A stretch of 64,000 bases of DNA, from the IMG/VR virus record IMGVR_UViG_3300045988_183866; one strand, written 5' to 3'. Below, in pieces: positions 1-64,000 of the stretch; within the stretch, counting starts at the first letter, position 1, and the number at the start of each line of letters is the position of its first letter. The notes under the pieces are model-generated. The model worked only from the letters and a program-made list of their open reading frames with translations. It searched no databases and was not told the DNA's origin. The translations under genes were made by a program, and so were the position numbers. Origin of the DNA: a virus.

Positions 1-2
1 TG

Positions 3-3000
3 TCTTCTGGCGGCTCTCACGGTCCTTTCCTAAAAACTACTATCTATGGTAGTAAGTCTCTTCGTATCCGCGCAAACGGCGGTTATACTTATGAAGAGGC
101 GATGGTCAACCCTGATATCAAGCATCGTACACCGACAAACTGGCCTTACAAGTTCAGTGTAGGACAGACGATTCCTGCTGCTCTGACGCACAGTAATGGT
201 CAGGTCGCATTCGACGACATCTGGGTTCAGTATGATGGTTGTGCGTCTGATTTTACAGATGCAGGACTTGGAAAGCTGTATGAGCCAACCGTCGATGGAC
301 GCAGCGGCACCAACAACTTCTATCTGGCTGGTTCCGGCAACTTTGTTATGAACCAGATTGGTCACTTGCCTCTTATTGGAGTTGGCGGTGCAAACAAAGC
401 ATCTCCTCAGGAGATGCAGCTTTGCGTCAACACTCTGATGTGGATTTCTCAGCGCAAGCAGTGTGAAGTCTGTGCCGCTGACCAAGCCGACCAGCAGATG
501 ACGCACTTCGTTCATCGTGTCAATGCAGCAAACGCCAAGAAGATTCTGACAGCTCTCGCTAACGGCGGCAGCTACTGGTATCCTCTGAGCGATTGCTACG
601 AACTGATGGAAGACCTCGACCTGACGAAGCTGGGCTTTGATTCCACGACTTGGAAGCCCATCAAGAACTTCACAGGTCACTGGAACAGCAAATACTTCGA
701 TGTAAAAGTCCCCAAAGACGGTGCTCTGTTCGATAACACCACCGGTGATTTGGGTGCATACCGTACCGGAGACGGCAACGACTGGAACCTTGGTACTGAC
801 AGACTGAAAGGTTGGGACACTGTCTTTAAGGACAGCGGTAACAGCTCTCCGTCCGTTCGTACCACCGGTATCGCTCGTATCTACGGCAAGCTGAGCGACG
901 CAAAGTTGTTCAACGATGGTCAGGTTCACGAGGGATATACCGTTCATATCCGGTACGAGGATAACACTGCGTTGCTGCAGGAAGGCGACGATTTCAGCTG
1001 TGTAGTCAACAACGTAGACCAGTATTGCATTTCTAACCTGCCCTGTATTTACGTAGGCGGCAAAACGATTCTTCGTGCCCGCGTATATGACAAGGCTGGT
1101 AACGAAGTCACCAAATACGGTCCTATCGTTGCAAAGGTTCCTCCTCATTTCTGGAACGACTGCGAAACGGTTCCTCTGGAACTGCTGACAATCGAAGCAA
1201 CACCTATTGAGAACTACCGTTACTGGGAAGGCGAGACCACCAAGGTTCTCGAAGGTTCCGGTATCATCTACAATCAGCCCATCAGCAATGAATCCGTAAC
1301 ATGGTATTACCGCGTGGTTGACCTGCGCAATACCAGTAATGCTCTGAGCGACTGGGTCAAGATTGGTCATTACGGTCAGTTCACTACCGAAGACGGTGCC
1401 GTAACAGGTATCATCAAAACGCCGGTATTCCACGACGGCAATGATGGTGTATACAATTACCCGCACAGTTCCGTGGATGTACAGCTGCAAATGCTGGCAT
1501 ATACAGGAAACGCTATTCAGCTTCGTACAGACTACGAGGTTGAGGGTAAGACTTATTCCACCATCGACCCCGGCGTAATCACTCCGGAAGCTTCCGGTAT
1601 CATTCAAATCGAAGAGCGCCCCATGTCCATGACGCAGGCACCGAATCAGCGTGTTATGACTCAGGACGAAGCAACCTTCGTATTTGAAACAGATTACTGG
1701 AAGGGTCTTGATGATAAGGGCTACAGCTACGATGTTCAGTACAAAGACCCCTATGATGACGATTGGCAGACTCTTGCCACATCCGTCACATTCGGCGGTA
1801 CTTATACATTGAATACCGTAGATAATAGTCAGGTAAACAAGGTTGACATTGAAGCACATACGGTCGATACCCTCGCAAAGGGGAAAGAGACCGCAAGTAT
1901 GATTCATGACAACAAATGGCTGCCTGCCGATTTCTGGCGTCCTGATGGTTTCACTGACCAGCAGTGTGCTCAGAAACACACTACTATCACACTTACCCTG
2001 CACGCGGCAGATTACAACTGGTCCGGATATTATTTCCGTATCGTTGCAAGCTATCGCTTTAACGAAAAGAGAACCAAGGTCGAGAACTCCTACAGCGCAA
2101 TCGGCGATGCTGACAACGCAGGATTCGACACTTCCCGTTATGGCCTGTTGCAGGTCGATGCACCTTTCGTTTCCGCAACTATGCTGGAAGCTCGTGCATT
2201 GATGATGCAGGAGCATAACAGCGAGGGCGATGCGACTGGCGATTTTGGTCAGAATTACTGGTCTGTTGAGACAACGCAAGACCAAGTGGATAACTGGAAT
2301 GCCAGCAGAGGCGATTCCAATAACCCGTTGATTTCTGATAAGAACGTGGCCGTTTATACAACGACTATCACATTCTCTCCCAGCAAATTGACAGAATCCG
2401 GAAACCGTATCCTTATCCCTGTATTGCAGTGGGGCTTCCAAGACGACTTGAATTCGGAATCTACCGATTATAAGCCCGTCATCAACCCCATCAATATCAA
2501 CGGGTACGCTAACAACGGTAACGGTTTGACTACCGAAAACTACAAAGACTGGGCAAATATCGTCAAAACCAGATACGACATCAATACAGATGACAGTTCT
2601 GTGATGAAGCAGGTCGTGGACGCAATCGAAACTGAGCATTCCGGTTCTCCGTTCGGCAAGTTCACCGCCTACATCACCATTGATGATATCAAACCTGTTG
2701 AGGATACGATGTTGAATGGTCAGCCGTTTGACATCAACAGTGCATATGCTAAGTGGAGCATTACCACGAGCCTGCACATTGAATCCGCAACGAACCCGAT
2801 GGACTTCGGTACTGAGCACTTCTATTTCCAGTGCAAGCCGTATCTGGAATACATTCGCGGCTACAACAGCACGAAACTGAAGAGTCAGACCATCACAAAT
2901 ACCCTTGCTCATAACTTTGACTATGTGAACGGCGGTATCGATGAAGATAACACCGACACTGGTGCAGAGTTGTGGCTGGATTACAATATCAGTATCCATG

Positions 3001-6000
3001 CAAACGAGCGCAATCTTGTTAGTTGCGGCGTTGATAAGCACTCTATTTTCATGTATCCCGAACTGACAATTGAAGCGCCTAATGGACTTCGGTACATTAT
3101 GTCCCGCTATCAGATTGTGAATGAGTTCCCGTATGGCAAGCACAGAGACACTTCTCGTACTGTGTTTAACCAGAGTGACCATCTGAGCGTCAATCTCGGT
3201 ACTCAGTATCGTGGACAAATGACAACCGTTACTCGTTATGACATGAACGGCAATCCTTCTCAGATTGATGTTCAGGGCAAGACGATGGCTGACCTTGGCA
3301 TTTCCCTCGATGAACGCGGATATCTGGACAAGAACAACGAGGACTATGCGCCTTATCTGGACCACGGCTATGCATTATGGTCCGATTATTCTTACCCGAA
3401 GGAAATCTGGCAATGGTTCTGGCGCAATGCTATCCAGTATCATTGCTACGACATGGAAGAGTTTGACGGCACCAACGAACAGGTTTTCTTCTACATCGAT
3501 GAAAAGAATGTTCGTGCGGCCGACAAGTCGTTTAAAGCCAATGACGGAAACAATCCCACTTCTTCTTGGACCGCTCCGTTCGATGCAACCTATCAGATTG
3601 ACCTGTGGGGTGCTGGCGGCGGCAATGCAAGTATGACAGATGGTATCAGCGGCAACTCCGGCAGCCACACCATTATCACAGCAGACATTAAGGAAGGCAC
3701 GACCCTCTACTTTGTCGCTGGCGGTGCAGGCGGTGGCGGTTCTACCGGCAGTGGTTCCGGTGGTTCCGGTGGCTATAACGGCGGTGGTTCCGGTGGTGTC
3801 GGCGCAGTGTTCTATGACTGCTATAAAGGGGGAGGCGACCCTGACCACAGCTACCACAGCAATTCTCCCATAGGCTTTGGCGGTGGTGGTGGCGCTACCA
3901 CGGTTGCTTTTGGCCTTATCGGCGATGGACAGCTGAAAAACTACGGTGACGGCTCGCCGATGTTCGGCGTTGCTGGCGGTGGTTCCGGTGCTGCGATAAT
4001 TTCCGGCAACGGATACACCACGCGCGGTGTCGGTGGTTCCGGTTCAAACAACAGTGGTCAGCGTTATCACTGTGCATTAAAGGAAGACAAGGTCTTCAGC
4101 GACGGCTACGAATACCATCATGGCGATATCTGTGGCTGGACTTACAGTGGCACCCACAGCAGTGATATCAAAATGCAGCGAGAAGACGAGGAAGGCTACA
4201 ACAACACACTGCACGAAAACGGTGGCGGTTCTGGTTGGCAGTCTGCTTCTACCGATGGTGCATTGCGTGGTTCTTCTTATGCCGCTTCTGTTGGTACAAA
4301 CCTTGACAACGGCAACATCATCATTAAAGCAAACGTCACTGGTGCAAACCAGCTGAATGACGGTGCCGGTTCCGGTATTGGTCAGGCTGGTCGTGCAAAA
4401 ATCAAGGTCGTTGACCTGAATAAGCGTCTGTACCGCCGAGTTGGCAAGAACGCAATGGATATTGGCTTCGAGGATGCAAACGAATGCACTCCTACTCGTG
4501 CCAAGGTCATGTTGACTGTTGCTAACAAGATGTACGACGGCAACCAGTTGACTGTTACCGCACACGTTGTATGGGACGGCGATACCGATGCAGGTATCGA
4601 TGAACAGGAAATCCTGCGCGGCGTAAACATCACCTATTCGAACAACGAATCTCCCAACATCACATATCCTACAAACGCTACTACCGATAGCAAGAAGAAG
4701 CCTCTCGTTCGTACCGGTTCCTACACTGCTACGGCAACCTACACGGGCAAGTACGAAGTTACTTTCTGCTGGGAGAACACGAAGCCCGGCAAGACTTATG
4801 TAGTCCGTGGCGAAAGCACTACACCTGATGAATATGTATCCGGCAACGGTAATGTCGTATACTTCGATATTTACCCGCGCCCGCTGCATCTTTACAGCTA
4901 TGACAACAATAAGATTTACGACAATATCAGCACCGCAAAGGTATCTGATATTAAAATCAAAGCAGCAACTGCTGATTCCGGTATTGTTCACGGCGATACT
5001 GTCGCGCTGAACAGCACACTGGCTTACGGCTATTATTGCGAAAACTATGCTCCTGAGGACTTCGCAAAAACGAGTTTCAGAGAGTCCATCCATACGGGTC
5101 TGCACAGTATTAAGACCGTTACGATTCTTGAACTGATTAACAACCCGTTCGACAACTATTATATTGCAAGTGAAGATTTCACTGGTACCATCAATCCTCG
5201 TCCTCTGTATGTTCACAGTCAGTATCATGATGTGAACAAATACAAGTGGAACTACGATGGTAACTCCAATGATATCGGAAACGGCAAGTATCTGACCGAC
5301 ACGACTGTCTACGATAATCAGAATGTGACTATCGAGCAGGCATATGAAATGATTCTTGCTGGTAAACAGGAAAACATCGATATTACCCGCTATACCAAGA
5401 CCGAACAGGATAACTACCAGAACACGGTAGTGAATCCGAACAACATCAAGGTATATGATTCCTACTACAACGCCAATATCGGTGAAGAAGGACAGGGAAA
5501 TATCTATATTGATAATATCACCAACTACGATTCCGTTGAACTGAATGCTCAGACCTATGTTGGTTCTTATGCTGACAGCAATGCTGGCGAACAGCTGACC
5601 GGGTATGATGCAAACGGCGACAATGGTGTCATCAAGGAAGACCGTTACAATGGTCTTTCGACGAATACGATTCGCCATCTGCCGTATTCTGTAAAGTACA
5701 GCTACAGCACGACCACCCCGCAGGTTGGTCAGAAGATGACTGTTACGATTGCAGTTACGAACAAGGATACCGGATATGGTCTGGCCGCGCAGAATAACTA
5801 TGTTGCTCCTGTTGCTATCCAGAACCTGCGTCTCAAGAGCAGATTTGCAGGCAATGGCCCCATCACTCTGAAATCCACCAATGGCATTCGTATGAACCAG
5901 CAGGGCACAGAGTTCTACATTGACACGATTCCGGTCGGCGGTACCGTAAACATCGAATTTGAGTACACTGTACAGGATATCGATGATACGAACGCACTGG

Positions 6001-9000
6001 TACGTGACATTGAGCAGAACAACGAAATGTACCTTGTGAACAACAACTACAACGACTACTATATCGCAGACAAGACTTTCAGCGGTGGTATTTACCGTAC
6101 GACGCTGCGTGCGCAGGTCAAGAGCGTAAGCACCACTTATGGACATGGCTTCAAGAATGTCAAACTTCCGTATGCAGACGATGTCTACTACTGGAATAAG
6201 GGTTCTGATAGCTGGCTGACCATGGAAGGTCTGGTCGAAGACCATAAGACTGCTGCACAGGACGATGAAAAACTCGACCTGAAAGCGAAGAAAACAAACA
6301 ACTATCAGAGCAAGTTCGTTTACAATGTAGTGCCGAGTGAGACGACAGATGCTGGTTCTTACCCCGTATCTTACATTGGTCTGAACGAATTCAACTATGA
6401 TGTGTTGAAGAACTATGTTGTCACGGAAGACCCCGGCTCCATCGAGGTTAAGCCCCGCAAGATTATGATTTCCGTTGACGAAAGCCAGAAGATTTACGGT
6501 ACGACGAACCCGTTCTTCAACTCCACCTTCAAGGTTCTTGGCACAGATGACCAAGGCAATGAGCTGGATGTTTCGGACGAGAACAACTGGACCGTTCTGG
6601 GTGATGACGCTACCGTTGATTACAACAACATGCATCTGATTGGTAATGACACCATCGGTAATGTGGTTGAAGTCGTAAACGGCGCTTCTCGCACCGCTCT
6701 GGCATTCAAGAACGGCACTTCTAATCTGCCTTATCTGACAACCGCTACACAGAGCAGTGATGTAATCTATCAGACGGATGTTCCCGAAGAAGAATGCGCT
6801 TACTGCTTGGAGAAATACAATGAAATGCACAAGGGTCATGAGCATTATCATGACGATGACCATCCGCATACCCATGTTCCCGTAAACGGATATCCTGTAT
6901 CCGTGAACGAAAACACCGGTTACGGCAACACTCTTGGCATCAAGACCGTCACGAACAGTGAAGGACAGGTAGTTTCCAACTACGAACTCGTTTACGAGTC
7001 CAATGTTCTGAAAGTACATCCTCGTCTGATTCGCATTGCGGCTCTGGATGCAACGAAGGCATACGGCGGCACGGAACCCGCATTGAAGTGGACTGTCGAT
7101 GGCGAAATCATTAAGCCTACCAGCGAAATGCTCGGCATCAAGGCAGTTCGTGACAGCGGCGAGAATGTCCGTGACGAAGGCTATACCATCCGTATCTCTT
7201 ACGAAAAGAGCACAGCAAGCAACTATATCGTCGAAACGAACGACGCTAAGATGACCATTACGCCTGTCCCGCTGACAATCGTATTTGGTAATCAGGAGCG
7301 TTACTACGGCGAAGATAACAAAAACGACTACACGCTGACCGTTGTTGGTTTGAAGCACGGCGATACTGCTGATGTTGCTTTGAAGAATAACGATGGCGCA
7401 ACCGCAAAGGTTCTTGAAACCGCAAAGAATACTCTGAGCGATTACATCAACCTGACTTACAATAAGTACACCGATGTCGGTTCCAATTACCTGTATGGCG
7501 ATAAGAGTTACTGCGAAGAGCATACGATTCTCGTTCCTCGTGAAAACGCAGATGGCGGTTATAACTATACGATTGCGAACTACACGCCTGGTGTTCTGAC
7601 TATCAAACCTCGTCCGATGCTGCTGGAAGTCACTGGTTGGCAGAAGGAACTTGGCGATGCTGATAAGGTTCAGGACTTCACCCTGACCGATATGATTACC
7701 CATAATTCCGTAAATGGTCAGCAGAAGCTCGGCGCAGGCAGCCGTATCACGGATGCAAGCGTTGTTGTGAACCCCGATAAAGTTCCCATCGTCTTCAATC
7801 TGGTTCGTGCAGAGGGTGAAGAAGTCGGTTCTTATCCCGTCTACTCCACGCCGCAGGACCGTCAGATTGGAAACCTCGCAGCAAACGACCAGAAACAGCT
7901 TGAGCTGGATAACCCGAACTACGACTTTGAGTACCGTTACGCAAACGACCTCATTGTCAAGCGTCAGGGTCTGATGATTACCGTGGATGATAAGGTTCGC
8001 TATTACGGCGACCGTGTCAACCGCTTCTACGATGGTTCTACCGATTACACCTATCATGTGTTTAAGGTAGAAAACGGCGAGGCTGTTGAAATCACGGCAG
8101 AGGAAGCCGGTATCAACACCAATTCCTTTACCTTTACCCATCTGGATACACAGACCAGCTCCAGCGGCACTTACAAGGATTGCATCAGCCTGTCCGGTGT
8201 CCACAGCACCATCTATGATGATGATGACATCACGATTACCGCTGGCAACCTGACTATCATTCCTCGCCCCGTTTCCGTTATTGCTGAGGATAACACCAAG
8301 GTTTACGGCGACGCTGACCCCGAATTGAAGTACACGCTCCATGACGGTGTCCGTGGCGAAGATGGCAACTACTACATTGAGTACGCAAACGGTCCCGTTC
8401 TCACCGAGAAGGAAGGCGCGGATGTGCCTGTCCAGCCCGGCGACCTCGAAGGTACTGGCGTGACTCGTGAACCCGGTGAGGATGTCTGGACTGGCGAGCA
8501 TTCGTTCGGCAAGGCTTACGCCATCAATGCCAACGATATCAGCCCTGTCAGCAAGGATGGTATCACCAACTACGTTATTACCATGGAGAACGGCAACTTT
8601 ACGATTACTCCGGCTGAGCTGGTTGTTACCGTAAAGGGTGGCTATTCCAAGACCTATGGCGAAGAGAATCCCGCATTTGATGCCGATATTACCGGCTTCA
8701 AGCGTGATGACACGAAGGAAACCGTTCTGAACGGTGAACTTGGCTTCGCTACTCTGTGCTTCGACCTGTCTGACGCTGGCAAGTACATCGTAACTGCTGG
8801 CAACAACAATGAGGATGCGGTGAACCCGGATTGCGTTGTTCTGGAAGACGGTGAAGAGCATATCGGCTCCACTTTCGAAGTCAAGAGCAACACAAACTTC
8901 GAGAAGAACTATGTTATCCGCTATGTCAATGGCGATATCACTGTCAACCCGAAGGAACTGATTGTTCGTATTGACCATAAGGTCAAGACCTACGGCACTG

Positions 9001-12000
9001 CTGACCCGGCATTTACCTTCCATTACGAAGACAATGCTGGCAATGTGATTGGCCTGATTGACCCCGAAAACAGCCCGCTGAATGTTGAGTTGTACCGCAC
9101 CAAGGGTGAAAATGTTGTGCGCGGCGATGTCACTGCAGCAGATTCTCTCAATAAGTGGGGAACTACCCTCTATGATGGTGATTACCTCATTTCCGCAAAG
9201 TACGATACAAACAACAAGAACTATGCCGTTACCGTATACGATGGTTCTCTGAAAATCATCCCCGCAACGCTCACTGTTACGGTCGATGGCGGATACAAGA
9301 CCACCTACGGCGATGAGATTCCCGAATTCACTTATTCCATCACAGGTTTTGTCGGTCGTGACGTTAAGGACGAAACCGGTACCGGTATCAAGGACGATGA
9401 ATCCAAGGTCTCCGGCACTGCTACAATGTACTGCAACGATAACGCTGGCAATCCCGTAACGAATAAGACGAAAGTTGGTAATTATCCCATCAACTACGAT
9501 AGACAGCAGTTGGTTGCTGACAACAGCAATTACAAGTTTATCTATGTTGGCGGTGACCTGACGATTGGTAAGAAACCTATCCATGTGAAGGCAGATGACC
9601 AGCAGAAGGTTTACGGAGAGAAAGACCCCGACCCGCTGACTTGGACGATTACTGACCCCGAAGAGCTGGTCAATCCCGGTGACGAAGACTTCTTCGATAT
9701 CACCACAAAGCGTCCCGGTGCTGATACTGATGACGGTGAGCAGGTAGGCAAGTATCCCATCACCATTGATGGCACTGACCCGTCCGGCAACTACGAAATC
9801 ATTACCACTCCCGGAACTCTGACCATTGTTCCTGCAACCATCGTTGTTACAGTTATTGACGACGAAAAGTATTTCGGCGAAGATAACCCGACACCCAACG
9901 TAACCATTACCGGCTATAAGCGCGGTGACACCATCGATGATATCGGTGGTAAAGATGCGCTCAAGACCAAGACTGATGCAGAGAAGTGGAGCCCTGTTGG
10001 TGAATATCCTGTATCTGCCAAGGATTCTACTTTCCATAACCCGAACTACGATTTCGTTTACATCGATGGTAAGCTGACCGTTAAACCCTTGATTATTAAC
10101 ATCAAGGCAGAAGACGACCGCAAGACCTACGGTGATAACGACCCCGATAAGTTCAATGTTTCCTATACGCTCACGAACGAGAAAGATGAGCCTTACACTC
10201 CGGATAAGGACCTGCGCGATTATATCGACCGTGCCCTGAATCTGGATGCAGCTCGTGTTCCGGGTGAGAATGTTCGTACCGAGAACCCCGGCTATTCCAT
10301 TGTTCCTACCTATACCGAGGTAGATAATATTGAGATTGGCACAGTAACTCCCGGACATTTCTTCATTGACCCGCGTGAGGTAACCATTATTGCAAACTCC
10401 GCAGAAAAGGTATATGACGGCACTCCGTTGACGGAACCCGGCTATACCTACGCTCCGGAACTCGTAGATAACGACCTGCTTGGCATTCACGATAAGATGG
10501 ATTCTGTGACCGTAACCGGTTCTCAGACCGAAGTGGGTTCCAGCAAGAACGTTCCCAGCGATGCAGTTATCATCAACACCGAAGATGGCAGCGGCAGCAA
10601 TGCCAACTACATCATCAAGTATGTGGATGGTACTCTGACCGTTCGCGATAAGGAAATTGTCTCTATCGAGAAATCTGCTGACCGTGAACGCGCTACGGAT
10701 TACGATGTGATTCGCTACACGATTACCGTTACGAATGCGACCAGTCATGACCTGCACAACGTCATCGTTAAAGATACCAACAACTTCGTTGGTGTTCCTG
10801 TCCTGTCTCAGGCAAACGGTGTGACCTATGATGCAGAGAAGGGCGAGTTCGTTATCGCAGAGATTTCCCATCTGCGCGATGAAACCCATACCAATGCTGT
10901 AACGTTCACCTATACCTACACGGTAGACCCGACCGACCACGGCACCAACAACAACGATATCCTCGAAAACAACGCCAAGATTACCGATATGAAGGTAGTC
11001 GAGAGCTATACTGAGAACCCTGATGGCAGCACCACTCCGAACTATACCGAGCCTAACAAGGATTGGTTGGTTGAGACTCCTGATGTTGATGTGGAAATCA
11101 TCCGTCAGAATCTGACCATCGAAAAGAGTGCTGATAAGACTGAGGCTGGCGTAGGTGATGTCGTCACTTACACGCTGAAAGTCACCAATACGGGCAACAC
11201 GAAGCTTGAAAATGTTGTCGTAAAGGATACGAACAACTTCATGGGCGAGCCTGTCGAGAACACGAAGCTCCACTTCGGCTATCGTGTCAACGATGATGGA
11301 ACATGGACAATCACCAGCCTTGGTGTTGGAAAGTCCGTAACCATTACCTATAAGTACACGGTTGTCGCAGATGACCTCGCAAACGGCAAGCTGGATAACA
11401 TTGCTACCGCAACGATTCCTGCTCGCGAAGACCCGACTATTCCTGAAAAACCTGTCGATTCCAACGAAGTAATCGTGCCGCTGTACTACAAGCACCTGAC
11501 GATTGTCAAGTCTGCTGACCGCGACCACGCTTATCCCGGCGAAGTCGTCAAGTATCAGGTCACTGTCACGAACGACGGCACTGTCGATATGACGAATGTT
11601 ACCGTCTCCGATGACACCAATGCTCTGGGTATGTTTATCGTCTCTACCGGCGACGGATATACCTATAACCCCGAAACCAGACTGTTCACCATTCCTGCTC
11701 TGAATGTCGGCGATTCCGTTACGCTGAATTACCTGTATATTGTGCAGAACGGTGACCCCGAAACGATTATCAACGTAGCTACTGCTCACGCTCCCAAGAA
11801 TCCCGATACTGAGATTCCGGGTGACAAGGACATCGAAGAGCCTTCTAAGCCTGTTGAGGTTGATGTGCTCCGTGATGAACTGACCATCGTAAAGAACGCT
11901 GACAAGAGCTTCGTTGATATGAACGGCAATGACACGACCGTAACCTATACTCTGACCGTTAAGAACAGCGGCAACACAAAGCTGACGAATGTTATCGTTA

Positions 12001-15000
12001 CCGATACATCCAACGGCAACGGCACTGTCGAGTATACTGGCGATTTGATGTATGACGGAAACGGCAAGTGGATGATTCCTGAGTTGAACGCAGGCGAATC
12101 CGTTGAAATCACTTATATCTACACTGCTGTGGCAGAGGATATGAACCTCGATAACGGTAACATCGTGAATACGGCTGTTGCTGAGGGCAAGAACCCCGAC
12201 AACAAGACTGTTACGAGCGACCCCGATACTGAGACTGTCCATGTAGGCGAAGTGCCTGACCGCGATATTCGCGTTGTGAAGACTTCTCTTGAATCCAGTG
12301 TGATGATTGGCGATACCATTCACTACACCATTACCGTTACGAACAACGGCACAATGACTGCTCAGAATGTAGTTGTACGCGACTTCAATGACGGCATTGG
12401 TGAAATCAATGCTGCAAGTTCCGACAAGTATACCTATGACGCAGCGACTCATTCCTTCACCATCGCAGAAATTGCGGCTGGTGAGGTCGTTGAGATTCCT
12501 GTCACCTATACCGTACAGGAAGGCGACAAGGGCACCGTAAACAATGCTGCTGTCGAGATTCCGGAAATTCCCGAAATCGAGAAAAAGGCAGATAAACAGA
12601 CCGTAGTGGTTGGCGAAGTGGTGACTTACACCATTACCGTTACCAATACGACTAACGAGACCAAGACGAATGTTGAGGTCAAGGATACGAACAACTTCAC
12701 GGGCGTTATCACGCCTGCCGAAAACACTGATGTTGTAAGCTATATTGGCGACAAGGTCTGGAATATTTCTTCTATCGGCGCTGGTGAGAGCGTAGACATT
12801 GTCTACACCTACACGGTAATGAATGAAGATGCTCCCAATACCATGCTTGTCAATAACGCTGAAATGACATATGTGACGGATTCCGGCAAGGTAAAGATTC
12901 CTTCCAATGAGGTTGATATCCCTGTCATCCCCGAAACTCCCACGCCGGAACATGTCGGACCCACCGTTGTGAAACAGGCAGACAAGGCCATTGCAAACAT
13001 CGGCGATACGGTGCATTACACCGTCGTCATGCACAACAATGACACTGTTGACTATGTGAATGCAGCGCTGCACGACAAGAACAACTTCAACGGCGTTATC
13101 ACGAATGTCAAGAACGGCACTCTGGAATCTGCATCTGCCGGTTCCGCAGTCATTAAGGTTGGTACTATCCCGGCTGGCAAGACTGTCACGGTAGAATATG
13201 ATTACATTGTGCTGAACACCGATGCCGGTAAGGGTCAGGATACCTACAACGAGCTGAAGAATGTGGCTACGCTGCATTACTGGTTCGCTGACGAAAACCA
13301 GACTCCTGAGAATGAAAAGACGAAGCCTTCTAACGAGGTCACCGTCAAGGTTCCCGGCAGTGATGTACCTGTTCCTGTCAACCCGCCCGAGGGCAAGTTG
13401 AAAGTCGAGAAATTCGTAGACAAGAAGAGTGCTTCTGTTGGCGATATGCTGCATTACACCGTTAAGGTGTCTAATGTTGGCGATGGCGAACTGAAAAATA
13501 TTCTGGTCGAAGACTTCTTCGATGGACACGGTAAACTCAACTACATCCCGGCTGTCGGTGTTGTAGTGAACGGTGATGGCACTTACACCATCAACAAACT
13601 GCCTGCCGGTACATTCATGGAGCTCCGCTTCACCTATGTTATCGTGGAAGGCGATGAGCCTGAGGTCCTGAACGCCGCTGTCGTCACGACGCCGCCCGTT
13701 GACCCGCCGCTCGAACCCACCAAGACGGCTGACAAGAAGTTCGCATTTGTCGATGAAATCGTGACTTACACCATCAGCGTGTATAACCCCGATACCAAGG
13801 CAAAGACGAATGTCACTGTCAAGGATACCAATAACTTTGTTGGCAGCATCAATGCCGCCAATACAGATAAGTACACCTATAACGGCGATAGCACTTGGAC
13901 GATTCCGGAAATCGGAGCAGGGGAGACCATCGACATTACCTATACCTACACGGTACAGAGCAATGATGAGAAGCTCCTCGAGAACAAGGCTGATGTGACG
14001 TATTCCGAGAACGGCGATACCGTGAAACTTGATACGCCGACTGTCGATGTGGTCGTACCCGATAAGGGCACTGTCTCCATCCACAAGGAAGCGGACAAGA
14101 AGATGGCTAAGCCGGGTGAGGTCGTCACCTACAATGTCACCGTTACTAACAACAAGGGCTTCGATGTTCACGATGTTGTAGTAACTGATGCCAACAACTT
14201 CGCTGGCGAAATCACTGGCGTTGACGGCGCAGATTACACCTTCGAGAACGGCGAGTTCCATATCGCTGAGATTGCCGCAGGCGCTTCGGTCACTCTGACC
14301 TACACCTACACGGTTGAAATTGGTGATGTGCCTACTCAGATTCTGGAAAACATCGCTACGGCTGATGTTCCCGGCACGAACCCCGAAGACCCGAACAACC
14401 CCGGTCACGGTAAAGACCCGAACAAGCCTATCGATAACGATGAGAAGATTCCTTCGAATCCTGTCGATGTTGAGGTTCCGGGTTCCGAGACTGAAACCAA
14501 GATTCCTGACCTTGTTCTGACAAAGAGTGTGGATAAGAATGAAGCCGTTGTCGGTGATACTCTGAACTACACGATTACTGTCAAGAACAACGGCAAGGGC
14601 GATGCTGAGAATGTCACAGTCAAGGACTTCTTCGACGGCAAGGGCACACTGAACTTCGTGGCTATGGATGGCGTCACCGATAACGGTGATGACAGTTACA
14701 CGATTGCAAGCGTCAAGGCTGGCGAAAGCGTAACGCTCAACTTCACCTATGTGGTAGTTGACGGAGACGCACCTGAGGTTTTGAATGCGGCAGTCATCAC
14801 GACTCCCGAACCGCCTACGGATATTGTGAAGAGCGCAGACAAGCATATCGCTAAGGTTAATGAGATTGTTACCTACACCATTACGGTGAAGAACAATTCC
14901 AAGGACACTTTGACGAATCTGCTGGTAAGCGATACGAACAACTTCAAGGGCGAAATTGAAGGCAAGGATGGCAAGGGCTACACCTACAACGGTGATAAGA

Positions 15001-18000
15001 CTTGGACCATCGCAACGCTCGAATCCGGCAAGTCCATCGACATTACCTACACCTATACGATGCAGGCAAGCGATGAAACTGTTATTGAAAACACTGCCGA
15101 TGTGCGTTATAGCCACAACGGTACTGACTACAATATTCCGTCCAACCCGGTTGATGTTGAGAAGCCTAACGATGGTGTAGTTACCATCTTTAAGACTGCC
15201 GACAAGACCAAGGCTGAACCGAACGAGGTCGTTACCTATACAGTTACGATTCACAACGGTAAGGATTACAACATCAAGAATGTCCGTCTGACTGACGCGA
15301 ACAACTTCGCGGGCAAGATTGAGGGCGTTGACGGTGCTGGCTACAAGTTCATCAACGGCGAATTTGTCATTGACAAGATTCCTGCTGGCGGTGACGCAGT
15401 GGTTCACTACACCTACACAGTCCAGATTGCCGATGTTCCGACCAAGATTCTTGAAAATGTTGCAACGGCTCATGTCCCCGGCAAGAACCCCGGCGACCCT
15501 GACGAGGAGATTCCTTCCAACAAGGTCGATGTTGAGGTTCCCGGTGACGGCACGCACGTTGATGTGCCGGAAGGCAAGCTCGAAATCGTTAAGAGTGTAG
15601 ACAAAACGGAAGCCAAGGTTGGCGATACGCTGAACTACACGATTACGCTGACGAATGTTGGCGGACAGGCAGTCAAGAACGCTGTCGTCAAGGATTTCTT
15701 TGACGGTAACGGTGTCCTGAACTTCGTTCCGATGGACGGTGTGACGGATAACGGTGATTACACCTACACGGTTGCGAATGTGGAGAAGGGTCAGAGCATT
15801 ACGCTCCGCTTCACTTACACGGTCGTTGCCGGAGATGCGCCGATGGTCCTGAACGCTGCTGTTGTGAAAGACCCGACGCCTCCCGTTGACATCGAGAAGA
15901 CCGCAGACAAGCATGTAGCGATGGTCGATGAAGTCGTCAACTATACCATCACGGTGAAGAACACGACTGATAAGACCGTTACCGACCTGCTGGTCAGCGA
16001 CACCAACAACTTTACAGGCGCAATCACCTCTAAAGACAACGCCAAGTACACCTACAATGGCAACCATACTTGGACTATCCCCAGCATCAAGGCTGGTGAG
16101 AGCATCGATATTCTCTACACCTATACGGTGAAGACTACCGACCCCTCTACGCTGGTCAACGAAGCTGATGTTCGCTACACGACCGATGACGGCGAGTATG
16201 TCATCAAGGCAGACCCTGTTGAAGTCGTTGTCCCGAAGGATGGCGAAGTTACGATTGTCAAGAGCGGTGACAAGAAGATTGCAGAGCCCGGTGAGGTCGT
16301 GACCTACACGGTTACGATTCACAACGGTAAGGCGCATGACATCACCAATGTGGTCGTAAGCGATTCCAACAACTTTGCTGGAACGATTACCGGCACGAAT
16401 GGTGTCGGCTACAAGTTCGTTGACGGACACTTTGTAATCGATAAGATTGCTGCTGGTGCAGACGCTGTTCTGACCTACACCTACACGGTGCAGATTGCAG
16501 ATGTACCCACTCACATTCTGGAAAATGTTGCCACGGCACATGTGCCCGGCACGAATCCGGAAGACCCTGAGAATCCCGGACACGGCAAGGACCCGGATAA
16601 ACCGATTGACCCCGATACGGACATTCCGTCCAATAAGGTCGAAGTGGAAGTCCCCGGTTCCGAAGTTGAGACCGAAATTCCGGAAATCTCTATTACCAAG
16701 TCTGTAGATAAGCCTACTGCCAAGATTGGTGATACGCTAAACTACACCGTCACTGTCAAGAACGGCGGTAACGCGGATGCTGAGAATATCCTGATTAAGG
16801 ATTTCTTTGACGGAAACGGAACGCTGAACTTCAAGGCCATGGATGGCGTGACAGATAACGGAGACAACACCTACACTATTTCTACGGTCAAAGCAGGGGA
16901 GAGCGTAAAGCTTCGTTTCAGCTATGTTGTAGTTGAAGGAGACGAACCTCTCGTACTGAACGCCGCAGTAATCAAAGACCCGACACCGCCTGTTGACGTT
17001 GAGAAGGAAGCCGACAAGCACATTGCAAAGGTTGATGAGGTTGTAACCTACACGATTTCCGTGAAGAACACCACTTCTGAGCCTGTTGACAATGTAACTG
17101 TCACCGATACTAACAACTTCAAGGGCGAAATCAAGGCCGAAAACGCTGACAAGTACACTTACAATGGCAATAAGACGTGGACTATCCCGACTATTGCCGC
17201 TGGCGAGACCATCTATATCACCTACACCTATACGATGCAGGCTGAGGATGCCACCGTCATCGAAAACATTGCAAATGTGACTTACAGCAAGGATGGCACA
17301 GATTACAATATCCCCTCCAACCCCGTCGATGTCGAAAAGCCCGATGATGGTGTTGTCACCATCCGCAAGGCTGCAGATAAGACAAAGGCTGAGCCGGGTG
17401 AGGTTGTAACCTATACCGTCACGGTTCATAACGGAAAGAATCACGACATCGAAAACGCTCGTCTGACAGACACCAACAACTTTGCTGGCGAAATCGTAAG
17501 CGTTGACGGTGCAGATTACACCTTCGAGAACGGCGAATTCACAATCAATAAGATTCCCGCAGGCGGTGATGTGGTTATCCACTACACTTATACGGTTGAA
17601 ATTGCTGATGTGCCCACGCAGATTCTCGAAAACATTGCAACAATCCATGTTCCCGGCACGAATCCCGAAGACCCGAATAATCCGGGTCACGGCAAAGACC
17701 CCGAGAAACCCATTGACCCCGATACGGAGATTCCGTCCAACAAGGTTGATGTGGAAGTTCCCGGCTCTGAAACCGAAACAGAGATTCCTGTAATCGAAAT
17801 CACCAAGTCCGTTGATAAGGCAGAAGCCAAGGTTGGCGATACGCTCAACTATACGGTTACTGTCGCCAACAAGGGCAAGGTTGATGCGGAAAATGTTGTT
17901 GTCGAAGACTTCTTCGATGGCAACGGAACGCTCAACTTCGTGCCCATGGATGGCGTTGCGGATAACGGCGACAACTCCTATACCATCAGCACTGTAAAGG

Positions 18001-19646
18001 CTGGCGAGAGCGTAACGCTTAACTTCACCTATGTGGTAGTTACCGCTGATGCTCCTAAGGTCCTGAACGCTGCTGTTGTGAAAGACCCGACACCGCCTAT
18101 CGATGTTGAAAAGGATGCCGATAAGTATATTGCTAAGGTGACGGATGTTGTGACCTACACCATTACGGTGAAGAACACGACAGACGAAACCGTAAACGAT
18201 ATCACTGTCGCAGACCATAACAACTTTGCGGGTGATGTTACGGCTGAGAGTTCTAACCGCTATACCTATAACGGAGACGGTACTTGGACTATCGGTCATC
18301 TGGATGCCGGTGAGGCTCTTGATATCGTTTATACCTATACGGTAGAGACGACCGATGAGAGCGTTATGGAAAATACCGCAACCATTAAGTACACGCACGA
18401 TGGCGAGCAGTATAATATCCCGTCCAATACAGTCGATGTGAAGAAGCCTGATGATGGCGTTGTCACCATCTGGAAGTCTGCAAACAAGACTGTCGCAAAG
18501 CCGGGTGAGACTGTCACCTATACCGTAACGGTACACAATGGTAAAGACCACGATATTCAGAATGCTGCTCTGACTGATGAGAATAACTTCTCCGGAAGCA
18601 TTTTCGCAGTGGAAGGCGCTGGTTATCACTATGAGAATGGTGTATTCACCATCGACACGATTCCTGCTGGCGGCGATGTGGTTGTCCACTACGCTTATAC
18701 TGTCGGTATCGCCGATGTGACTACGCACATCCTCGAAAACGTAGCGACGATTCATGTTCCCGGTACGAACCCTGAAGACCCGGAGAATCCCGGACAGGGT
18801 AAAGACCCGACGAAACCGATTGACCCTGATACGGATATTCCGTCCAACAAGGTCGATGTGGAAGTTCCGGGTTCCGGCACGGAAACTGACATCCCGCTCG
18901 AAAAGAGCCTCACGATTGTGAAGAGTGCTGACAAGACGAAAGTCAATGTCGGTGAAACCATCAATTATCGTGTGGTAGTAACCAATACCGGTGAAGTAGA
19001 CCTTGTCAATGTAACCGTAAAGGACAACAATGATGGCGCAAGCCATATTGAAGCCCAGAACGGTGATGGATATACTTACAATAGCGCAACGACAACGTTC
19101 ACTATTGCTCGTATCCCTGTTGGCGAATCCTTCACTCTGACCTATTCTTATGTTGCCGTTGACGCGGATGCCGGACACGATGTCATTAACGTGGCTGTCG
19201 CTAAGGCTCCGGGTCAGAATCCCGAAGACCCCGAGAATCCGGGTCATGGTAAGGACCCGTCCAAGCCGATTGATGAAGATGTAGAGAAACCTTCCAACGA
19301 GGTGAAAGTCCCTGTTGTGAAACCCTCTACTCCCACAACGCCTGACGAGCCTAAGCCGACTCCGACTCCTGACAACCCGAAGCCCACTCCGACCCCTGTT
19401 CCTACTGAGAAGCCAAAGACCCCGCCGATTGGCTGGCTCGATATCTTCAAGGTAGACGGCAAGCCCTTCTCCCTCTTCTCTATCTTCACGAGCAACAAGA
19501 AGACGGGTATCGGATTTGCACAGAGCATTGTTGGTCTGGTAGCAATGGTTGGCATTGGCGTCGCTGCTCTGGTGGTAGTAAACCACAAGCGCAAGAAGGA
19601 CGAAAACGACAACAAAGATAACCATAAGGATGATTCCGCTGAATAA
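3..19646 (+). CDS. Giant repetitive cell-surface adhesin, 5'-partial (>6514 aa). The N-terminal half contains a Gly-rich segment and ~90-aa modules with a K-x-Y-G-x-x-D-P motif (MBG/YDG-like). The C-terminal half is an array of DUF11-like 'conserved repeat' domains. The C-terminus is a Pro/Thr stalk, then NKKTG, a TM helix and a Lys-rich tail.
   Basis: The frame is open from nt 3 with no stop upstream of the ATG at 102, so the gene begins outside the window. Periodic motifs TIxPRPxxV...KxYGxxDP occur through aa ~2100-3500. Repeats LTIxKSADKxxAxVGDxxxYTITVxNtGN..L.NVxVxDTNNFxG occur from nt ~10650. The protein ends ..TSNKKTGIGFAQSIVGLVAMVGIGVAALVVVNHKRKKD. Minus-strand ORFs over this span are shadows. 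Confidence 0.9.
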   Translation, partial: SSGGSHGPFLKTTIYGSKSLRIRANGGYTYEEAMVNPDIKHRTPTNWPYKFSVGQTIPAALTHSNGQVAFDDIWVQYDGCASDFTDAGLGKLYEPTVDGRSGTNNFYLAGSGNFVMNQIGHLPLIGVGGANKASPQEMQLCVNTLMWISQRKQCEVCAADQADQQMTHFVHRVNAANAKKILTALANGGSYWYPLSDCYELMEDLDLTKLGFDSTTWKPIKNFTGHWNSKYFDVKVPKDGALFDNTTGDLGAYRTGDGNDWNLGTDRLKGWDTVFKDSGNSSPSVRTTGIARIYGKLSDAKLFNDGQVHEGYTVHIRYEDNTALLQEGDDFSCVVNNVDQYCISNLPCIYVGGKTILRARVYDKAGNEVTKYGPIVAKVPPHFWNDCETVPLELLTIEATPIENYRYWEGETTKVLEGSGIIYNQPISNESVTWYYRVVDLRNTSNALSDWVKIGHYGQFTTEDGAVTGIIKTPVFHDGNDGVYNYPHSSVDVQLQMLAYTGNAIQLRTDYEVEGKTYSTIDPGVITPEASGIIQIEERPMSMTQAPNQRVMTQDEATFVFETDYWKGLDDKGYSYDVQYKDPYDDDWQTLATSVTFGGTYTLNTVDNSQVNKVDIEAHTVDTLAKGKETASMIHDNKWLPADFWRPDGFTDQQCAQKHTTITLTLHAADYNWSGYYFRIVASYRFNEKRTKVENSYSAIGDADNAGFDTSRYGLLQVDAPFVSATMLEARALMMQEHNSEGDATGDFGQNYWSVETTQDQVDNWNASRGDSNNPLISDKNVAVYTTTITFSPSKLTESGNRILIPVLQWGFQDDLNSESTDYKPVINPININGYANNGNGLTTENYKDWANIVKTRYDINTDDSSVMKQVVDAIETEHSGSPFGKFTAYITIDDIKPVEDTMLNGQPFDINSAYAKWSITTSLHIESATNPMDFGTEHFYFQCKPYLEYIRGYNSTKLKSQTITNTLAHNFDYVNGGIDEDNTDTGAELWLDYNISIHANERNLVSCGVDKHSIFMYPELTIEAPNGLRYIMSRYQIVNEFPYGKHRDTSRTVFNQSDHLSVNLGTQYRGQMTTVTRYDMNGNPSQIDVQGKTMADLGISLDERGYLDKNNEDYAPYLDHGYALWSDYSYPKEIWQWFWRNAIQYHCYDMEEFDGTNEQVFFYIDEKNVRAADKSFKANDGNNPTSSWTAPFDATYQIDLWGAGGGNASMTDGISGNSGSHTIITADIKEGTTLYFVAGGAGGGGSTGSGSGGSGGYNGGGSGGVGAVFYDCYKGGGDPDHSYHSNSPIGFGGGGGATTVAFGLIGDGQLKNYGDGSPMFGVAGGGSGAAIISGNGYTTRGVGGSGSNNSGQRYHCALKEDKVFSDGYEYHHGDICGWTYSGTHSSDIKMQREDEEGYNNTLHENGGGSGWQSASTDGALRGSSYAASVGTNLDNGNIIIKANVTGANQLNDGAGSGIGQAGRAKIKVVDLNKRLYRRVGKNAMDIGFEDANECTPTRAKVMLTVANKMYDGNQLTVTAHVVWDGDTDAGIDEQEILRGVNITYSNNESPNITYPTNATTDSKKKPLVRTGSYTATATYTGKYEVTFCWENTKPGKTYVVRGESTTPDEYVSGNGNVVYFDIYPRPLHLYSYDNNKIYDNISTAKVSDIKIKAATADSGIVHGDTVALNSTLAYGYYCENYAPEDFAKTSFRESIHTGLHSIKTVTILELINNPFDNYYIASEDFTGTINPRPLYVHSQYHDVNKYKWNYDGNSNDIGNGKYLTDTTVYDNQNVTIEQAYEMILAGKQENIDITRYTKTEQDNYQNTVVNPNNIKVYDSYYNANIGEEGQGNIYIDNITNYDSVELNAQTYVGSYADSNAGEQLTGYDANGDNGVIKEDRYNGLSTNTIRHLPYSVKYSYSTTTPQVGQKMTVTIAVTNKDTGYGLAAQNNYVAPVAIQNLRLKSRFAGNGPITLKSTNGIRMNQQGTEFYIDTIPVGGTVNIEFEYTVQDIDDTNALVRDIEQNNEMYLVNNNYNDYYIADKTFSGGIYRTTLRAQVKSVSTTYGHGFKNVKLPYADDVYYWNKGSDSWLTMEGLVEDHKTAAQDDEKLDLKAKKTNNYQSKFVYNVVPSETTDAGSYPVSYIGLNEFNYDVLKNYVVTEDPGSIEVKPRKIMISVDESQKIYGTTNPFFNSTFKVLGTDDQGNELDVSDENNWTVLGDDATVDYNNMHLIGNDTIGNVVEVVNGASRTALAFKNGTSNLPYLTTATQSSDVIYQTDVPEEECAYCLEKYNEMHKGHEHYHDDDHPHTHVPVNGYPVSVNENTGYGNTLGIKTVTNSEGQVVSNYELVYESNVLKVHPRLIRIAALDATKAYGGTEPALKWTVDGEIIKPTSEMLGIKAVRDSGENVRDEGYTIRISYEKSTASNYIVETNDAKMTITPVPLTIVFGNQERYYGEDNKNDYTLTVVGLKHGDTADVALKNNDGATAKVLETAKNTLSDYINLTYNKYTDVGSNYLYGDKSYCEEHTILVPRENADGGYNYTIANYTPGVLTIKPRPMLLEVTGWQKELGDADKVQDFTLTDMITHNSVNGQQKLGAGSRITDASVVVNPDKVPIVFNLVRAEGEEVGSYPVYSTPQDRQIGNLAANDQKQLELDNPNYDFEYRYANDLIVKRQGLMITVDDKVRYYGDRVNRFYDGSTDYTYHVFKVENGEAVEITAEEAGINTNSFTFTHLDTQTSSSGTYKDCISLSGVHSTIYDDDDITITAGNLTIIPRPVSVIAEDNTKVYGDADPELKYTLHDGVRGEDGNYYIEYANGPVLTEKEGADVPVQPGDLEGTGVTREPGEDVWTGEHSFGKAYAINANDISPVSKDGITNYVITMENGNFTITPAELVVTVKGGYSKTYGEENPAFDADITGFKRDDTKETVLNGELGFATLCFDLSDAGKYIVTAGNNNEDAVNPDCVVLEDGEEHIGSTFEVKSNTNFEKNYVIRYVNGDITVNPKELIVRIDHKVKTYGTADPAFTFHYEDNAGNVIGLIDPENSPLNVELYRTKGENVVRGDVTAADSLNKWGTTLYDGDYLISAKYDTNNKNYAVTVYDGSLKIIPATLTVTVDGGYKTTYGDEIPEFTYSITGFVGRDVKDETGTGIKDDESKVSGTATMYCNDNAGNPVTNKTKVGNYPINYDRQQLVADNSNYKFIYVGGDLTIGKKPIHVKADDQQKVYGEKDPDPLTWTITDPEELVNPGDEDFFDITTKRPGADTDDGEQVGKYPITIDGTDPSGNYEIITTPGTLTIVPATIVVTVIDDEKYFGEDNPTPNVTITGYKRGDTIDDIGGKDALKTKTDAEKWSPVGEYPVSAKDSTFHNPNYDFVYIDGKLTVKPLIINIKAEDDRKTYGDNDPDKFNVSYTLTNEKDEPYTPDKDLRDYIDRALNLDAARVPGENVRTENPGYSIVPTYTEVDNIEIGTVTPGHFFIDPREVTIIANSAEKVYDGTPLTEPGYTYAPELVDNDLLGIHDKMDSVTVTGSQTEVGSSKNVPSDAVIINTEDGSGSNANYIIKYVDGTLTVRDKEIVSIEKSADRERATDYDVIRYTITVTNATSHDLHNVIVKDTNNFVGVPVLSQANGVTYDAEKGEFVIAEISHLRDETHTNAVTFTYTYTVDPTDHGTNNNDILENNAKITDMKVVESYTENPDGSTTPNYTEPNKDWLVETPDVDVEIIRQNLTIEKSADKTEAGVGDVVTYTLKVTNTGNTKLENVVVKDTNNFMGEPVENTKLHFGYRVNDDGTWTITSLGVGKSVTITYKYTVVADDLANGKLDNIATATIPAREDPTIPEKPVDSNEVIVPLYYKHLTIVKSADRDHAYPGEVVKYQVTVTNDGTVDMTNVTVSDDTNALGMFIVSTGDGYTYNPETRLFTIPALNVGDSVTLNYLYIVQNGDPETIINVATAHAPKNPDTEIPGDKDIEEPSKPVEVDVLRDELTIVKNADKSFVDMNGNDTTVTYTLTVKNSGNTKLTNVIVTDTSNGNGTVEYTGDLMYDGNGKWMIPELNAGESVEITYIYTAVAEDMNLDNGNIVNTAVAEGKNPDNKTVTSDPDTETVHVGEVPDRDIRVVKTSLESSVMIGDTIHYTITVTNNGTMTAQNVVVRDFNDGIGEINAASSDKYTYDAATHSFTIAEIAAGEVVEIPVTYTVQEGDKGTVNNAAVEIPEIPEIEKKADKQTVVVGEVVTYTITVTNTTNETKTNVEVKDTNNFTGVITPAENTDVVSYIGDKVWNISSIGAGESVDIVYTYTVMNEDAPNTMLVNNAEMTYVTDSGKVKIPSNEVDIPVIPETPTPEHVGPTVVKQADKAIANIGDTVHYTVVMHNNDTVDYVNAALHDKNNFNGVITNVKNGTLESASAGSAVIKVGTIPAGKTVTVEYDYIVLNTDAGKGQDTYNELKNVATLHYWFADENQTPENEKTKPSNEVTVKVPGSDVPVPVNPPEGKLKVEKFVDKKSASVGDMLHYTVKVSNVGDGELKNILVEDFFDGHGKLNYIPAVGVVVNGDGTYTINKLPAGTFMELRFTYVIVEGDEPEVLNAAVVTTPPVDPPLEPTKTADKKFAFVDEIVTYTISVYNPDTKAKTNVTVKDTNNFVGSINAANTDKYTYNGDSTWTIPEIGAGETIDITYTYTVQSNDEKLLENKADVTYSENGDTVKLDTPTVDVVVPDKGTVSIHKEADKKMAKPGEVVTYNVTVTNNKGFDVHDVVVTDANNFAGEITGVDGADYTFENGEFHIAEIAAGASVTLTYTYTVEIGDVPTQILENIATADVPGTNPEDPNNPGHGKDPNKPIDNDEKIPSNPVDVEVPGSETETKIPDLVLTKSVDKNEAVVGDTLNYTITVKNNGKGDAENVTVKDFFDGKGTLNFVAMDGVTDNGDDSYTIASVKAGESVTLNFTYVVVDGDAPEVLNAAVITTPEPPTDIVKSADKHIAKVNEIVTYTITVKNNSKDTLTNLLVSDTNNFKGEIEGKDGKGYTYNGDKTWTIATLESGKSIDITYTYTMQASDETVIENTADVRYSHNGTDYNIPSNPVDVEKPNDGVVTIFKTADKTKAEPNEVVTYTVTIHNGKDYNIKNVRLTDANNFAGKIEGVDGAGYKFINGEFVIDKIPAGGDAVVHYTYTVQIADVPTKILENVATAHVPGKNPGDPDEEIPSNKVDVEVPGDGTHVDVPEGKLEIVKSVDKTEAKVGDTLNYTITLTNVGGQAVKNAVVKDFFDGNGVLNFVPMDGVTDNGDYTYTVANVEKGQSITLRFTYTVVAGDAPMVLNAAVVKDPTPPVDIEKTADKHVAMVDEVVNYTITVKNTTDKTVTDLLVSDTNNFTGAITSKDNAKYTYNGNHTWTIPSIKAGESIDILYTYTVKTTDPSTLVNEADVRYTTDDGEYVIKADPVEVVVPKDGEVTIVKSGDKKIAEPGEVVTYTVTIHNGKAHDITNVVVSDSNNFAGTITGTNGVGYKFVDGHFVIDKIAAGADAVLTYTYTVQIADVPTHILENVATAHVPGTNPEDPENPGHGKDPDKPIDPDTDIPSNKVEVEVPGSEVETEIPEISITKSVDKPTAKIGDTLNYTVTVKNGGNADAENILIKDFFDGNGTLNFKAMDGVTDNGDNTYTISTVKAGESVKLRFSYVVVEGDEPLVLNAAVIKDPTPPVDVEKEADKHIAKVDEVVTYTISVKNTTSEPVDNVTVTDTNNFKGEIKAENADKYTYNGNKTWTIPTIAAGETIYITYTYTMQAEDATVIENIANVTYSKDGTDYNIPSNPVDVEKPDDGVVTIRKAADKTKAEPGEVVTYTVTVHNGKNHDIENARLTDTNNFAGEIVSVDGADYTFENGEFTINKIPAGGDVVIHYTYTVEIADVPTQILENIATIHVPGTNPEDPNNPGHGKDPEKPIDPDTEIPSNKVDVEVPGSETETEIPVIEITKSVDKAEAKVGDTLNYTVTVANKGKVDAENVVVEDFFDGNGTLNFVPMDGVADNGDNSYTISTVKAGESVTLNFTYVVVTADAPKVLNAAVVKDPTPPIDVEKDADKYIAKVTDVVTYTITVKNTTDETVNDITVADHNNFAGDVTAESSNRYTYNGDGTWTIGHLDAGEALDIVYTYTVETTDESVMENTATIKYTHDGEQYNIPSNTVDVKKPDDGVVTIWKSANKTVAKPGETVTYTVTVHNGKDHDIQNAALTDENNFSGSIFAVEGAGYHYENGVFTIDTIPAGGDVVVHYAYTVGIADVTTHILENVATIHVPGTNPEDPENPGQGKDPTKPIDPDTDIPSNKVDVEVPGSGTETDIPLEKSLTIVKSADKTKVNVGETINYRVVVTNTGEVDLVNVTVKDNNDGASHIEAQNGDGYTYNSATTTFTIARIPVGESFTLTYSYVAVDADAGHDVINVAVAKAPGQNPEDPENPGHGKDPSKPIDEDVEKPSNEVKVPVVKPSTPTTPDEPKPTPTPDNPKPTPTPVPTEKPKTPPIGWLDIFKVDGKPFSLFSIFTSNKKTGIGFAQSIVGLVAMVGIGVAALVVVNHKRKKDENDNKDNHKDDSAE
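6440..10650 (+). repeat. In-frame array of ~90-aa MBG/YDG-like modules (KxYGxxDP motif) within the giant adhesin gene
   Basis: Recurring peptides include KIYGTTNPFFNSTFKVLG, KAYGGTEPALKWTVDG, RYYGEDNKNDYTLTVVG, KVYGDADPELKYTLHDG, KTYGEENPAFDADITGF, KTYGTADPAFTFHYED, KVYGEKDPDPLTWTITD and KTYGDNDPDKFNVSYTL. Confidence 0.7.
14370..19000 (+). repeat. Tandem coding super-repeat with ~1110-nt period and about 5 copies. Each unit holds three DUF11-like domains plus a PGTNPEDPENPGHGKDPxKPIDPDTxIPSNKVDVEVPGSETE linker.
   Basis: The near-identical linker peptide PGTNPEDP(E/N)NPGHGKDP recurs at nt ~14370, 15475 (degenerate), 16540, 17650, 18760 and 19210. Peptides between linkers align at ~75-90% identity, e.g. 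KSVDKxEAKVGDTLNYTxTV.N.G..DAENVxVKDFFDGNGTLNF. Confidence 0.85.
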
Positions 19647-19660
19647 GCGGTAAAACAATA

Positions 19661-19697
19661 GAGCGGTGGTTCGAAAGAGCCGCCGCTCTTTTTTTTG
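19661..19697 (+). terminator. Rho-independent terminator after giant adhesin gene 1
   Basis: GC hairpin gagcggtgg-ttcgaaaga-gccgccgctc followed by T9. Confidence 0.7.
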
Positions 19698-19729
19698 CGT
19701 AAAAAACTTCTAATTTTCAGAATAATTAT

Positions 19730-19760
19730 TGACCGTTGCTGCAAAGTAAGTAATATAATA
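19730..19760 (+). promoter_or_regulatory. Promoter of the conserved-spacer family (copy a): TTGACC-gTTGCTGCAAAGTAag-TAATAT
   Basis: Matches a 7-member family with -35 TTGCAA/TTGACA, a 16-17 nt spacer containing TTGCTGCAAAGTAG, and a TAtAAT -10. It lies upstream of giant adhesin gene 2. Confidence 0.55.
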
Positions 19761-20073
19761 GATATAAATACAGCATCAAATTTCTCAGAACAAATAATAG
19801 CTATAGTCAAGCAGGTTTTGCGTTAATGTTTCAACCATCCATGTCCATACGAAATATGAGAATGCGTTCATGGGTGGCATTTTTGTGCCAAATTTTTTGA
19901 TTGACTTTTCTGTCTTTTTGTGGCATATTGTAAATATGCAATTTGATTGCTTGTGTTTTGATATACTTTCTTATCTACAATCGAGGCTGCACACTAGGGA
20001 GTAGGTAAGGGTGTATATAAATCCGGCTGTGGTAAAACCACAGAACACTCACATTATTAGGAGGGCAACTAAC

Positions 20074-23000
20074 ATGCAGAAACCTCGTAAGCGGTTTTTG
20101 AGTGCGATTGTCGCCGTAGCAATGTGCCTGTCTCAGTTTGCTCCTGTCACTGCTTATGCAGTGGAGAGCGCGAGTGGAATCACGCAGAGTGAAGAAGCTC
20201 CGAAGGAAACTGATGCGCTCAGCACTACGACAACAAACTCCGACTCTTCCGCTACTACTCCCGCGCCGAAAAGCGATGTTACCGACACAGCAAGTTCCGC
20301 GTCCAGCGACACTTCTGTGACGAGCGATGTTTCTTCTGAGGCTACAAGTCAGGCGGGGTCTGAAACGACCACTGCCTACGCAAACAGTGCTGCCTCTGAT
20401 ACTGGTGCAAGCACCAGCACTTCCAGCGAAGCTTCTACCACTGGCAGCATCAGTGAAGCAGCACAGGCATTTATCGATGCGGCTAACGCCCTTGTAAGCC
20501 GTAAAGATGAAATTCTGACTGCTGCAAACAACTTCGGTCTTGCAAGCAAGGCATGGCAGGCTGACAAGGAAAACGCGGTTCTTGATGCGATGGTCACGCG
20601 TCGCACTGAGGAACTGGATGCAGTTTATGACTGGGAGCCCATTGAAGACATGTATTATTCTCTGAGCGAGGATGAGCAGGTCGCCGAGCCCGTCATGAAT
20701 GCATACCTTGACATGTCTGACCTGTATCTGCAGGTTTGCGACCGTCAGGAAAACCCCGTAGACAACAGCGGTGCCAGCGCGTTTGATGGCGGCGGTTCTA
20801 CGACTGTCATCGGGGACTATCAGGCAATCACCGCTGCTGAGACTGGTAAGCAGATTGCCGCAGGCACTGGTATTCAGTATACCAAGATTAGCGGTCAGGA
20901 GAATGTTATTCGCATTCTGCCTCAGACTGTTACCTACACCTACGGTGACTCCTTCAAGTCTAAGGGTCTGACCATCGAATACAGCACTGCTGATTCCCGT
21001 ACTCCTCAGGAAGTCCAGAAGGATATTCAGGCAGCTATCGACGGTCTGAGCTTCATCATGTACGCTCCTGCTGATGGTGACGGCCAGAATCCTACAGACA
21101 TTCATTGCAATCACGGTACTTATCCGACTTATGTTGATACGGGTGCCACAAGCGTTACTGTGAATGGTCTAAATTACACCATCATTGACGGTTCCAACTT
21201 GGATTCTTCCAAGAACATCCGCAATGACACGGGCGTGACTATCAACAAGCGTCAGATTTTCATTGTCCCTCATACCACTTATGTTACGAAGGGCAATACC
21301 ATCAGCCAGATTAACTACACCGTTATGGATACCAATGGTGGTCTGGTTGACGGCGACCTGCTTCCTGCGGATGTTCTGACCACAGAGAACTTTGATAAGG
21401 ACACTACCGGTTCTTACAAAATCATCTTAGGTTCCTCTGCGAAGAGCAACACGAACTACAACGTCGACATCCAGCCTAACACCGGCGATGTGTATGTTGT
21501 CGTTTCCGAAAAGACTCTGACCCTGACTCCCGTATTTGTCTTTAAGGGCAATGATGGCGTACAGACGACTGGCAGCAAAGCCACTCGTCAGTATGGTCAG
21601 CAGAACCCTCAGGTTGACTTCGTGATTACCGGCTGGTCTGATACTGATAAGACGAATTTCGAGTATAAGACCAATAATGAACACAAGTCCAATGCGGTTG
21701 CTCTGAAAGAAATGCTTGGTCTGAGCGGTGAACCCACCGTTGTTCTGCCCAGCATCACCTCTGCTCCCGGTGGCTATACTGTTACAATCGGCAATATCCA
21801 GACGAATGCGCCTATCAATGGTTATAACATCAACCTTGCTACCGCAACGTTTGAAATTACCAAGCGTAATGTAACCATCACCAACAATCAAATTGATGCC
21901 ATCTATGGTGAGGCTGAAAAGGGCAAGAATTCCACCATCACCTTGGACGCTGTTGCTTATAACGGTGCTGCTCAGGCAGTATCTTCTGAAGCACGTATTG
22001 TTACCGGTAAAGACATCACCGCCGATGACGGTGTGAATAAACTGGTCAGCATGGTTCTGACAACTCAGCGTCAGGATATTGACAACAAGAATGTTGGCGA
22101 ATATCCGATGACCGTTGAAGTTCCTCCTGCATGTACTGCTTACTATGACGTCAAGGTCATCAACAGCAAGTACATCATCCATCCTGCAATGCTGACTGTC
22201 ACTCTCGATGACCTGTCTGCAATGTATGGTGCTGCTCGTTCCGGCAAGATTAAATCCATCGAAGGTTTCAAGCTGAACGATACACAGGCAAGCATCGGCT
22301 TGACCGAGGACAAGCTTGGCTTTACTATGGTAGATGCGGCTGGCAACAGCGGCATTCCTACAACTGCCAATGTCGGCGAGTACAATGTTACCGCAAGCGT
22401 TATGGGCGCTTCTCAGGAGCGTTGGTCTCCTGATTGGGACATGAAAGCCGATGGTAAGGACTATGACCGTTTCGACAACTACCTCGTTCGCTTCGTTGAC
22501 AGCAAGCTGACCATCACCAAGCGTCCTATCGCCATCAATGTGATGGGTGGTCAGACGAAGGTTTACGGCGACAGTGATGCCAAGGGCGGCGTTGCCTTTA
22601 CTCTTGACCCCGTCAATGGCAAGGGTGGCCGTGTTGGTTCCGACTTTGCTGGCTGCGTTGTGACTCGTGAGGTCGGCGAGACTGTTGGCTCTTACGCTTA
22701 CAGCGATGCTCAGTTCCAGACTGCTGAAATCGCCAAGAACTACGACATCACCTTCAATGCTCCCGATAAGTACACTATCACCAAGCGTACTCTGACCATC
22801 ACCGTTCCGAACCGTGAGCGTCTGTATGGCGCAGAGAATCCCAGCGATGCCGACATTACCGGCGCACTGGAATACAAGAACTTCGCAAGCAACGATGAAA
22901 TTGGCATCCATGATACTGTCGCTTCTCTGGGCGGCACTGTCACCATCAAGTATGGCGTTGATAATACCGTTGGTAAGCTGACTGGTGTCGGTACCTATCC

Positions 23001-26000
23001 TATTGTTGTTTCCGGTTACACCAACCCCAACTACAACATCGTTTATACCGGTACTTACAGCGATGGTACAAGCGGTACGCTGACTATCAATGCACTGCCT
23101 GTCACCATCAAGGGTACTACCAACAGCGTCCGTAAGTACGGCGTTGCCGGTAAGAACACCCCCAGCTATGCGCTGTATGACGAGACCGGTTCTCAGGCTA
23201 TCAATGTGGTTGACCCGCAGGGCAGCCCGCTGAACATCCACATCGACCTGACCAAGTGGGAAGACCCCACCACGGTTGTTGGTAACTATGAGGCTACCAT
23301 CTCCTATGATGAGAACCCCAACTACATCGTAACGATTGCTCCGCAGGCTACGTTCCAAGTCACCGAGGCTGATGTCTCTGTCACCTTCAACGCACTGCAG
23401 ACTACTTACGGTGAGAAGAAGCCCGATACCATCGCCAAGGAAGTTTCCGTCAATGTGAATACCTCCGACGGCACTCAGATTTACCATGATGGCGAAACCG
23501 TCAACATCAAGATGGACGGCAAGGATGTTTCTCTGGGCGTTGTTCGTATCGCCGTTGAGGCTACTGCGAACGCTTCTGGTTTGTACGATGCAGGTTCTTA
23601 CAACCTGACCTTCCGTCTGGATAACCAGCCCGCAAACAGCGTTAAGCTGTCTGAGCCCGATGGCAAGAACATGCTGATTGTTCATCAGATGCCCCTGACC
23701 ATCACTCCTCGCTATGGCCTGTCCAAGACTTACGGCGAGACTGACCCCAGCTTTGCAGTCAACGATACTTATGTCATCTTCGACTACAACACCACCAGCT
23801 TCGCAGAGCCCAAGGCCGACTTCGCACAGGCTCGTCTGAGCCGTGAAGCAGGCGAGAACGCTGGCACTTATCCGATTTACAGCGGTAACATCTATGAGCA
23901 GACGATGGCAAAGAACTATCGTATCAGCTTCACCAATGATGTTCGCTTCACCATCAATAAGCGTACTGCCGTTATCAACCTGCTCGAAACCGAAAAGACC
24001 TATGGTGAGACCCTCACTTCTATGAACGTGAAGGATTACATCAAGGGCGGCACTGGTCTGCTGACTACTACTGATGTTCAGGCAGCAGAAGCCGAAAAGA
24101 TTCTTAAGGGCATTACCCTGACTTCCGGTGCAACTTCTGCTTCCGCAAGCGTTGGCACTTATGCTCTGAAAGCTATCTACGCACAGCCTGCCAACTACGA
24201 CCTGACGGTGATTGATTCTACCATCACCATCACTCCTCGTCCCATCACCCTGACTTTCTCCAACTACGAGAAGGATTACGGCGATGCAGACCCCGCATTC
24301 TCTTACAGCGAGATTTCCGGCAACATTTCCAACGATGGTCTGAAGAAGAATACGCTGGAACTGACTACTGGTGCTCTGAGCGGCTCTGTTACTCGCAAAG
24401 CCGGTGAGGATGTCGGTGAATACCCCATCAGCTCTACTCTGTACAACAAGTACGGCAACTACGCAATCACCATCGTGACTGGCTCCGGCACTTCCGTCGA
24501 CGTTGGTTCTTCCACCACTGAGCCCGAGGCTCTGGAAGTTGCTACTCTGACCATCAAGCCCGTTAAGGTCACCTTTACCGTGGCTGGCGGTTACTCCATG
24601 ATTTATGGCGGCACCGTTCCCACGTTCAGCTACACCGTTACTGGCTTGAAGAACAATGACACCGTTGCTTCCGCATTCACTGGCTCGGTTGTCTACAACA
24701 TCAAGAATGCTGACGGTTCTCTGTCCGAGATTCCTGCTCGTCCTGCTGCTGGCGATTATGTCATCACCATGAGTGGTCTGGAAAACAAGGGCGCAAAGAA
24801 CTATGACCCCATCGTCTTTGTTGATGGTTCTCTGCATGTCGATAAGCGCGATGTAATCGTGGTTGTTGACGAAGGCCAGAAGAAGGTCTACGGCGAGGCT
24901 GACCCCGAACTGACTTGGACTGCAACTGGCGACGGCGCTTACTATGTAAGCGAAGATGCAGGTGACCTTGCAAACCTGAAGGTTGTTCGTCCTGACGCTG
25001 GCACCGATGCTGGTGAGGATGTCGGCAAGCACCCGATGATTATCGAGGGCGATGATGTCAACTTCAACATCACCCGCGTAAACAACACCTTCGAAATCAC
25101 TCCTGCTACGCTGAATGTTACTCTGGCTCCCCAGAGCAAGATTTACGGCGATGAGAACCCTGTTCTCTCCGGCGACGACCTGATTTTCGATGGATTCGTT
25201 GTGAAACCCGTCAAGGGCAACACTACTCCTGATGACGCTGGTGTTCTGAGCATTGCAAACCTGACCTTCAACTTTACCGATGCTGAGGGAGCTCCCGCAA
25301 CGGTAGCTTCTCACGCTGGTACCGGCAAGGTCGTTCCTGCAAATGTTGAGAATGCCGCAGCAAACAACTACACCTTTGTTTACGCTCCCGTTGATTTTGT
25401 TATCGACAAGCGTCCCATCACTGTCACTGCTAAACCCCAGACTTCTATCTATGGCGACGATGTTGCTGTTGAAGATTGGTCTGATTACGGCACCGTGAAC
25501 GTTCTGGAATACACTGGTGACACTGCCAAGGCAGCTCTGGTCAATGGTGATATTCTGGAAGGCACGAACCTGTGCCTCGTCACTTCTGCAAGCCATGTCG
25601 GAGGCTATGACATTGTTCCTTCCTTCTCCGGTCTGGCTCACCGCGTCGGTCAGGCTTCTTATCAGGATTATCTGGTAACTGCTATGAACGGCACTTACAC
25701 GGTCACTCAGCGTCCTCTGACTTGGACCATCGGCACTGTTGGTTCTGTCTACGGCAATGAAATGGCCGAACTGAGCAATACCCTTACCTATACTGGTGAT
25801 GCCGATAAGAAGACCATCGTTAATGGCGATGACCTGAAAGCTATTATCAGCATCACTCAGAAGGATGTTGAGAACGCGGTTGCCGAAAAGATTTCCATGA
25901 AGTCTGCTGATGGTGCTGCTTCTCTGGTTGCGGAGAGCGTGCCCGAATCTGTCAAGAATTACGGTGCATACGACATGGTCGGTTCTTACGACAATGATGA

Positions 26001-28017
26001 TTACCTGATTACGATTGTTAATGGCGTTTATACCATTGGCGAGCGTCTGGTCGAAGTCACTGTCACCGAGCCCAAGGATATCGTCTATGGCGATACCACT
26101 AACCCCGACTTTACCGTAAATGCTGTTGCCACCAATGGCGATGGTACGCACGGTGCAGCTGTCAAACCTGATTCTCTGGGCCTGAAGATGGCACTTGTTT
26201 ATACTCCTTTCGAGAACGACAAGACCACCGACAATGCACAGACTGCTCCCTTGACTGCTGATGCAAAGGCGACTCTGACTCCTGATATCGCCAGCGGCGA
26301 TGACGGCGTGGAGAGCGACAGCCAGTTCAAGACCGAGAATGTCAAGAACGCTGGTACTTACACCTACACCGTTACCTCTGATTACGATGCTGCTGTTGAG
26401 CAGAATTACGCAGTAACAATCAATGTCGTCGATGCTGATAAGAACGAAGCCGATGGTCAGTTCGTTATCGCTCGCAAAGACCTGACGGTTACTCTCGACC
26501 CGAACCCCGTCGTCAAGCTGTATGGCACCAAGACGGAGATTCCCGAAATCAAGACCAGCGGTTACGCTTTCGACGAGACTGCTGAAACCGTTAAGCTGCC
26601 TTCCTTCGAACTCATTGTTGCTTCCAGCATCGATGGTATCTTCGGTAATGTTGGCTTGACGAAGGACGCTTTCAAGTATGTTGGCGGCGCTTACGACAAC
26701 TACAATTACCTGCCGACCACAGGAGACATCGAAGTTCAGCGTCTGCATCTTGCCGATGTAGAACCTGCAACTATCGTTGGTACTGTGGCTGACGAAAAGA
26801 CCGGTAAGCCTGTTGAGGTTACCAAGAAGACGACTGATGACCTGAGTGGCCTGTACTTCAACTCTAAGGTTGAAGTTATCGCTCCTAAGGGTTACGCAAT
26901 CGGAACCAGCGATTCCCTGACCGATGCTGAGTGGGCCGAGAAGATGGTCATTTCCGCTAATAGTGAGAAGGTTACTTCTACCTATTACCTGATTGACCTG
27001 AAGACAGGTGCCATTACCGAGATGGGAACTATCACCACATCTGTTGATACCGAAGCTCCTGTCGTTGCTTCTGCTTTCGCTGCCGATAAGGTTGATTCCA
27101 CCAATAAGACCGATTTGCTGAACGAGAAGTTCGTCAAGTTCGAGAGCACCATCAATGTGTTCATTACTGGTGAAGAGACCGGCAAGGCACCTGAGAAGGA
27201 AGACGACAAGAAGGACGATACCGATAAGAAGGAAGATTCCGACAAGAAGGATGAAACCGAATCCGGTACCGAGGAGAAAGTTCCCAGCGAGTCCGAGAAG
27301 ACCGAAACAACCGATGACAAGACCGAAGCCACTACGCTTCGTATTGCTCATGGTAAGCCCGCTCTCTTCACAACCGGCGACGAGACCGGTGATGAAAACG
27401 GTAACGATGTCGTTGCTACTCCCGACGAAAACGGTGGCAAGGATGATACCGAAGACCCCGACTTCGTGCCTGTTGTAAAGGTCAAGGATTCCGTTCCTGC
27501 TATCTCCGCTCTGGATGGCGAGTACAACTCCGGTGTCGCTAAGATTCAGTATTACAAGGTCAATGGTTCTGCTATTGCCAAGAGTGCTGAGGGCGATTAC
27601 ACCTTCGACGAAACCAAGTTCGAGACTGTCAATGTTACAAACATTGATAAGGACAACGGTTACGTTACCTTCAAGCTGAGCCCCGATTGGACTGGTTACA
27701 TTGTGACCCGTACAGTCGATAAGGCAGGCAACTACGGTGATGTTCGGGTAGCAAGTGTTAAGCTGGAGAATCCTCCGGAAGAAAGCAGACCGACTCCGAC
27801 TCCTGTAGTCAAGAATGAACCTGTTCCCACTCCGGCACCTGTTGTAGTCAACTACAAGACTGGCGTTGGTTTTGGCGCAGACATCATCGTTCCTGTTATC
27901 GTTGTTGTTGCTCTGATTGGCGTTGGCGCATTTGTCATCGTTAAGAAGAAGAAGGGCGATAGCGAAGATAAAGCTGCTGAAAAGACCGAGGATAAAACCG
28001 AGGAAAAGAAGCAGTAA
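20074..28017 (+). CDS. Giant cell-surface adhesin 2 (2647 aa). It has a signal peptide, a Ser/Thr-rich N-terminal region and at least 12 MBG/YDG-like KxYGxxDP modules. An acidic K/D/E region and a Pro/Thr stalk precede NYKTG, a TM helix and a Lys-rich tail.
   Basis: The RBS aggagg sits 7 nt before the ATG at 20074 (MQKPRKRFLSAIVAVAMCLSQFAPVTAYA|VESASG). The in-frame ATG at 20011 is a less likely start because it has no RBS. Motifs include RQYGQQNPQVDFVITGW, KVYGDSDAKGG, RLYGAENPSDADITG, KTYGETDPSFAV, KDYGDADPAFSYSEISG, KVYGEADPELTWTATG, KIYGDENPVLSGDD. The C-terminus is ..VVNYKTGVGFGADIIVPVIVVVALIGVGAFVIVKKKKGDSEDK.. Confidence 0.9.
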   Translation: MQKPRKRFLSAIVAVAMCLSQFAPVTAYAVESASGITQSEEAPKETDALSTTTTNSDSSATTPAPKSDVTDTASSASSDTSVTSDVSSEATSQAGSETTTAYANSAASDTGASTSTSSEASTTGSISEAAQAFIDAANALVSRKDEILTAANNFGLASKAWQADKENAVLDAMVTRRTEELDAVYDWEPIEDMYYSLSEDEQVAEPVMNAYLDMSDLYLQVCDRQENPVDNSGASAFDGGGSTTVIGDYQAITAAETGKQIAAGTGIQYTKISGQENVIRILPQTVTYTYGDSFKSKGLTIEYSTADSRTPQEVQKDIQAAIDGLSFIMYAPADGDGQNPTDIHCNHGTYPTYVDTGATSVTVNGLNYTIIDGSNLDSSKNIRNDTGVTINKRQIFIVPHTTYVTKGNTISQINYTVMDTNGGLVDGDLLPADVLTTENFDKDTTGSYKIILGSSAKSNTNYNVDIQPNTGDVYVVVSEKTLTLTPVFVFKGNDGVQTTGSKATRQYGQQNPQVDFVITGWSDTDKTNFEYKTNNEHKSNAVALKEMLGLSGEPTVVLPSITSAPGGYTVTIGNIQTNAPINGYNINLATATFEITKRNVTITNNQIDAIYGEAEKGKNSTITLDAVAYNGAAQAVSSEARIVTGKDITADDGVNKLVSMVLTTQRQDIDNKNVGEYPMTVEVPPACTAYYDVKVINSKYIIHPAMLTVTLDDLSAMYGAARSGKIKSIEGFKLNDTQASIGLTEDKLGFTMVDAAGNSGIPTTANVGEYNVTASVMGASQERWSPDWDMKADGKDYDRFDNYLVRFVDSKLTITKRPIAINVMGGQTKVYGDSDAKGGVAFTLDPVNGKGGRVGSDFAGCVVTREVGETVGSYAYSDAQFQTAEIAKNYDITFNAPDKYTITKRTLTITVPNRERLYGAENPSDADITGALEYKNFASNDEIGIHDTVASLGGTVTIKYGVDNTVGKLTGVGTYPIVVSGYTNPNYNIVYTGTYSDGTSGTLTINALPVTIKGTTNSVRKYGVAGKNTPSYALYDETGSQAINVVDPQGSPLNIHIDLTKWEDPTTVVGNYEATISYDENPNYIVTIAPQATFQVTEADVSVTFNALQTTYGEKKPDTIAKEVSVNVNTSDGTQIYHDGETVNIKMDGKDVSLGVVRIAVEATANASGLYDAGSYNLTFRLDNQPANSVKLSEPDGKNMLIVHQMPLTITPRYGLSKTYGETDPSFAVNDTYVIFDYNTTSFAEPKADFAQARLSREAGENAGTYPIYSGNIYEQTMAKNYRISFTNDVRFTINKRTAVINLLETEKTYGETLTSMNVKDYIKGGTGLLTTTDVQAAEAEKILKGITLTSGATSASASVGTYALKAIYAQPANYDLTVIDSTITITPRPITLTFSNYEKDYGDADPAFSYSEISGNISNDGLKKNTLELTTGALSGSVTRKAGEDVGEYPISSTLYNKYGNYAITIVTGSGTSVDVGSSTTEPEALEVATLTIKPVKVTFTVAGGYSMIYGGTVPTFSYTVTGLKNNDTVASAFTGSVVYNIKNADGSLSEIPARPAAGDYVITMSGLENKGAKNYDPIVFVDGSLHVDKRDVIVVVDEGQKKVYGEADPELTWTATGDGAYYVSEDAGDLANLKVVRPDAGTDAGEDVGKHPMIIEGDDVNFNITRVNNTFEITPATLNVTLAPQSKIYGDENPVLSGDDLIFDGFVVKPVKGNTTPDDAGVLSIANLTFNFTDAEGAPATVASHAGTGKVVPANVENAAANNYTFVYAPVDFVIDKRPITVTAKPQTSIYGDDVAVEDWSDYGTVNVLEYTGDTAKAALVNGDILEGTNLCLVTSASHVGGYDIVPSFSGLAHRVGQASYQDYLVTAMNGTYTVTQRPLTWTIGTVGSVYGNEMAELSNTLTYTGDADKKTIVNGDDLKAIISITQKDVENAVAEKISMKSADGAASLVAESVPESVKNYGAYDMVGSYDNDDYLITIVNGVYTIGERLVEVTVTEPKDIVYGDTTNPDFTVNAVATNGDGTHGAAVKPDSLGLKMALVYTPFENDKTTDNAQTAPLTADAKATLTPDIASGDDGVESDSQFKTENVKNAGTYTYTVTSDYDAAVEQNYAVTINVVDADKNEADGQFVIARKDLTVTLDPNPVVKLYGTKTEIPEIKTSGYAFDETAETVKLPSFELIVASSIDGIFGNVGLTKDAFKYVGGAYDNYNYLPTTGDIEVQRLHLADVEPATIVGTVADEKTGKPVEVTKKTTDDLSGLYFNSKVEVIAPKGYAIGTSDSLTDAEWAEKMVISANSEKVTSTYYLIDLKTGAITEMGTITTSVDTEAPVVASAFAADKVDSTNKTDLLNEKFVKFESTINVFITGEETGKAPEKEDDKKDDTDKKEDSDKKDETESGTEEKVPSESEKTETTDDKTEATTLRIAHGKPALFTTGDETGDENGNDVVATPDENGGKDDTEDPDFVPVVKVKDSVPAISALDGEYNSGVAKIQYYKVNGSAIAKSAEGDYTFDETKFETVNVTNIDKDNGYVTFKLSPDWTGYIVTRTVDKAGNYGDVRVASVKLENPPEESRPTPTPVVKNEPVPTPAPVVVNYKTGVGFGADIIVPVIVVVALIGVGAFVIVKKKKGDSEDKAAEKTEDKTEEKKQ

Positions 28018-28057
28018 CCAACTGAAATAATCTCTACTCCGCGTAAGAGATAACATA

Positions 28058-28096
28058 TAGCGCTCCGCAGGTAAATCTGTGGGGCGCTATTCTTTG
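28058..28096 (+). terminator. Putative intrinsic terminator after adhesin gene 2
   Basis: Hairpin tagcgctccgcag-gtaaatc-tgtggggcgcta followed by ttctttg. Confidence 0.5.
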
Positions 28097-28130
28097 TTGA
28101 CTATTTATGCTTTTGGTGGTATAATATAAG
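28097..28130 (+). promoter_or_regulatory. Sigma-A type promoter with extended -10 (TTGACT-N14-TtGGTATAATATA), family 1 copy
   Basis: One of 6 near-identical copies of the TGTGGTATAATATA family. Confidence 0.65.
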
Positions 28131-28193
28131 CATAGTGCATGAAGCTTGTTTATGCACATCAAACAAACACACATGAAAAAGGAGAAGTTACTC

Positions 28194-28853
28194 ATGCAGA
28201 AGGTTAACAAGAGTTCTGTAAAGAAGGGTGCTGCGCTGTGTCTCGCTATGGCAATGGCCTGCACTGCATTTGTTGGTTGTGGCAAGAAGGATGATGCTGC
28301 CAGTGCAAGCGGCGCGACCAGTGAGTCCGCAGTTGAGGTTCTGGATAACAGCAAGCTGACTGAGATGCCCGATGGTGTTTCTCTGAGTGAGGACCAGATG
28401 AAGACCACCATGAACGCTTATGCCGCTTATATGACCGAGGCTCTGGCAAGCGATGGCTATACCGTCACCGTTCGCTATGACGAGGATGGCAGCGTTCATT
28501 TCGACGGTACCAAGACCGCTGATGACGGTTCTACTGTTGAGGTTCCTGACCTGTCCAAGTTCGACAATCTGAGCGCCGCGTTCGCATATCTGTACAACTG
28601 TGGTCAGGCTGATGCCGAGGGCAATCTGCTGGTGGCTACCTCCGTGCCTGCTGAGGAAGCGGCCGCATCCGAGGCTGAGAGCACTGCTGAATCTGAAGCT
28701 GCTGACAGTGAGGCTTCTGACAGCGAGGCTGAAAGCGCCGAGACTGATGGCGATGCCGCCGAATCCACTGAGGAGGCTTCCTCTGAGGATACTGCCGAGG
28801 CTGATTCTGCTGCTGAGTCCGAGGCCCCTGCTGACGAAACCGCAGTAGGCTAA
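28194..28853 (+). CDS. Lipoprotein with an acidic low-complexity C-terminal tail
   Basis: The RBS aaaaggaga precedes the ATG at 28194. The signal MQKVNKSSVKKGAALCLAMAMACTAFVGC carries a lipobox, and the C-terminus is a run of AESEAADSEASDSEAE repeats. Confidence 0.7.
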   Translation: MQKVNKSSVKKGAALCLAMAMACTAFVGCGKKDDAASASGATSESAVEVLDNSKLTEMPDGVSLSEDQMKTTMNAYAAYMTEALASDGYTVTVRYDEDGSVHFDGTKTADDGSTVEVPDLSKFDNLSAAFAYLYNCGQADAEGNLLVATSVPAEEAAASEAESTAESEAADSEASDSEAESAETDGDAAESTEEASSEDTAEADSAAESEAPADETAVG

Positions 28854-29004
28854 AAGACGCCTTGTGAGGCTGGCACATAAACTCGATTATTTTCTCAAAG
28901 TGTGATGCAGGATGTATAGACCTGCGGTTGGCGAGCAACGATAAAACCAGTCATCAGGAAAGCAGAACAGTGTTTAGGCACTGAATGTGGACCTCAAATC
29001 TTCA

Positions 29005-29040
29005 GATAGCCGCTCAGAAATGGGTGGCTATCTTTTTTTG
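29005..29040 (+). terminator. Rho-independent terminator
   Basis: Hairpin agatagccgctc-agaaat-gggtggctatct followed by T7. Confidence 0.8.
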
Positions 29041-29051
29041 TATTATACAAG

Positions 29052-29083
29052 TTGACCATTAAGGCAAAATGTGGTATAATATA
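29052..29083 (+). promoter_or_regulatory. Promoter TTGACC-N12-TGTGGTATAATATA, family 1 copy
   Basis: Conserved extended -10 element 13 nt upstream of the RBS gaggagg. Confidence 0.65.
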
Positions 29084-29096
29084 GAAAAGAGGAGGA

Positions 29097-29657
29097 ATGA
29101 AAATGCCGATTATTCTTTATTTAGGATTGACTTTACATCTTTGTACGAAGGGGCTTGGCTTCTTACACTTCATTGCTAATCTGCTGACTACCGTAACACT
29201 TCTTTTTATTTTTGTTTGTGTTATGAAAATGTCCTATAAGGCATATAAGAAGGGAGCTTCTCCGCTCATTTTCGCCTATGGTACCTATGGCGTGTATCCG
29301 CTGGTATACGGTGTAGGCTCTATCATTCAGTGTGTTCCGTCTTGGCTTTGGGTATGGTATTTTATGAACCATGTTGAGTTGGGAACTGGATTTACAATGT
29401 TCCAGTTCGATTCCATTGCTTACACTCTTGCATTGTCTGCTTATTGCTGGTTCTTCTACAAGAAACTGGCAAAAGCGTTTGATAAGGATGAAGCATTTGC
29501 CAAGAAGCTGTTTTTTGCCTATCCGTTAGCATTAAAGGAACTTGCGTTTGGCGATAGTGAATATGTACTCAAATGTCGTTGTGAGCCCACACCTAAGTAC
29601 ATTCCGAAAGAGGAACGAGTAAACACGACTGTCAACGAAGACGTCGATGAAGATTGA
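29097..29657 (+). CDS. Hypothetical polytopic membrane protein
   Basis: Several hydrophobic helices, for example LLTTVTLLFIFVCV and YGVYPLVYGVGSIIQCVPSWLWVWYF. The RBS gaggagg is present. Confidence 0.6.
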   Translation: MKMPIILYLGLTLHLCTKGLGFLHFIANLLTTVTLLFIFVCVMKMSYKAYKKGASPLIFAYGTYGVYPLVYGVGSIIQCVPSWLWVWYFMNHVELGTGFTMFQFDSIAYTLALSAYCWFFYKKLAKAFDKDEAFAKKLFFAYPLALKELAFGDSEYVLKCRCEPTPKYIPKEERVNTTVNEDVDED

Positions 29658-29671
29658 TATGTGATGGGGAT

Positions 29672-29704
29672 GCCGAGCGGTGATAAGCCGCTCGGCTTTT
29701 TTCT
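29672..29704 (+). terminator. Rho-independent terminator
   Basis: Hairpin gccgagcgg-tgataa-gccgctcggc followed by T6. Confidence 0.8.
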
Positions 29705-29733
29705 TTGCTATTTGCTGCAAAGTAGATACAATA
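29704..29733 (+). promoter_or_regulatory. Promoter of the conserved-spacer family (copy b): tTTGCT-aTTTGCTGCAAAGTAGA-TACAAT
   Basis: Conserved motif TTGCTGCAAAGTAGATACAAT about 65 nt upstream of the lipoprotein gene at 29798. Confidence 0.5.
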
Positions 29734-29797
29734 AAAGGAGAATTCGAAAGGAGGCGGCGTACAGGCAGACAAGCTGCTAAGACGCCAAAAAAAAGCT

Positions 29798-30877
29798 ATG
29801 AAAAATATAATGAGAGTGCTTGCTTTTGTAAGTGCGCTGCTTTGTGTAGGATGTATTTCTACACAAGCGTTGACTTCTCTTGGTGATATTGATATTGATA
29901 TCACTCGTGAGTTCAATTACAAGGACCAAGAAGAAGCCGATGCCAATCCTCTTCCGAAGGAAATTGAGGAGAACGGTAATACCTATGTCCTCGACGAAGA
30001 CAGCGTAGATTATCAGCAAAGGGAACTCAATACCAAGTATCAAGAAACCGTAGAATATACGGATTTGACTGTAAAAGAAGTTCCTCAGACCTATACTGTA
30101 ACGCTGGGCGGAGAACAGTATGAATTGCCGCTCGAAGATGTTCAGTACACGGAAGAGCAAGCCGATATTCCCACAGAAATGACAGTAGAGTATAAGGGCG
30201 AAGACAAGAAACCGAACGCCCCGCAAAACAAGACCTTCACTCTTGATGATGGTACGGAAGTTGAAGGCGTTCTGAAAGAGGTCAATGAAGTCGAGGACAC
30301 CGATACATGGGTCGATTTCACGATTGATGGACAAGTCGTAATTCCGGAAGGTGCCACCGCATATGTCTATCTCGGAAAAGTCCACACATACAATCCCGCC
30401 ACACCGCTTTGGGATGGTTATAAGAGCGATTTGATGTCTGCCATCGGTCTGAACAGTGATTCCTATAAAATCACAGGCGGTAAGTGGACAAGCGACCCAG
30501 TAGCGAGGGCAGAAGGCGGATTCTACCGCACACTGTCTATCTACGGTCAAAAGAATACCGGCAAGAGTTATGTAGCTGTATATGAAACCGCTGCACCTAT
30601 CGAAATCAAGTATGTAGCCAGCGCAACCTATTCCATGTCGCTGCTCAGCATCGGTCTTGATGAATCGTTCGGTAACGCTTCTGAACTTACGATTTGCGCG
30701 ATTGCACACTATGTATTGGAACAGGTAGCTAACGCCAATTTCATTGTAGGCGCTGTATATCGAAACAGACTCATCATGCCCGTCATGGCAGTAATCTTTG
30801 GAATTTCTGCAGGCGCATGCGGTTTTGTTGGGTTCTCTAAGGATAGTCGCAAAGAAGAAGACAGCGAAGAAGCCTAA
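29798..30877 (+). CDS. Lipoprotein / secreted protein with a C-terminal hydrophobic segment and an acidic tail
   Basis: The N-terminus MKNIMRVLAFVSALLCVGC carries a lipobox. The C-terminus ..LIMPVMAVIFGISAGACGFVGFSKDSRKEEDSEEA has a hydrophobic stretch. Confidence 0.6.
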   Translation: MKNIMRVLAFVSALLCVGCISTQALTSLGDIDIDITREFNYKDQEEADANPLPKEIEENGNTYVLDEDSVDYQQRELNTKYQETVEYTDLTVKEVPQTYTVTLGGEQYELPLEDVQYTEEQADIPTEMTVEYKGEDKKPNAPQNKTFTLDDGTEVEGVLKEVNEVEDTDTWVDFTIDGQVVIPEGATAYVYLGKVHTYNPATPLWDGYKSDLMSAIGLNSDSYKITGGKWTSDPVARAEGGFYRTLSIYGQKNTGKSYVAVYETAAPIEIKYVASATYSMSLLSIGLDESFGNASELTICAIAHYVLEQVANANFIVGAVYRNRLIMPVMAVIFGISAGACGFVGFSKDSRKEEDSEEA

Positions 30878-30928
30878 CAACACAAAAGAGCAGAAGGCGA
30901 GTGAGAAGTATCTTGCTCGTCTTTTTGA

Positions 30929-30960
30929 TTGATTCGTTTGCTTATTTGTGGTATAATATA
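30929..30960 (+). promoter_or_regulatory. Promoter TTGATT-N16-TGTGGTATAATATA, family 1 copy
   Basis: Conserved extended -10 family, upstream of the small Cys-rich protein and flotillin operon. Confidence 0.6.
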
Positions 30961-30995
30961 ATATATCGATTGGAAAGACAGGGGGAATTCCATTT

Positions 30996-31226
30996 ATGAC
31001 ATCGAACAGCAATACTGGAAGTGCGAGCGAACACGACATTTTTAGAACCTGTTATCAATGCCCACATCGCAAAGCTGGATGTCATTCCGTATGCGAAGGC
31101 TATTCGGCTCGTGTTGCCAAACAGCAGGAGATATATAAAATGCGTTTGGCACAATGTGATGAATATGCATTCAAGAAAGAGGTCGCCAGCAAAGTGTCAA
31201 AGTATTGCAAATCCCATTGCAGATAA
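30996..31226 (+). CDS. Small Cys-rich protein, probably zinc-binding (76 aa)
   Basis: The RBS aggggga precedes the ATG. The sequence contains CYQCPHRKAGCHSVCEGY...CDEY...CKSHC. Confidence 0.5.
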   Translation: MTSNSNTGSASEHDIFRTCYQCPHRKAGCHSVCEGYSARVAKQQEIYKMRLAQCDEYAFKKEVASKVSKYCKSHCR

Positions 31227-31241
31227 GAAAAGGAGTATACC

Positions 31242-32777
31242 ATGTTTTTAGGAATCGTCATTGTCGTATTGTTTGTTTTGTTCGCATTCACATGCTACAA
31301 AAAAGCGCCTCCCACAGCAGCCATCGTTGTGACTGGATTTGGCTTGAAAAAGCCCAAGGTCGTTTGTGGAAAGGGTACATTCGTCATACCTGTGCTGCAG
31401 CGTGCAGATAAGCTGAATATGCGTCTTCTGAAAATTGATGTCAAAACCCCTGAGACGGGTGTCAAGACAAAAGAAGGTGTATCGCTCTGGATTGATTCTG
31501 TTGTAACGATTCAGGTATACAGCGATAATTCTACTGTTCTCGACTCTGAGGTTCAGGCATCTGGTGCAAAGGATGTCAAGGAATATATTACGGGTCGTCA
31601 GCAGTCGGCTATTTCGAACTTCCTTGGCATGGACGAAAAAGGCATCAATGACAAAGTAAATGATGTCTTGCAAGGCAACCTGCGCGAAATCGTTTCGGAT
31701 ATGACGGTTGACCAGATTCTCACAAATCGTAAACAAATGGCGCTGTCAGTAATCGAAAATGCCCGTCCTGACCTTGCAAAGATGGGCCTTGAAGTTGTAA
31801 CCTTCAATGTGCAGGATGTAAAAGACGCCGTCGATGCGCAGGGTCACAATCACGGTGTCATTGAGGCTATTGGTATTGAGCAGGAAGAAGCCGTTAAGAA
31901 ACGTGCAGAGATTGCTCGTGCCGAAGCCGCTCGTGATATTGCTCGCGCAAAGGCTGACGCTGAAATGGCAGCCAATGAAAAGGAAGTTGAAGCCCAGACT
32001 GCTATTGCACAGCGCAACAATGAATTGCAGCTGGCAAAGGCCAAATTGAAGGCCGAGGCTGACAAGGCTGCTGCTGATGCCAACGCTGCAGGACAGATTC
32101 AGACAAATCTTCGCGCCAAGGAAATCAAGGAAGCCGAAGCTGATGCGGAAATTGCAAAGCAGAAGAAGATGGTCGACCTTGCTGCACAGGAAGCCGAGGT
32201 GCAGAAGAGAAAACTGGATGCAGAGGTTCGCAAAGCTGCGGATGCCGAATTGTATAAACGCCAAAAAGAAGCAGAAGCAAAAAAATACGAAGCCGAACGC
32301 GCTGCTGAGGCTCAGAAATTTGCAAAGCAGCAGGAAGCCGAAGGTATTGCCCTTGTAGGTAAGGCAGAAGCTGAGGCTATCCGTCAGAAGGGTATTGCTG
32401 AAGCCGAAGCTATGAAGCAAAAGGCGGAAGCTTACAAGCAGTACAACGATGCCGCTGTCGCTGAAATGCTTATCAAGGTCCTGCCTGATATTGCTAAGAA
32501 TGTGGCTCAGCCCTTGTCCGCAATCGATAAGGTATCTATCATCGGCGGCGATGCATCTGGCGTGTCCGGCGTGTCTGGGAATGTCCCCGTGCTGATGGCA
32601 CAGACTATGCAGACTGTCAAGGAAGCTACCGGTATTGATATGGCCGATATCGTTCGTGCGAACAGTATCAATGCTAAGACCGACCGCAATATCAACATTC
32701 ACGGTTTGCCTGCAATCGAGAAGGCTGATGACAATGCACACATCGAACCTGACGAAAGCGCAAGCGATATAAAATAA
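31242..32777 (+). CDS. floT: Flotillin-like SPFH/band-7 domain protein (FloT/YuaG-like)
   Basis: It has an N-terminal TM helix and an SPFH-like region. A long Ala/Glu/Lys-rich coiled coil follows (AEIARAEAARDIARAKADAEMAANEKEVEAQTAIAQR...), typical of flotillin repeats. Confidence 0.75.
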   Translation: MFLGIVIVVLFVLFAFTCYKKAPPTAAIVVTGFGLKKPKVVCGKGTFVIPVLQRADKLNMRLLKIDVKTPETGVKTKEGVSLWIDSVVTIQVYSDNSTVLDSEVQASGAKDVKEYITGRQQSAISNFLGMDEKGINDKVNDVLQGNLREIVSDMTVDQILTNRKQMALSVIENARPDLAKMGLEVVTFNVQDVKDAVDAQGHNHGVIEAIGIEQEEAVKKRAEIARAEAARDIARAKADAEMAANEKEVEAQTAIAQRNNELQLAKAKLKAEADKAAADANAAGQIQTNLRAKEIKEAEADAEIAKQKKMVDLAAQEAEVQKRKLDAEVRKAADAELYKRQKEAEAKKYEAERAAEAQKFAKQQEAEGIALVGKAEAEAIRQKGIAEAEAMKQKAEAYKQYNDAAVAEMLIKVLPDIAKNVAQPLSAIDKVSIIGGDASGVSGVSGNVPVLMAQTMQTVKEATGIDMADIVRANSINAKTDRNINIHGLPAIEKADDNAHIEPDESASDIK

Positions 32778-32802
32778 TTTGCTCAAAAAAATATAACTTC
32801 AG

Positions 32803-32842
32803 CCGTCGTAAATGCGAAAACTAACATTTGCGACGGTTTTTG
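32803..32842 (+). terminator. Rho-independent terminator
   Basis: Hairpin ccgtcgtaaatg-cgaaaactaa-catttgcgacgg followed by T5. Confidence 0.7.
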
Positions 32843-32845
32843 TCG

Positions 32846-32877
32846 TTGACTACCTTGTTTTAATGTGGTATAATATA
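32846..32877 (+). promoter_or_regulatory. Promoter TTGACT-N12-TGTGGTATAATATA, family 1 copy
   Basis: Conserved extended -10 family. Confidence 0.65.
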
Positions 32878-33038
32878 GATATGTTCAAGATGAACAGGGA
32901 ATATCGGTGATATTTCTATGGTGGAACAGCGCAGAAGAACATCTGTGCGATTTTTTACGCAGTTTTTTGATGTTGACTATATTAGAATAAATAGGCAATA
33001 TCATACGAATCAACAAGCAAACACGGGGGACAGATTCA

Positions 33039-33758
33039 ATGGTAGAAAAACGTTATGTAGCAAAGAAAAGAATTCCGGAGTATTGCCCTTTCGGGTCAGT
33101 TATGTCCCTGAAAGTAGAAAGTGAAAACGATGCGCCTGCATGTTTTGGCCGTGTCGTTGGCTATCAGTACGAGGGTTCTGACGAAGTCGTTTCAACGATT
33201 GAGGGCGACAATCTGAAAGCCAAGGGCGAGAGAATTATTGACCGTCTTATGTACGACGGCTATCTCGTCAAACATCAGACTGTCAAGAAGATTGACAATC
33301 TCGGCACCGTCAACGTTACACAGTACGGAATCATGTACGAGGCAGAGAGTGCAGCGCAGCACAAGGGAACTCCTACGCACGGAATTCCGTCACCGACAGC
33401 GGGACAGTTCATCTGTACCTTTGAACTTCTGATGGTTACGGAAATCAACGGAGAGCTTTACGAGCGGTACATCACCATCCGTAAGAAAACGCCTCCGGTA
33501 TTCCGGTTCACTACAACCGATTTCTTCTGCAACATGGGTAGTTATATTACCACGATGCTGTGCAGAGGAGAGAGTGGATTCAAAATGCTGGATACCGATG
33601 ACAATCCGAATCGCTGCTCTGCTCAGTTCTATGATACCTTTGGCGAGAAGAAGAACATCATCTTCAATAGCACCAAAGACCTGCTTGCTACCATTGTTTC
33701 TGTAAGGCTTGTTGATGTAAAGCCATTCGAGGTTGCTGAAAGCAGCATCGCAGGATAA
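33039..33758 (+). CDS. Hypothetical protein (239 aa)
   Basis: The RBS gggggac precedes the ATG, and the ORF has coding periodicity. No family was recognised. Confidence 0.5.
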   Translation: MVEKRYVAKKRIPEYCPFGSVMSLKVESENDAPACFGRVVGYQYEGSDEVVSTIEGDNLKAKGERIIDRLMYDGYLVKHQTVKKIDNLGTVNVTQYGIMYEAESAAQHKGTPTHGIPSPTAGQFICTFELLMVTEINGELYERYITIRKKTPPVFRFTTTDFFCNMGSYITTMLCRGESGFKMLDTDDNPNRCSAQFYDTFGEKKNIIFNSTKDLLATIVSVRLVDVKPFEVAESSIAG

Positions 33759-33777
33759 GCAGAAACGGTGGTAGACC

Positions 33778-34416
33778 ATGAGCAAAAAGAAATTCTACGT
33801 ACTTCAAAGCGACGCAGATACTCTCCCCGCAGAGATGAAGGGAATTTATACAGGAGATGAGTTCCCTGAATATAAGGGTGCGGAAACAATCACCTTTAAC
33901 AACAAGACTTACATCAACGGATTGGATTATCAAACCGTTAAGTCCGGAAAACATGTCCGAATCGAAGAATGCCCTATTTGCAATAGGCTTTCTATCATAT
34001 ATGCGCGGGGTGTATGCAAAGCCTGTGCGCAACGAACATTGTACAGGCACAGAAGAGATAAGACCGGCGATGTCATGACAGAACGGAATATCCGCGAAGC
34101 AAACATTGCCTTCCGTAAGGGTTGGCCCGTGAATATCATTTGCGGGCTGGACGGGGTCAGGTATAACATCGACGATTATCCTTATTCGAAAAAAGAAGAA
34201 GCGAAAATTGTCGATGCTATTCTTTCAATCAGAGATACGACTGTTACGGATTATCTCTTGAAGCATTACAAAGACGGCATCAAGTATTCTGATATGGCTT
34301 ATGCCGAAAACAAAAGTAAGCAGAATGCACATGGCTTTGGCAGAAGACGCCTTGCATATGTGCGGAACATTCTCAGAACCAAGGGGCTTTTAAAAGGCCC
34401 AAAAACCACGAAATAA
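33778..34416 (+). CDS. Hypothetical protein with a zinc-ribbon (CPICN...CKAC)
   Basis: CxxC-N13-CxxC motif, with no other recognisable domain. Confidence 0.5.
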   Translation: MSKKKFYVLQSDADTLPAEMKGIYTGDEFPEYKGAETITFNNKTYINGLDYQTVKSGKHVRIEECPICNRLSIIYARGVCKACAQRTLYRHRRDKTGDVMTERNIREANIAFRKGWPVNIICGLDGVRYNIDDYPYSKKEEAKIVDAILSIRDTTVTDYLLKHYKDGIKYSDMAYAENKSKQNAHGFGRRRLAYVRNILRTKGLLKGPKTTK

Positions 34417-34445
34417 ACATCATCAATCGTAAGGGGAAGATTGCC

Positions 34446-34964
34446 ATGAACAGCGTAGAAACGAAAACAACGGATAAGACTTATGCAGTCAAGAATACTC
34501 ACAAACAGGAATGGGAGACGCCTCAGGGGCTTTTCGATGACCTGAACAAGGAATATGGTTTCACTCTGGATGCGGCTGCATCGGACAAAAATCATAAATG
34601 CAAGAAATATTACACGGAGCGTGTCGATGGTCTCTTGCAGGACTGGAAAGGTGAAACAGTATTTTGTAATCCCCCGACAGGGCACAAGTCCTTTAAGTTG
34701 TGGGTGCGCAAGGCGTACGAGGAGTCAAGGAAAAGGAATACCACGGTCGTCATGCTTTTACCCGTTTCTACGGACTCTGACTGGTTCCAGAGATACATTT
34801 ATGGACAGCAGGGAGTAAGGGTAAAGTTTCTGCCTGCCAGAATCAAGATGACGAACCCTTATCTGTTCATTGACTCTGAGAATCGGAAAGAGACTATCGG
34901 CAGTCGTCGTCCTTCTATGATTGTTGAGTTCACAAACAAAAAGCGTAAGTTCTCGATTATTTAA
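34446..34964 (+). CDS. Phage-type DNA N6-adenine methyltransferase (Dam, PF05869-like)
   Basis: EWETPQGLFDDLNKEYGFTLDAAASDKNHKCKKYYTERVDGLLQDWKGETVFCNPPTGH...VVMLLPVSTDSDWFQRYIY..VKFLPARIKM matches the phage Dam family pattern (WxTPxxLF..L...FxLDxAA..N.....YYT...DGL...W...vF.NPPY). Here the motif reads NPPT rather than NPPY. Confidence 0.75.
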   Translation: MNSVETKTTDKTYAVKNTHKQEWETPQGLFDDLNKEYGFTLDAAASDKNHKCKKYYTERVDGLLQDWKGETVFCNPPTGHKSFKLWVRKAYEESRKRNTTVVMLLPVSTDSDWFQRYIYGQQGVRVKFLPARIKMTNPYLFIDSENRKETIGSRRPSMIVEFTNKKRKFSII

Positions 34965-35048
34965 GCGAGGCAAACAGGCCATACCGCCATTTCTTATAGG
35001 AAATAGAGCGCATGGCCTTTTTGCCGTATTTAGAGTGAGGGTTAAATC

Positions 35049-35330
35049 ATGTACGGAAAATTTGGCTGTGGCGTAACACATGAACAGGCTGTAGAGGAAT
35101 TCAACGGAGGAAAAACGGTCGTTCAGATTGCCAGAAAGTATGGTATCACAACAAAGGAAGTAAAGACCATTCTTCGGGAAGGCGAAATCGAAAAGAAGAA
35201 AGAAGAGAAGAAAACCGTCAAAGCCCAACACGGTGTTATTTGCAGTCGGGCGCACTGCGAGTGGGGCAATAACACATACGGCGTCTGTTGCCTTCCTTGT
35301 TGTATGAAAAATAAAGTCCATCGAACTTAA
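35049..35330 (+). CDS. Small protein with a possible HTH and a Cys-rich C-terminus
   Basis: TVVQIARKYGITTKEVKTIL is HTH-like. The C-terminus is CSRAHCEWGNNTYGVCCLPCC. Confidence 0.4.
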   Translation: MYGKFGCGVTHEQAVEEFNGGKTVVQIARKYGITTKEVKTILREGEIEKKKEEKKTVKAQHGVICSRAHCEWGNNTYGVCCLPCCMKNKVHRT

Positions 35331-35354
35331 ACTGCCGGTGAAGGAGTTGATAAC

Positions 35355-37025
35355 TTGGTTACACAGAATGTGATTAACGGCTTTGTGATTCCTGATGATA
35401 TTGCTGAAATCAGGGATTTCCCGCGAGAATTTAAAATCAGCACCGTTGATTTCGTGTATCAGCGAATTGCTTTTCTAATCGAGTGCTTTCCTCTGAGGAA
35501 GGAAATCATTGAACTGGCTCAGTCAGACAATGATTGCCAGAAGATGAAAAGGAAAATCCTTAAAGGCGAAAATGACCTTACCATCATTCTTGCAGGGAAT
35601 GATGGATTGACAGATACGGCACTTGACATCCTTTCGTATCTGGTCATCAAAGCCGATAAGACGAATCCCACGCTGTACCAGATTGTAAAGAAAATCGACG
35701 GCGAATCGGATAAGCTATTCGAAAAGATGTTCCACGAGAATGATTTGAGTAAGAGAACCATTACGCGTGGATTTAAGGCTGCATTGGACATTTTTCAGGC
35801 AGCATCCGTAAAGGACGGAGACAGTATCAGGAAAATCGTCAAAGATTTCGATAACTCCTTCTCTGACAGCGGCACGGAAGCGATGATGGCCTTTGTGAAA
35901 GAAGCAGTGTCCGATATCTGGGATGTCGCTACACTCGGCGATATGATTTATGCGCTGCGATACGACAGTGACTGTAACAGCTGGGATATGCCGGAAATGG
36001 CGGATTTCTTTACGCAAGCCGTCAAGAATGGCGTCGCTCCTGCACCTCCGTTAAATGTGTCCAGTCGTCCGCGTATCGATATGTGTATGAGTTCTTTCCG
36101 GATTTCCACCAGTATTGGTGTCAATCATCATTCGCTTTATAAGTTCCCTATCACGGAGAAAATGAAAGAGCGAATTTGCGCAATTATGGCAATGAGCTGC
36201 ACAGTAGACCCGAGAAAGATGGTACATAGAGCGTCTATCGACAGAGGAATTCGTGATGCTTATATTGCTCTTGTCTGGCAATATGTTGTTTCTTCTTTTG
36301 GAGAAAAGCAGCAAAAGAATGCAATTCTCGAAAAGAGCACTACAATCTATAACCAGAGAAAACTGAGAAAACGCGAACTCGAAAACAAAAAATACGAGGA
36401 GCAGCTAAAGCAAAAGGCTTCCGAAGTCAAAAAGGAAGTGGCTGAGGCAAGCACAAACGCCAAACTGGAAAAGGTCAAGAAAGAACTTTACGATTTCAAG
36501 GCCACATCCATGAAACGAGAAACGGCTTTGCGCAAAAAGAACGATGATGCCGAGAGTAGAATCCATGAACTGGAAAAGCTGTTGGCGAACGCAGAGCGAA
36601 AGCTCATTCAGCTTCGGCCAGAAACTTCCGAGTTTGATGACTTTGATGATTCCGATGCAGGTATCTGTGAACAGGAAACAGAAGTCATAGACTATCATAA
36701 AGAGCTGAATCAGATGGCAAAGAACAAGAAAATTGTTTTCTGCGGTGGACAGCAGAACTTTGTCAACATGCTTCGTAATGCACAGCCGGACATCTCGTAT
36801 GTTGACCAGTGTAATCTGGCTACCTGCGATGCGCTTATCGCAAACAGTGACATTGTTATTTTCCGTGTTACACAGATGAGTCATTCTTTGTACGGAAAGG
36901 CGAAGCAGATTTGTAAGGCTCGTGGTATTCGATTCGAGCATCTGCCAAATGTTACATCTATTCCTCTTACAGAGGAGTTAATCTATACACTCATCACGAA
37001 AAAGGAGGCAACCGGTAATGAGTAA
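35355..37025 (+). CDS. Hypothetical protein (556 aa) with a central coiled coil
   Basis: A TTG start sits 8 nt after the RBS aaggag. The coiled-coil segment is KLRKRELENKKYEEQLKQKASEVKKEVAEAS... Confidence 0.5.
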   Translation: MVTQNVINGFVIPDDIAEIRDFPREFKISTVDFVYQRIAFLIECFPLRKEIIELAQSDNDCQKMKRKILKGENDLTIILAGNDGLTDTALDILSYLVIKADKTNPTLYQIVKKIDGESDKLFEKMFHENDLSKRTITRGFKAALDIFQAASVKDGDSIRKIVKDFDNSFSDSGTEAMMAFVKEAVSDIWDVATLGDMIYALRYDSDCNSWDMPEMADFFTQAVKNGVAPAPPLNVSSRPRIDMCMSSFRISTSIGVNHHSLYKFPITEKMKERICAIMAMSCTVDPRKMVHRASIDRGIRDAYIALVWQYVVSSFGEKQQKNAILEKSTTIYNQRKLRKRELENKKYEEQLKQKASEVKKEVAEASTNAKLEKVKKELYDFKATSMKRETALRKKNDDAESRIHELEKLLANAERKLIQLRPETSEFDDFDDSDAGICEQETEVIDYHKELNQMAKNKKIVFCGGQQNFVNMLRNAQPDISYVDQCNLATCDALIANSDIVIFRVTQMSHSLYGKAKQICKARGIRFEHLPNVTSIPLTEELIYTLITKKEATGNE

Positions 37026-38367
37026 GGAGTCTTATATCGCCGAGTCTGAGGCGTTGAATAAGCTGTTCAACAATATGACACAGCGCAAAGTTGATGCCGC
37101 AGAAAAGGAAAAACTCAAGAAGGAGGAGAATAAGGGGGAACAGGTGGAAGCAAAGAAGCCTCTGCAGGCAGCTCCCACGACATCTCGTCCGATTCACTCT
37201 GAGTATCTCGAAAAGAAAAAGAAAGAAGAAGAAGAAGCAAAGCGCATTGAGGAGGCTCGCCGCGCAAAGATGCGCAAGCAAATTGAAAAGGAAGAAGCCG
37301 AAAAGGCAGAGCAGGAACGTAAGCTTGCGGAAGAACGCAAGAAGCAGGAAGCTGAAAGGAAGAAGAAAGAGGAAGAACGTCTCGCAAATCTTTTCGGTGT
37401 CACCGCTAAGAAAGAGCCAAAACCGCAATCAAATCCCGTCGTCAAGCCTGCAACAAAGGATGAACCCGTAAAAGAAGAATCTCTTCCTGTAAAGGACGAA
37501 TCCAAGAATGAGGCTACCGAGTCTAAAACGAAGGAAGCGCTCCATGTTTTTGAAACGGTTCTGAACAAAACGGAAGAAAACGAACAAGGGCCGAAAGATG
37601 CCGAACCGGAACAGAAGAAGGTTGCTCCGGTGATTGCAAAGCCTTCTGTTTCCGAACAGATTTCGGAACAGCCTAAGCCTCCTGTCATTCCGGTTAAGGA
37701 TAAAAAGCCCGTGACAGATAAGACGGCTTCTGCACCGGAAATGAAGTCAGAGGCGAAACCCGTTCAGAAGCCTGTTTCACAGCCTGCACAGCGCACAGAA
37801 TCTTCTCAGAAAGGGAATAGTGCAATCATGGCTCGTGGACAGTCCGGTATGCAGATGGAGAAGCCTAAGACAGACAAGCTTTCTATTACCGGCATTGTTC
37901 CGATGAAGAGCGACCGTGGTTCAAAATATGATTCCGCCATGAAGGCTTCGAATGCATTCCGTACGAATGTATTCCTCACTTGCGTTTACAACGACGAGAC
38001 GCGTGAAGGCGCTTACGGTATCGTGGTAGATATGGGAGACAAGCGAATCATCCACGGTATGTGTGGACACACGAGCGATGAATGGGAGTACGGCTTTGCC
38101 GGAGCTATCGAGGCTATGCGTATCTGCACGGAAAACAACGTGAAGGAAATCATGTTTGTTGTACTGGACCCGCTTTGCGAAATTCTACAGCAAAACGCCG
38201 ATGGTCTTCGTTGGGGGTATTCGTACACCCGTTCTCAGTTTACGAAGGCTATCGACGTTTTGAAGAGGGAAGCTGCTATCGGTTTTATCCCGGAGCACGT
38301 TGAGAGCGAGTTTCAAGACCTTGCTGAGACAATCGCTAAGACGCTGGTTTTTCCGGTAAACGATTAA
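37018..38367 (+). CDS. Lys/Glu-rich protein with a C-terminal RNase H-like (RVT_3-like) domain
   Basis: C-terminal EGAYGIVVDMGDKRIIHGMCGHTSDEWEYGFAGAIEAMRICTENNVKEIMFVVLDPL fits an RNase H-like fold pattern. The N-terminal half is highly charged and low-complexity. Confidence 0.45.
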   Translation: MSKESYIAESEALNKLFNNMTQRKVDAAEKEKLKKEENKGEQVEAKKPLQAAPTTSRPIHSEYLEKKKKEEEEAKRIEEARRAKMRKQIEKEEAEKAEQERKLAEERKKQEAERKKKEEERLANLFGVTAKKEPKPQSNPVVKPATKDEPVKEESLPVKDESKNEATESKTKEALHVFETVLNKTEENEQGPKDAEPEQKKVAPVIAKPSVSEQISEQPKPPVIPVKDKKPVTDKTASAPEMKSEAKPVQKPVSQPAQRTESSQKGNSAIMARGQSGMQMEKPKTDKLSITGIVPMKSDRGSKYDSAMKASNAFRTNVFLTCVYNDETREGAYGIVVDMGDKRIIHGMCGHTSDEWEYGFAGAIEAMRICTENNVKEIMFVVLDPLCEILQQNADGLRWGYSYTRSQFTKAIDVLKREAAIGFIPEHVESEFQDLAETIAKTLVFPVND

Positions 38368-38594
38368 CCGTTCCTGTCATTGGAAATACCAAGCAGCCAG
38401 TCAGACGAAACATGTAAGGCTTTTGCTAAATTGCATAGCATTTGTGCTCGCGGCATCGTCTTTCCTGACTCCCATTTTTGGATGCAGCGATAGGAACAAT
38501 TCGTGCTTGCCGCCAACTGTTCTTGGCTGTAATTGATTTCCATTCGTTGCTTTTTGATTCGCTTTCCTACCATGGTATCAAAGGTGGATGGCAT
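38364..38594 (-). CDS. XRE-family helix-turn-helix transcriptional regulator (Cro/CI-like, 76 aa)
   Basis: MVGKRIKKQRMEINYSQEQLAASTNCSYRCIQKWESGKTMPRAQMLCNLAKAL is a canonical XRE HTH. It is one of only two minus-strand genes in the island and is divergent from the par genes. Confidence 0.8.
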   Translation of the reverse strand: MPSTFDTMVGKRIKKQRMEINYSQEQLAASTNCSYRCIQKWESGKTMPRAQMLCNLAKALHVSSDWLLGISNDRNG

Positions 38595-38832
38595 AAATAA
38601 CTCCTTTCTTTTTTGTTGTCTATGCGAACAAAAGTTCGTTGCTGGACAACTGCATGTGTGGTATCATGATAACAACAGGCAGTTGTATATTAGTTGTTCT
38701 TTCCGTTTTAACAACCGCTATACATCAGTCAGTGAGTCCCATTGTTATCTGGTAGACACTTATATTTTATCACGCAGAGTATCCCAAAATTCGTACTTTC
38801 AACTATATTGCGACTCGTTCGGAGGATTTTTT

Positions 38833-39792
38833 ATGGAGATTATTGGAGTAGATACCGGAAACAAAGCAATGAAGACGCCTGGCTGTGAGCCGTTTCCCAC
38901 TGGTCTTGTTCGTCACGGTACGACTGAACCAGCTATCAAGGGAGAGACGATGTGCTACATGGGGAAGTATTATTCCCTCAATGACAGCCGCACGCCTTAT
39001 CAGCAGGATAAGACGAAGGATGATACTTACTTTTTGCTGACGCTGATTGCCGTAGCAAAGAACCTTATAAAGAAGTATCCCAATCAGAAATTCTACAAAT
39101 ACGATGTATGCCTCGCGATGGGCTTGCCCCCGCAGCATATGTCCCTGAAAGCGAAGTATGATGAGTATTTCGGCAAAAGCGGGAAACTCATCAATTTCAT
39201 GTACAAAGATATCCCGTTTGAGATTACTGTCAAGCATGTCTTTGTCTATCCTCAGGGCTTTTCTATTACGGCAGCAGGCGAGATTCAGAAGGAAATCAAG
39301 CGCTATCCTCGTTCTTATGTTGTAGACATCGGCGGGTATACCACGGATGTGATTCGTTTCTCTGGTCGTGGCAACACTTATGCTCCGGACCTTTCTTTCT
39401 GCGAAAGCTATGACCGTGGAGTCATTGAACTCCTGAGCACTGTCGAGAGCGAGCTGCGCGTCCATTGTTCCTTGTCGGTCGATGACTACATGGCTGAGGC
39501 AATCCTTGCAGGAAACAACAACATGCTGGTCGATGAAAACGCCGTGAAGATTGCCAAGGAAACCGCAGACAATTATGCAACAGCATTGATTCGCACGATT
39601 TCCGAAAAAATCAAGGACGATTTCAAAACATCCTATTTCATCTTTATGGGCGGTGGTTCTGCTATGATGCGCGAAAGCATCGAGCGAGCCATTGACACCA
39701 AGAACCTTTTCTTCTTGACGGATGTAACCGCGAATGCAAAAGGATATGAAATCATGGCTCGTGCAAAGCTGACCATGAGCGGTGAAATTTAA
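38833..39792 (+). CDS. parM: Actin-like segregation ATPase (ParM/StbA/Alp family)
   Basis: The RBS ggagg sits 8 nt before the ATG at 38833. MEIIGVDTGNKAMK is phosphate-1, VVDIGGYTTDVI is phosphate-2 and IFMGGGSAM is the adenosine motif. Length is ~320 aa. The upstream in-frame extension from 38533 is rejected. Confidence 0.75.
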   Translation: MEIIGVDTGNKAMKTPGCEPFPTGLVRHGTTEPAIKGETMCYMGKYYSLNDSRTPYQQDKTKDDTYFLLTLIAVAKNLIKKYPNQKFYKYDVCLAMGLPPQHMSLKAKYDEYFGKSGKLINFMYKDIPFEITVKHVFVYPQGFSITAAGEIQKEIKRYPRSYVVDIGGYTTDVIRFSGRGNTYAPDLSFCESYDRGVIELLSTVESELRVHCSLSVDDYMAEAILAGNNNMLVDENAVKIAKETADNYATALIRTISEKIKDDFKTSYFIFMGGGSAMMRESIERAIDTKNLFFLTDVTANAKGYEIMARAKLTMSGEI

Positions 39793-39825
39793 GAGCACCG
39801 GTTTTGAAAGCGTGGTGAGCACTGA

Positions 39826-40290
39826 ATGCCGCGTGGACGTCCCAAAAAGAATGAAGCAGAAAAAGAGACCGTTGGCACGACGGTACGAACCACACTTGTT
39901 TTTGATTTAAGCAAAGACAATCATGTACTTGTATATGATTATCTGAATAGTTTGCAACGCGGCGGAAAAACCGATGCGGTTGTAAATGCTATAATCGACA
40001 AGGCTACAAAACAACATGAGATGCAAGAAGCGCAGTCCATCTTAAAAGAGGAATTGCAAAACACAATAGCAGAAGAAATCAGAAGCTGTATTCCTCAGAT
40101 TGTAGATGCAGTGACAAGCAGCATTCAGAAAAACGGGATTGCGGTAGCTGCGCCAGCTTCAAATTACTCCCCCCAAAACATTACAGACACACAAACCATC
40201 AACACAACTCCCAAAACAGAAGAAGCACCGCCTCCTATTTCAGAAGAAGCGATGCTTGCATTACAGTTAGCCGATATGTTTGGCGGCTAA
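39826..40290 (+). CDS. Small basic DNA-binding protein, candidate ParR-like adaptor
   Basis: The N-terminus MPRGRPKKNEAEKETVGTTVRTTLVFDL is AT-hook/RHH-like. It lies immediately downstream of parM. Confidence 0.4.
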   Translation: MPRGRPKKNEAEKETVGTTVRTTLVFDLSKDNHVLVYDYLNSLQRGGKTDAVVNAIIDKATKQHEMQEAQSILKEELQNTIAEEIRSCIPQIVDAVTSSIQKNGIAVAAPASNYSPQNITDTQTINTTPKTEEAPPPISEEAMLALQLADMFGG

Positions 40291-40953
40291 TCATTTGTCG
40301 TGATTGGCTTTCTCTATTTTATCGAGACGCTTAATCTTATTCTCAGCGTTATCTAATCTGTTGCGGTACTGAACTTCATTGGGTAACGCTTCACCATCAT
40401 TACCATAGAAGTATTTCTTTGCCTTTGAAAGTATTTGAGAACTTGTTTTTCTTAAATTCGGGTCAAGGTATTCGGCACCGACCAATGTTCTTGAAATATC
40501 ATCCATTGCATCGGGGCCAAGAGAAATCAGAAAAGAAGCCAGTTCCAAAGAGTATAGGTCTGCCACTGTTTGCGGAGCAGACACGGAATCAGGAATTGAC
40601 AAATTATAGCCAAACAGATAGCAAAACTGAACCACATAAGGAAATACTACAGTTCCAAAATTTGCATTTGGTTGCATGAATGTCTTGTTGTAAGCGGCAG
40701 TGCTGCTGTATCCCAACATTGCTGCAAATTCATCAGCGGTAAACCCATAACGGAGTCTCGTCCGTTCCATCAGAACATTCAGATATTTCACGGTATTCTC
40801 CGTGTCAACAAAGCAAGATTTTGCCTGTTCCATAAAGGTATCTACAATTTTTGCTCGTTCTTGCTTGGAAGCAGTGTTCATTTTGCCTCCCATCAAGAAA
40901 GCATTGAAGATATTCTCTACCGATTCGTGGTTGTTGTTGATATTGTTACTCAT
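40291..40953 (-). CDS. Putative HTH transcriptional regulator (221 aa)
   Basis: The RBS aggaggg precedes an ATG (plus-strand cat at 40951-40953). YGFTADEFAAMLGYSSTAAYNKTF is HTH-like. It is divergent from the gene at 41108. Confidence 0.45.
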   Translation of the reverse strand: MSNNINNNHESVENIFNAFLMGGKMNTASKQERAKIVDTFMEQAKSCFVDTENTVKYLNVLMERTRLRYGFTADEFAAMLGYSSTAAYNKTFMQPNANFGTVVFPYVVQFCYLFGYNLSIPDSVSAPQTVADLYSLELASFLISLGPDAMDDISRTLVGAEYLDPNLRKTSSQILSKAKKYFYGNDGEALPNEVQYRNRLDNAENKIKRLDKIEKANHDK

Positions 40954-41107
40954 AATTTCCCTCCTGCTTGGTTTAACAGACAAGTTTATATAATTACCGA
41001 AAACAACAATTTTTGTAACCGGTAATATAAATTATACCTTTACTGCACTTATATAATACCACAAAAACGTGAAAAAGTCAATTACTGTACATTAGGGGGA
41101 GCGATTT

Positions 41108-41563
41108 ATGGCCGCTATTATTTATCTTGATATCGTCAAAACGCCGGAACTGAATGGGGAGGTGTGCGTTCACAGTTTTGTCGTAAATCCTTCCGCCAAG
41201 TCGGATAGACAGAAGGATACTTATTTTATGGCTACTCCAATTGGTTATACAAGGCTGAAATTGGCAGAGCTCTGCCGCATTATCGAGAACATCGGTTTAC
41301 CAACAGGGTCTCAGATTGTCGTATTCAGCAGCGATAATGCGATTGCGCGTACTGGTGCTTCTTTTGGCGTAGAGGACGGCGATACTGAGCCCAGTCATAA
41401 CAAAGACCTTTGGGCGCGACTTAAATATGCCTGTAGCGCAAAGAAGTACAAGGTCATGTTCCATTATAGTGGCCTTTTGTCCGAAACCGTACATGATAAC
41501 ACGCATATTCATATTGAAACGAATCTTGCGAAAGGAGGGAAGGCAAATTGTCCGAAGCATTGA
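41108..41563 (+). CDS. Ribonuclease H-like protein (RNase HI family-like)
   Basis: AAIIYLDIV...YTRLKLAELCRIIENIGLPTGSQIVVFSSDNAIA...DLWARLKYACSAKKYKVMFHYSGLL..NTHIHIETNLA resembles the RNase HI layout (iYtDGs...ELlA.i.aL.......v.l.sDS.y...lW.rL......v.w.wvkGH.g...N...D.LA). Confidence 0.5.
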   Translation: MAAIIYLDIVKTPELNGEVCVHSFVVNPSAKSDRQKDTYFMATPIGYTRLKLAELCRIIENIGLPTGSQIVVFSSDNAIARTGASFGVEDGDTEPSHNKDLWARLKYACSAKKYKVMFHYSGLLSETVHDNTHIHIETNLAKGGKANCPKH

Positions 41564-42609
41564 ATAAAGCCCAAGAACAGCAGCTTTACGCATTGCTCGA
41601 TGCTATTATGCAGGACAACATTGTTCTGCGTAGAAGTTTTGGCGGAGACATCCCCAATTCTTATGTGCTGACAAAGTGCGTAAACCGTGTTGTGGAAGAG
41701 CGGCCGGAACTGAAAGAAGCGGCTGTTCTGATGATATTGTATCCGGCACTCAAATGGATGATGCAGGCACAAGACCTTGATGTCATGATGCAGAACTGTG
41801 AAAACGTTCACGACGATGAGATGTGCGATGTCGAAGCCATTTCCCGTCTGCGCCGTATTCAAAGCTGGCTGGCTCCGAACATTGAGGAAGAGTCTTTGCA
41901 TTTCAGGAAACGCAAAGAATACTTCGAAAGTTGTCAGATGCTTCTTGACGCCATTGAGGAGTCGCGGTTAGAACTCTTGTACGAAGTCGATTATTGTTCC
42001 AGCATGCGGGAGGTGTTTGATTGCTTTTTGAATCCCGCCGTTCTTCCGAAGAATGGACGCATCAAAATCATGAAGTATTGCGAGCGGTGCATTGAATCCG
42101 TTTACAATACAGCAGGTAGTGTTATCAAGGAATATTATAAAATCCTGATGACAAGCAGTGATGTGGACGGGGTAGAAGAAGCAAGCCTTTATCATAATGT
42201 TCCACTGCTCCTTACGGAATACACGCGTATTCTGTATCGTGCCTCACGGTCAAAGGACCCCGCCATGAAGCTGCTTGGGTCTTCTTCGTACGAAGATTTG
42301 AGTAAAATCAAAGTTTCTGATAAAAACAGAAGCGATGCCTATCTCATTGTGGAGTATGTGAAACTCATACGAGGGGCTATCGAAATCATGAAACAGTTCC
42401 CGCTTGGTCAACGTTATTATGACGTTATCCTTGCAATGATTGAGGGGAAAAAGTACAACTGGACAGATGAGCAGATTGCCGGGCATCTTGGTGTTACGGC
42501 AGGAACATTCTCTACCAGAAAAGGACATGCCATTGGTGTGTTCGGATGCTTATTGTTTGGCTGTGACGCGAACGGGCTGCTGAATTGCCTGATTGACGCT
42601 CGCGTTTAA
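41548..42609 (+). CDS. Putative transcription factor with a sigma-70 region-4-like C-terminal HTH
   Basis: C-terminal KKYNWTDEQIAGHLGVTAGTFSTRKGHAIGVF resembles sigma region 4 (L.deEIAe.lg.s.gtV.sr..rA). Confidence 0.4.
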   Translation: MSEALNKAQEQQLYALLDAIMQDNIVLRRSFGGDIPNSYVLTKCVNRVVEERPELKEAAVLMILYPALKWMMQAQDLDVMMQNCENVHDDEMCDVEAISRLRRIQSWLAPNIEEESLHFRKRKEYFESCQMLLDAIEESRLELLYEVDYCSSMREVFDCFLNPAVLPKNGRIKIMKYCERCIESVYNTAGSVIKEYYKILMTSSDVDGVEEASLYHNVPLLLTEYTRILYRASRSKDPAMKLLGSSSYEDLSKIKVSDKNRSDAYLIVEYVKLIRGAIEIMKQFPLGQRYYDVILAMIEGKKYNWTDEQIAGHLGVTAGTFSTRKGHAIGVFGCLLFGCDANGLLNCLIDARV

Positions 42610-42625
42610 ATAAGAGGTACAGATT

Positions 42626-43120
42626 ATGGCTCGGAATCATTGTACTTCTGAAAACAGCAACCATACAGAAACCCAAAAACAAAGTACAACTCCTAAAACC
42701 ATAACGTACGAACGCAAATGCAAGGAATGCGGCAGAATTTTTTATTCTACCGCCAAAAACACTCAATATTGCAAGTCCTGCAGTACCCTAAGAAGAGAAA
42801 CTCAGGTAAAGAAGAACACAGAAACGAGGCGAATGAAGATAGGACAGACAAGAAATAAAATCACTACGGGACATGCTTACAATCTGGACGGGAAAAGGGT
42901 TGTAATCCCGAATGATTATATGCTGAATGCTGTCAGCATATTCGCCAGTTATCTCGGTGTTTCATACGGCAAATTCGATTCATGGAAAGAGAAAAATATG
43001 GACGAATACCTTGAATGGGAACGTCAGATGCTCATTGATTATGTTGAGCAGAGTAAAAAGTGCAAGATGTGCGGTCCGAGAGCTCCTTCGCGCAAGGTGT
43101 TCGAAAAGTACAAGAGATAA
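42626..43120 (+). CDS. Zinc-ribbon protein (CKECG..CKSC; CKMCG)
   Basis: CxxC pairs at the N- and C-termini. Confidence 0.45.
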   Translation: MARNHCTSENSNHTETQKQSTTPKTITYERKCKECGRIFYSTAKNTQYCKSCSTLRRETQVKKNTETRRMKIGQTRNKITTGHAYNLDGKRVVIPNDYMLNAVSIFASYLGVSYGKFDSWKEKNMDEYLEWERQMLIDYVEQSKKCKMCGPRAPSRKVFEKYKR

Positions 43121-43134
43121 GGGGTGTGATAAAC

Positions 43135-44121
43135 ATGAATGAGCATTATGTTATCGGTCAGGTACGCGCCATGTATGAAGGCAAGGAACGTGTTTTCGAT
43201 GTCTATGATGATGGTACGGTAATTCTGCCTAACGGGGAACAGATGACGCTTGACGATTCCGTTGTGGAAACGCTTCGCGCCGAATACAACAACGCAAAGT
43301 CTGCCAACAACAATGGCGCAAAAGGGCTGAATGTGAATGTCGGCCATAGAGAGACCAAAGCTTACGAAGTGCTTACAAAGACAAGCGATACACTGGATGA
43401 AGCAAACCAGACGCTTAAAGATACTAAGCATGCCAGTAAGGAAATCCTAGAACAGGCACAAATCATCAAAAACAATAACAAGCGTAATATCGGTATCGCA
43501 ATGTTCATTGTTGCCGTTGTCGCCATCGCTATTGGCTTCTTCGTATACACAAACTGGGTCCAAATCAGCGGGCAGCTTACCGGAGAATATAAAGTTGCTG
43601 TCGTAAATGTGGATATTCCTTCTGGGGATACCATCGAGGATTCAGAACTCAGCTATAAGACTTTGAGTGTCAACGAATACGAATCCTTATGCGGTTCGCA
43701 TTTTGTAGATGGCGACGGGAAGATGCAGCAGGATACCCCCGTGTTCTTTGTGGATAGAACAGGTTCCATCGTAAACAAGTTTGCGACCTCTGATATGAAG
43801 GCCGGAGATATTGTTATGACGTCTTCTGTATCTGCACAAAAAGCGTCACAGGATATGTATGTGGTTGAGACCGAAGATAAGGATGGAAATCGTCAGAAGC
43901 AAACAATAGATGGCGCATTGCTTGCGGGGGATACGACCATTCAATATATCGCACGGGTAACTACTTCGTCTGGGGAGTCTTACGATGTTGTTTTGTCCAG
44001 TATTAAACTACGCGACAAGACAATCGAGGACGTTTTGAATGAGCAGGGTGCAAGTATTTTACAGTCTGCCAGTACGACAAACAGCGCAGATAAAGATTCT
44101 AACGTAGAAGGCGGTGAATAA
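43135..44121 (+). CDS. Hypothetical single-pass membrane protein
   Basis: The RBS aaggggtg precedes the ATG at 43135. TM helix IGIAMFIVAVVAIAIGFFVY. Confidence 0.5.
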   Translation: MNEHYVIGQVRAMYEGKERVFDVYDDGTVILPNGEQMTLDDSVVETLRAEYNNAKSANNNGAKGLNVNVGHRETKAYEVLTKTSDTLDEANQTLKDTKHASKEILEQAQIIKNNNKRNIGIAMFIVAVVAIAIGFFVYTNWVQISGQLTGEYKVAVVNVDIPSGDTIEDSELSYKTLSVNEYESLCGSHFVDGDGKMQQDTPVFFVDRTGSIVNKFATSDMKAGDIVMTSSVSAQKASQDMYVVETEDKDGNRQKQTIDGALLAGDTTIQYIARVTTSSGESYDVVLSSIKLRDKTIEDVLNEQGASILQSASTTNSADKDSNVEGGE

Positions 44122-44797
44122 AATGTCTAAGATTTATCATCCGGATTGCAAATCCCTTATCACATCTATGTATGTGAAGAATGGGCTTATCGCTATTCTG
44201 TTCTTGATTGCTTCTATTTTCGGTGTTGTTGTAATGCAGGAGTGGAAGATTCTTCTCATCGGCTTGATGTGCGCCGCTTATTTTATTTTTCAAATTTATG
44301 AGATTCATAATGATGAAAAAAATGAACGGTATAAGACTGTTAAGGGAATTGTTGTATCCGATGAGTCCAGCAAAAATATGATTCGCCAGCAGATTTCAAC
44401 CTATCGAATCATCCCTGTCAATGAGGATGGAGAGTTTATCGACAAAAACGGAAAATACGATTTTTTCCTCAGCGTCAACGAATCAAAGAAAAACGTTAAA
44501 AACTCTTTCTTCGTTGGTGCTATGTATGATTTTATTTTTAAATCAAATGAGGATGGCGTAACTGCGTTTAATGACAGAAATCTCGTAACCTGCAGTCGTG
44601 TAACGACAGCCGTCAAAAACGATGATACTATCGTCCCTGCTGATACGCAGAAATCAGTACCTTCCATGAGCCCGTTGGAAGCGTACGATAAAGTCAAACA
44701 AGAAGCTGAAAAAGAAGTTATTGAACAAAAAAAGAAACACACAAAAGAAAATCTTGTCTTTTTGGACGGATTTGGCGAAGGCGGTGATTCAAAGTGA
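44114..44797 (+). CDS. Hypothetical membrane protein
   Basis: Two N-terminal TM helices. It overlaps the upstream stop. Confidence 0.45.
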
Positions 44798-46218
44798 ATA
44801 GCTTTGTATCATTCGTCTTGCTGATGCTCGTTCCGTATATTTTTTCTTTAAGCATTATCTCCATAAATGTTAAGTACCTTACATTGCTTATTATTGCTGC
44901 GTATTGCATGGTAAACACATGGTACTCTGAAAACTCCTTTACTTTTATGGGAAGGCGTGTTCATAAGCGCGGTATATTGGTGCGCGGTATTGTGCAGAAC
45001 GTATGGCGCGGTGAAGATGATACCTATGTAGTAGATATTGCCGCAAAAGATTCTGACGGCATCGAAACGATTATTGTTCCTGCGCGGTCTGTTGGAAATG
45101 AATTCTTACGTGCATTCTTGGCATCACAGAAGAATGGTGAGTATTTTGATATTGCTGTAATTCAGTACACAGACAGCTTAGGAGAAAAGACTTACGAGAT
45201 ACCTTGTGATTGGGCAACGAACGGTTTGTCAAGTGGTTTGTCTTATCACCCGCAGAAGGGGAGAGACAGTTTTATGCAAAACCGAAAAGACCAAGGAGAT
45301 AAAACAGTATTTATCATGCGCGGTATCTGCGAGCTGCTGATTCCGGTGTCGTTTATCTGTTTTATTTTTGATGCAGGACTTGCTATTGTTTTACTGGTTG
45401 TTTCTCTGTGCGGTATTGTATGCTTTGTGCCGAGCCGCAAGTTGTCAAACCACAAATTTTGTGGTATAATATTAGTAGAAAGAACGATTGCTACTATTGA
45501 GAAGTGGTGGAATTCGAAATCTGACATGAATGTGCCTGCTGAGATAAAGGAAAGCGAAAATACCGCATCAGCAGAAAAAGAAAAGAAAGAAAAAACCGAG
45601 GCGATTCGCCGTGCAGTACAGAAGGCGGAGTCCGAAGAAAAGAAGTCTGAGGCCGTTGTAGCAATCGACGGTCTTTTGCAGAAGGGAACTGCTAAGATTC
45701 CAGTAAAGGAAGAATCTGTTGTGCAAGAAGAACAAGGTTCAAACGCACAAGAGTCTTCTGCTTTGGAATCAAAACAATCCGACAAAGATGATTTATCAAA
45801 AAACAAAAAGGTTCAGGAACCCGTCACAGAAACAAACAAGGATAAGGCTTCAGCGGATGCGGTTGCTGATTCAAACACAGCAAGTGCAAAAACAAGCGAT
45901 GGTGGTTCCAATGAACCTGTAAAGTCAAAAAGAACTTCCAAAAAACGCCAAACAACCAAGAAAAGAGAAAAGAAACCAGCGTCCTCAAATTCTCAGTTGA
46001 CATTTGATTTGCTTTCAGATGTTGCAAAAGAGGATGCACAAATCACCAATCCATCGGATAAGGTTCAGAATGAAAAAGACGATGATTCCTCTGACGAAAT
46101 CGAAAAAGTGGAGGATACCGACATCGAGGTCATTGAACCGCCGAAAGAACATGTAAATCGATTCGGGGACTCTTTGATAAAGAAGAAACCCGATGATAAC
46201 ATCGTGGCAGAATATTGA
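44794..46218 (+). CDS. Membrane protein with a long K/E/S-rich low-complexity C-terminal half. It contains an internal consensus promoter.
   Basis: The N-terminal half has TM helices. Nt 45442-45474 encode [13 protein letters not shown] but also form a perfect family-1 promoter. Confidence 0.45.
45442..45474 (+). promoter_or_regulatory. Family-1 promoter (TTGTCA-aaCCACAAATTTTGTGG-TATAATAT) located inside the CDS 44794..46218
   Basis: Best match to the -35/-10 consensus in the window. The spacer contains a perfect inverted repeat, CCACAAA/TTTGTGG. Confidence 0.5.
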
Positions 46219-46249
46219 TTCTGTCACTCCTTCCAAAGGAGGAGCCTGT

Positions 46250-46903
46250 ATGCCGAAGAAGTCTAATGCAGAAAAAGTATGGTCCAATAAACTCCCTAAG
46301 ATACTCAAACCTGTTGGCTGTTCGTTTTCTGATGATGAATGGAACGACTTTTCCAGCTTTTTTCCTGTAAACGGATGGGATGCGTATCCTCCTGAACCCG
46401 ATAAGACCGGTGAAATCATAAAAAAGCTATTAGAGAACAAGGCTAATAAGTACAAGAATATTGTTTCTCAAAATAAATGCCTTTTGTGCGGTGAAGTCAC
46501 AGATGGTCTCTCTTCTCACTACCGCAAAGATTTAGGCTTATGCGTTGCCTGCTGCCAAAGCGTGTTCTATGTGCGCCGCTGTAAGCGCAACCGCCTTGTA
46601 ATAGACCCGGAAAACGGAAAAGAAATAAAGGAATGGGATAGAGATAAGACGCATGCAAAATGCGCCGTCTGCGGGAATGAAGGCATTTCTAATGTCGCGC
46701 TTTGCTTATGCAAGAAATGTTCTTCTCGCGCATCGAATCAACGTATCAGAAAGACCGCAGCAGATATCAAACCGGAAGAACTCGGCGTAAAGTATGTTAC
46801 GAAACGCTATCAGGATTATGCTAAAGAGATGTTCCCCGATAGTCTGAAAAACACTTCAGAAATAAAACTCGTACGACAAGATATGGGGTACGGTATTCGA
46901 TAA
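46250..46903 (+). CDS. Cys-rich zinc-finger protein (217 aa)
   Basis: The RBS aaaggagg precedes the ATG at 46250. Multiple CxxC motifs (CLLCGE, CVACC, CAVCGN, CLCKKC). Confidence 0.5.
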   Translation: MPKKSNAEKVWSNKLPKILKPVGCSFSDDEWNDFSSFFPVNGWDAYPPEPDKTGEIIKKLLENKANKYKNIVSQNKCLLCGEVTDGLSSHYRKDLGLCVACCQSVFYVRRCKRNRLVIDPENGKEIKEWDRDKTHAKCAVCGNEGISNVALCLCKKCSSRASNQRIRKTAADIKPEELGVKYVTKRYQDYAKEMFPDSLKNTSEIKLVRQDMGYGIR

Positions 46904-46921
46904 GGCACTTCTGATATTTCA

Positions 46922-46952
46922 CATGCCCTGCTTCGGCGGGGCATTTTTTTAT
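46922..46952 (+). terminator. Rho-independent terminator
   Basis: Hairpin atgccctgc-ttcg-gcggggcat followed by T7. Confidence 0.7.
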
Positions 46953-46964
46953 TCGCAATTTGTA

Positions 46965-46997
46965 TTGACCACATTATATTTATGTGGTATAATATAA
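46965..46997 (+). promoter_or_regulatory. Promoter TTGACC-ACATtatatttATGTGG-TATAATATA, family 1 copy
   Basis: Conserved extended -10 family. The spacer carries a CCACAT..ATGTGG inverted repeat. Confidence 0.65.
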
Positions 46998-47040
46998 ATA
47001 TTCCAAGCAAAACATTGCTTTTTAGTCAAAGGAGAAATTT

Positions 47041-47556
47041 ATGAAGAAGAACATTCTGTCCGTTATTGGTGCCGCCACCGTTGCAGCCGTTGCCCTGAAA
47101 CTCACGACCAAGTATGTGAAGAACGAGGTCATCAAAGAGTTGGAGGATGACGGTTATCTTTATGATGACGACGATTGTGATGACTGTGATGAGTGCTGCG
47201 GTTGTGATGAGCGCATCGATGACATTCATCACGCGCCCGTGGCTGCCGTTCATGTCATCCGCGTAGAACGCAAGCATGATGAGACGAAAAAGGATACTGA
47301 TAAAGCAACCGAGGCGAATCCTGATGCCGGTAAGGATGAATCCGGCAAGGTGGATTCCGATAGTGCGTCCGAGGTCACTGAGGCCAAGGATGAATCCGCA
47401 GAGAAGCCTGTTGAAGAAAAGGCGGCGGAGAAAAAGAAGAATGAGCCTGATATCGTTGTTCCTGTAAAACAGCCCGCCAAGAAAGATGATGACAAGTCCG
47501 ACTTGAACGTCCACGTTGATGAAATTATCGATTCTTTTTCTGGCCCCAACGCCTAA
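47041..47556 (+). CDS. Acidic protein with an N-terminal signal/anchor and a Cys cluster (CDDCDECCGCDE)
   Basis: The signal MKKNILSVIGAATVAAVALKL is followed by D/E/K-rich low complexity. Confidence 0.45.
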   Translation: MKKNILSVIGAATVAAVALKLTTKYVKNEVIKELEDDGYLYDDDDCDDCDECCGCDERIDDIHHAPVAAVHVIRVERKHDETKKDTDKATEANPDAGKDESGKVDSDSASEVTEAKDESAEKPVEEKAAEKKKNEPDIVVPVKQPAKKDDDKSDLNVHVDEIIDSFSGPNA

Positions 47557-47599
47557 TCAATCATTATTTTAATTTTTTACCATAAAGGAGACTTAAACC

Positions 47600-48289
47600 A
47601 TGAAAGATGCAGCAAAGAAATTCCGCAAGACCTGTGAGAAGTGCAACAAGCCGTTCAGCACCGCCAATGAGAGCGAGGTGCTGTGCCGCGAGTGTCGTAT
47701 GCGTGACGATTTCGCAAAGCGCCGCGCAGAGGATGAAGCTCGCAAGGAAGCTGATGCAAAGAGCAATGAGGTGTTTGAGACCCGCAAGTGCGTTGACTGC
47801 GGTCATGAATTCGACATCACCAATCGTGACCGCGATTTCTTCGAGAGTCACGGTTATTCTCTGCCGAACCGCTGCCCGGAATGCCGCAAAATTCATCGCG
47901 ACTTCGTGAAGCGCGGGCTGGATAACATCGGTCTGGAAGACACCTGCGCAGATTGCGGTCAGAAGCTGCAGTTTACCAATCGCGAGCTGTACTGGTATGT
48001 CGTCCATGACTACAAGCTCCCCACCCGCTGCAAGGCTTGCCGTGAAAAGCGCAATGAGCACTTCGCAAAAATCGCAGCAAAGAAAGTGACTGCTGATGGA
48101 GTCAAGGATGCGGTTATTGAAGCGCCCATCAATGAGTCGGTCGCAGAAGATGCCAATGTCCCCGCAATCACCGGGGATATTACTTCTCCCGCAGAGACTG
48201 TCACGGAAACTCCGGTAGAGGCCGCTGCCGAGACGGTTGCCGAGACCGCCTCCAATACGACTCCTGACGCCAACGGCGCATCCGCTTAA
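47600..48289 (+). CDS. Protein with three tandem zinc-ribbon modules
   Basis: The RBS aaaggaga precedes the ATG. Repeats are CEKCNKPF..CRECR, CVDCGHEFDITNRDRDFFESHGYSLPNRCPECR and CADCGQKLQFTNRELYWYVVHDYKLPTRCKACR. Confidence 0.5.
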   Translation: MKDAAKKFRKTCEKCNKPFSTANESEVLCRECRMRDDFAKRRAEDEARKEADAKSNEVFETRKCVDCGHEFDITNRDRDFFESHGYSLPNRCPECRKIHRDFVKRGLDNIGLEDTCADCGQKLQFTNRELYWYVVHDYKLPTRCKACREKRNEHFAKIAAKKVTADGVKDAVIEAPINESVAEDANVPAITGDITSPAETVTETPVEAAAETVAETASNTTPDANGASA

Positions 48290-48588
48290 TGTCGTCTTTG
48301 CACAGTTTCTGTATCGAGCTTCTAATTGTATACGGATTCTGTATTGCAACATGGGCTTTGTTTCGAACTTTGTTTGTGCTTAATCGCAACAAAATCAAGA
48401 AAAACCATGTTGACGGGGATTGCGACAGTAACAAAAAAGATGCTGCCGCAACAAATGTATTTGACGAAGGTATCGACAAACTCGATTGGTTCATGTGGCT
48501 TGCAACGAAGTTGGCCGTTGTAGCCTTTCTGATGCGAATCATCGTTGCTTTCTTTGCTCGATAATCTCAGTCGCGGAAGGAGTAAGCA

Positions 48589-49929
48589 TTGGACAACATT
48601 AAAAATCCGGCGAAAAAGCCGAAACTCAAAAAGTCTTATTCGAACAGCACTATCTTTCAGAAGCTGATGGTGGATGATGTTCGCAACAAGATTCTCTTCA
48701 CCATCCTTTGTCTTCTGATTTATCGTCTGGGTTGCGGTATTACGATTCCGTTCGTAAACACCGCTGCGCTTCAGACTATGTTCGGAAGCACCTCTGTACT
48801 GGATTATTACAATCTGGTTTCCGGTGGCGCACTTTCTCAGTGTGCGGTATTTGCGATTGGCGTATCTGCATACATCAACGCAAGCATCATTATCCAGCTT
48901 TTGACTGTTGCGATTCCGAAACTGGAAGAAATCAGCAAGGACATCGGCGGGCAGAAGCAAATCAATAAAATCACGCAGTATGTTGGTTGTGGTTTGGCGG
49001 TCGTAACAGCTATCGGGTACTTCTTTATTATGAAGAACTACGGTGCGATGAAATACACTTCCGGCATTTCGCAGGTTGTGGAAGCCATTACTGTTATTGC
49101 CATTCTGACTGCTGGCTCTCAAATCGTCATCTGGCTTGGATGGCTGATTGACGAAAAAGGTATTGGCAACGGTATTTCCCTTATCATCTTTACCGGTATC
49201 ATTTCCAGATGGGATGCTGTCATCTCGTTGTTCCAGAACTCTATTGCAATGGGCAAAGAAAATGGATGGTGGTATTATCTGATGATTCCCGGCATCATCC
49301 TCTTTGTTTTGGCGGCCACCTTCTATGTCGTTTTCGCAAGCGATGCAGAGCGCCGCGTTCCTGTTCAGTATGCCGGTAAAAATGTAGGGAACAAAGCATC
49401 CACTGGTCAGTCCAGTTATATCCCCATCAAACTGATTATGTCGGGTGTTATGCCTATTATTTTCTCGTCCACCATTTGCAGTATGCCGTCCCTCGTGACG
49501 ATGTTCCTCGATTACAACAAGCACCCCAGCCTGTATATGGCGCTGGCATCTTGGAATTCGCGGAATTGGATTTATGATGTTGCGTATGTAGCCCTGATTT
49601 TCGCATTCAACTTATTCTACATCGACATCACATTCGACCCCATCGAAATGGCAAACAACCTGCGCAAGAACGGCGGCAGTATCCCCGGTATTCGAGCAGG
49701 CAAAGCTACCAGTGATTATCTGCGCAATGCTTGCCATTCTCTCGCCGGTTCGGGAGCATTTGTTCTTTCGGTTATTGCATGTGTGCCTATCTTGGCAACT
49801 GCGGTTACAGGTCTGAACATGCACTTTGGCGGTACCAGTCTGTTGATTGTCACAGGTGTTACGCTTGAAGTTATCGATTCTCTTAACAGCCATTTGGTGG
49901 TTCGCCATCACAAGGGTTTCTTGAATTGA
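48589..49929 (+). CDS. secY2: Divergent SecY-family protein-conducting channel subunit (accessory SecY2-like)
   Basis: A TTG start sits 7 nt after the RBS ggaaggag. SecY hallmarks are present. GGALSQCAVFAIGVSAYINASIIIQLL matches LGImPYItASIIiQLL. KDIGGQKQINKITQYVGCGLAVVTAIGY matches KEGexGRrKIsqyTRY. GNGISLIIFTGI is present. C-terminal GGTSLLIVTGVTLEVIDSL matches GGTSLLIvVGVaLdt. About 10 TM segments. It is not in a ribosomal-protein/adk context. Confidence 0.85.
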   Translation: MDNIKNPAKKPKLKKSYSNSTIFQKLMVDDVRNKILFTILCLLIYRLGCGITIPFVNTAALQTMFGSTSVLDYYNLVSGGALSQCAVFAIGVSAYINASIIIQLLTVAIPKLEEISKDIGGQKQINKITQYVGCGLAVVTAIGYFFIMKNYGAMKYTSGISQVVEAITVIAILTAGSQIVIWLGWLIDEKGIGNGISLIIFTGIISRWDAVISLFQNSIAMGKENGWWYYLMIPGIILFVLAATFYVVFASDAERRVPVQYAGKNVGNKASTGQSSYIPIKLIMSGVMPIIFSSTICSMPSLVTMFLDYNKHPSLYMALASWNSRNWIYDVAYVALIFAFNLFYIDITFDPIEMANNLRKNGGSIPGIRAGKATSDYLRNACHSLAGSGAFVLSVIACVPILATAVTGLNMHFGGTSLLIVTGVTLEVIDSLNSHLVVRHHKGFLN

Positions 49930-49944
49930 CGGGAGGGCAACACA

Positions 49945-50199
49945 ATGGCAATTTATGAAATCATTCTGTGCATCTTGATTCTGTTGGTTTCTGTTCTGGT
50001 TTGTGCGGTTACGCTTTCCATGGATAAGGCCGACAAGAACAGTCTTAGTGTTATCACCGGAATCAGTGATACAATGCGCTCGAATGCTAAAGACAGCACG
50101 AAAACGTCCGCAAATAAACTGGTTGCTGTATGTACAGCTATTCTGCTTGTTATCGCAATCATCATGTTCGTAGTAACCGGAGTAGGAGGTGCGGCATGA
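49945..50199 (+). CDS. SecG-like small two-TM membrane protein (Asp5/SecG-like)
   Basis: 84 aa. TM1 IILCILILLVSVLVCAV, a polar loop DKADKNSLSVITGISDTMRSNAKD (cf. SecG KSAGLSGAISGGAEQLFG) and TM2 AVCTAILLVIAIIMFVV. It sits directly after secY2. Confidence 0.55.
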   Translation: MAIYEIILCILILLVSVLVCAVTLSMDKADKNSLSVITGISDTMRSNAKDSTKTSANKLVAVCTAILLVIAIIMFVVTGVGGAA

Positions 50200-50447
50200 A
50201 AGATAAACTGAAAAAGGTAGGAACGACTATTGCGAATTTCGTGAAGGCAATTCCTTCTTTCGTCAAGAGCACGCCTAAGAAGCTTCACAATTTGGTTGCA
50301 CCCAAAAATGTGACTTGGCCGAGTATGCACAACACGCTCCATCGAACCGGAGCAGTTCTTGTTGTGAGTGCTGTATCCGCCGTTATTATTGGCATTATGG
50401 ATGCGGCATACGCTCTGTTGCTTCACGTTCCGTTCCTGTTCGTTTAA
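50196..50447 (+). CDS. SecE-like small membrane protein (Asp4/SecE-like)
   Basis: The ATG overlaps the upstream stop (ATGA), and the RBS aggaggtg is present. KKLHNLVAPKNVTWPSMHNTLHRTGAVLVVSAVSAVIIGIMDAAYALL matches the SecE signature (kkVtWPsrkE + single TM). Confidence 0.55.
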   Translation: MKDKLKKVGTTIANFVKAIPSFVKSTPKKLHNLVAPKNVTWPSMHNTLHRTGAVLVVSAVSAVIIGIMDAAYALLLHVPFLFV

Positions 50448-50461
50448 AATACTGCCCCGGT

Positions 50462-50498
50462 AGGCAACCTGTCTGCCGGGGTCTTTTTTATAAAGGAG
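50462..50498 (+). terminator. Rho-independent terminator ending the secY2-secG-secE-like operon
   Basis: Hairpin ccccggtagg-caacctgtct-gccgggg followed by T6. Confidence 0.6.
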
Positions 50499-50505
50499 TT
50501 TTTTT

Positions 50506-51669
50506 ATGAAAAAAAATGCAAAAGAGATTTTGGCAGTCATCAGTGCCGCATGTATTGCATTGACCGCGTGTGGCAAAAACGTGACCGATGCAAGTACATC
50601 TGAGACTGCGGAAACAGCCACCTCCGAAACGGCGACCGCTATTGAGTATGACCTCGGTCTTGATGATGATGGGTATTTTCGCAATGTGACTGCATCCAAG
50701 TACATAAAAATGCCCAAGGATTATAAGGAGTATACGGTCAGCAAAGATGTATACGCCGTTACAGACGAGGAGATTCAAAATGAGTTGGATTATTTTCAGT
50801 CCAATTACAAGCTGACGACAGAGGTAACAGACCGCGCCGCACAGGAAGGCGATGTTGTGAACATTGACTATGAGGGTACGGTTGATGGTGTTGCTTTTAC
50901 CGGTGGAACAACAGAAGACTACGATTTGGAACTCGGTTCCAATACATTTATTGACGGATTTGAAGACCAAATCGTCGGGCATAACACGGGGGATTCGTTT
51001 GACGTCACAGTAACATTCCCTGATGGATATAGCAGTACAACAGATAGAACTACAGGCGAGCAGACTATCGAACTCGCCAACAAGGAAGCTGTTTTCCATG
51101 TAACGCTTAATAAAATTTCTCAATATAGCATGACAGATGCTGATGTTGCCGGTATCATGAGTGGCTACAAGCTGCAAGACGGTACTGCTGTAACCACAGT
51201 AGCTCTGCTTCGTGAATATGTTGAAGAGAATCTTCGGATGAATAAGATTCAGAATGAGATTGAACAGTATTTCATTGACAATGTAAAACTCAAAAAGGAT
51301 ACGACAGACCTTGTCAATCTGAGTCTTGAAACTAACTTGAAGTATGTCGAAAACGAAGCAACTGCCTACAATATGGACTTGGAGACATTCGTTCAGACAT
51401 ACAGCAATTATAAGACCTCGGAGGAGTATTCAGAAAGTCTTCGTAGTCAGACGGAAGAAAATGTTTTACTGAGCCTTGTTGCGCAGTATCTGGCAGAGGA
51501 ACAGGACTATAAACCGTCTGTCGATGAAGTGAAAGCTTATATTGGCAGTAACTACGATAACGCCGTTGATACCTATGGAGCAGGTCCTTTGGCACAGGAG
51601 TGTATGTATAACAAGATTATGGGCAACTACTGCATTGATGTGTACGAGCGGTCTGCCGCAGCTGAGTAA
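50506..51669 (+). CDS. Trigger-factor-like lipoprotein (FKBP-type PPIase domain plus TF C-terminal domain, with a lipoprotein signal replacing the ribosome-binding domain)
   Basis: The RBS aaggag precedes the ATG. MKKNAKEILAVISAACIALTACGK is a signal II / lipobox. AVTDEEIQNELDYFQSNYKLTTEVTDRAAQEGDVVNIDYEGTVDGVAFTGGTTEDYDLELGSNTFIDGFEDQIVGHNTGDSFDVTVTFPDGY closely parallels the trigger-factor PPIase domain (..GDrVtIDFtGsvDGeeFeGGkaedf.L.lGsg.mIpGFEdgi.Ghk.Ge.f.idVtFPe.Y). A TF-like C-terminal helical domain follows. Confidence 0.75.
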   Translation: MKKNAKEILAVISAACIALTACGKNVTDASTSETAETATSETATAIEYDLGLDDDGYFRNVTASKYIKMPKDYKEYTVSKDVYAVTDEEIQNELDYFQSNYKLTTEVTDRAAQEGDVVNIDYEGTVDGVAFTGGTTEDYDLELGSNTFIDGFEDQIVGHNTGDSFDVTVTFPDGYSSTTDRTTGEQTIELANKEAVFHVTLNKISQYSMTDADVAGIMSGYKLQDGTAVTTVALLREYVEENLRMNKIQNEIEQYFIDNVKLKKDTTDLVNLSLETNLKYVENEATAYNMDLETFVQTYSNYKTSEEYSESLRSQTEENVLLSLVAQYLAEEQDYKPSVDEVKAYIGSNYDNAVDTYGAGPLAQECMYNKIMGNYCIDVYERSAAAE

Positions 51670-51680
51670 GGTGATGTATT

Positions 51681-52652
51681 ATGGCAAAAACACCTATTAT
51701 TCCACCACTGCCCAAAGAAGAATATTTCGAGCAGGAACTTGGTGCGTACAATTACATTCCAAATGATGAGGATGATGGAACTGGTGAAAACTTCCCTCAT
51801 CAAAAGGCAAGCCATGACGAGGATGACAATGAATCGATGGATGCGATGGACGTGTCAGAGGGCAAAGAGAAACGGCGATTTTCCATCTGGACAGTTTTGT
51901 TGGTCGTAATTTGCATCGTTCTTATTGCCATGATTGGCTATATTGGATGGAAGGCGTATGATTACTATCATATTCCTGCATATGAAACAGGAGACATCTC
52001 CGACGATGTAGAAGAACCCGTTTCTACCCCCTCGATTCTTATCCCGTCTTCTAATTCAAGTGAGAGTGATTCAGAACCGGAACCGACACCAAAGCCAGCG
52101 TATTCCAAAAACACCGTTGGTTACTTAACCGTTCCCGGCGTTGATGTTACAGATGAGCCCATTTTGCAGCATCCCACAGACGATGATTATTACCTGACTC
52201 ACAATGAGTTCGATAGGGAAAGTATCTGGGGCGCTTATTTTGTTCCTTCCGAATGGAATGTCAGCAATGTTGACGATATGTACAGAGTAACTGTTATTTT
52301 TGGACATAGCAACGGAAATAGTATGCACAAGAAATTCAGTGTTTTGAAATACTTTCGCGATGTCAACTTTGCAAAGGAACATCGGTATATTTATCTTACC
52401 TTGGGTGAACAGCAGACACGATGGAAAATCTTTGCTGTTGCCGATTATCCTATTGACCCAAGTTATACCATTGCGAATCCGGATGATTCGTATTTCCTGA
52501 CAGAGATTGCAAGTATGAAAGCTTACTCTTACAATCAGTATGCCACAGAAGTTGGATTGAATGATAAGGTTTTGATTTTGTCCACCTGTTCAGGCAGTGA
52601 TAATTACGATACTCGTTTTATTGTATGTGCAAAACTTGACGAAGTCTTCTGA
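51681..52652 (+). CDS. srtB: Class B sortase (SrtB family) with an N-terminal cytoplasmic segment and a TM anchor
   Basis: TVGYLTVPGVDVTDEPILQHPTDDDYYLTHNEFDRESIWGAYFV matches SrtB (ivGWikl.gT.lnYPVlqg.dndyYL..dF.re....GsiFmD). VTVIFGHSNGNSMH is the catalytic His. VLILSTCSGSDNYDTRFIVCAKL is the TLSTC catalytic Cys plus the conserved Arg. TM helix WTVLLVVICIVLIAMIGYIGW. Confidence 0.9.
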   Translation: MAKTPIIPPLPKEEYFEQELGAYNYIPNDEDDGTGENFPHQKASHDEDDNESMDAMDVSEGKEKRRFSIWTVLLVVICIVLIAMIGYIGWKAYDYYHIPAYETGDISDDVEEPVSTPSILIPSSNSSESDSEPEPTPKPAYSKNTVGYLTVPGVDVTDEPILQHPTDDDYYLTHNEFDRESIWGAYFVPSEWNVSNVDDMYRVTVIFGHSNGNSMHKKFSVLKYFRDVNFAKEHRYIYLTLGEQQTRWKIFAVADYPIDPSYTIANPDDSYFLTEIASMKAYSYNQYATEVGLNDKVLILSTCSGSDNYDTRFIVCAKLDEVF

Positions 52653-52660
52653 AAAAGCTC

Positions 52661-52776
52661 TTGCATTATGCTGCGAAGTTAATATAATTGAGACATAACA
52701 TAAATCAAATGATTTAACTGTATTATTGCAATCGGCAACTGAGCCGCCAGTGGATTGTCCCATTGGCGGCTTTTTG
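52661..52776 (+). promoter_or_regulatory. Conserved-spacer promoter (copy g: TTGCAT-tATGCTGCgAAGTtaa-TATAAT) followed by a GC hairpin + T-run leader element
   Basis: -35 at 52661, -10 at 52683, then gacataacataaatcaaatg. Hairpin gccgccagtgg-attgtcc-cattggcggc followed by T5 at 52744-52775. The architecture matches copies c-f. Confidence 0.55.
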
Positions 52777-52830
52777 CTGTTTATATAGATGTCCGAACAT
52801 TAACCTATTTAAAACATGGAGGTATTCGCT

Positions 52831-53145
52831 ATGTTAAACTTCTTTGATGCTGTTGCATCTATTGCTGCTTTGGTTTGGGCTCTCGCTGTGGGGGCTTGTA
52901 TCTTCCTTGCCATCGATTGGGATGGTTTATTTGAGGCTAAATACATCAAAGTTTTTCTCGTTGTCGCCATCATTGCGCAAGCCACGCTGTTCATCATCAA
53001 AAAAATTGGTGCTGTTCTGTATTGCGGTATGTTCGCCAGCCTTACAATTTCAGTTCTTGGAATGATTGAGAACTTGTATTTGTACGCATATTTGGCGATT
53101 ATGATTGCAGCTATGTTTGGCATGACAAAGCGCTATCACAGATAA
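52831..53145 (+). CDS. Small 3-TM membrane protein (paralogue A)
   Basis: The RBS ggaggt precedes the ATG at 52831. MLNFFDAVASIAALVWALAVGACIFLAIDWDGLFEAK...MFGMTKRYHR. Confidence 0.5.
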   Translation: MLNFFDAVASIAALVWALAVGACIFLAIDWDGLFEAKYIKVFLVVAIIAQATLFIIKKIGAVLYCGMFASLTISVLGMIENLYLYAYLAIMIAAMFGMTKRYHR

Positions 53146-53200
53146 TGCGATTCGATGTCCATAAACCCGTAAACCATCAGTAATTTTGGAGGTAACTGAT

Positions 53201-53518
53201 ATGAGTAACTTTTTTGACACAGCAACCCTTATTTTCGCTTTTGTTTGGGTCATCTGCATGGGAGCCAGCTTCATTGCTGTTCTTGACTGGGACGGAATCA
53301 TTGAGGCCAAGCGTCTCAAGCTTCTTGTTCCTGCGGCAGTCGTTGCCCAGATGTTGATGTTTTTGGTCGATAAACTTGGTGCCGCTTTTTATTGTGGTGC
53401 TTTTTCGAGCTTTACCATCGTGATTCTGAACATGATTGAAAAGGGATACACTTACATCTACCTTGCATTGGCGCTTGCGGCTATGTTCGGTATGATGCAA
53501 CGCTATCACAGAGATTAA
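53201..53518 (+). CDS. Small 3-TM membrane protein (paralogue B, tandem duplicate of the gene at 52831)
   Basis: The RBS ggaggt precedes the ATG at 53201. MSNFFDTATLIFAFVWVICMGASFIAVLDWDGIIEAK...MFGMMQRYHRD is about 45-50% identical to paralogue A. Confidence 0.5.
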   Translation: MSNFFDTATLIFAFVWVICMGASFIAVLDWDGIIEAKRLKLLVPAAVVAQMLMFLVDKLGAAFYCGAFSSFTIVILNMIEKGYTYIYLALALAAMFGMMQRYHRD

Positions 53519-53563
53519 AACGATTTACAACTAAATCGTCCACACGAAAGGAAAGGTAAAAAA

Positions 53564-54163
53564 ATGGAAAAGATTCTCAATGTAAAAATTCACAATCAGA
53601 CCGAGGAAGTCGCCAGTAAGGCAAAGAACGAGGCTCGCAACACTGCCAAGAATCCCCACATGGCAATGTTCGTCTTGTTTGCCGTCCTGTTCAACATTCT
53701 GGCGTTCGTCGTTCCCGCCAACGCAAATGACCTGTGGGGTTCTCGCATGAGTGCCTATAAGGTCGGCTGCGGCATCGGGTGTGCTGTTTTGGCGTGGTGC
53801 CTGCTGCATCTGCGCGACATTATTCGTGAACCAAGTCTTATCGGGGCTTATCAGATGTCCTACGATAAGCAGCGCACATTTAAAAAGCGCGGCATCATTG
53901 CAAGTATTGGTACTGTTCTGAATAGTGTTGTGTATGCGGCACTTACGGTAACGATTGCTTCGCTGCCAACGCTTGGCGCTCTCGCAGTCAGTTCTATTTA
54001 TTGCAAAAGTTTCGCAGGATTTGAGACGCTTGATGTTGGTATCATGATTAGCGGAATCATTCTTTATCTTGGCGCAATGCTTCTTAATCGTTTCGGCCGA
54101 ACGATTGATGCTTTCGTTGAGAAGAAGAAGTCTCCGAAAATTTCTTCGGATAACAAAGAATAA
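53564..54163 (+). CDS. Hypothetical polytopic membrane protein
   Basis: The RBS aaaggaaaggt is present. About 4 TM helices. Confidence 0.5.
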   Translation: MEKILNVKIHNQTEEVASKAKNEARNTAKNPHMAMFVLFAVLFNILAFVVPANANDLWGSRMSAYKVGCGIGCAVLAWCLLHLRDIIREPSLIGAYQMSYDKQRTFKKRGIIASIGTVLNSVVYAALTVTIASLPTLGALAVSSIYCKSFAGFETLDVGIMISGIILYLGAMLLNRFGRTIDAFVEKKKSPKISSDNKE

Positions 54164-54174
54164 ATAACACTAAG

Positions 54175-54207
54175 GCGCTTCCCCGTAATACGGGAGGCGC
54201 TTTTTAT
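54175..54207 (+). terminator. Rho-independent terminator
   Basis: Hairpin gcgcttccccg-taata-cgggaggcgc followed by T5. Confidence 0.75.
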
Positions 54208-54219
54208 TGTATCCTGTAC

Positions 54220-54376
54220 TTGCAAATTGCTGCAAAGTTAATAATATATAGTTATCCGATAAATAAAATCACACAATGCATCGTACCAGAGTTTTGTGGG
54301 CGTGCATGATTGAATTATCGCCAATCACAATGTACTAAAGGTAGCTATTTTTGAGAAAATAGCTGCCTTTTTTATT
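54220..54376 (+). promoter_or_regulatory. Conserved-spacer promoter (copy c: TTGCAA-aTTGCTGCAAAGTTaa-TAATAT) with a downstream hairpin + T-run leader
   Basis: Hairpin aggtagctatttt-tgag-aaaatagctgcct followed by T-rich sequence at 54337-54375, about 95 nt after the -10. The gene at 54411 follows. Confidence 0.55.
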
Positions 54377-54410
54377 TAGAAAAATAATATATTACGGAGG
54401 ATATGTGAAC

Positions 54411-54662
54411 ATGAAAACTTTTAACGAGTATGTCGCGGAGACTACTGCTCCTATCATTATGGACGCTGTTCGTATGCAGAAGTACGAAAAGCGCATTCGT
54501 TCTGCACGCATCGAAAAGAGAAAGCGTACCATGCGCAGCGACAAGAGCATTTCTATTGTTAAGAACACGCTGAAAAAGCGTGGCTACTACAGTGAGAAGA
54601 CCAAGGGTGTTCCCGCGCGTTCTATCAACAGCGATGTCGAAAAGTATTTCGAGGTGGCGTGA
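54411..54662 (+). CDS. Small basic protein (84 aa)
   Basis: The RBS ggagg precedes the ATG at 54411. The protein is K/R-rich. Confidence 0.4.
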   Translation: MKTFNEYVAETTAPIIMDAVRMQKYEKRIRSARIEKRKRTMRSDKSISIVKNTLKKRGYYSEKTKGVPARSINSDVEKYFEVA

Positions 54663-54674
54663 TAGGAGGACACT

Positions 54675-54971
54675 ATGAGTTACGAGACTGTGATGACGGC
54701 AGCAAAAATCATTGCCACTGCGCATCCTATCGCACGAGGGGTTTGTAAGTGCGATACGCCTGCAGACGTATCTTTCAAGGATGTTGCCAGTACGCTTCTC
54801 GATTCCGGATGGGAAAGCGTTCTTATTGCCGATAAAAATCTGTTGATTGCGAACACCGATGTCGCAAGAAACGATTATGTGAATGCTCATCCCAAGAGCA
54901 AATTCACGATTTATCGACGGAAAATCGACAAGCACGGCATCCCTCGGAAAGTCACCGAAGTGTGGGGGTGA
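54675..54971 (+). CDS. Hypothetical protein (98 aa)
   Basis: The RBS taggagga is present. Moderate coding signal. Confidence 0.4.
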   Translation: MSYETVMTAAKIIATAHPIARGVCKCDTPADVSFKDVASTLLDSGWESVLIADKNLLIANTDVARNDYVNAHPKSKFTIYRRKIDKHGIPRKVTEVWG

Positions 54972-55645
54972 AATGTGTGAGCTGCACTCGAACCGTTTGG
55001 CTGATTGACACTGAGAATATCCCTAAAAAATGGGTAAAGACAGTGTATTTCAAGACCAAAAGAGATAAACTAATTATCTTTCTCGGTCCAGAGGCCACCT
55101 GTATGTCACTCAAAGAGTTGCAGGTATTCCTGACAAAATATCCAGCTAACCAAGTTGAGTTCTGCAATTCCAATGCAGGAAAAAACAGCATGGATTTTCA
55201 CATTGCGGCCAAGCTTGGAAGCCTTTGCACAACAGGGAAGAAAAGCCATTATATCATCGTATCGGGAGATAAAGGATATGATGGGCTTATTCAGACCATG
55301 TGCGAAAATGGATTTTGTGTTAGTCGAATGACTTGTGATGCAGCACCCGCACAAAAAGAATCACCGGAAACGGTGAAAAGTATTTCTGCTATCACTGATA
55401 GCAAAAGCAAGGAAGTTTTTTGCGCACGACTTCGAGAATTGTGTATTCAGCAAAAAATTAACACTGAAAACACAAACAAGATTATCGATGCTGCAAAGAA
55501 AATTTCTTCTCCTTACAAAAAGAATTTCATCACGCATGTCAATCCTAAGATTTCTCATGCCGGTGCCGGAAATGCACAAAACGCAGCGCATGCTGCAGCA
55601 CTGATGAGAGCTGTAAAGAAAGAAATATATCCTTTGCTTGCATAA
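54962..55645 (+). CDS. NYN/LabA-like domain protein (putative nuclease)
   Basis: VWLIDTENIP...KDKLIIFLG...GKNSMDFHIAAKLG...HYIIVSGDKGYDGLIQTMCENGFCV fits the NYN pattern (iDgeN..........GKNaaDial..d.....vlvSgDsDF.plv..l.e.G..V). The start is uncertain (GTG). Confidence 0.5.
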   Translation: MGVKCVSCTRTVWLIDTENIPKKWVKTVYFKTKRDKLIIFLGPEATCMSLKELQVFLTKYPANQVEFCNSNAGKNSMDFHIAAKLGSLCTTGKKSHYIIVSGDKGYDGLIQTMCENGFCVSRMTCDAAPAQKESPETVKSISAITDSKSKEVFCARLRELCIQQKINTENTNKIIDAAKKISSPYKKNFITHVNPKISHAGAGNAQNAAHAAALMRAVKKEIYPLLA

Positions 55646-55655
55646 TTCAAAACCC

Positions 55656-55688
55656 AACCGCTTACCTTTTCGGGTGAGCGGTTTTTAT
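55656..55688 (+). terminator. Rho-independent terminator
   Basis: Hairpin aaccgcttacc-ttttcg-ggtgagcggtt followed by T5. Confidence 0.7.
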
Positions 55689-55712
55689 TAAAAAGTATAA
55701 GAAAGGAATATA

Positions 55713-56060
55713 ATGCTTAAAGATATTACAATTCAGCATGGTGATTTTGGGACTGTTCAGCCGGAGATTATTCATATCTCTGTCAAGGGAAAGTCTCTCG
55801 GCACTGGTTCTTTTTTTGGTATGTTGTTAAGGCATATTGAAAAAGAAAAGGGAACTGATAGCGGAATGGCTGCATTTTCTCTTGCGATGTTGGCTGATAA
55901 GCCTGCTGTTATCTATGTTGATGATGTTATGGCGGCCGCCGATGACACTTTGCTGAATCCCGGCGCACTTATCAGCTACGGTGTGGATATCGCCAAGAAC
56001 GCATCGCCCAAATGGACAGTCATTATTACGAAGAGTATTGATACCGCACTTTGTAAATGA
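55713..56060 (+). CDS. Hypothetical protein (115 aa)
   Basis: RBS aaggaatat; coding periodicity. Confidence 0.4.
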   Translation: MLKDITIQHGDFGTVQPEIIHISVKGKSLGTGSFFGMLLRHIEKEKGTDSGMAAFSLAMLADKPAVIYVDDVMAAADDTLLNPGALISYGVDIAKNASPKWTVIITKSIDTALCK

Positions 56061-56076
56061 GGAGGGCATAATCGAT

Positions 56077-56616
56077 ATGAAATATAGTTGGAACGCTAAA
56101 ACGCCTATGACTTCTCCTGATATGGTTGCGAAACCTATCAAGTGGAATCCGATGAGTGAGGACTGGAAAAAACGAGTGGAGGCAATGCAGCTGTACAACG
56201 AGGACGCTACCGCGCCTTGGCTCACAAACGAAATGAAAAAGACTTTGCGTGCTCTGCGTGATAGAATTTTAACTTTCGGCGGTGATGAGGTTTTGCTCAA
56301 TACCCGTGATGAGGATGCGGAAAAAGTTTTGGAACGAGGACAGTTCTTCTATGGCTCCAAGTACATGAAGAAGGGCGAAGATTGTCGTTGCCATCAGAAC
56401 GCTGCTTATCTGTGGGATGCAAATCGTGGCAGATGTCAGATTGCGACCGGATATGCCCTGAGCGAAGATGGCCTTTGGCGACAGCATTCGTGGGTCGTTC
56501 AGCCTATGACGCGTACCGTTAAGGTGTGGGAAACCACCGTCAAGCGTGTTGCCTACTTTGGTGTTGTGTTGAACGATGAGGAATGTCAGGAGTTCTTTGA
56601 CATCGTGACATATTAA
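56077..56616 (+). CDS. Hypothetical protein (179 aa)
   Basis: The RBS gaggaggg precedes the ATG at 56077. Confidence 0.45.
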   Translation: MKYSWNAKTPMTSPDMVAKPIKWNPMSEDWKKRVEAMQLYNEDATAPWLTNEMKKTLRALRDRILTFGGDEVLLNTRDEDAEKVLERGQFFYGSKYMKKGEDCRCHQNAAYLWDANRGRCQIATGYALSEDGLWRQHSWVVQPMTRTVKVWETTVKRVAYFGVVLNDEECQEFFDIVTY

Positions 56617-56632
56617 GAAGCGAGGTACATTT

Positions 56633-56854
56633 ATGACTTTCCCAAATCGAGAAATCGTCGCTGCGCTCCGTGCCGAATATCCAGCTGGGACACGCGTGAA
56701 ACTGCTGAAAATGGATGATATTCAGGCTCCGCCTATTGGAACACTCGGCACAGTTTCAGGTATAGACGATACCGGCAGTATCATGGTTTGCTGGGATAAC
56801 GGCTCTGGTCTGTTCGTGGTTTACGGTGAAGATGTCGTTGAAAAAGTACCGTGA
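56633..56854 (+). CDS. Small hypothetical protein (73 aa)
   Basis: The RBS agcgaggt precedes the ATG. Confidence 0.4.
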   Translation: MTFPNREIVAALRAEYPAGTRVKLLKMDDIQAPPIGTLGTVSGIDDTGSIMVCWDNGSGLFVVYGEDVVEKVP

Positions 56855-56885
56855 ATACGATGTTGCATTCCTGTTGTGGCTATCT

Positions 56886-57010
56886 TGTCAATTGCTGCAA
56901 AGTAGATATAATTAAGGAACTAAGATAAATCAAAGTATCAATTCCTTGACTTGTTTTAGTTCAAAATCTGTTCGTGCAGCCATCTCAATCGAGATGGCTG
57001 TTTTTTTTGT
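56886..57010 (+). promoter_or_regulatory. Conserved-spacer promoter (copy d: TTGTCA-aTTGCTGCAAAGTAGA-TATAAT) with a conserved leader ACTAAGATAAATCAAAG and a hairpin + T-run
   Basis: Hairpin gcagccatctc-aatc-gagatggctg followed by T8 at 56978-57009. The RBS aaggagg and the gene at 57032 follow. Confidence 0.6.
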
Positions 57011-57031
57011 TGTGTTAAGGAGGAAATTGAA

Positions 57032-57229
57032 ATGTTTACAATTAACGTAAAAGAAAACAACGCCGTCAAGAAGTATATCTGCAGCTCCGCAAAAGCCGTG
57101 GCAGCAAAAATGTCTGAGCTTGCTCTGTGGACGAAGGATGTGCAAATCAGTTGGGGGGATGATGTCTACGGCACCGCTTACGATGCCCAGCGACAGATTC
57201 CGGCCAACGATTTTCTGGCTTTTGTTTGA
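57032..57229 (+). CDS. Small hypothetical protein (65 aa)
   Basis: The RBS aaggagga precedes the ATG. Confidence 0.4.
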   Translation: MFTINVKENNAVKKYICSSAKAVAAKMSELALWTKDVQISWGDDVYGTAYDAQRQIPANDFLAFV

Positions 57230-57250
57230 TTGAGAAGGGAGATAAGTGCT

Positions 57251-57991
57251 ATGTTTAAGATTTGTAATGATAAGACTTATTATGTTGTTCAGACCACCTC
57301 TGAAGATGTAGTTGTCGAAATCTATACCAAAAAAGACGGACGAGGTAGTGGCATTAGTCTTCATGAAATGCATCTCGACCTGTGCCGTGCTATCCGAAAG
57401 CTACAGCATGATGGCTATACAATCATGAAGGTTTATCCTGCTATGGGTGACCGAAGAGAGAGTATTGATGTGCTGTCTATGCCGGAATTCATCCAGTCTG
57501 CGAAACGCCCCGACAACGATGTTGAGGAAGCGGTTGTCTTTTCTTACTTCGAGTCCGGAGCAACATTCCAGTTGCCTTGCAAGGTAAACAAGGAAACGCA
57601 CGAAATTTTCGATGTCACCTGTGCAGCAATGCCGTGTGACGACGACTGTTTCAGTTATGCAGAAGTGGTAATCAACGGCAAGGATTATCCTGTCAATTTT
57701 ATTGACGATATTCTTATCGAAAACAATGTTGATGATGCGCTGGATGAGTTTTATAGAATTCAGCAGACAGGCGAGTATTGGCAGCCTGATGGTAACAAAA
57801 CGCTGGATGATGCCATTCACGAATGCCGTTGGGCGATTCTGAAAGACGCCTTGATGCAACGCGGTCATGATGCCGTTGCTGATTTTATTGGCACTGATGT
57901 TTCCAGTGATTCTTACGAAAGACTGTTGGATGAAACGGAAGCACAGATGCCGAACGAGGAATTCGAAAAGTTCTGGGAGAGATACATTTGA
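57251..57991 (+). CDS. Hypothetical protein (246 aa)
   Basis: The RBS gaagggag precedes the ATG at 57251. Its 3' end is duplicated at 58483-58560. Confidence 0.45.
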   Translation: MFKICNDKTYYVVQTTSEDVVVEIYTKKDGRGSGISLHEMHLDLCRAIRKLQHDGYTIMKVYPAMGDRRESIDVLSMPEFIQSAKRPDNDVEEAVVFSYFESGATFQLPCKVNKETHEIFDVTCAAMPCDDDCFSYAEVVINGKDYPVNFIDDILIENNVDDALDEFYRIQQTGEYWQPDGNKTLDDAIHECRWAILKDALMQRGHDAVADFIGTDVSSDSYERLLDETEAQMPNEEFEKFWERYI

Positions 57992-58108
57992 GGAGGACTT
58001 ATTTTGGAAAATATGTATGTGTTGAGCCGTAAAGCGTAAGAGCGATACTACCAACATTAACGTGTTCCAAAAAGTCATCGCTGAAGACAAAAAGAAGGAG
58101 ATGGAAGC

Positions 58109-58450
58109 ATGATATCCTATTATCCGGGTGACCTACCTCAGATTACGGGTAATCCAGACGATATTTTCCTTTGTGACCCTATTAAAGAGGCAGCATCTGA
58201 ATACTTGCAGTCGGAAGCTAAGCGTCGAAAGGAAATCATCGCTCAAATCGAAAAAGCTGATGCCATTACATATCAGTTAAACACTGGTATTTACATTATT
58301 GTAAGCCCATCATTTGAGCCAGATTATGCCTACCGAGTCACTTATATGGATTCGCAAGGGCCATATGCTCACCACGATTTTGCAACAGCATCAAAAGTTG
58401 CTGATGAAATTGGGTCTGGTGCTGTAGCATTGGAAGCCGTTATCATTTGA
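58109..58450 (+). CDS. Hypothetical protein (113 aa)
   Basis: The RBS agaaggag precedes the ATG. Confidence 0.4.
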   Translation: MISYYPGDLPQITGNPDDIFLCDPIKEAASEYLQSEAKRRKEIIAQIEKADAITYQLNTGIYIIVSPSFEPDYAYRVTYMDSQGPYAHHDFATASKVADEIGSGAVALEAVII

Positions 58451-58587
58451 CGAAAATAAATACCCTAATAAGGAAAGGAAATGTTTCCAGCGATTCCTAC
58501 AAAAGACTGTTGGATGAAGTGGAAGCACAAATGCCGAGCGAGGAATTCGAGAAGTTCTGAGAGAAGTATATTTGAGGAGGACTTATT

Positions 58588-58776
58588 TTGGAAAATATGT
58601 ATGCGCTAAGCCGTAAAGACCCGTTTTTTGGAGATGTGCGTTTTTACGTAGAGTGTAAGAGTGATACTGCCAACATTAACGAAGCGACGCGGGTCAGCTT
58701 GGATGAGGCGATGAAGCGGGCAAAGTTCCTGAATTGTGGAGCTTGCCACTATTCTTGCGTACGCGTACCCGCGTAA
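58588..58776 (+). CDS. Small hypothetical protein (62 aa). A truncated paralogue lies at 58001-58037.
   Basis: The RBS gaggagg precedes a TTG start. The same RBS and start context at 58001 yields only LENMYVLSRKA*. Confidence 0.35.
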   Translation: MENMYALSRKDPFFGDVRFYVECKSDTANINEATRVSLDEAMKRAKFLNCGACHYSCVRVPA

Positions 58777-58793
58777 GACAAAGGAGAAAATAA

Positions 58794-59591
58794 ATGGCAA
58801 ACAATATCATGAATATCATGTCTGTTTCTTTCAATTCTCAGGCAGAGTTGGAGGATTTTCTGAATTGTGTCAAGGGAAAAGACGATGATGGCGAAAAAGA
58901 TTTTTCGCTTCAGTCTGTTGTTCCTATGCCGGAATCACTGCAAATCGTATCGCCATGTGACAGGATGCTCGCATGGGCGGCCGTAAATAAATACGGAATT
59001 GACCCGGAGAAGTATCCGGAAAACGTAAGAAAGGCTATTTGCAGAGAAACTTTTCTCCTGCACAGGAAGGAAAAACTTACTGCATCAGATATGGTTGGTG
59101 TTTGCAAGGAAGCTGCGGAAGCTCGCTCCAAACTGGAACACGTGAAAGATAGCAAACTCATCAACCTGAAACGTATCCCCTATAATGTCGAAGAGTTCGA
59201 TACTGTAGCGGAGCGTGCTTTGGAAAATGCCGTAAAATATGGATATGCTTCATGGTATTATTGGCGTGTCGCAAACTGGGGCGTAAAGTGGGATGTTTTT
59301 GATGTGAATATCCGTAGAATAAATGATACGGAAATTGCCATCAATTTTAAAACCCCTTGGAATACACCTGCATGCGCCATTGTCGAACTGAGCCGTAAAT
59401 TTCCACACGCCAATATTCGTGTAAAATATGCGGATGAGGATATCGGAAGTAATTGTGGCTGGTATGCGCTTTGCAAAGGAGATTTTGTTGACGACGGTTA
59501 TCCCAGCAAAGGTAACGCAGCAATCGATTTTGCTTGTAATATCTGGGGCTACGACGCCAATACGTATCGTGCAGAGATGAGTTTGCTGTAA
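58794..59591 (+). CDS. Hypothetical protein (265 aa)
   Basis: The RBS aaaggaga precedes the ATG. Confidence 0.45.
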   Translation: MANNIMNIMSVSFNSQAELEDFLNCVKGKDDDGEKDFSLQSVVPMPESLQIVSPCDRMLAWAAVNKYGIDPEKYPENVRKAICRETFLLHRKEKLTASDMVGVCKEAAEARSKLEHVKDSKLINLKRIPYNVEEFDTVAERALENAVKYGYASWYYWRVANWGVKWDVFDVNIRRINDTEIAINFKTPWNTPACAIVELSRKFPHANIRVKYADEDIGSNCGWYALCKGDFVDDGYPSKGNAAIDFACNIWGYDANTYRAEMSLL

Positions 59592-59648
59592 GTAAAGCGA
59601 AAAAATAAAACCCCCGGAAAAAGTTGAAGCGCCACTAAATAGCTGCGC

Positions 59649-59756
59649 TTGCAAATTGCTGCAAAATCGATATACTAAGTATATTCGATAGATAAAATAC
59701 AATTACAATTCAAAATCAACATACCGCTATCTCGTAAGAGGTGGCGGTATTTTTTG
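59649..59756 (+). promoter_or_regulatory. Conserved-spacer promoter (copy e: TTGCAA-aTTGCTGCAAAaTcga-TATACT) with a hairpin + T-run leader
   Basis: Hairpin accgctatctc-gtaa-gaggtggcggt followed by T7 at 59721-59755. Confidence 0.55.
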
Positions 59757-59784
59757 TTATCGCCGAAAGGATGATGAAGAAAAA

Positions 59785-60240
59785 TTGATAAAAAAGACAA
59801 AAAGCTGTTTATCAAGTCAGGAGTTTCCCGGCAAAAATATCGTTTGTGTTTTTTGTGATAGCAGTGGTGTTTTCAAAAACGAATCTATTGAAAGCATGTT
59901 TCCGGATGCCAAGGTACGGTATGACAAATCTGAACATCACTTGGGACATGTTGTGAACTGCTATGGTAATAAAAGGACCGTAATAGCAGATATGATTTGT
60001 CTTGAAAATAACAAGGTGAATTACGGATACTTATACGGTTGTTTCCTACAAGTGGTCATGAAAGCAAAGCTGGCCGAAGCAAATATTCTGCTTATGAGCC
60101 CCGGCTGTAAAATCACAGAAAATCAATGGCACAAAATCAAGCCAATCCTTGAAGGTGCTCTTGAGAAAGAGGGACCGGATGTGGACGTGATTGTTTGCTT
60201 GTCGAATGATGATAATGTCATTCGCGTTCGTTGTGCCTGA
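59785..60240 (+). CDS. Hypothetical Cys-containing protein (151 aa)
   Basis: TTG start from the ORF track. The RBS is weak, so the start is uncertain. Confidence 0.35.
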   Translation: MIKKTKSCLSSQEFPGKNIVCVFCDSSGVFKNESIESMFPDAKVRYDKSEHHLGHVVNCYGNKRTVIADMICLENNKVNYGYLYGCFLQVVMKAKLAEANILLMSPGCKITENQWHKIKPILEGALEKEGPDVDVIVCLSNDDNVIRVRCA

Positions 60241-60262
60241 CTGTTTATTGAGGAGGATTACT

Positions 60263-60571
60263 ATGACAAAGGTTTTTACAATTGTTGCTAATGAGATTGT
60301 TGACCGTGCAGTGGAATGCACACTGATTCAGTTTAGCTATAATCCGGAGCAAATCCATGACCCGGAAAGCGTCCTGCGCGGCGCAATCAAAGATTATCTC
60401 AAGACGGACGAAGGCAAACGACAGCTTGAAATCAACTGTGGTTGCTGGAACTGGGGCGATGTCGATGACATTCCCGGCTCGTTCTTCTTGAATTACGGTC
60501 TGGGTAAAATTACACCACTTGATGTGGATATCATCGTTGACCGCAATGAGAGCTTTGCGGACGAGAATTGA
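60263..60571 (+). CDS. Hypothetical protein (102 aa)
   Basis: The RBS gaggagga precedes the ATG at 60263. Confidence 0.45.
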   Translation: MTKVFTIVANEIVDRAVECTLIQFSYNPEQIHDPESVLRGAIKDYLKTDEGKRQLEINCGCWNWGDVDDIPGSFFLNYGLGKITPLDVDIIVDRNESFADEN

Positions 60572-60588
60572 TGAAAGGAGTAAATAGA

Positions 60589-61353
60589 ATGTATATTTCG
60601 AGTGCATGTGATGTGGTAATTGAGATTACCCGTCGCTGTAATATGTGCTGTGCGCATTGTTTGCGTGGTGATGCGGAGGCGGTCGATATTCAGGAAAGAT
60701 ATATCGATGCGTTTCTTGACAGTTTTGCTAATGCAGGATACATCAGTTCCTTGACCTTTACGGGTGGAGAAATTTCTTTGAACATTCCTGCTATTCGCTA
60801 TACTTTGAACGCCGTAAGAGAGCGAAACATTTCCGTTGGGAGTTTTTATATGGTAACCAACGGGAAAGCCGTCGATAAGATGGTAGAACTCGCTTTGGCG
60901 AGCCTCGAATGGTGGAATTATTGCGATGACAAGGATGACTATTCGTGTGGTCTTTGTATCAGCAGCGATGATTTTCATGAAGAAATTCCCCGCGAAAGTG
61001 CGAGTATTCTTAGCGGTTTGAGATATAATCGTAATGATAAAGTAACGGATTTTCGCAAGCAATATCTCATTAACGAGGGTCGTGCCAAAACTATCAGCGC
61101 AAATCAGATTCTAAAGAGAGAACCTATAGTTTCGGAACTTGTGATTGAATATGAGAGAGATTGTAAACCGGGAAATGAAGCCGGAATCAATATCACTGAT
61201 GGAGAACTGTATCTGAATGCCATCGGTGATGTTGTCGTCGGTTGTGACTGGTCCTATGAATCCCAGAGGAAGTATCGTATTGGCAATGTTATGGATGAAA
61301 AATGGTTGGAAAACATTCGTAGCAGCGAATTGTGCATCGAAGAAAATAGCTAA
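60589..61353 (+). CDS. Radical SAM domain protein
   Basis: The RBS aaaggag precedes the ATG at 60589. ITRRCNMCCAHCL is a CxxxCxxC cluster motif. LTFTGGEISL matches the GGEP-type SAM-binding motif. Confidence 0.55.
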   Translation: MYISSACDVVIEITRRCNMCCAHCLRGDAEAVDIQERYIDAFLDSFANAGYISSLTFTGGEISLNIPAIRYTLNAVRERNISVGSFYMVTNGKAVDKMVELALASLEWWNYCDDKDDYSCGLCISSDDFHEEIPRESASILSGLRYNRNDKVTDFRKQYLINEGRAKTISANQILKREPIVSELVIEYERDCKPGNEAGINITDGELYLNAIGDVVVGCDWSYESQRKYRIGNVMDEKWLENIRSSELCIEENS

Positions 61354-61382
61354 AAAATAATAAAAACAGAAAGGAAGAAATT

Positions 61383-62408
61383 ATGACTATCAATTTAACT
61401 CGTGAGGATTTTGAGCAGGCTATCAAATCCGGCGCATCCGTGTTCGAAGGCAACACAATTCCCGATACCGGAAAACCGTCCGGGCGCTACTACCGTTTCA
61501 TTCGTGTTCCGCTCGCCAATGGCGAACACAAGGTAGATGCCTTGTACGGGCAGCGGTTTTATGGAACCTTGGAAAAGAAACCCGTAACATTCAACCAAGA
61601 GATACGCTTCCTTTGCCTCGTTGTCGACAATGCCAAAACCGTCAATGAAACACAGGACTTCAAAACGATTTTCTGCCGTTCTTCTTTTACCTCGGATTCT
61701 GTCATAGAGGAAATGGCACAGAAGCTGTTCGATATGTTCCGAGAGAATGTGACGGAAGAAGACAAGAAGAAAATTCTCAAGGGCGGTTATTACGACAAGA
61801 TAGCACGACAGAACGCTTTCTGTCGCATAATAAAGGGGTATAAGAATTATCGCAGCCCTATTGACAGCATTGTCGATGAGATTGGAAATGGGTCTTGCTT
61901 TGGCCTGACATCCACAAATGCCGATGAACTGGTAGTGGATTATCTTGCTAATCCCACCGGCTGGGCTGAACGGACGATGGAGAAAATCAAAAAGGCAAAT
62001 TCCGGGCGGTCTGGACGCCTATACGGGATTACATTGGCTGTGGTGGAAGAGTTGACGGAAGAGTATATGAGAAAGTACAATAGTCCGAACACTCAGGAAA
62101 TCATGTTCAGGCTTCTTGTGGAACTTGCTAAGCAATACGAAACCGTTCGCCTTGTCCTGAACATCAACGGTAAAACGACCGAAGTAAAGTATCCGGTCAA
62201 AGGTATGATGAACAGTGATATCCTGTACGGTGGAGGTTTTTCGACTTGCAACATCACCCCGCGCAGTGAAGAAAATCGCATCGAGGAGTTTATCGCGAAC
62301 AACGATTCGCAACTCGAAGACAATCGCAGAATTCCCATCAAGTACATTCCCGAAGTCTATTACGGGAATAAGTTGATTTGGAAGAATCCGAATTTTGCAA
62401 ACACCTGA
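61383..62408 (+). CDS. Hypothetical protein (341 aa)
   Basis: The RBS aaaggaag precedes the ATG. Confidence 0.45.
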   Translation: MTINLTREDFEQAIKSGASVFEGNTIPDTGKPSGRYYRFIRVPLANGEHKVDALYGQRFYGTLEKKPVTFNQEIRFLCLVVDNAKTVNETQDFKTIFCRSSFTSDSVIEEMAQKLFDMFRENVTEEDKKKILKGGYYDKIARQNAFCRIIKGYKNYRSPIDSIVDEIGNGSCFGLTSTNADELVVDYLANPTGWAERTMEKIKKANSGRSGRLYGITLAVVEELTEEYMRKYNSPNTQEIMFRLLVELAKQYETVRLVLNINGKTTEVKYPVKGMMNSDILYGGGFSTCNITPRSEENRIEEFIANNDSQLEDNRRIPIKYIPEVYYGNKLIWKNPNFANT

Positions 62409-62434
62409 TTCCCAAAAAGGAGGAAATCGAAAAT

Positions 62435-63841
62435 ATGATTGCCAAAATTGGTAAAATGATGACCAAAAGGGAAGATAAATCGTTTTCCTACGAAGAACTT
62501 GCCGCAATGCTGAAAACCAGCCCTGATGCCCTCAAAACATTCGAGGACACCTACAAGAAACAGGTGCTGGACAGCGGGGCATTATCCGAGAACTTTTTAC
62601 AGTGGGATACCGCTACTGTCAAAGCTATGTTTGACAAGAGGGTGCCGTTTACGCGGGACCTTGAAACACTCATTGACCGTATCGTAGGTGAGTTAACAGA
62701 TGGTACTCGCCTGTACATCTACAATGATAAACGCGGCGGATATTATGTAAACTATGCAGCATCTCGATACGCTGTGCCGGTAACGAACAATGACCTGAAA
62801 AAATACCCGGAAGAGCTCAGACCTCAGCTGACAGGAAATCTCGTGAAGGTCGATATTTCGGAGCCGTCGTATAAGATTCTGCTTCAGAATTACGCCGAGT
62901 ACAAGGATGTACGCGATGACCGCATGAAAAAGTTCTACTACAACCAGTTCCGTCAGGGTCTTGATATTCTTGACCTCGACGACTTCACCTACCAGATGCT
63001 CGAAATGAATCCCAACACGATGGGATTCTGGCTTCCGCCGCTGGCAAAAGCGTTGTACGGGAACAAATTCTTCAGGATTCCTGATACCAAGATTTTGCGT
63101 GTTCCGCTGCCGATGCTGCAGCTCACTCGCCTTGGTTTTGAAACCCTGAATCCCGTAACCAAGGAAATCGTGAACCGTTATTGCAAGCGGATATTCAAGC
63201 TGGATGAGCACGAGGATTACTTCATCAAGACCGGAACTTATTCTTCCAAGTATGAGTTTCGCAACGCTCATATCCATGACCCAAAGGAAATCAATGAGAT
63301 GGGCGAGTATTTCCTGTTTCTGAATCATCTGACCTGTTCTATGGCTTCGCCGTTGAATAATGCCTGCTTCTATGGTGCTAATACAACAAACGAGTGGGTG
63401 CTCAGGGAATATGTCAAGGACAAGGAACACAACCCGACCATCTACAACGGTTTGCCGCTGCATACTGAGTACCGCGTATTCGTCGATTTCGACGCTGATG
63501 AGGTGCTGGGTATCAGTCCTTATTGGCGTGCCGATGTGATGAAGGGTAAGTTCAAGAACGCAAGTACGCCGCAGGAACGCCACGACTATGTTATCTATCA
63601 GATGCACGAGGATATCCTGCAATCTCGATACGATGACAGTGCTAGGATGATTTTGGATGAAATCAAGAAGATTCTTCCCGCTGTCGAATTGGTAGGGCAG
63701 TGGAGTATTGATGTAATGCGCAATGGTGATGATTATTACATCATCGACATGGCGCTTGCTGAAAACTCCGCTCTGAACGATTGCGTGCCACGCAACAAAC
63801 TTCGAGCCTACCCGCAGCAGTGGTTGCCTGAACATGCTTAA
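62435..63841 (+). CDS. ATP-grasp-like hypothetical protein (468 aa)
   Basis: The RBS aaaggagg precedes the ATG at 62435. YFIKTGTYSSKYEF, EYRVFVDFDADEVLGISPYW and GDDYYIIDMALAENSAL resemble an ATP-grasp fold. Confidence 0.35.
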   Translation: MIAKIGKMMTKREDKSFSYEELAAMLKTSPDALKTFEDTYKKQVLDSGALSENFLQWDTATVKAMFDKRVPFTRDLETLIDRIVGELTDGTRLYIYNDKRGGYYVNYAASRYAVPVTNNDLKKYPEELRPQLTGNLVKVDISEPSYKILLQNYAEYKDVRDDRMKKFYYNQFRQGLDILDLDDFTYQMLEMNPNTMGFWLPPLAKALYGNKFFRIPDTKILRVPLPMLQLTRLGFETLNPVTKEIVNRYCKRIFKLDEHEDYFIKTGTYSSKYEFRNAHIHDPKEINEMGEYFLFLNHLTCSMASPLNNACFYGANTTNEWVLREYVKDKEHNPTIYNGLPLHTEYRVFVDFDADEVLGISPYWRADVMKGKFKNASTPQERHDYVIYQMHEDILQSRYDDSARMILDEIKKILPAVELVGQWSIDVMRNGDDYYIIDMALAENSALNDCVPRNKLRAYPQQWLPEHA

Positions 63842-63857
63842 GAAGACGACACCGTTC

Positions 63858-63990
63858 TTGCAAACTGCTGCAAAGTAGCTACAATAAAAGCACTAAGATA
63901 AATAAAAAGCGCTATTTGTTAGCTTCTATTATCTTAATTTAAAATCAAGTTACATTGCGACCATCTCGTCAGAGATGGCCGCTATTTTTT
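63858..63990 (+). promoter_or_regulatory. Conserved-spacer promoter (copy f: TTGCAA-aCTGCTGCAAAGTAGc-TACAAT) with the conserved leader CACTAAGATAAAT and a hairpin + T-run
   Basis: Hairpin gcgaccatctc-gtca-gagatggccgc followed by T6 at 63957-63990. The downstream gene lies beyond the window. Confidence 0.55.
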
Positions 63991-64000
63991 GCGAAAGGAA

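Follow-up and report, generated by a model that had tools for sequence, protein, structure and literature searches.

Near-consensus extended -10 promoters, probably of the host housekeeping type, head insulated gene units on a gut Hodor megaplasmid

RK2-like broad-host-range plasmids combine consensus promoters with global repressors, and on RK2/IncP the KorA and KorB operators placed on consensus promoters make up global-repressor regulons. Bacillota phages carry arrays of strong "early" promoters that are read by the host polymerase, as in the host-takeover module of SPO1. TRTG is a known extended -10 element of Firmicutes; Terrabacteria typically have discriminators rich in AT or AG, with start-site positions centred 7 bp downstream of the -10 (PMC12641261). 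According to Voskuil and Chambliss (2002; cited in PMC6570832), the TRTGn motif makes the open complex more stable. The Hodor megaplasmid is very prevalent and barely characterized, its sole description being a 2026 preprint whose main text does not contain the word "promoter" (PMC12934698). According to this preprint, Hodor is a conjugative megaplasmid without terminase rather than a phage. Its gene content there includes a pair of giant surface proteins encoded side by side (>7300 aa and ~2642 aa), SecY, SecG and SecE in a cluster, a trigger factor accompanied by sortase B, and ParM.

Here, a stretch of 64,000 nucleotides (IMGVR_UViG_3300045988_183866; the window) was analyzed, which is part of the Hodor conjugative megaplasmid (~350 kb, human gut; PMC12934698). 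Two ORFs of 6514 and 2668 aa are the counterpart of the giant surface proteins, and SecY, SecG-like, trigger-factor-like and ParM/Alp7A-like genes are present; the sortase B and SecE of the preprint were not among the HMM-confirmed features of the window. Near-identical contigs of 346-354 kb, recovered from human gut samples, agree with the preprint's description, and the promoter cluster of the window maps to ~130-152 kb of a 345,980-bp contig.

A motif scan of the window located exact copies of the 14-mer TGTGGTATAATATA at 29070, 30947, 32864 and 46983 and copies with one mismatch at 28115 (GGTGG...) and 45460 (...ATATT), which bears out all six promoters that a previous sequence-only reading of this DNA had listed. 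A seventh copy, missed by that reading, lies on the minus strand (41050-41063, TGTGGTATTATATA). These seven matches at ≤2 mismatches, referred to here as family F1, compare with 0.32 expected, and none of 100 shuffles reached seven. A -35 hexamer (TTGACT, TTGACC, TTGATT or TTGTCA, all fitting TTGnnn) accompanies every copy, the hexamer score being 10-11/12 at all seven sites with 4-5/6 consensus matches for the -35 alone. Since the two hexamers are spaced by 17 nt in 7/7 copies and the 14-mer follows the -35 after 12 nt, the proposed TTGACn-N12-16 layout retains its pairing of -35 and 14-mer but loses its variable gap, which is always N12. TG precedes the -10 (TATAAT or TATTAT) throughout, as part of TGTG-G-TATAAT at six of seven sites (P1 has GGTG). 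The discriminator reads ATA at 8 of 10 sites of this Hodor group (seven in the window and three at L028, a second locus on the 345,980-bp contig), and ATT or GTA at the others.

Table 1. Promoters, terminators and hairpins of the window (positions counted from its first nucleotide).
Feature	Position	Strand	Sequence, stability and context
Degenerate F1-like promoter	19901..19929	+	TTGACT-N12-TGTGG-CATATT
Hairpin CTGTGGT-AAA-ACCACAG	20027..20043	+	5' leader of 2668-aa gene; -9.4 kcal/mol, z = -3.2
Intrinsic terminator	28057..28090	+	Ends 6 nt before P1 -35; -24.8 kcal/mol, z = -7.0
P1, F1 promoter	28097..28128	+	TTGACT-N12-GGTGGTATAATATA; heads 219-aa gene 28194-28853
Intrinsic terminator	29004..29033	+	Upstream of P2; -21.0 kcal/mol, z = -5.7
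P2, F1 promoter	29052..29083	+	TTGACC-N12-TGTGGTATAATATA; heads 186-aa gene 29097-29657, leader ~16 nt
Terminator hairpin with T-run	30892..30925	+	Abuts P3 -35; -18.6 kcal/mol, z = -4.2
P3, F1 promoter	30929..30960	+	TTGATT-N12-TGTGGTATAATATA; heads 76-aa gene and flotillin/Band_7 gene (30996-32777)
Terminator hairpin with T-run	32801..32838	+	Upstream of P4; -19.0 kcal/mol, z = -4.1
P4, F1 promoter	32846..32877	+	TTGACT-N12-TGTGGTATAATATA; heads long operon 33039-38367 including Dam-type methyltransferase
Weak F1-like promoter	38639..38667	+	TTGCTG-N12-TGTGGTATCAT
P7, F1 promoter	41050..41081	-	TTGACT-N12-TGTGGTATTATATA; heads 220-aa helix-turn-helix-like gene 40953-40291
P5, F1 promoter	45442..45473	+	TTGTCA-N12-TGTGGTATAATATT; in frame inside 474-aa ORF 44794-46218
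P5 spacer palindrome, perfect	45450-45464		CCACAAATTTTGTGG
Intrinsic terminator	46923..46944	+	Upstream of P6; -16.5 kcal/mol, z = -5.1
P6, F1 promoter	46965..46996	+	TTGACC-N12-TGTGGTATAATATA; CCACAT...ATGTGG at 46969-46987

All seven sites are oriented like the gene downstream of them, and six are intergenic, 16-164 nt upstream of a start codon led by a Shine-Dalgarno sequence. Strong terminator hairpins (z = -4 to -7) precede P1-P4 and P6, and with a terminator behind and a ribosome-binding site and start codon in front (5/7), each of these sites would open an insulated transcription unit. The unit headed by P6 (47041-50447) consists of three small genes followed by the SecY and SecG-like genes, and no strong terminator was found between P6 and 50454. 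The exception to the intergenic placement is P5, whose host ORF was called as a single product in 10/10 assemblies and which has no obvious gene start just downstream. The weak F1-like promoter precedes the ParM/Alp7A-like gene (38833-39792) and points away from an XRE gene (38364-38594) that, like the helix-turn-helix gene, is encoded within the promoter cluster. Both peripheral features of the sequence-only reading were displaced there by 7-9 nt: the degenerate promoter before the 2668-aa surface protein, downstream of a promoter of a second family (F2) at 19727, exists with an N12 gap and not at 19908-19940, and the inverted repeat CTGTGGTAAAACCACAG, given as 20036-20052, is the tabulated leader hairpin, which is probably unrelated to the promoters.

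The seven sites are, with good confidence, near-consensus promoters for the housekeeping sigma factor of the host, of the sigma-A/sigma-70 type. TTGACn would be the -35 element at a spacer of 17 bp, TGTG, at -17 to -14, the Gram-positive "-16" TRTG extended -10 element with the next G at a free position, TATAAT the -10, and ATA an AT-rich discriminator typical of Terrabacteria. Transcription would probably start at a purine ~7 nt after TATAAT and be strong and probably largely activator-independent, with the accessory SecY/SecG operon, the flotillin operon, the Dam-methylase operon and the helix-turn-helix gene as predicted insulated units. The near-identity of the copies would result from convergent purifying selection towards the RNA polymerase optimum. 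Recent duplication, a common regulator and very strong constitutive expression had each been offered previously as the cause of this conservation; the last is the only one that fits the evidence, with promoter activity predicted from sequence.

Among 13-16 strains, polymorphism affects 3 of 140 columns of the -35 and 14-mer versus 66 of 784 in spacers and flanks (Fisher p = 0.008), and the spacer is the most polymorphic promoter segment (11/84 columns variable). The 14-mer of P3 is invariant among 13 strains despite highly polymorphic flanks, and 16 strains share an unchanged P5 core (-35 hexamer plus 14-mer). In a sister Hodor group, whose SecY is 90% and neighbouring DNA 68-86% identical, TTGACT and TGTGGTATAAT are retained in front of the orthologue of the P1-headed gene, with the promoter's spacer and downstream sequence diverged. 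An F1-type promoter also occurs at the position analogous to P6 in the other Hodor group, where discriminators are AGG or AGA. In these comparisons, selection acts on the -35 and 14-mer, i.e., on polymerase contacts only.

Within the window, all strong copies fall between 28.1 and 47.0 kb as previously proposed, but on the replicon the motif is not restricted to this island, as L028 (contig position 279-287 kb, at least 127 kb away) carries two exact copies and one two-mismatch copy that head PARG-like, AAA-ATPase and other accessory genes. Related Hodor-like contigs carry additional copies. The full exact 32-nt promoter occurs in more than 120 IMG/VR viral stretches and more than 120 GTDB stretches, both lower bounds; 94 of the 120 GTDB matches listed are from Bacillota, mostly gut Clostridia, with exact matches among the latter especially in Ruminococcus and Oscillospiraceae genome assemblies. 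In Clostridia assemblies it precedes, among others, rplJ (twice), fba, mraZ, nrdR, rimP, hpf and ruvC, which encode ribosomal protein L10, fructose-bisphosphate aldolase, MraZ, NrdR, RimP, HPF and RuvC. The 14-mer, treated before as peculiar to this island, is therefore generic, standing in front of housekeeping genes on Clostridia chromosomes, the very situation that the sequence-only reading had named as evidence against its proposal. Of the 14-mer matches listed, ~21% recur in the IMG/VR scan with the 32-nt pattern and so carry TTGAC at the exact -35 distance. Promoter arrays are also present in unrelated phage contigs (five copies in L083; four exact copies and one near copy in L144). Because the same 14-mer is found in unrelated phages and chromosomes, convergence is sufficient to account for it, and F1 is an ordinary textbook promoter type that defines neither an island nor a regulon.

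It is improbable that the near-identity stems from a mobile or recombining promoter cassette that was recently duplicated or spread. Some spacers do resemble each other, that of P2 sharing 9/12 bases with L028_6767 and that of P4 8/12 with P6 (84% identical over 37 nt); discriminators are homogeneous within the lineage, and three AGG-type promoters of the other Hodor group are clearly paralogous copies of one cassette of ~60 nt that includes a TATCCT...AGGATA repeat. Outside the -35 and 14-mer, however, identity is at chance, with ~28-30% in the 40-nt flanks and a mean of 4.2/12 in the spacers (4.15 vs. a null of 3.8). The repeat unit ends at ~32-37 nt, none extending beyond ~37 nt, no terminal repeats or target duplications were found at the copies, and the recurrence of the 14-mer in unrelated phages and chromosomes likewise speaks against spread of a cassette. 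The conservation of P1 at an orthologous position across Hodor groups marks it as old rather than recent. The uniform discriminators and 8-9/12 spacer sharing may nevertheless reflect some copying within the lineage or lineage-specific tuning. The unusual density of exact copies, far above that of chromosomes (at least five per ~72 kb examined), on a large element with more than half of its genes lacking an assigned function, would also suit an element-specific transcription programme read by a megaplasmid-encoded sigma factor or dedicated polymerase. This is very improbable indeed: the motif cannot be told apart from the housekeeping consensus and precedes ribosomal and glycolytic genes in plasmid-free Clostridia, no sigma-factor domain was detected among the 40 window proteins scanned, and the word "sigma" is absent from the main text of the Hodor preprint (PMC12934698).

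Alternatively, the F1 units could be co-regulated by a repressor or activator encoded on the plasmid, for instance the XRE or helix-turn-helix protein, through recognition of TGTGG and CCACA half-sites that overlap the -16 region. Both of the inverted CCACA...TGTGG repeats noted before, in P5 and P6, are present, and 3/10 spacers of this Hodor group contain CCACA, which is the reverse complement of the neighbouring TGTGG (chance P ~1e-4 by composition), compared with 7/221 (3%) other promoters with the same 14-mer (Fisher p = 0.006). This enrichment is not explained by plain polymerase optimization, and both the location of the regulator genes within the F1 cluster and the RK2-type precedent count in favour of a shared operator. 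Against it, only 2/7 window copies contain CCACA, and the arms are separated by 5 or 9 nt in these and by 2 nt in the L028 copy, which is a poor fit to a fixed dimer site. The L028 CCACA reads CCGCA in a 92%-identical relative, and CCACA is missing from the promoter that occupies the P6 position in the other Hodor group. The segment that varies most among strains is the spacer, the expected location of an operator, and no position is conserved outside known polymerase contacts, TGTGG itself being accounted for by TRTGn (PMC12641261). The XRE promoter region carries another palindrome, TATCATGATA, and P7 is followed by a repeat of its own, ATATTACCG...CGGTAAT. The common regulator offered earlier as one possible cause does not fit this evidence, and a shared-operator regulon is improbable, about as much as cassette spread.

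The previous proposal of two regulons survives as two promoter classes: F1 does not behave as a regulon, and the second class looks regulated. F2 promoters, which contain a TTGCTGCAAAGT spacer box and are combined with a leader and terminator, are the better regulon candidate. It is conceivable, though unlikely, that transcription on Hodor megaplasmids is deliberately organized in two tiers, with F1 and F2 as its halves. In such a design, F1 may provide transcription that needs no activator and functions in any Bacillota host, with a discriminator that may be tuned per lineage (ATA here, AGR in the sister group) towards different hosts or initiating-nucleotide control, and with a subset that may be modulated by CCACA/TGTGG hairpins. 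The interleaved F2 promoter/leader/terminator modules may respond to a plasmid-encoded repressor or antiterminator.

Overall, these data provide a first transcription-unit map for part of the Hodor megaplasmid. The promoter grammar (TRTG and exact matches to gut Clostridia promoters) independently supports a Bacillota host, probably Clostridia, and genetic tools for gut Clostridia could use the 32-nt consensus as an off-the-shelf strong promoter.

Compared with known systems, the arrangement resembles the KorA/KorB regulons of RK2/IncP in that a large conjugative plasmid carries dispersed strong consensus promoters with regulators encoded nearby, but F1 promoters lack a conserved operator at a fixed position, and F2 with its TTGCTGCAAAGT spacer box fits the global-repressor model better. 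Phage arrays (SPO1 type; L083 and L144 in IMG/VR) are similar in having many near-identical consensus promoters that each head a short transcription unit, and those of L083 and L144 contain the same TGTGGTATAATATA block. They differ in sharing a conserved A-rich upstream element and a downstream TACAG (L083), which identifies them as true paralogous cassettes, whereas the Hodor copies share polymerase contacts only. F1 also matches the Gram-positive sigma-A promoters with TRTGn that Voskuil and Chambliss (1998, 2002) described for Firmicutes including Bacillus subtilis, which have the same architecture from -35 to discriminator and, in common with F1, a purine ~7 nt downstream of the -10. Unlike typical promoters of this type, those of Hodor reach an unusually high density, with a near-perfect optimum at many sites on one plasmid, and their three discriminator bases are also uniform within the lineage.

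A search of the 64-kb window for the 14-mer TGTGGTATAATATA, which together with a TTGnnn -35 element defines the first promoter family (F1), returned seven matches with up to two mismatches against 0.32 expected, and no shuffled sequence reached seven; the F1 family is genuine and has firm statistical support. The six copies described in the sequence-only reading were all recovered (four exact, two with one mismatch), and a seventh on the opposite strand had been overlooked. The gap to the -35 element, previously given as 12-16 nt, was a constant 12 nt at all seven sites (P1-P7). Two further features near 20 kb do exist but had been misplaced by 7-9 nt, as they lie at 19901-19929 and 20027-20043. 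In a consensus scan, the seven F1 sites were the top-ranked promoter-like sites of 27.5-47.4 kb, each combining a TTGnnn -35, a 17-nt spacer, TG ahead of the -10 and hexamers that agree with the consensus at 10-11 of 12 bases. When ten sites from this group of Hodor megaplasmids, the elements to which the window belongs, were aligned, information content was high at three places only: in the -35 hexamer, in the block [T]GTGG-TATAAT-ATA and at a purine four bases past the -10.

Promoter families and associated repeats (window coordinates unless a locus outside the window, L, is named)
Feature	Position	Strand	Detail
P1 (F1)	28097	+	14-mer at 28115, one mismatch
P2 (F1)	29052	+	14-mer at 29070, exact
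P3 (F1)	30929	+	14-mer at 30947, exact
P4 (F1)	32846	+	14-mer at 32864, exact
P5 (F1)	45442	+	14-mer at 45460, one mismatch
P6 (F1)	46965	+	14-mer at 46983, exact
P7 (F1)	41050-41081	-	14-mer at 41050-41063, one mismatch
Further weak F1 member	38639-38667		upstream of ParM-like gene
CCACA...TGTGG repeats	45450-45464; 46969-46987		
F2, full modules	54213-54376; 56885-57009; 59649-59757; 63858-63985		
F2, promoter only	19727-19760; 29705-29735		
F2, outside the window	L186 3120-3245; L050		
AGG-type cassette promoters	L229 4626-4657; L229 9066-9097; L405 5843-5874		sister group

At five F1 sites (P1-P4 and P6) a strong hairpin-plus-T-run terminator (folding z-scores -4 to -7) ends 5-20 nt upstream, the terminator-promoter junctions being 28090/28128, 29033/29083, 30925/30960, 32838/32877 and 46944/46996. 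A Shine-Dalgarno-led start codon follows 16-164 nt downstream of every site except P5, which is oddly placed, in frame, inside a 474-aa ORF. With terminators behind the promoters and start codons ahead of them, one gene is separated from the next by a terminator, a promoter and a short leader, in that order. The unit most likely transcribed from P6 comprises three small genes, SecY and a SecG-like gene and extends to the terminator at 50454, which agrees with SecY, SecG and SecE being reported as co-transcribed in Hodor (PMC12934698). A 5' stem-loop was considered as a common leader feature and dropped, since only three of the seven leaders folded better than shuffled controls. No Rfam or tRNA match was found in the window.

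Several local features were observed around these units. The P4 and P6 leaders contain short hairpins followed by T-runs (32929-32948 and 47006-47023), which may be attenuators. The trigger-factor-like gene starts ~20 nt past the strong terminator of the Sec operon, an interval into which a promoter cannot fit (50454-50505); a weak promoter-like site (50422-50450) lies upstream of the hairpin that ends this operon, and expression of the gene may rely on read-through or attenuation. Four strains (L005, L008, L009 and L010) carry a ~1.39-kb IS605-family TnpB (OrfB) element at window position 46899, inserted at the stop codon of a 217/236-aa gene just upstream of the terminator and P6, which is left intact. 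In one strain (L011, 2496-2801), a ~306-bp mini-CRISPR array that is absent from the window sits directly downstream of P1 in the same orientation, inserted between window positions 28150 and 28164. It consists of a ~150-nt leader and three type I-C-like 34-nt repeats (GTTGCAACCCGCACGGGTTGCGTTAGATTGAAAT), and its first "spacer" duplicates the native sequence of the insertion site. Another Hodor-like contig (L186, 2399-2690 and 3293-3585) holds two arrays of similar make-up, each with three repeats and with spacers of 34-35 nt.

What had been called an island is part of a plasmid rather than a chromosomal island. The giant surface-protein ORFs of the window (6514 and 2668 aa), its SecY, SecG-like and trigger-factor-like genes, ParM/Alp7A-like actin, Dam-type methyltransferase, flotillin and XRE regulator match the "Hodor" conjugative megaplasmids of a February 2026 preprint, which have a mean size of 357 kb and fall into two deeply diverged groups, G1 (47.1% GC) and G2 (44.6% GC) (PMC12934698). 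Contigs in 8,719 blocks of the assembly collection encode an identical 76-aa XRE protein; among those read, the longest measure 346-354 kb and derive from human gut samples. In IMG/VR the element is filed as a "viral" contig of 345,980 bp. Across 21 kb of homologous sequence, GC was 43.7% in the group of the window versus 48.9% in the other, so the window probably belongs to G2. Megablast of the 28-48 kb region found no match among PLSDB plasmids or INPHARED phages. A search of GTDB species representatives likewise did not find the 556-aa protein, for which a homologue search gave at least 120 matches, all 120 listed being ~100% identical and none of those listed a distant relative. From the start of the Dam operon to the genes preceding SecY, the window spans 13.2 kb (34370-47581) versus ~2.4 kb in the sister group, i.e., the diverged second Hodor group (L229 6794-9156). 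By nucleotide similarity, this difference places P5 and P7 in what appears to be a group-specific segment, together with the genes for the Dam methylase, two proteins of 556 and 449 aa, XRE (38364-38594), the ParM-like protein and the helix-turn-helix protein (40291-40953).

F1 had also been described as restricted to the supposed island. Outside the window the replicon was read in sampled regions only, one of which (L028), at 279-287 kb on the same 346-kb contig and without similarity to the window, whose own cluster maps to ~130-152 kb there, holds two exact F1 copies and one with two mismatches. All three have TTGAC at the correct distance and precede genes, PARG-like and AAA-ATPase ones among them. 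Four further F1 sites occur within 17.6 kb of a 143-kb IMG/VR contig that carries both promoter families. The 32-nt pattern TTGAC-N13-TGTGGTATAATATA had at least 120 matches in IMG/VR, and of 80 listed loci with the 14-mer alone as the search pattern, 17 recur among the matches listed for the full pattern and thus have TTGAC placed precisely at the -35 distance. Arrays of the 14-mer occur in unrelated phage contigs (five copies in L083; four exact and one near copy in L144). In GTDB species representatives, the pattern was found at least 120 times, where chance would give ~4; going by record titles, 94 of the 120 listed loci belong to Bacillota, most of them gut Clostridia dominated by Ruminococcus and Oscillospiraceae. 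First downstream genes there encode ribosomal protein L10 (twice), class-II fructose-bisphosphate aldolase, MraZ, NrdR, RimP, HPF, RuvC and a thymidylate-kinase-like protein. The pattern therefore precedes housekeeping genes in Clostridia, and generic occurrence of this kind is what the sequence-only reading had itself named as refuting an island-specific motif. Outside Bacillota, several exact matches in Poribacteria chromosomes (L244, L333 and L345) head, by eye, IS200-type transposase-like genes, and such elements seem to carry a consensus promoter along.

Recent duplication was one explanation offered for the likeness of the copies, yet these are unrelated outside the -35 and the 14-mer: 40-nt flanks share 28-30% identity, spacers agree at a mean of 4.15 of 12 positions against a shuffled expectation of 3.8, and a repeat finder bounded the common unit at 32-37 nt. 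A comparison of 13-16 strains from the window's group showed polymorphism in only 3 of 140 columns of the -35 and 14-mer versus 66 of 784 in spacers and flanks (p = 0.008), the spacer being the most variable part (11/84). The sister group was obtained through a SecY search; its SecY is 90% and its neighboring DNA 68-86% identical to the window. There, the orthologue of gene 28194-28853 is preceded by a promoter that has retained TTGACT and TGTGGTATAAT but differs in its spacer and in the sequence downstream of it, and the Sec operon likewise has an F1-type promoter ahead of it. This is the pattern that purifying selection on polymerase contacts, rather than recent duplication, would be expected to leave, with two caveats. 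A few F1 pairs have 8-9 of 12 spacer bases in common, and three sister-group promoters of the AGG type (TGTGGTATAATAGG) form a clearly paralogous cassette of ~60 nt, so some copying does happen in these plasmids. Two of these three have an inverted repeat, TATCCT-N5-7-AGGATA, directly past the -10 that may serve as an operator or form a 5' stem-loop.

A shared regulator was another proposal, and both CCACA...TGTGG repeats are real. CCACA is enriched in the spacers of this group (3/10; chance P ~1e-4), compared with 7 of 221 other promoters with the same 14-mer (p = 0.006). However, the gap between the repeat arms varies (2, 5 or 9 nt), most F1 copies lack CCACA, in a 92%-identical relative the L028 copy has CCGCA in its place, and the sister-group analogue of P6 is without it. 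These points argue against an operator, and we regard a shared regulator of F1 as very improbable. A single-strand (Frpo-like) promoter was rejected for these repeats, since arms of 5-7 bp are unable to rebuild one, and a CRP/FNR-like site (TGTGA-N6-TCACA) because both sequence and spacing differ. The second family (F2) is a better candidate than F1 for coordinated control. It is a homologous module of ~75-170 nt comprising a promoter (TTGnnn-N-TTGCTGCAAAGT-NNN-TAnnAT, 16-nt spacer), a conserved leader (GATAAATAAAA ... TTCAAAATCAA) and an intrinsic terminator, 6 of whose 12 stem pairs show compensatory changes. Leader terminators of this family lie at 54370, 57001 and 59750. TTGCTGCAAAGT is an invariant spacer box that includes the palindrome TTGC-T-GCAA, and downstream genes start 25-35 nt past the terminator without a promoter of their own. 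The module had no Rfam match and looks like a candidate antitermination/attenuation (conditional-termination) regulon or a small-RNA family.

Overall, the F1 sites are most probably housekeeping sigma-A promoters close to the optimum, from which insulated transcription units start at places across the Hodor megaplasmid, their strength and constitutive behavior being predicted from sequence. They support a Clostridia-type host, and over one-third of the proteins of Hodor have their most similar homologues in Bacillota (PMC12934698). The word "promoter" is absent from the main text of that preprint, and a promoter and terminator map is gained here for an element without described transcription. 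All conserved F1 positions coincide with known RNA-polymerase contacts. The extended -10 takes the form TRTG in Firmicutes, Terrabacteria discriminators are AT- or AG-rich and transcription start sites center 7 bp past the -10 (PMC12641261), while the TRTGn motif stabilizes the open complex (Voskuil and Chambliss 2002, as cited in PMC6570832). F1 is an instance of this well-known kind of promoter.

Follow-up and report, generated by a model that had tools for sequence, protein, structure and literature searches.

What kind of replicon carries positions 37,026 to 42,609 of the 64-kb window analysed here (the whole stretch taken from IMG/VR record IMGVR_UViG_3300045988_183866), and what is the role of the actin-like gene found there? 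A sequence-only reading of this DNA had proposed an episome-like backbone with six labelled genes on a plasmid or megaplasmid. We consider it probable that the region is an actin-type (type II, ParM/ParR-like) DNA-segregation cassette on a circular conjugative megaplasmid of about 350 kb from human gut Bacillota, a member of the Hodor family and probably of its group G1. The cassette itself is ordinary, and the plasmid family with its ParM gene is already known from a 2026 preprint (Yuan et al., bioRxiv 2026; PMC12934698).

The ParM-type ATPase

38833-39792, plus strand: parM, actin-like segregation ATPase of 319 aa (Pfam, PHROG, phmmer, AF2/Foldseek)

The true start codon of the parM ORF is the ATG at 38833, with a GGAGG ahead of it at 38821, and the ORF ends at 39792. 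Its product matches the Pfam families MreB-like_C (1.8e-12), ALP_N (3e-7) and Alp7A_like_C, all above cut-offs, and PHROG_691 "partition protein" over its full length (6e-29). The best Foldseek PDB matches of its AF2 model (pLDDT 92.3) are Ta0583, R1 ParM, pSK41 ParM, C. botulinum ParMs, Alp7A, Alp12 and AlfA, with MreB ranking behind all of them. The phosphate-1, phosphate-2 and adenosine motifs of the nucleotide-binding site (D7-x-G9...K14, D165-I-G-G-x-T170 and G273-G-G275) are intact, and invariant in a 46-sequence family alignment with identities down to 31%. The actin fold suspected from the letters is thus recovered both by HMMs and by structure prediction and, as judged from sequence and model, the product is a true ParM-type actin-like ATPase. 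The gene is under purifying selection, its variable codons among strains being 36 synonymous and 3 non-synonymous. The relatives used below for comparison have ParM proteins 79% (L014), 69% (L015) and 44% (L017) identical to that of the window. The closest annotated homologues are found on Clostridia megaplasmids, and relatives at 35-39% identity sit in an ICE-like element and in a T4SS cluster.

The adaptor gene

39826-40290, plus strand: parR-like adaptor of 154 aa, directly downstream of parM (family alignment)

A small gene lies directly 3' of parM in 9/9 contexts examined, and the pair appears obligate. This adaptor-type gene codes for 110-161 aa in the window, L014, L015, L017, L007, L021, L022, Vescimonas pMM35_02 and Butyrivibrio pCY186. 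The seven adaptors that were translated from these nine contexts align with a common layout: basic amino terminus, R-x-T-hydrophobic-x-F strand, helix, G-x-K-T turn, VNA helix, variable linker and acidic-amphipathic carboxyl terminus. In the window the protein has an AT-hook-like basic tail (PRGRPKK), a predicted ribbon-helix-helix at about residues 20-60, a long helix, a disordered linker and the conserved carboxyl-terminal amphipathic helix EEAMLALQLADMFGG. The small basic protein announced by the sequence-only reading does adjoin parM; its pI is nevertheless 4.9 overall, only residues 1-60 being basic (pI 9.2) and the remainder acidic (pI 4.3).

Its identification as a ParR is less direct. 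The adaptor family, of 598 members, is essentially without Pfam annotation, and the window protein has no significant ParR match in Pfam, NCBIfam, PHROGs or PDB sequences. The AF2 monomer model is of low confidence (pLDDT 59), with helices at 31-45, 49-103 and 140-152, and has no Foldseek matches. Comparison by hhalign to pSK41 ParR aligns helix 1, turn and helix 2 with E=0.0045 and a probability of only 7.7%; in this match, VYDYLNSLQRGGKTDAVVNAII of the adaptor pairs without gaps with IFDFLENVPRGTKTAHIREALR of the pSK41 ParR ribbon-helix-helix domain. From its sequence, the product of 39826-40290 looks like a ParR-like adaptor with a ribbon-helix-helix amino terminus, a call whose statistics are weak. 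Its pN/pS among strains is about 0.07. Identity to the three relatives is 35, 38 and 26% for the adaptor vs 79, 69 and 44% for ParM, showing that the adaptor evolves faster; ParR usually evolves faster than ParM.

The divergent xre gene and the DNA sites upstream of parM

38364-38594, minus strand: XRE-family (HTH_3) regulator of 76 aa, divergent from parM (Pfam, PHROG)
38595-38832, no strand: divergent promoter/operator region between xre and parM (three-lineage alignment)
38625-38638, no strand: palindrome O1, CGAAC-AAAA-GTTCG, abutting the parM -35 (conserved across lineages)
38639-38667, plus strand: putative parM promoter, -35 TTGCTG (38639-38644), 17-nt spacer, extended -10 TG (38659-38660) and TATCAT (38662-38667) (read from sequence)
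38646-38686, no strand: inverted repeat of the sequence-only reading, 12-nt arms at 38646-38657 and 38675-38686
38672-38686, no strand: palindrome O2, ACAAC-AGGCA-GTTGT, about +1 to +15 of the parM transcript (cross-lineage conservation)

The divergent regulator was correctly recognised as XRE-type, with hits to Pfam HTH_3 (1.5e-13), HTH_19 and PHROG transcriptional regulators/repressors (best 1.5e-17). The gene is also present in L014 and, as an uncalled ORF, in L015; it is not beside parM in L017.

In a three-lineage alignment (A1), the xre-parM spacer shows islands of conservation within otherwise diverged sequence. It also holds the 150 nt of the window richest in ACAAC/GTTGT (6 copies vs 0.55 expected, for a motif picked post hoc). 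O1 occupies an equal relative position in the window, L014, L015/16 and 8 near-identical strains, and its sole SNP among 10 strains is in its spacer, at 38630. A palindrome covers the -10 region as well (TGGTATCATGATAACA, 38659-38674), and an extended -10 TGtTATCAT can therefore be read on the minus strand too, toward xre; L014 and L015 both keep the form TGTGgTAT(C/T/A)AT. We infer that the divergent xre and parM promoters overlap at this palindromic -10. At the place of the parM promoter a consensus scan returned TGGACA-16-CATGAT.

O2 is unique in the window and recurs at this position, singly in L014 and twice in L015, with arms kept and different spacers (AGGCA, CGACG, AAATG, TACCG); its strain SNPs, at 38679 and 38680, touch the spacer only. 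Shuffled sequences give 2.5 matches to ACAAC-N5-GTTGT at no more than one mismatch, and one exact copy per 64 kb is not unusual, so that the significance of O2 comes from its conserved position across lineages and not from rarity of the motif. O2 is a candidate operator and/or centromere-like site. An inverted repeat around a -10-like element had been put forward for one of these roles. The repeat, ACAACTGCATGT (38646-38657) and ACAGGCAGTTGT (38675-38686), exists, with arms that are 92% complementary and lie on either side of TGGTATCAT (38659-38667), but neither L014 nor L015 conserves its left arm, and its right arm is kept there as part of the 15-bp ACAAC-N5-GTTGT. No canonical parC array (at least 3 direct repeats) is visible upstream or downstream of parM. 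Each conserved site is a single palindrome of 14-15 bp, and sites of this form are just as typical of HTH dimers of the XRE/Cro type. Both palindromes are absent in L017, where parM is only 18 nt from the upstream gene; since L017 represents the other Hodor lineage, the palindromic DNA site is not universal.

Genes downstream of the parM-adaptor pair

40285-40309, plus strand: terminator-like hairpin at the junction of the convergent parR-like and 220-aa genes (consensus scan)
40291-40953, minus strand: conserved 220-aa protein, possible HTH (RLRYGFTADEFAAMLGYSS...) (synteny)
40984-41107, no strand: second intergenic region with a minus-strand promoter and an imperfect palindrome (sequence read, alignment)
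41108-41563, plus strand: 151-aa protein, perhaps RNase H-like (weak profile match)
41548-42609, plus strand: conserved 353-aa protein with a carboxyl-terminal HTH-like segment (synteny)

The sequence-only reading fares well for the divergent XRE, ParM, the small downstream ORF and the repeat, and less so here, where three of its six gene labels (HTH, RNase H, sigma region 4) are weak or find no match. Terminator-like sites such as that at 40285-40309 are not above shuffle expectation in number. The 220-aa gene, labelled an HTH regulator over the ORF span 40291-40983(-), is syntenic in all four lineages; its product has no significant match in Pfam, PHROG, NCBIfam or PDB profiles, HTH_26 appearing in one ortholog only (E=0.17), and the label is not statistically supported. 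Its putative minus-strand promoter (TTGACT-17-TATTAT with TG extension, 41081-41053) lies in a block conserved in L014 and L015. The repeat reported in the same intergenic region is present at 40993-41026, as ATTACCG (40993) and CGGTAAT (41020) separated by 20 nt and not 23, and is not conserved in L014 or L015. The 151-aa protein has no Pfam match. A profile of its four orthologs aligns with E. coli RNase HI at E=0.06-0.25, pairing E54 with E48, the Asp of SSD with D70 and HNKDLWARL with KNVDLWQRL; the acidic residues are not kept in every ortholog. It may, on this weak sequence evidence, be RNase H-like. The 353-aa protein is syntenic across lineages (29-65% identity) and has no HMM or PDB match. 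Its hhalign comparison to region 4.2 of E. coli RpoE is in register and not significant (E=0.31), leaving the sigma-region-4 label unsupported.

A probable Hodor megaplasmid as carrier

In the metagenome collection, 363 blocks carry the identical ParM protein. The longest carrier contigs, from different human gut samples, plateau at 349,558, 349,139, 346,931, 346,487 and 345,980 bp, and the position and orientation of parM vary among them, a pattern that looks like circular permutation. Nine contigs from different gut samples are 97-99% identical to the window in nucleotide sequence. Integration into a bacterial chromosome, as a degenerate episome or island, would agree with the absence of the element from GTDB representative genomes and with the setting of one ParM relative (35% identity), whose contig also has housekeeping genes and integrases. 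Such an origin is highly improbable: 0/363 blocks are on a contig above 1 Mb, the plateau at 346-350 kb is reached with different break points, the genes are all intact and under purifying selection, and the window has no integrases.

Further support for the megaplasmid reading comes from the match of the window to the Hodors, conjugative megaplasmids described from the human gut (Yuan et al., bioRxiv 2026; PMC12934698). The habitat is common to both, and their mean size is 357 kb vs contigs of up to about 346-350 kb here. Group G1 has a GC content of 47.1% vs 46.6% in the window. The giant MBG surface protein of 7,309-7,704 aa followed by one of about 2,642 aa compares with an MBG gene truncated by the edge of the window (at least 6,547 aa) and a second one of 2,668 aa. 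The Hodor genes for SecY, SecG, SecE, trigger factor and a class B sortase stand in the same order as in the window, where the sortase is sortase B. ParM/StbA, one of four Hodor marker genes, is present; TnpB insertions occur in some strains; and there are two deep lineages, whose ParM proteins are 44% identical here. The assignment comes from these matching features, the curated Hodor genomes being compared by description only. Rep_3, ParA/ParB and T4SS genes, carried by Hodors, were not found by Pfam scans of the window ORFs. The main text of the preprint is silent on an adaptor gene, a centromere, an XRE gene and the position of parM. The core of the sequence-only reading, that a plasmid or megaplasmid carries an actin-type ParM followed by an adaptor, is thus upheld by the contig ceiling, the Hodor features and the ParM matches.

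The element is filed as viral in IMG/VR, and a huge phage or phage-plasmid whose cassette maintains a plasmid-like prophage state has to be weighed. ParM-carrying contigs are IMG/VR UViGs of up to 345,980 bp, ParM matches a PHROG family, and C. botulinum phage-plasmid ParMs are among its structural neighbours. We hold this very unlikely. Capsid, portal, terminase and tail genes and tRNAs are all missing from the 64 kb and, as anticipated from the letters, Pfam scans of the window ORFs found no integrase, relaxase or phage structural genes. Hodors lack TerL unless a prophage of about 40 kb is inserted, encode Rep_3, ParAB and T4SS, and are misclassified as viral by geNomad and VirSorter2 (PMC12934698).

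Role of the cassette

The cassette lies between a giant surface-protein operon and a Sec/sortase module and, because the Pfam scans of the window returned neither Rep nor ParAB nor T4SS genes, it is not the replication backbone; "episome-like backbone" is too strong a term. The same facts feed the view that the ParM-adaptor pair is real and not used for plasmid partition: the Rep_3-linked ParAB would segregate the plasmid, while the filament would have another task linked to its conserved neighbourhood, such as holding plasmid, conjugation machinery or giant-adhesin secretion module in place at the envelope, or the pair would be a relic of an ICE-type module. Hodors do have ParA/ParB, so that ParMR may be redundant (PMC12934698). 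The gene order from parM as far as a SAF/CpaB-like membrane protein gene is conserved between lineages with ParM only 44% identical, the 35-39% ParM relatives adjoin integrases or T4SS pilin and VirD4 genes, and a multi-repeat centromere is not visible. We nevertheless find a non-partition role unlikely, since the nearest sequence and structure relatives are all plasmid-segregating ALPs, the obligate adaptor with its DNA-binding-like amino terminus and conserved carboxyl-terminal helix has the layout of ParR, and pCY186 has the same gene pair right after its rep gene. Type I and type II par loci can coexist on one large plasmid, as they do on pB171, which also counts against it.

For the preferred reading, DNA segregation, the parM product would be an ATP-dependent, filament-forming actin homologue. 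The adaptor, dimerised through its amino-terminal ribbon-helix-helix and helped by its basic AT-hook-like tail, would bind short palindromes round the parM promoter, and its carboxyl-terminal amphipathic helix would dock on the ends of the ParM filament, whose growth could push sister plasmids apart and so stabilise the plasmid. The adaptor-DNA complex would also repress the par promoter. The divergent XRE is possibly an extra regulatory layer found in this lineage, acting on one or both of CGAAC-N4-GTTCG at -35 and ACAAC-N5-GTTGT at +1, which flank the palindromic extended -10 proposed to be common to the two divergent transcripts; the assignment of each protein to a palindrome is putative.

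Comparison with known partition systems

R1 of E. coli carries the archetypal type II system. Plain phmmer finds its ParM at E=1e-3, the DIGGxT and GGG motifs align, and strong structural similarity extends to the ParM-ParR peptide complex 4A62, yet identity is 16%. R1 parC is made of ten 11-bp iterons; such an array is absent here, and the XRE regulator is present. The promoter-overlapping DNA site suggests autoregulation, as in R1.

The Gram-positive type II system of Staphylococcus aureus pSK41 has the same gene order, with parM, a small parR and a convergent minus-strand HTH gene. The ParM folds match (TM 0.69) with negligible sequence identity (BLASTP E=0.29). The alignment between the amino terminus of the adaptor and the helix-turn-helix portion of the ribbon-helix-helix in pSK41 ParR is ungapped, and both carboxyl termini are acidic, but the adaptor is 109 aa long in pSK41 vs 154 aa here, where it has a long central helix and the AT-hook-like tail. 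In pSK41, parC consists of arrayed 20-bp direct repeats located 5' of parM, unlike the single 14-15-bp palindromes conserved here.

Closer in sequence are the ParM/StbA proteins of Vescimonas fastidiosa pMM35_02, Subdoligranulum variabile plasmids and Butyrivibrio proteoclasticus pCY186, with about 31% identity over at least 97% of the protein. The parM neighbourhoods of these Clostridia megaplasmids differ, and none has the XRE gene or the palindromes. In pMM35_02 and pCY186, whose flanks were read, the gene after parM codes for a small, homologous "hypothetical protein", as in the window.

Gene organization of the parM region

Nearly every gene of the window lies on the plus strand. The xre gene and the gene 3' of the adaptor are minus-strand exceptions in the region surrounding parM.

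Features of the region 38364-42609
38364-38594, minus strand: XRE regulator (xre), 76 aa; Pfam HTH_3 spans residues 13-67 at 1.5e-13 (51 bits, cut-off 23 bits)
between 38594 and 38833: xre-parM intergenic region, 238 nt
38833-39792, plus strand: parM, 319 aa, start ATG at 38833, GGAGG at 38821
39826-40290, plus strand: adaptor gene, 154 aa
40291-40953/40983, minus strand: convergent gene of 220-230 aa
between the 220-aa and 151-aa genes: second intergenic region, 124 nt
41108-41563, plus strand: 151-aa gene
41548-42609, plus strand: 353-aa gene, overlapping the 151-aa gene

By its Pfam match the 76-aa product is an XRE (HTH_3) regulator with a predicted Cro/C1-type helix-turn-helix domain. The order of the 151-, 220- and 353-aa genes is kept in 4/4 lineages. 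An initial sequence-only reading had labelled the products of these three genes RNase H, HTH regulator and sigma-region-4-like, respectively. The first label is plausible for the 151-aa protein. Its alignment to E. coli RNase HI is specific, pairing E54 with E48, the Asp of an SSD motif with D70, and HNKDLWARL with KNVDLWQRL, but the family profile gives a weak score (E=0.06-0.25) and the acidic residues are not kept throughout: some orthologs have S or E for the first Asp and C for the third acidic residue. The protein has no Pfam RNase_H match. The 220-aa and 353-aa proteins have no significant match in Pfam (E up to 5), PDB profiles, NCBIfam or PHROGs, and statistics do not support the HTH label of the former. 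In the 353-aa protein, the HTH-like C-terminal segment can be aligned in register with residues 141-173 of E. coli RpoE (region 4.2) at a non-significant score (hhalign E=0.31, probability 0.2%). Neither this protein nor its ortholog in L017, a contig of the other lineage of the gut megaplasmid family Hodor, matches Pfam at E up to 5, and its profile finds no PDB entry. The sigma-70 region 4 assignment was consequently dropped.

The parM product, an actin-like protein of ParM type

Each test run on the sequence and predicted structure of the 319-aa protein places it among the ParM-type actin-like proteins, in agreement with the sequence-only reading. Pfam matches to MreB-like_C (1.8e-12), ALP_N and Alp7A_like_C all exceed the curated cut-offs, and PHROG_691 'partition protein' matches the entire length (6e-29). 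A plain phmmer search of the PDB reaches R1 ParM at E=1e-3 and aligns the DIGGxT and GGG motifs. The nucleotide-binding motifs D7-x-G9...K14, D165-I-G-G-x-T170 and G273-G-G275 are invariant in an alignment of 46 homologues extending down to 31% identity. The AlphaFold2 model (pLDDT 92.3, pTM 0.88) has Ta0583 as its best PDB structural match (TM 0.76). Its other top matches are R1 ParM, pSK41 ParM, C. botulinum ParMs, Alp7A, CorM, Alp12, B. thuringiensis ParM and AlfA, with MreB and MamK ranking below all of these. Actin-fold HMMs and structure prediction, at which the sequence-only reading had considered that its ParM assignment could fail, both return the actin fold.

The closest annotated homologues, at ~31% identity, belong to megaplasmids of cultured Clostridia (Vescimonas, Subdoligranulum, Butyrivibrio, Monoglobus, Ruminococcus albus). 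Because a scan of GTDB representative genomes with ParM gave matches at 29-31% identity only, no host is assigned. Relatives of ParM (35-39% identity) are found in two further contigs, L021 (k119_5386) and L022 (NODE_213), each with a small gene 3' of parM. One of them has an ICE-like context with Toprim, SSB, three tyrosine integrases and DNA methylases, while the other adjoins T4SS pilin and VirD4 genes, so that the ALP-adaptor pair is widespread on conjugative elements of Clostridia and not confined to plasmids.

A candidate ParR-like adaptor family encoded 3' of parM

A gene of 110-161 aa lies directly 3' of parM in 9/9 contexts examined: the window; L014, L015 and L017, whose ParMs are 79%, 69% and 44% identical to that of the window; L007, an Oscillospiraceae MAG contig; plasmids pMM35_02 of Vescimonas fastidiosa and pCY186 of Butyrivibrio proteoclasticus; L021; and L022. 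In pCY186 the pair comes after a rep gene. Seven translated adaptors align into one common layout. A basic N-terminus (with an AT-hook-like PRGRPKK in the window protein) precedes a strand R-x-T-(L/I/V)-x-F, then a helix, a G-x-K-T turn, a VNA-containing helix and a variable linker, and the polypeptide ends in an acidic amphipathic segment (EEAMLALQLADMFGG in the window, EEDMDALNDALKAFGA in pCY186). The sequence-only reading described the adaptor as basic; its overall pI is 4.9 and the basic part is confined to residues 1-60.

In pSK41 ParR, whose sequence was taken from the annotated plasmid, the adaptor family profile finds an ungapped match in the helix-turn-helix part of the ribbon-helix-helix domain. 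The match (VYDYLNSLQRGGKTDAVVNAII against IFDFLENVPRGTKTAHIREALR) is weak, with E=0.0045 for a single comparison and an hhalign probability of 7.7%. The AF2 monomer model, of low confidence (pLDDT 59), has helices at 31-45 and 49-103 and, after a disordered segment (104-134), a C-terminal one at 140-152, the latter corresponding to an amphipathic helix conserved in the alignment. A ribbon-helix-helix protein that forms obligate dimers and tethers an interaction helix would be expected to show such a layout. Foldseek finds no match with this low-confidence model. The 154-aa sequence has no match in Pfam, NCBIfam, PHROGs or PDB sequences, the family profile retrieves only spurious interferon and haemoglobin matches from PDB sequences, and Pfam gives noise plus a weak AT_hook match on 26 family members. 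A word-indexed search with the single sequence reached close relatives only, whereas the profile search reached a wider family of 598 members, essentially all without Pfam annotation. Gene adjacency, the common layout, the pSK41 ParR alignment and the model layout together point to the 154-aa protein being a ParR-like adaptor.

Across ten near-identical strains the variable codons of parR are 16 synonymous and 4 non-synonymous, and those of parM 36 synonymous and 3 non-synonymous, a count on which the choice of six of the ten sequences through their identical ParM protein bears.

Promoter and candidate operators upstream of parM

Inverted repeats that could be a centromere or operator had been proposed upstream of parM. 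The repeat exists, with arms ACAACTGCATGT (38646-38657) and ACAGGCAGTTGT (38675-38686) around TGGTATCAT, but its left arm is lineage-specific when compared with L014 and L015. Comparison of the window with these 79% and 69% lineages defined the elements conserved in all three.

Conserved elements of the xre-parM intergenic region
38625-38638: 14-bp palindrome CGAAC-AAAA-GTTCG
38657-38667: extended -10 TGTGgTATCAT of the parM promoter, with -35 TTGCTG
38672-38686: 15-bp palindrome ACAAC-N5-GTTGT, just downstream of the -10

Both conserved palindromes overlap the par promoter. The 64-kb window and L014 each have a single copy of ACAAC-N5-GTTGT and L015 has two, at the same position each time, with identical arms and differing spacers (AGGCA, CGACG, AAATG, TACCG). 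Since shuffles yield 2.5 matches at ≤1 mismatch, one occurrence alone is not significant and the case for this palindrome rests on its conservation. SNPs within the palindromes among the ten strains fall in the spacers only (38630, 38679, 38680), and additional ACAAC/GTTGT half-sites occur near the parM promoter, at 6 in 150 nt. The -10 region is itself palindromic (TGGTATCATGATAACA), so that an extended -10 can be read also on the minus strand, towards xre. We infer from this arrangement that the xre and parM promoters are overlapping, divergent and mutually exclusive.

A parC centromere is a repeat array bound cooperatively by ParR that usually overlaps the par promoter, and palindromes of 14-15 bp are equally typical of the sites of XRE/Cro-type dimers. 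The conserved palindromes at the parM promoter are candidate operator or centromere sites. A seed-7 repeat search of the window for an iteron-type parC found no direct-repeat array of ≥3 copies of the R1/pSK41 type, only two-copy families at chance level. In L017, parM adjoins the upstream gene with an 18-nt gap, and the XRE gene and both palindromes are absent; parM appears to be co-transcribed there with a Dam-containing gene string. The next intergenic region of L017 (12233-12389), after the minus-strand gene, carries four copies of the 16-nt CACTATATATTGTGGT, two direct and two inverted, overlapping a TTGCAA-17-TATAAT promoter. These repeats may be the operator or centromere of the XRE-less lineage.

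A structured leader or riboswitch 5' of parM was discarded, the 5' UTR folding no better than shuffles (z=0.69), and Rfam at the gathering threshold has no match in the whole window. A second palindrome, ATTACCG at 40993 with CGGTAAT at 41020, has a spacer of 20 nt and not the 23 nt first reported; it was rejected as a conserved element, being not conserved in L014. The minus-strand promoter beside it (TTGACT-17-TATTAT, 41081-41053) is conserved.

Other genes of the window and insertion polymorphisms

A giant MBG/DUF11 surface-protein gene (1-19646, plus strand; at least 6,547 aa) is truncated by the window start and is accompanied by a second MBG protein of 2,668 aa (20011-28017, plus strand); both have MBG_2 repeats. 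Antisense to them run open frames of 4,168 aa (4077-16583, minus strand) and 2,209 aa (21427-28056, minus strand), respectively, which are probably stop-poor frames of repeat-rich genes and not real genes. Further functional assignments are listed below.

Further annotated genes of the window
31242-32777: flotillin/Band_7 protein
34446-34964: Dam-family N6-adenine methyltransferase
54962-55645: PIN7 nuclease-domain protein
58794-59591: Api92-like ferredoxin-domain protein (DUF1281_C)
60568-61353: radical SAM protein

The two conserved genes 5' of xre/parM (35355-38367) encode proteins of 556 and 449 aa. The former has a weak DUF2325 match at its C-terminus; the latter is rich in Lys, Glu and Pro, and its C-terminal ~120 residues look RNase H-like by eye (VFLTCVYND...EWEYGFAGAIEAM...VVLDPL). 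The segment 43060-46218, 3' of the cassette, encodes a SAF/CpaB-like protein (Pfam SAF 1e-3, TIGR03177 5e-5) together with 227-aa and 474-aa products with hydrophobic stretches, the three genes being syntenic across lineages; a role in pilus or T4SS assembly is speculation. An accessory secretion module at 48589-52652 comprises, in this order, SecY (8e-87), a SecG-like protein (49945-50199), SecE (50130-50447, above cut-off), an FKBP/trigger-factor-like lipoprotein with FKBP/Trigger_C matches (50506-51669), and a class B sortase (51681-52652) missed by Pfam and matched by the NCBIfam SrtB model TIGR03064 at 7e-22, under its curated cut-off.

A minus-strand IS605/TnpB (Cas12f-like) gene of ~367 aa is inserted between the 217-aa and 171-aa genes in strains L002 and L005 (~18.2-19.3 kb, corresponding to ~46.9-47.0 kb of the window). 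An alignment gap against the window points to the same insertion in L009; the window, L001, L003, L004 and L006 lack it. By this sequence comparison it is a recent insertion polymorphism. A 130-aa HNH endonuclease gene (14782-15174) shows presence/absence polymorphism as well, being found in the near-identical L017 and L019 and missing from L018.

The carrier is probably a large plasmid-type replicon

In a public metagenome assembly collection, 363 blocks contain the exact ParM protein, none in a contig >1 Mb. The longest contigs carrying it have 349,558, 349,139, 317,770 and 282,213 bp. Two cluster members (346,931 and 346,487 bp) and an IMG/VR UViG (345,980 bp) are nearly as long as the first two, and the five contigs of 345,980 bp or more come from different gut samples. 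In the two 349-kb contigs parM lies ~42 kb from the start in forward orientation and ~143 kb from the start in reverse, respectively, which can be read as circular permutation of a complete ~350-kb replicon whose circularity is deduced from these offsets. Over 21 kb the window shares 97-99% identity with nine contigs of different sample origin, and the ENA samples with the exact ParM bear names of human gut metagenome cohorts. Megablast of the 36-46 kb segment against PLSDB and INPHARED gave no match.

The plasmid or megaplasmid setting proposed from the sequence agrees with these contig sizes and with the Hodor-like gene content described below, and a chromosomal origin is unlikely. The element is classed as viral in IMG/VR; a phage is also unlikely, as Pfam and PHROG scans of the window reveal no virion structural or packaging genes. 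No tRNAs are present in the window.

Role of the ParM-adaptor pair

We privilege the hypothesis, which we hold to be probable, that the cassette is a conventional type II partition system. ParR would bind the promoter-proximal palindromes and repress the parM operon, while its C-terminal helix would capture the ends of ParM filaments. In the lineage of the window an XRE repressor gene has been inserted 5' of parM. Its main rival, that the filament system serves something besides partition, is unlikely. In its favour are the presence of ParAB in Hodors (PMC12934698), the location of the cassette within a conserved block that has the adhesin operon on one side and the Sec/sortase module on the other, the lack of Rep, ParAB and T4SS genes in Pfam scans of the window, and the occurrence of distant ParM relatives in a T4SS cluster and in an element resembling an ICE.

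An elaborate form of this idea, which we regard as quite improbable, makes ParM and the adaptor a second filament system apart from Rep_3/ParAB, fixed in the adhesin-SecYEG/sortase block, with a centromere shrunk to 1-2 15-bp palindromes that would double as a bidirectional XRE switch through overlapping face-to-face extended -10 elements. If true, the filament could tie the position of the plasmid to the envelope, the secretion apparatus or conjugation, and not merely part sister copies, and the adaptor would represent an unannotated ParR-like family of ~600 members in mobile elements of Clostridia. The adaptor, the promoter with its palindromes, the XRE insertion and the placement of parMR provide targets for footprinting and stability assays and could aid the design of vectors for uncultured gut Clostridia.

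Comparison with Hodor megaplasmids

Hodors are conjugative megaplasmids of the human gut, averaging 357 kb (Yuan et al., bioRxiv 2026, PMC12934698). Besides giant proteins (>7,300 aa; about 2,642 aa) they code for SecY-SecG-SecE together with trigger factor and sortase B, frequently for TnpB, and for Rep_3, ParA, ParB, a T4SS (VirB4, VirD4) and a MOBH-like relaxase (PMC12934698). Pfam scans of the 64-kb window detect none of the Rep_3, ParA, ParB, T4SS (VirB4, VirD4) and MOBH-like relaxase genes. Hodors are systematically misclassified as viruses, and TerL occurs in them in inserted prophages only (PMC12934698). Membership is defined in that work by a nucleotide identity of ≥90% with one of the curated Hodor genomes (PMC12934698); here, it is feature by feature that the window element matches the published description, and on these sequence traits it probably belongs to the Hodors.

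Both the element and its ParM gene have been described before, and the main value of the present analysis is the correct identification of the window as a piece of a very prevalent gut megaplasmid that is routinely mislabelled viral and absent from GTDB representative genomes. The core interpretation of the sequence-only reading was right, although several of its details had to be corrected. The main text of PMC12934698 makes no mention of ParR, centromere or actin. New with respect to it are the likely ParR partner and its family, the conserved promoter with two palindromic candidate operators, the lineage-specific XRE insertion, and the absence, in Pfam scans, of Rep, ParAB and T4SS genes in the 64 kb around parMR. 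The adaptor family, operators and cassette placement are modest additions of a conventional kind, in which a plasmid biologist would find nothing surprising. The window element and the Hodors are alike in gut habitat, size (~350 kb), giant MBG proteins, order of the Sec/sortase genes and TnpB in some strains, and the GC content of the window (46.6%) compares with 47.1% in Hodor group G1 and 44.6% in G2 (PMC12934698).

Follow-up and report, generated by a model that had tools for sequence, protein, structure and literature searches.

The plasmid from which the DNA described here derives encodes its own housekeeping-type SecY-SecG-SecE operon, followed by a two-gene unit for a trigger factor (TF)-like FKBP foldase, predicted to be lipid-anchored, and a class B sortase. 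The window, by which we mean the whole 64,000-nucleotide stretch of IMG/VR record IMGVR_UViG_3300045988_183866, is a piece of a “Hodor” conjugative megaplasmid of a human-gut Bacillota host and is not chromosomal. The initial annotation knew of no described system with such a combination of genes; the module is real and unusual, yet exactly this module, with the same proposed role, has already been described by Yuan et al. (bioRxiv, Feb 2026; PMC12934698). With moderate confidence, and from sequence-based evidence, we favor the view that the region is a conserved surface-display module of the Hodor megaplasmid, in which the plasmid's own SecYEG, foldase and SrtB would export and anchor two giant proteins (Table 1).

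Table 1. Position and basis of assignment of features in the window
Feature	Coordinates	Strand	Basis
Giant surface protein 1, C-terminal 6547 codons; gene runs off window start	3..19646	+	No in-frame stop from base 3
Giant surface protein 2, 2647 aa	20074..28017	+	AGGAGG RBS before ATG at 20074
ParM/Alp7A-like actin-type plasmid segregation protein (plasmid context marker)	38533..39792	+	Pfam MreB-like_C, ALP_N, Alp7A_like_C
Conserved upstream gene; cytoplasmic protein with three CxxC...CxxC treble-clef zinc-ribbon repeats	47600..48289	+	PF13451 zf_Tbcl, 40.5 bits
Possible 91-aa two-TM ORF between hyp and secY (uncertain)	48289..48564	+	Two hydrophobic segments predicted
SecY, housekeeping-type sequence in plasmid context	48589..49929	+	PF00344, TIGR00967
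SecG-like two-TM protein	49945..50199	+	Sub-threshold recurrent SecG matches, operon position
SecE, single-TM type	50196..50447	+	Above Pfam and NCBIfam cutoffs
Intrinsic terminator closing secYGE operon	50454..50482	+	13-bp stem, 8 G-C pairs, then T-run
TF-like lipoprotein: signal peptide, lipobox, tether, FKBP PPIase domain, TF C-terminal “arms” domain	50506..51669	+	Profiles, AF2 model
Class B sortase: acidic cytoplasmic N-tail of ~65 aa, one TM helix, catalytic domain	51681..52652	+	Fold match, catalytic residues
Intrinsic terminator closing TF-like/srtB unit	52741..52772	+	13-bp stem, 8 G-C pairs, then T-rich tail

The window is assigned to the Hodor conjugative megaplasmids of the human gut because its gene set and order are those reported in PMC12934698, human-gut IMG/VR contigs of 241–346 kb match its DNA at 97–99% identity, ParM/Alp7A and Dam are encoded within it (Pfam matches), and homologues of its SecY are carried on contigs of 270–389 kb. 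GC content places the plasmid probably in group G2. The true start of the ParM/Alp7A-like gene probably lies near 38828, where the blast alignment begins; the homologue in locus L004 is 321 aa long. No Hodor plasmid was found in the GTDB representative genomes.

Ordinary genomes keep these genes at three separate loci, with secY among the ribosomal-protein genes of the spc operon, secE together with nusG and secG alone; linkage of secE and secG to secY is not known to us from ordinary bacteria. The nearest chromosomal relatives found are the SecY proteins of Gemmiger and Subdoligranulum (45–49% identity), and that of a Gemmiger-like genome, at 49% identity, is located in the usual rpl-secY-adk-map operon. 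The window secY has no ribosomal-protein, adk or map neighbors, confirming the earlier statement that it lies outside the housekeeping rpl/adk context. It is therefore extremely improbable that the window is mis-binned or mis-assembled chromosomal DNA and its SecY the host housekeeping protein, even though this SecY passes the housekeeping HMM and some SecY-matching PLSDB records are megabase-sized or have rplO or adenylate kinase beside secY. Besides the linkage of all three sec genes, plasmid partition genes adjoin, an identical context is seen on many independent 270–389 kb contigs from different samples, and circular, curated Hodor genomes have been reported (PMC12934698). A chromosomal origin was rejected on gene context and recurrence across samples.

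All five open reading frames listed by the initial annotation are present, and its identification of SecY is sound, with scores of 291.9 bits against PF00344 and 329.8 against the housekeeping model TIGR00967 (cutoff 253.6). The protein aligns over its full length with SecY from Aquifex, Thermotoga and Geobacillus, and it retains R357, loops C4 and C5 and every one of the six pore-ring positions when compared with E. coli. Its gene starts with TTG, preceded by the RBS GGAAGGAG. The further suggestion of a divergent paralogue like that of accessory Sec does not hold, as the protein scores 147 bits with the two SecY2 models, short of their cutoffs (249.6 and 353).

The same scores bear on whether this is an accessory Sec (SecA2/SecY2-type) system. 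Asp4 and Asp5 of streptococcal accessory Sec loci are regarded as SecE- and SecG-like, and an additional SecY that has two small membrane proteins as partners and is encoded close to very large surface proteins would be compatible with such a system, the small proteins being Asp4/Asp5 equivalents. We consider this very unlikely, and the Asp4/Asp5 analogy is not sustained: apart from the failed SecY2 models, SecE passes a bona fide SecE model, and the candidate substrates have MBG/DUF11 repeats and are not of the serine-rich repeat glycoprotein type. Family searches of the window found no SecA2, Asp1-3 or Gtf/glycosyltransferase genes, as had been noted before. The window holds no SecA-sized ORF, and one exact-motif scan of seven Hodor-type IMG/VR contigs, among them the 346- and 389-kb contigs, gave no SecA Walker-A coding motif (M[K/R]TGEGKT). 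A host motor is therefore needed, and the module is not “self-contained” as first described. The SecY2 model failure and the lack of SecA2, Asp1-3 and Gtf in the window largely refute an accessory Sec identity.

The two small proteins had been called SecG- and SecE-like, and this is firm for SecE, which scores 33.4 against PF00584 (cutoff 22.7) and 30.9 against TIGR00964 (cutoff 27.55), and whose family profile matches solved SecE chains at E 6e-6. The SecG assignment is weaker, lying below curated thresholds but consistent across homologues: SecG is the best match, at 18.8 bits against PF03840 (gathering score 29.2) and 20.4 against TIGR00810 (cutoff 30.85), TM helices are predicted at residues 6–24 and 59–77, five diverged elements have the gene at this point of the operon, and SecG is the recurring match for 5/5 divergent element homologues (best E 7.7e-7) and 3/6 further representatives. 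RBSs, an ATGA overlap and the two terminators define two transcription units, secYGE and TF-like/srtB. The ATGA overlap proposed for both gene junctions exists between the secG stop and secE start (50196–50199), while secY and secG are 15 nt apart with an RBS inside the gap; the terminator expected after secE is present. Hodor co-transcription units reported from metatranscriptomes are the same as those deduced here from the terminators (PMC12934698).

The TF-like protein begins with a basic n-region, a hydrophobic h-region and the lipobox LTAC, whose cysteine (Cys22) is kept in at least 90% of 25 homologues, followed by a disordered Thr/Ser/Glu-rich tether of ~22 residues. Of the two profile matches anticipated for it, FKBP_C is clear (60.1 bits) and Trigger_C falls just under its gathering score (21.8 vs 22.7). 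Against TIGR00115 it scores 172.4 (cutoff 180.2) over profile positions 108–371 only, so the N-terminal domain is missing, and profile searches likewise found no ribosome-binding Trigger_N domain. In the AF2 model (pLDDT 85.8; residues 1–44 disordered) the top eight PDB fold matches are trigger factors, at E 2.5e-11 to 4e-9. As a lipoprotein without a ribosome-binding domain it should act outside the membrane, and the conserved cysteine, tether and missing N domain bear out the earlier view of an extracytoplasmic lipoprotein. TF-like chaperones that lack the N domain and are cytoplasmic do exist, for example PceT, and the TF-like sequence and fold would suit a cytoplasmic chaperone here as well; we consider this very improbable given the N-terminal features just listed and the same lipoprotein N-terminus in homologues encoded on Faecalibacterium chromosomes. 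In F. prausnitzii the homologue (39% identity) is an ordinary chromosomal gene, so this type of protein is not plasmid-specific.

The sortase has no match in a Pfam profile search and reaches 77.9 bits against TIGR03064 (srtB), under the cutoff. Its assignment to the SrtB family is nevertheless upheld by fold, since SrtB structures take every one of the top 19 places among the PDB matches of its AF2 model (E 5e-16 to 3e-11), with class A, C and E sortases matching from E 4e-7 onward. His209, Cys303 and Arg312 are invariant in 21 homologues.

Giant protein 1, a 6514-aa ORF that extends past the window start, contains MBG_2, ~22 DUF11 repeats, DUF7507 and CARDB and ends in SNKKTGIGF, a hydrophobic helix and HKRKK. 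Giant protein 2 has the signal peptide MQKPRKRFLSAIVAVAMCLSQFAPVTAYA and four MBG_2 domains and ends in NYKTGVGF, a TM helix and KKKK. They are the counterparts of the Hodor proteins of >7300 aa and ~2642 aa, which carry MBG (YGX-type) domains (PMC12934698). The non-LPXTG signals NKKTG and NYKTG fit a class B sortase; giant protein 2 of G1-like plasmids carries QAPTG, not NxKTG.

Module genes are all under strong purifying selection (dN/dS 0.05–0.11, with 0.05 for secY; dS saturated), and their arrangement is kept in plasmids whose DNA has diverged to ~75% identity or less. The sec operon, foldase and SrtB are adjacent in three diverged lineages. The upstream zinc-ribbon gene (dN/dS 0.11; no TM segment predicted), probably the “hyp” of PMC12934698, is kept 5' of secY in L001 and L004. 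The 91-aa ORF, whose start overlaps the hyp stop as TAATG, has no family match and is found only in the window-type loci L006-L008. Further afield, the secYGE operon recurs in more distant elements (SecY identity 55–71%), with a different layout in L013 and no foldase or sortase directly after it in L015, showing that the triad can occur alone. The window also encodes many membrane proteins and lipoproteins.

In the surface-display reading, plasmid SecYEG would insert into the host membrane and be driven by host SecA and/or the ribosome, given that its loops for SecA and ribosome binding are intact and that the searches gave no plasmid-encoded SecA. It would export the two giant repeat proteins, which have ordinary Sec signal peptides; the TF-like lipoprotein would hold or fold the emerging chains on the outer face of the membrane, a PrsA-like job done with trigger-factor parts; and SrtB would cleave an [N/Q]-x-x-T-G signal and link the giants to the cell wall. 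If so, a plasmid that brings its own channel, foldase and sortase would depend little on the particular host for display of the giants, and would also spare the host translocon. The link to the giants is supported by the NKKTG/NYKTG signals with their TM helix and basic tail and by synteny in G1-like and 59%-identity lineages, the three components lying within 6 kb of the giant genes in G1-like plasmids. The earlier association of the module with the giants thus holds through diverged relatives and sorting signals, but in the window the two are not immediate neighbors: the giant genes end 20.5 kb upstream of secY, with ~20 unrelated genes in between. This distance, the L015 operon, QAPTG, the sub-threshold SecG and a SecA absence drawn from one exact-motif scan all weigh against the surface-display reading. 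So does the ordinary signal peptide, with which the giants could use the host channel. Nor is SrtB the sole candidate anchoring sortase, since Hodors encode class A sortases elsewhere, and class C in G1 (PMC12934698).

It is possible, though we think it rather unlikely, that plasmid SecYEG is a general translocon supplement or host-range insurance, not dedicated to the giants. In that case it would handle every secreted or membrane protein that the plasmid encodes (lipoproteins, T4SS parts, the numerous small membrane proteins), or add channel capacity in whichever Bacillota host takes up the plasmid, with foldase and SrtB as separate accessories. The unchanged pore ring and loops of a housekeeping-type SecY, the signal peptide, the L013 and L015 layouts, the separate transcription units and the many membrane proteins and lipoproteins of the window would all agree with this. 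Against it stand the adjacency in three lineages, the proximity to the giants in G1-like plasmids, and the finding that sec genes, foldase, SrtB and giants are among the few genes common to both Hodor groups (PMC12934698).

Compared with known systems, the window SecY and SecE pass the equivalog models of housekeeping SecYEG and keep its functional positions; the differences are that a single plasmid-borne operon holds all three genes, that SecY is extended at its N-terminus by a basic stretch of ~17–20 residues and that SecG is strongly diverged. Accessory Sec (SecA2-SecY2-Asp1-5-Gtf; streptococci, staphylococci, lactobacilli) resembles the module in pairing an additional SecY-family channel with small SecE/SecG-like proteins at a site away from the housekeeping locus, and in its association with very large adhesins anchored to the cell wall; the window module lacks its SecA2, Asp1-3, glycosyltransferases, SecY2-type channel and serine-rich glycoprotein substrates, resides on a plasmid, and has a foldase and a sortase among its genes. 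Like PrsA, the TF-like protein is predicted to be a lipid-anchored extracytoplasmic PPIase-chaperone placed to receive Sec-exported proteins, with FKBP where PrsA has parvulin; with trigger factor it shares the FKBP and “arms” domains, whereas trigger factor works in the cytoplasm, bound to the ribosome by way of the N domain that the window protein lacks. Class B sortase signals include NPQTN (S. aureus SrtB), NPKTG (B. anthracis SrtB) and (S/P)PxTG (C. difficile SrtB). The window sortase shares the SrtB fold (TM-score to target 0.66–0.85, rmsd 2.3–2.9 Å, top 12 matches), the His-Cys-Arg triad, type II topology and candidate substrates with non-LPXTG signals ending in K-T-G; it differs in its profile-level divergence, its long acidic N-tail, a motif without Pro at position 2, and megadalton repeat proteins as candidate substrates, in place of haem-uptake proteins or pilins. 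A word search of the main text of PMC12934698 found no mention of the TF-like protein as an N-domain-less lipoprotein, its chromosomal relatives in Faecalibacterium, SecY as housekeeping- versus SecY2-type, the missing SecA motif, the NKKTG, NYKTG and QAPTG signals, or secYGE operons in more distant elements. With the Hodor module itself, ordered hyp-SecY-SecG-SecE-trigger factor-class B sortase and already proposed to combine Sec-pore export, chaperoning and sortase anchoring (PMC12934698), the window shares gene list and order, giants with MBG domains, a ParM-type partitioning gene, gut origin, the 211–389 kb size class and the proposed role; there is no essential difference, and the window is a member.

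The region 47600-52652 matches, in gene order and in the identities of the products, the hyp-SecY-SecG-SecE-trigger factor-class B sortase cluster of the "Hodors", conjugative megaplasmids of the human gut (211-389 kb) that fall into groups G1 and G2, membership being set at ≥90% nucleotide identity over ≥80% of the length of a reference genome (Yuan et al., bioRxiv, 22 Feb 2026; PMC12934698). Hodors encode a pair of secreted giants, one of >7300 aa and the other of ~2642 aa, bearing cell-wall sorting signals and domains of MBG/S-layer type (PMC12934698). The window has a corresponding pair: giant 1, an ORF of at least 6547 codons that is open in frame from base 3 and is thus cut by the window edge, and giant 2, a protein of 2647 aa, both with a C-terminal motif, transmembrane segment and basic tail. 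Metatranscriptomes revealed two co-transcribed Hodor units, SecY-SecG-SecE and trigger factor-sortase B, and it was proposed that the giants are "probably" exported via the sec-operon pore, with the trigger factor as their chaperone and class A and/or B sortases putting them in position (PMC12934698). The initial annotation knew of no described system matching this combination; the preprint describes each of these genes and puts forward the same hypothesis, and priority lies with it. The window confirms the module and adds no new type of system. A complete SecYEG channel carried by a mobile element is very unusual, and in the literature searched the preprint was the only report found of a natural plasmid-borne secY-secG-secE operon. 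A word search of its main text returned none of "lipoprotein", "SecA", "LPXTG" or "ribosome-binding".

Of the Hodor backbone markers (Rep_3, ParA, ParB, ParM/StbA and a T4SS on a circular molecule; PMC12934698), the window itself holds only a ParM/Alp7A-like gene. Near-identical DNA (96-99% over ~20 kb) occurs on IMG/VR contigs of 89, 241 and 346 kb, and metagenomic contigs of 270-389 kb carry SecY homologues at 89-99% identity. Over the comparable region the GC content is 43.6% in the window against 48-49% in a second locus group at ~75% DNA identity; since 43.6% lies nearer the 44.6% of G2 than the 47.1% of G1 (PMC12934698), the window is probably a G2 Hodor. No rpl, adk or map genes adjoin its secY, unlike in E. 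coli and in the Gemmiger-like chromosomal locus L017, where secY sits in a normal rpl-secY-adk-map operon. The locus thus lies outside the housekeeping context, as first annotated, and its surroundings are those of a plasmid; the window is not chromosomal, and a chromosomal or mis-assembly artefact was rejected on these grounds. DNA searches with the 4-kb region gave no match in PLSDB; in INPHARED a 65-bp fragment was all that matched. Hodors are absent from both collections. Protein-mode SecY matches in PLSDB all fell below 46% identity; several come from records of megabase size or with secY next to rplO or adenylate kinase, so these are probably chromosomal sequences deposited as plasmids. 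Matches in the phage collection, also below 46%, were in many cases fragments that are short and lack annotation, or Salmonella whole-genome-shotgun entries, and a scan of GTDB representative genomes with the SecY query gave no match.

The five ORFs of the module are all present as first annotated and are listed in the table with neighbouring features. The TTG start of secY is preceded by a GGAAGGAG ribosome-binding site, and 15 nt containing GGGAGGG separate its end from the ATG of the secG-like gene. The ATGA overlap claimed for both junctions is found at secG/secE (50196-50199), the sole overlapping junction, but not at secY/secG. The terminator reported between secE and the lipoprotein gene was recovered, and the lipoprotein ATG has its own upstream AAGGAG site.

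Features of the module and its surroundings in the window (scores in bits, with cutoffs where available)
Feature	Position	Length	Evidence and remarks
Giant 1	3-19646		Surface repeat protein
Giant 2	20074-28017		Surface repeat protein
Secreted protein	29798-30877		Anchored by a C-terminal TM segment; lies downstream of the giants
Flotillin/SPFH gene	31242-32777		
Dam methylase	34446-34964		
ParM/Alp7A-like gene	38533-39792		True start probably near 38828
CpaB/SAF-like protein	43060-44121		Weak match
hyp	47600-48289		Three CxxC...CxxC treble-clef zinc-ribbon repeats (PF13451); cytoplasmic; low-complexity tail
Small ORF	48289-48564	91 aa	Two hydrophobic segments; ATG overlaps hyp stop (TAATG); no family match
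SecY	48589-49929	446 aa	PF00344 291.9 bits
SecG-like	49945-50199	84 aa	Two predicted TM helices; topology fits SecG
SecE	50196-50447	83 aa	PF00584 33.4 (cutoff 22.7); TIGR00964 30.9 (cutoff 27.55)
Terminator	50454-50482		13-bp stem and T-run
TF-like lipoprotein	50506-51669	387 aa	FKBP_C 60 bits; Trigger_C 21.8 (gathering score 22.7)
Sortase	51681-52652	323 aa	TIGR03064 77.9 (below 153.75)
Second terminator	52741-52772		
Tandem small membrane proteins	52816-53145, 53186-53518	109 and 110 aa	Paralogous, ~49% identical; directly after the srtB terminator; no family match

SecY had been annotated as a divergent paralogue resembling those of accessory Sec systems. It passes the housekeeping SecY equivalog model TIGR00967 (329.8, cutoff 253.6) and fails both SecY2 models (TIGR02920, 147.4 against 249.6; NF009082, 146.2 against 353), so that by these profiles the plasmid SecY is of the housekeeping type and not SecY2. 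Aligned with E. coli SecY, five positions of the pore ring are identical (I86, I187, I191, I278 and I408) and I82 is Val; R357, the C4 loop "AERRVPVQYA" and the C5 loop "GGSIPGIRAG" are retained, and solved SecYs align with the protein end to end. The nearest chromosomal relatives found are those of Gemmiger (49% identity) and Subdoligranulum (45.5%). At the N-terminus, Hodor-type SecYs have a basic extension of ~17-20 residues (MDNIKNPAKKPKLKKSYSNS...; window 48589-48670, residues 1-27) that is missing in chromosomal Oscillospirales SecYs, and in their TM2b Ala replaces the widely conserved Pro84 (E. coli numbering).

The two small membrane proteins fared differently: SecE passes both family models, and its family profile matched solved SecE chains in the PDB (E 6e-6). 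SecG is the best match of the 84-aa protein but falls below the cutoffs (18.8 against 29.2; 20.4 against 30.85), although it is the sole family to recur among diverged homologues, in 5 of 5 (best E 7.7e-7) and then 3 of 6 further representatives. Because its family profile matched no solved SecG in the PDB, and a single-sequence search found only 10 relatives among 1.84 billion representatives, membership of the SecG family is consistent with the data but sub-threshold.

The trigger-factor-like lipoprotein passes the FKBP_C model, while Trigger_C lies just under its gathering score; the fold of both domains is nonetheless backed by structure matching. The best eight PDB matches of the predicted model (mean pLDDT 85.8, residues 1-44 disordered) are trigger factors from E. 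coli, Vibrio, Thermotoga and the chloroplast, at E 2.5e-11 to 4e-9 across ~300-346 aligned columns. An HMM search detected no Trigger_N domain, and the TIGR00115 match (172.4, below 180.2) is confined to profile positions 108-371, meaning that the ribosome-binding N domain is missing. In its place the protein has a lipoprotein N-terminus, made up of a basic n-region, hydrophobic core and L-T-A-C lipobox; at least 90% of 25 homologues share the lipobox Cys. Next comes a Thr/Ser/Glu-rich tether that is disordered in the predicted model. With a lipoprotein signal peptide present and the N domain absent, a cytoplasmic trigger factor was rejected; the Hodor "trigger factor" should, from its sequence, act outside the cell membrane, which would imply folding after export rather than chaperoning before it. 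In the 88-kb relative L003 (11879-13188) gene calling splits it into a 212-aa FKBP-only product and a separate 192-aa ORF, where the more distant element L004 has a 384-aa gene; the split may be a frameshift, pseudogene or assembly error.

Chromosomal homologues in Faecalibacterium prausnitzii share 39% identity and the same lipoprotein N-terminus, again without the N domain, and one Faecalibacterium homologue sits amid metabolic genes on a 3.1-Mb chromosome. Since these are ordinary chromosomal genes, the protein type would therefore be a native envelope foldase of the Faecalibacterium clade that was recruited by the plasmid. One homologue cluster counts 2497 member sequences, and no description of a family of trigger-factor-like lipoproteins turned up in the literature search. 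By analogy with PrsA, the Faecalibacterium proteins may form an unstudied family of extracytoplasmic FKBP foldases. The stand-alone 380-aa "trigger factor" of Faecalibacterium chromosomes (P0192 in locus L018, 7001-8143, of F. prausnitzii CP186691.1; also P0206) is really such an N-domain-less lipoprotein, with lipobox AAGC. The GC content is ~58% in the Gemmiger (L017) and Faecalibacterium (L018) loci against ~44% in the plasmid region, so the similarity of SecY and the foldase to these genera may reflect gene ancestry, not the present host.

The sortase scores below the curated class B model and gave no PF04203 match in a Pfam search, although relatives at 45-55% identity contain PF04203. 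Its predicted structure (pLDDT 76.5 overall, >90 over most of the catalytic domain) matched class B enzymes in all of the first 19 PDB matches (E 5e-16 to 3e-11; rmsd 2.3-2.9 Å for the top 12), with class A, C and E sortases starting only at E 4e-7, and His209, Cys303 and Arg312 are invariant across 21 homologues. Predicted fold and His-Cys-Arg triad thus agree with the SrtB assignment of the initial annotation, and place the enzyme in class B despite the sub-threshold sequence model. With the sortase alignment as query, the GTDB representatives yielded only sortases of 28-31% identity, from MAGs of Oscillospiraceae and Eggerthellaceae, and none of these had sec genes nearby.

MBG_2 domains occur in both giants, and giant 1 also has ~22 DUF11 repeats, DUF7507 and CARDB. 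At the C-terminus, a hydrophobic helix and then a basic tail come after ...SNKKTGIGF in giant 1 and ...NYKTGVGF in giant 2, and giant 2 of the G1-like group has ...QAPTGVGL; NKKTG, NYKTG and QAPTG are candidate non-LPXTG sorting signals. Class B sortases cleave non-LPXTG signals of the NPxTN type, NPKTG among them. As N-x-K-T-G is nearer to NPKTG than to LPXTG, the motif favours SrtB as the anchoring enzyme of the giants.

Nearly all window genes share one strand and the majority have no family match; among the exceptions are a ParM/Alp7A-like actin, a Dam methylase, a flotillin and a PIN7 protein. The module was originally placed beside the giant genes; giant 2 and secY are ~5.8 kb apart in G1-like loci, but in the window 20.5 kb intervene. 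The extra DNA relative to the G1-like loci (28018-47599) holds the flotillin/SPFH, Dam, ParM/Alp7A-like and CpaB/SAF-like genes. The 91-aa ORF upstream of secY is confined to window-type loci, being 100% identical in L006-L008, and is absent from the G1-like group, where the hyp-secY gap is 85 nt. A 28% identical homologue of the secreted protein downstream of the giants lies at 57-995 of the more distant element L013, where it adjoins a sortase in a secYGE-carrying context; this suggests a surface module shared beyond the named genes.

Compared between the two groups, secY has a dN/dS of 0.05, secG 0.09, secE 0.08 and hyp 0.11, values computed for some gene pairs only, dS being saturated for most; they indicate strong purifying selection on these four genes. 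The hyp gene, for which NCBIfam and the PDB gave no informative match, is kept upstream of secY in three diverged lineages. The secY-secG-secE operon extends past G1 and G2: secYGE is found with hyp, foldase and SrtB on a 296-kb contig (L004, 59% SecY identity), with a sortase upstream in L013 (55%), and without adjacent foldase and sortase in L015 (71%).

From the observed gene identities, topology signals, operon structure, conservation and plasmid context, a route for the giants can be proposed. Plasmid SecYEG would assemble in the host membrane, powered by host SecA and/or ribosomes; both giants would cross through it, to be taken up on the outer face by the lipid-tethered foldase, and SrtB would cut an [N/Q]xxTG signal and join them to peptidoglycan. 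Such an export-folding-anchoring role, as in the preprint, is a reasonable reading of the sequences. We go further only tentatively in suggesting that the lipoprotein forms a trans-side cradle at the plasmid SecYEG exit, mirroring by analogy trigger factor at the ribosomal exit tunnel, and that with SrtB it makes up an assembly line dedicated to megadalton surface proteins and independent of the host. In the main alternative the channel, not dedicated to the giants, would supplement export in general, or act as host-range insurance, across all plasmid-encoded envelope proteins. We regard this as somewhat doubtful, while noting what speaks for it: the giants have an ordinary signal peptide, the SecY pore is unchanged, secYGE and TF-srtB are separate transcription units, the triad stands alone in L015, and the giants lie far from secY in the window, if not in G1-like loci.

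Should the assembly line be real, one megaplasmid could show the same giants in distantly related Bacillota hosts; host-independent export, folding and anchoring would explain how a 350-kb plasmid can remodel the surfaces of diverse gut Bacillota, and the module would be a natural "portable surface display kit". If the cradle reading is true, the Faecalibacterium relatives would define an unstudied Gram-positive class of extracytoplasmic foldases, replacing or complementing PrsA. The lipoprotein also directs attention to a foldase family, as yet uncharacterised, of abundant gut anaerobes, Faecalibacterium among them, and with the apparent host-SecA dependence and the wider spread of mobile secYGE operons it makes up the residual interest of the locus.

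The module had been called self-contained, a description that cannot be kept. The window has no SecA-sized ORF, and a scan with the coding motif M[K/R]TGEGKT of the SecA Walker-A site, which matched 52 IMG/VR contigs, found it on none of 7 Hodor-type contigs (those of 346 and 389 kb included); being a single-motif negative, this is supportive rather than proof of SecA absence from Hodors. The module thus appears, on sequence grounds, to depend on host SecA. SecA2, Asp1-3 and the glycosyltransferases GtfA/B were likewise not found in the 64-kb window, in keeping with the initial annotation, and with the failure of the SecY2 models the accessory Sec (SecA2/SecY2) reading was rejected. The substrates differ as well, those of accessory Sec being serine-rich repeat proteins and the candidates in the window MBG/DUF11 repeat proteins. 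Trigger factor (tig), for its part, is cytoplasmic and has an N-terminal ribosome-binding domain, whereas the plasmid protein lacks that domain and bears a lipoprotein signal peptide.
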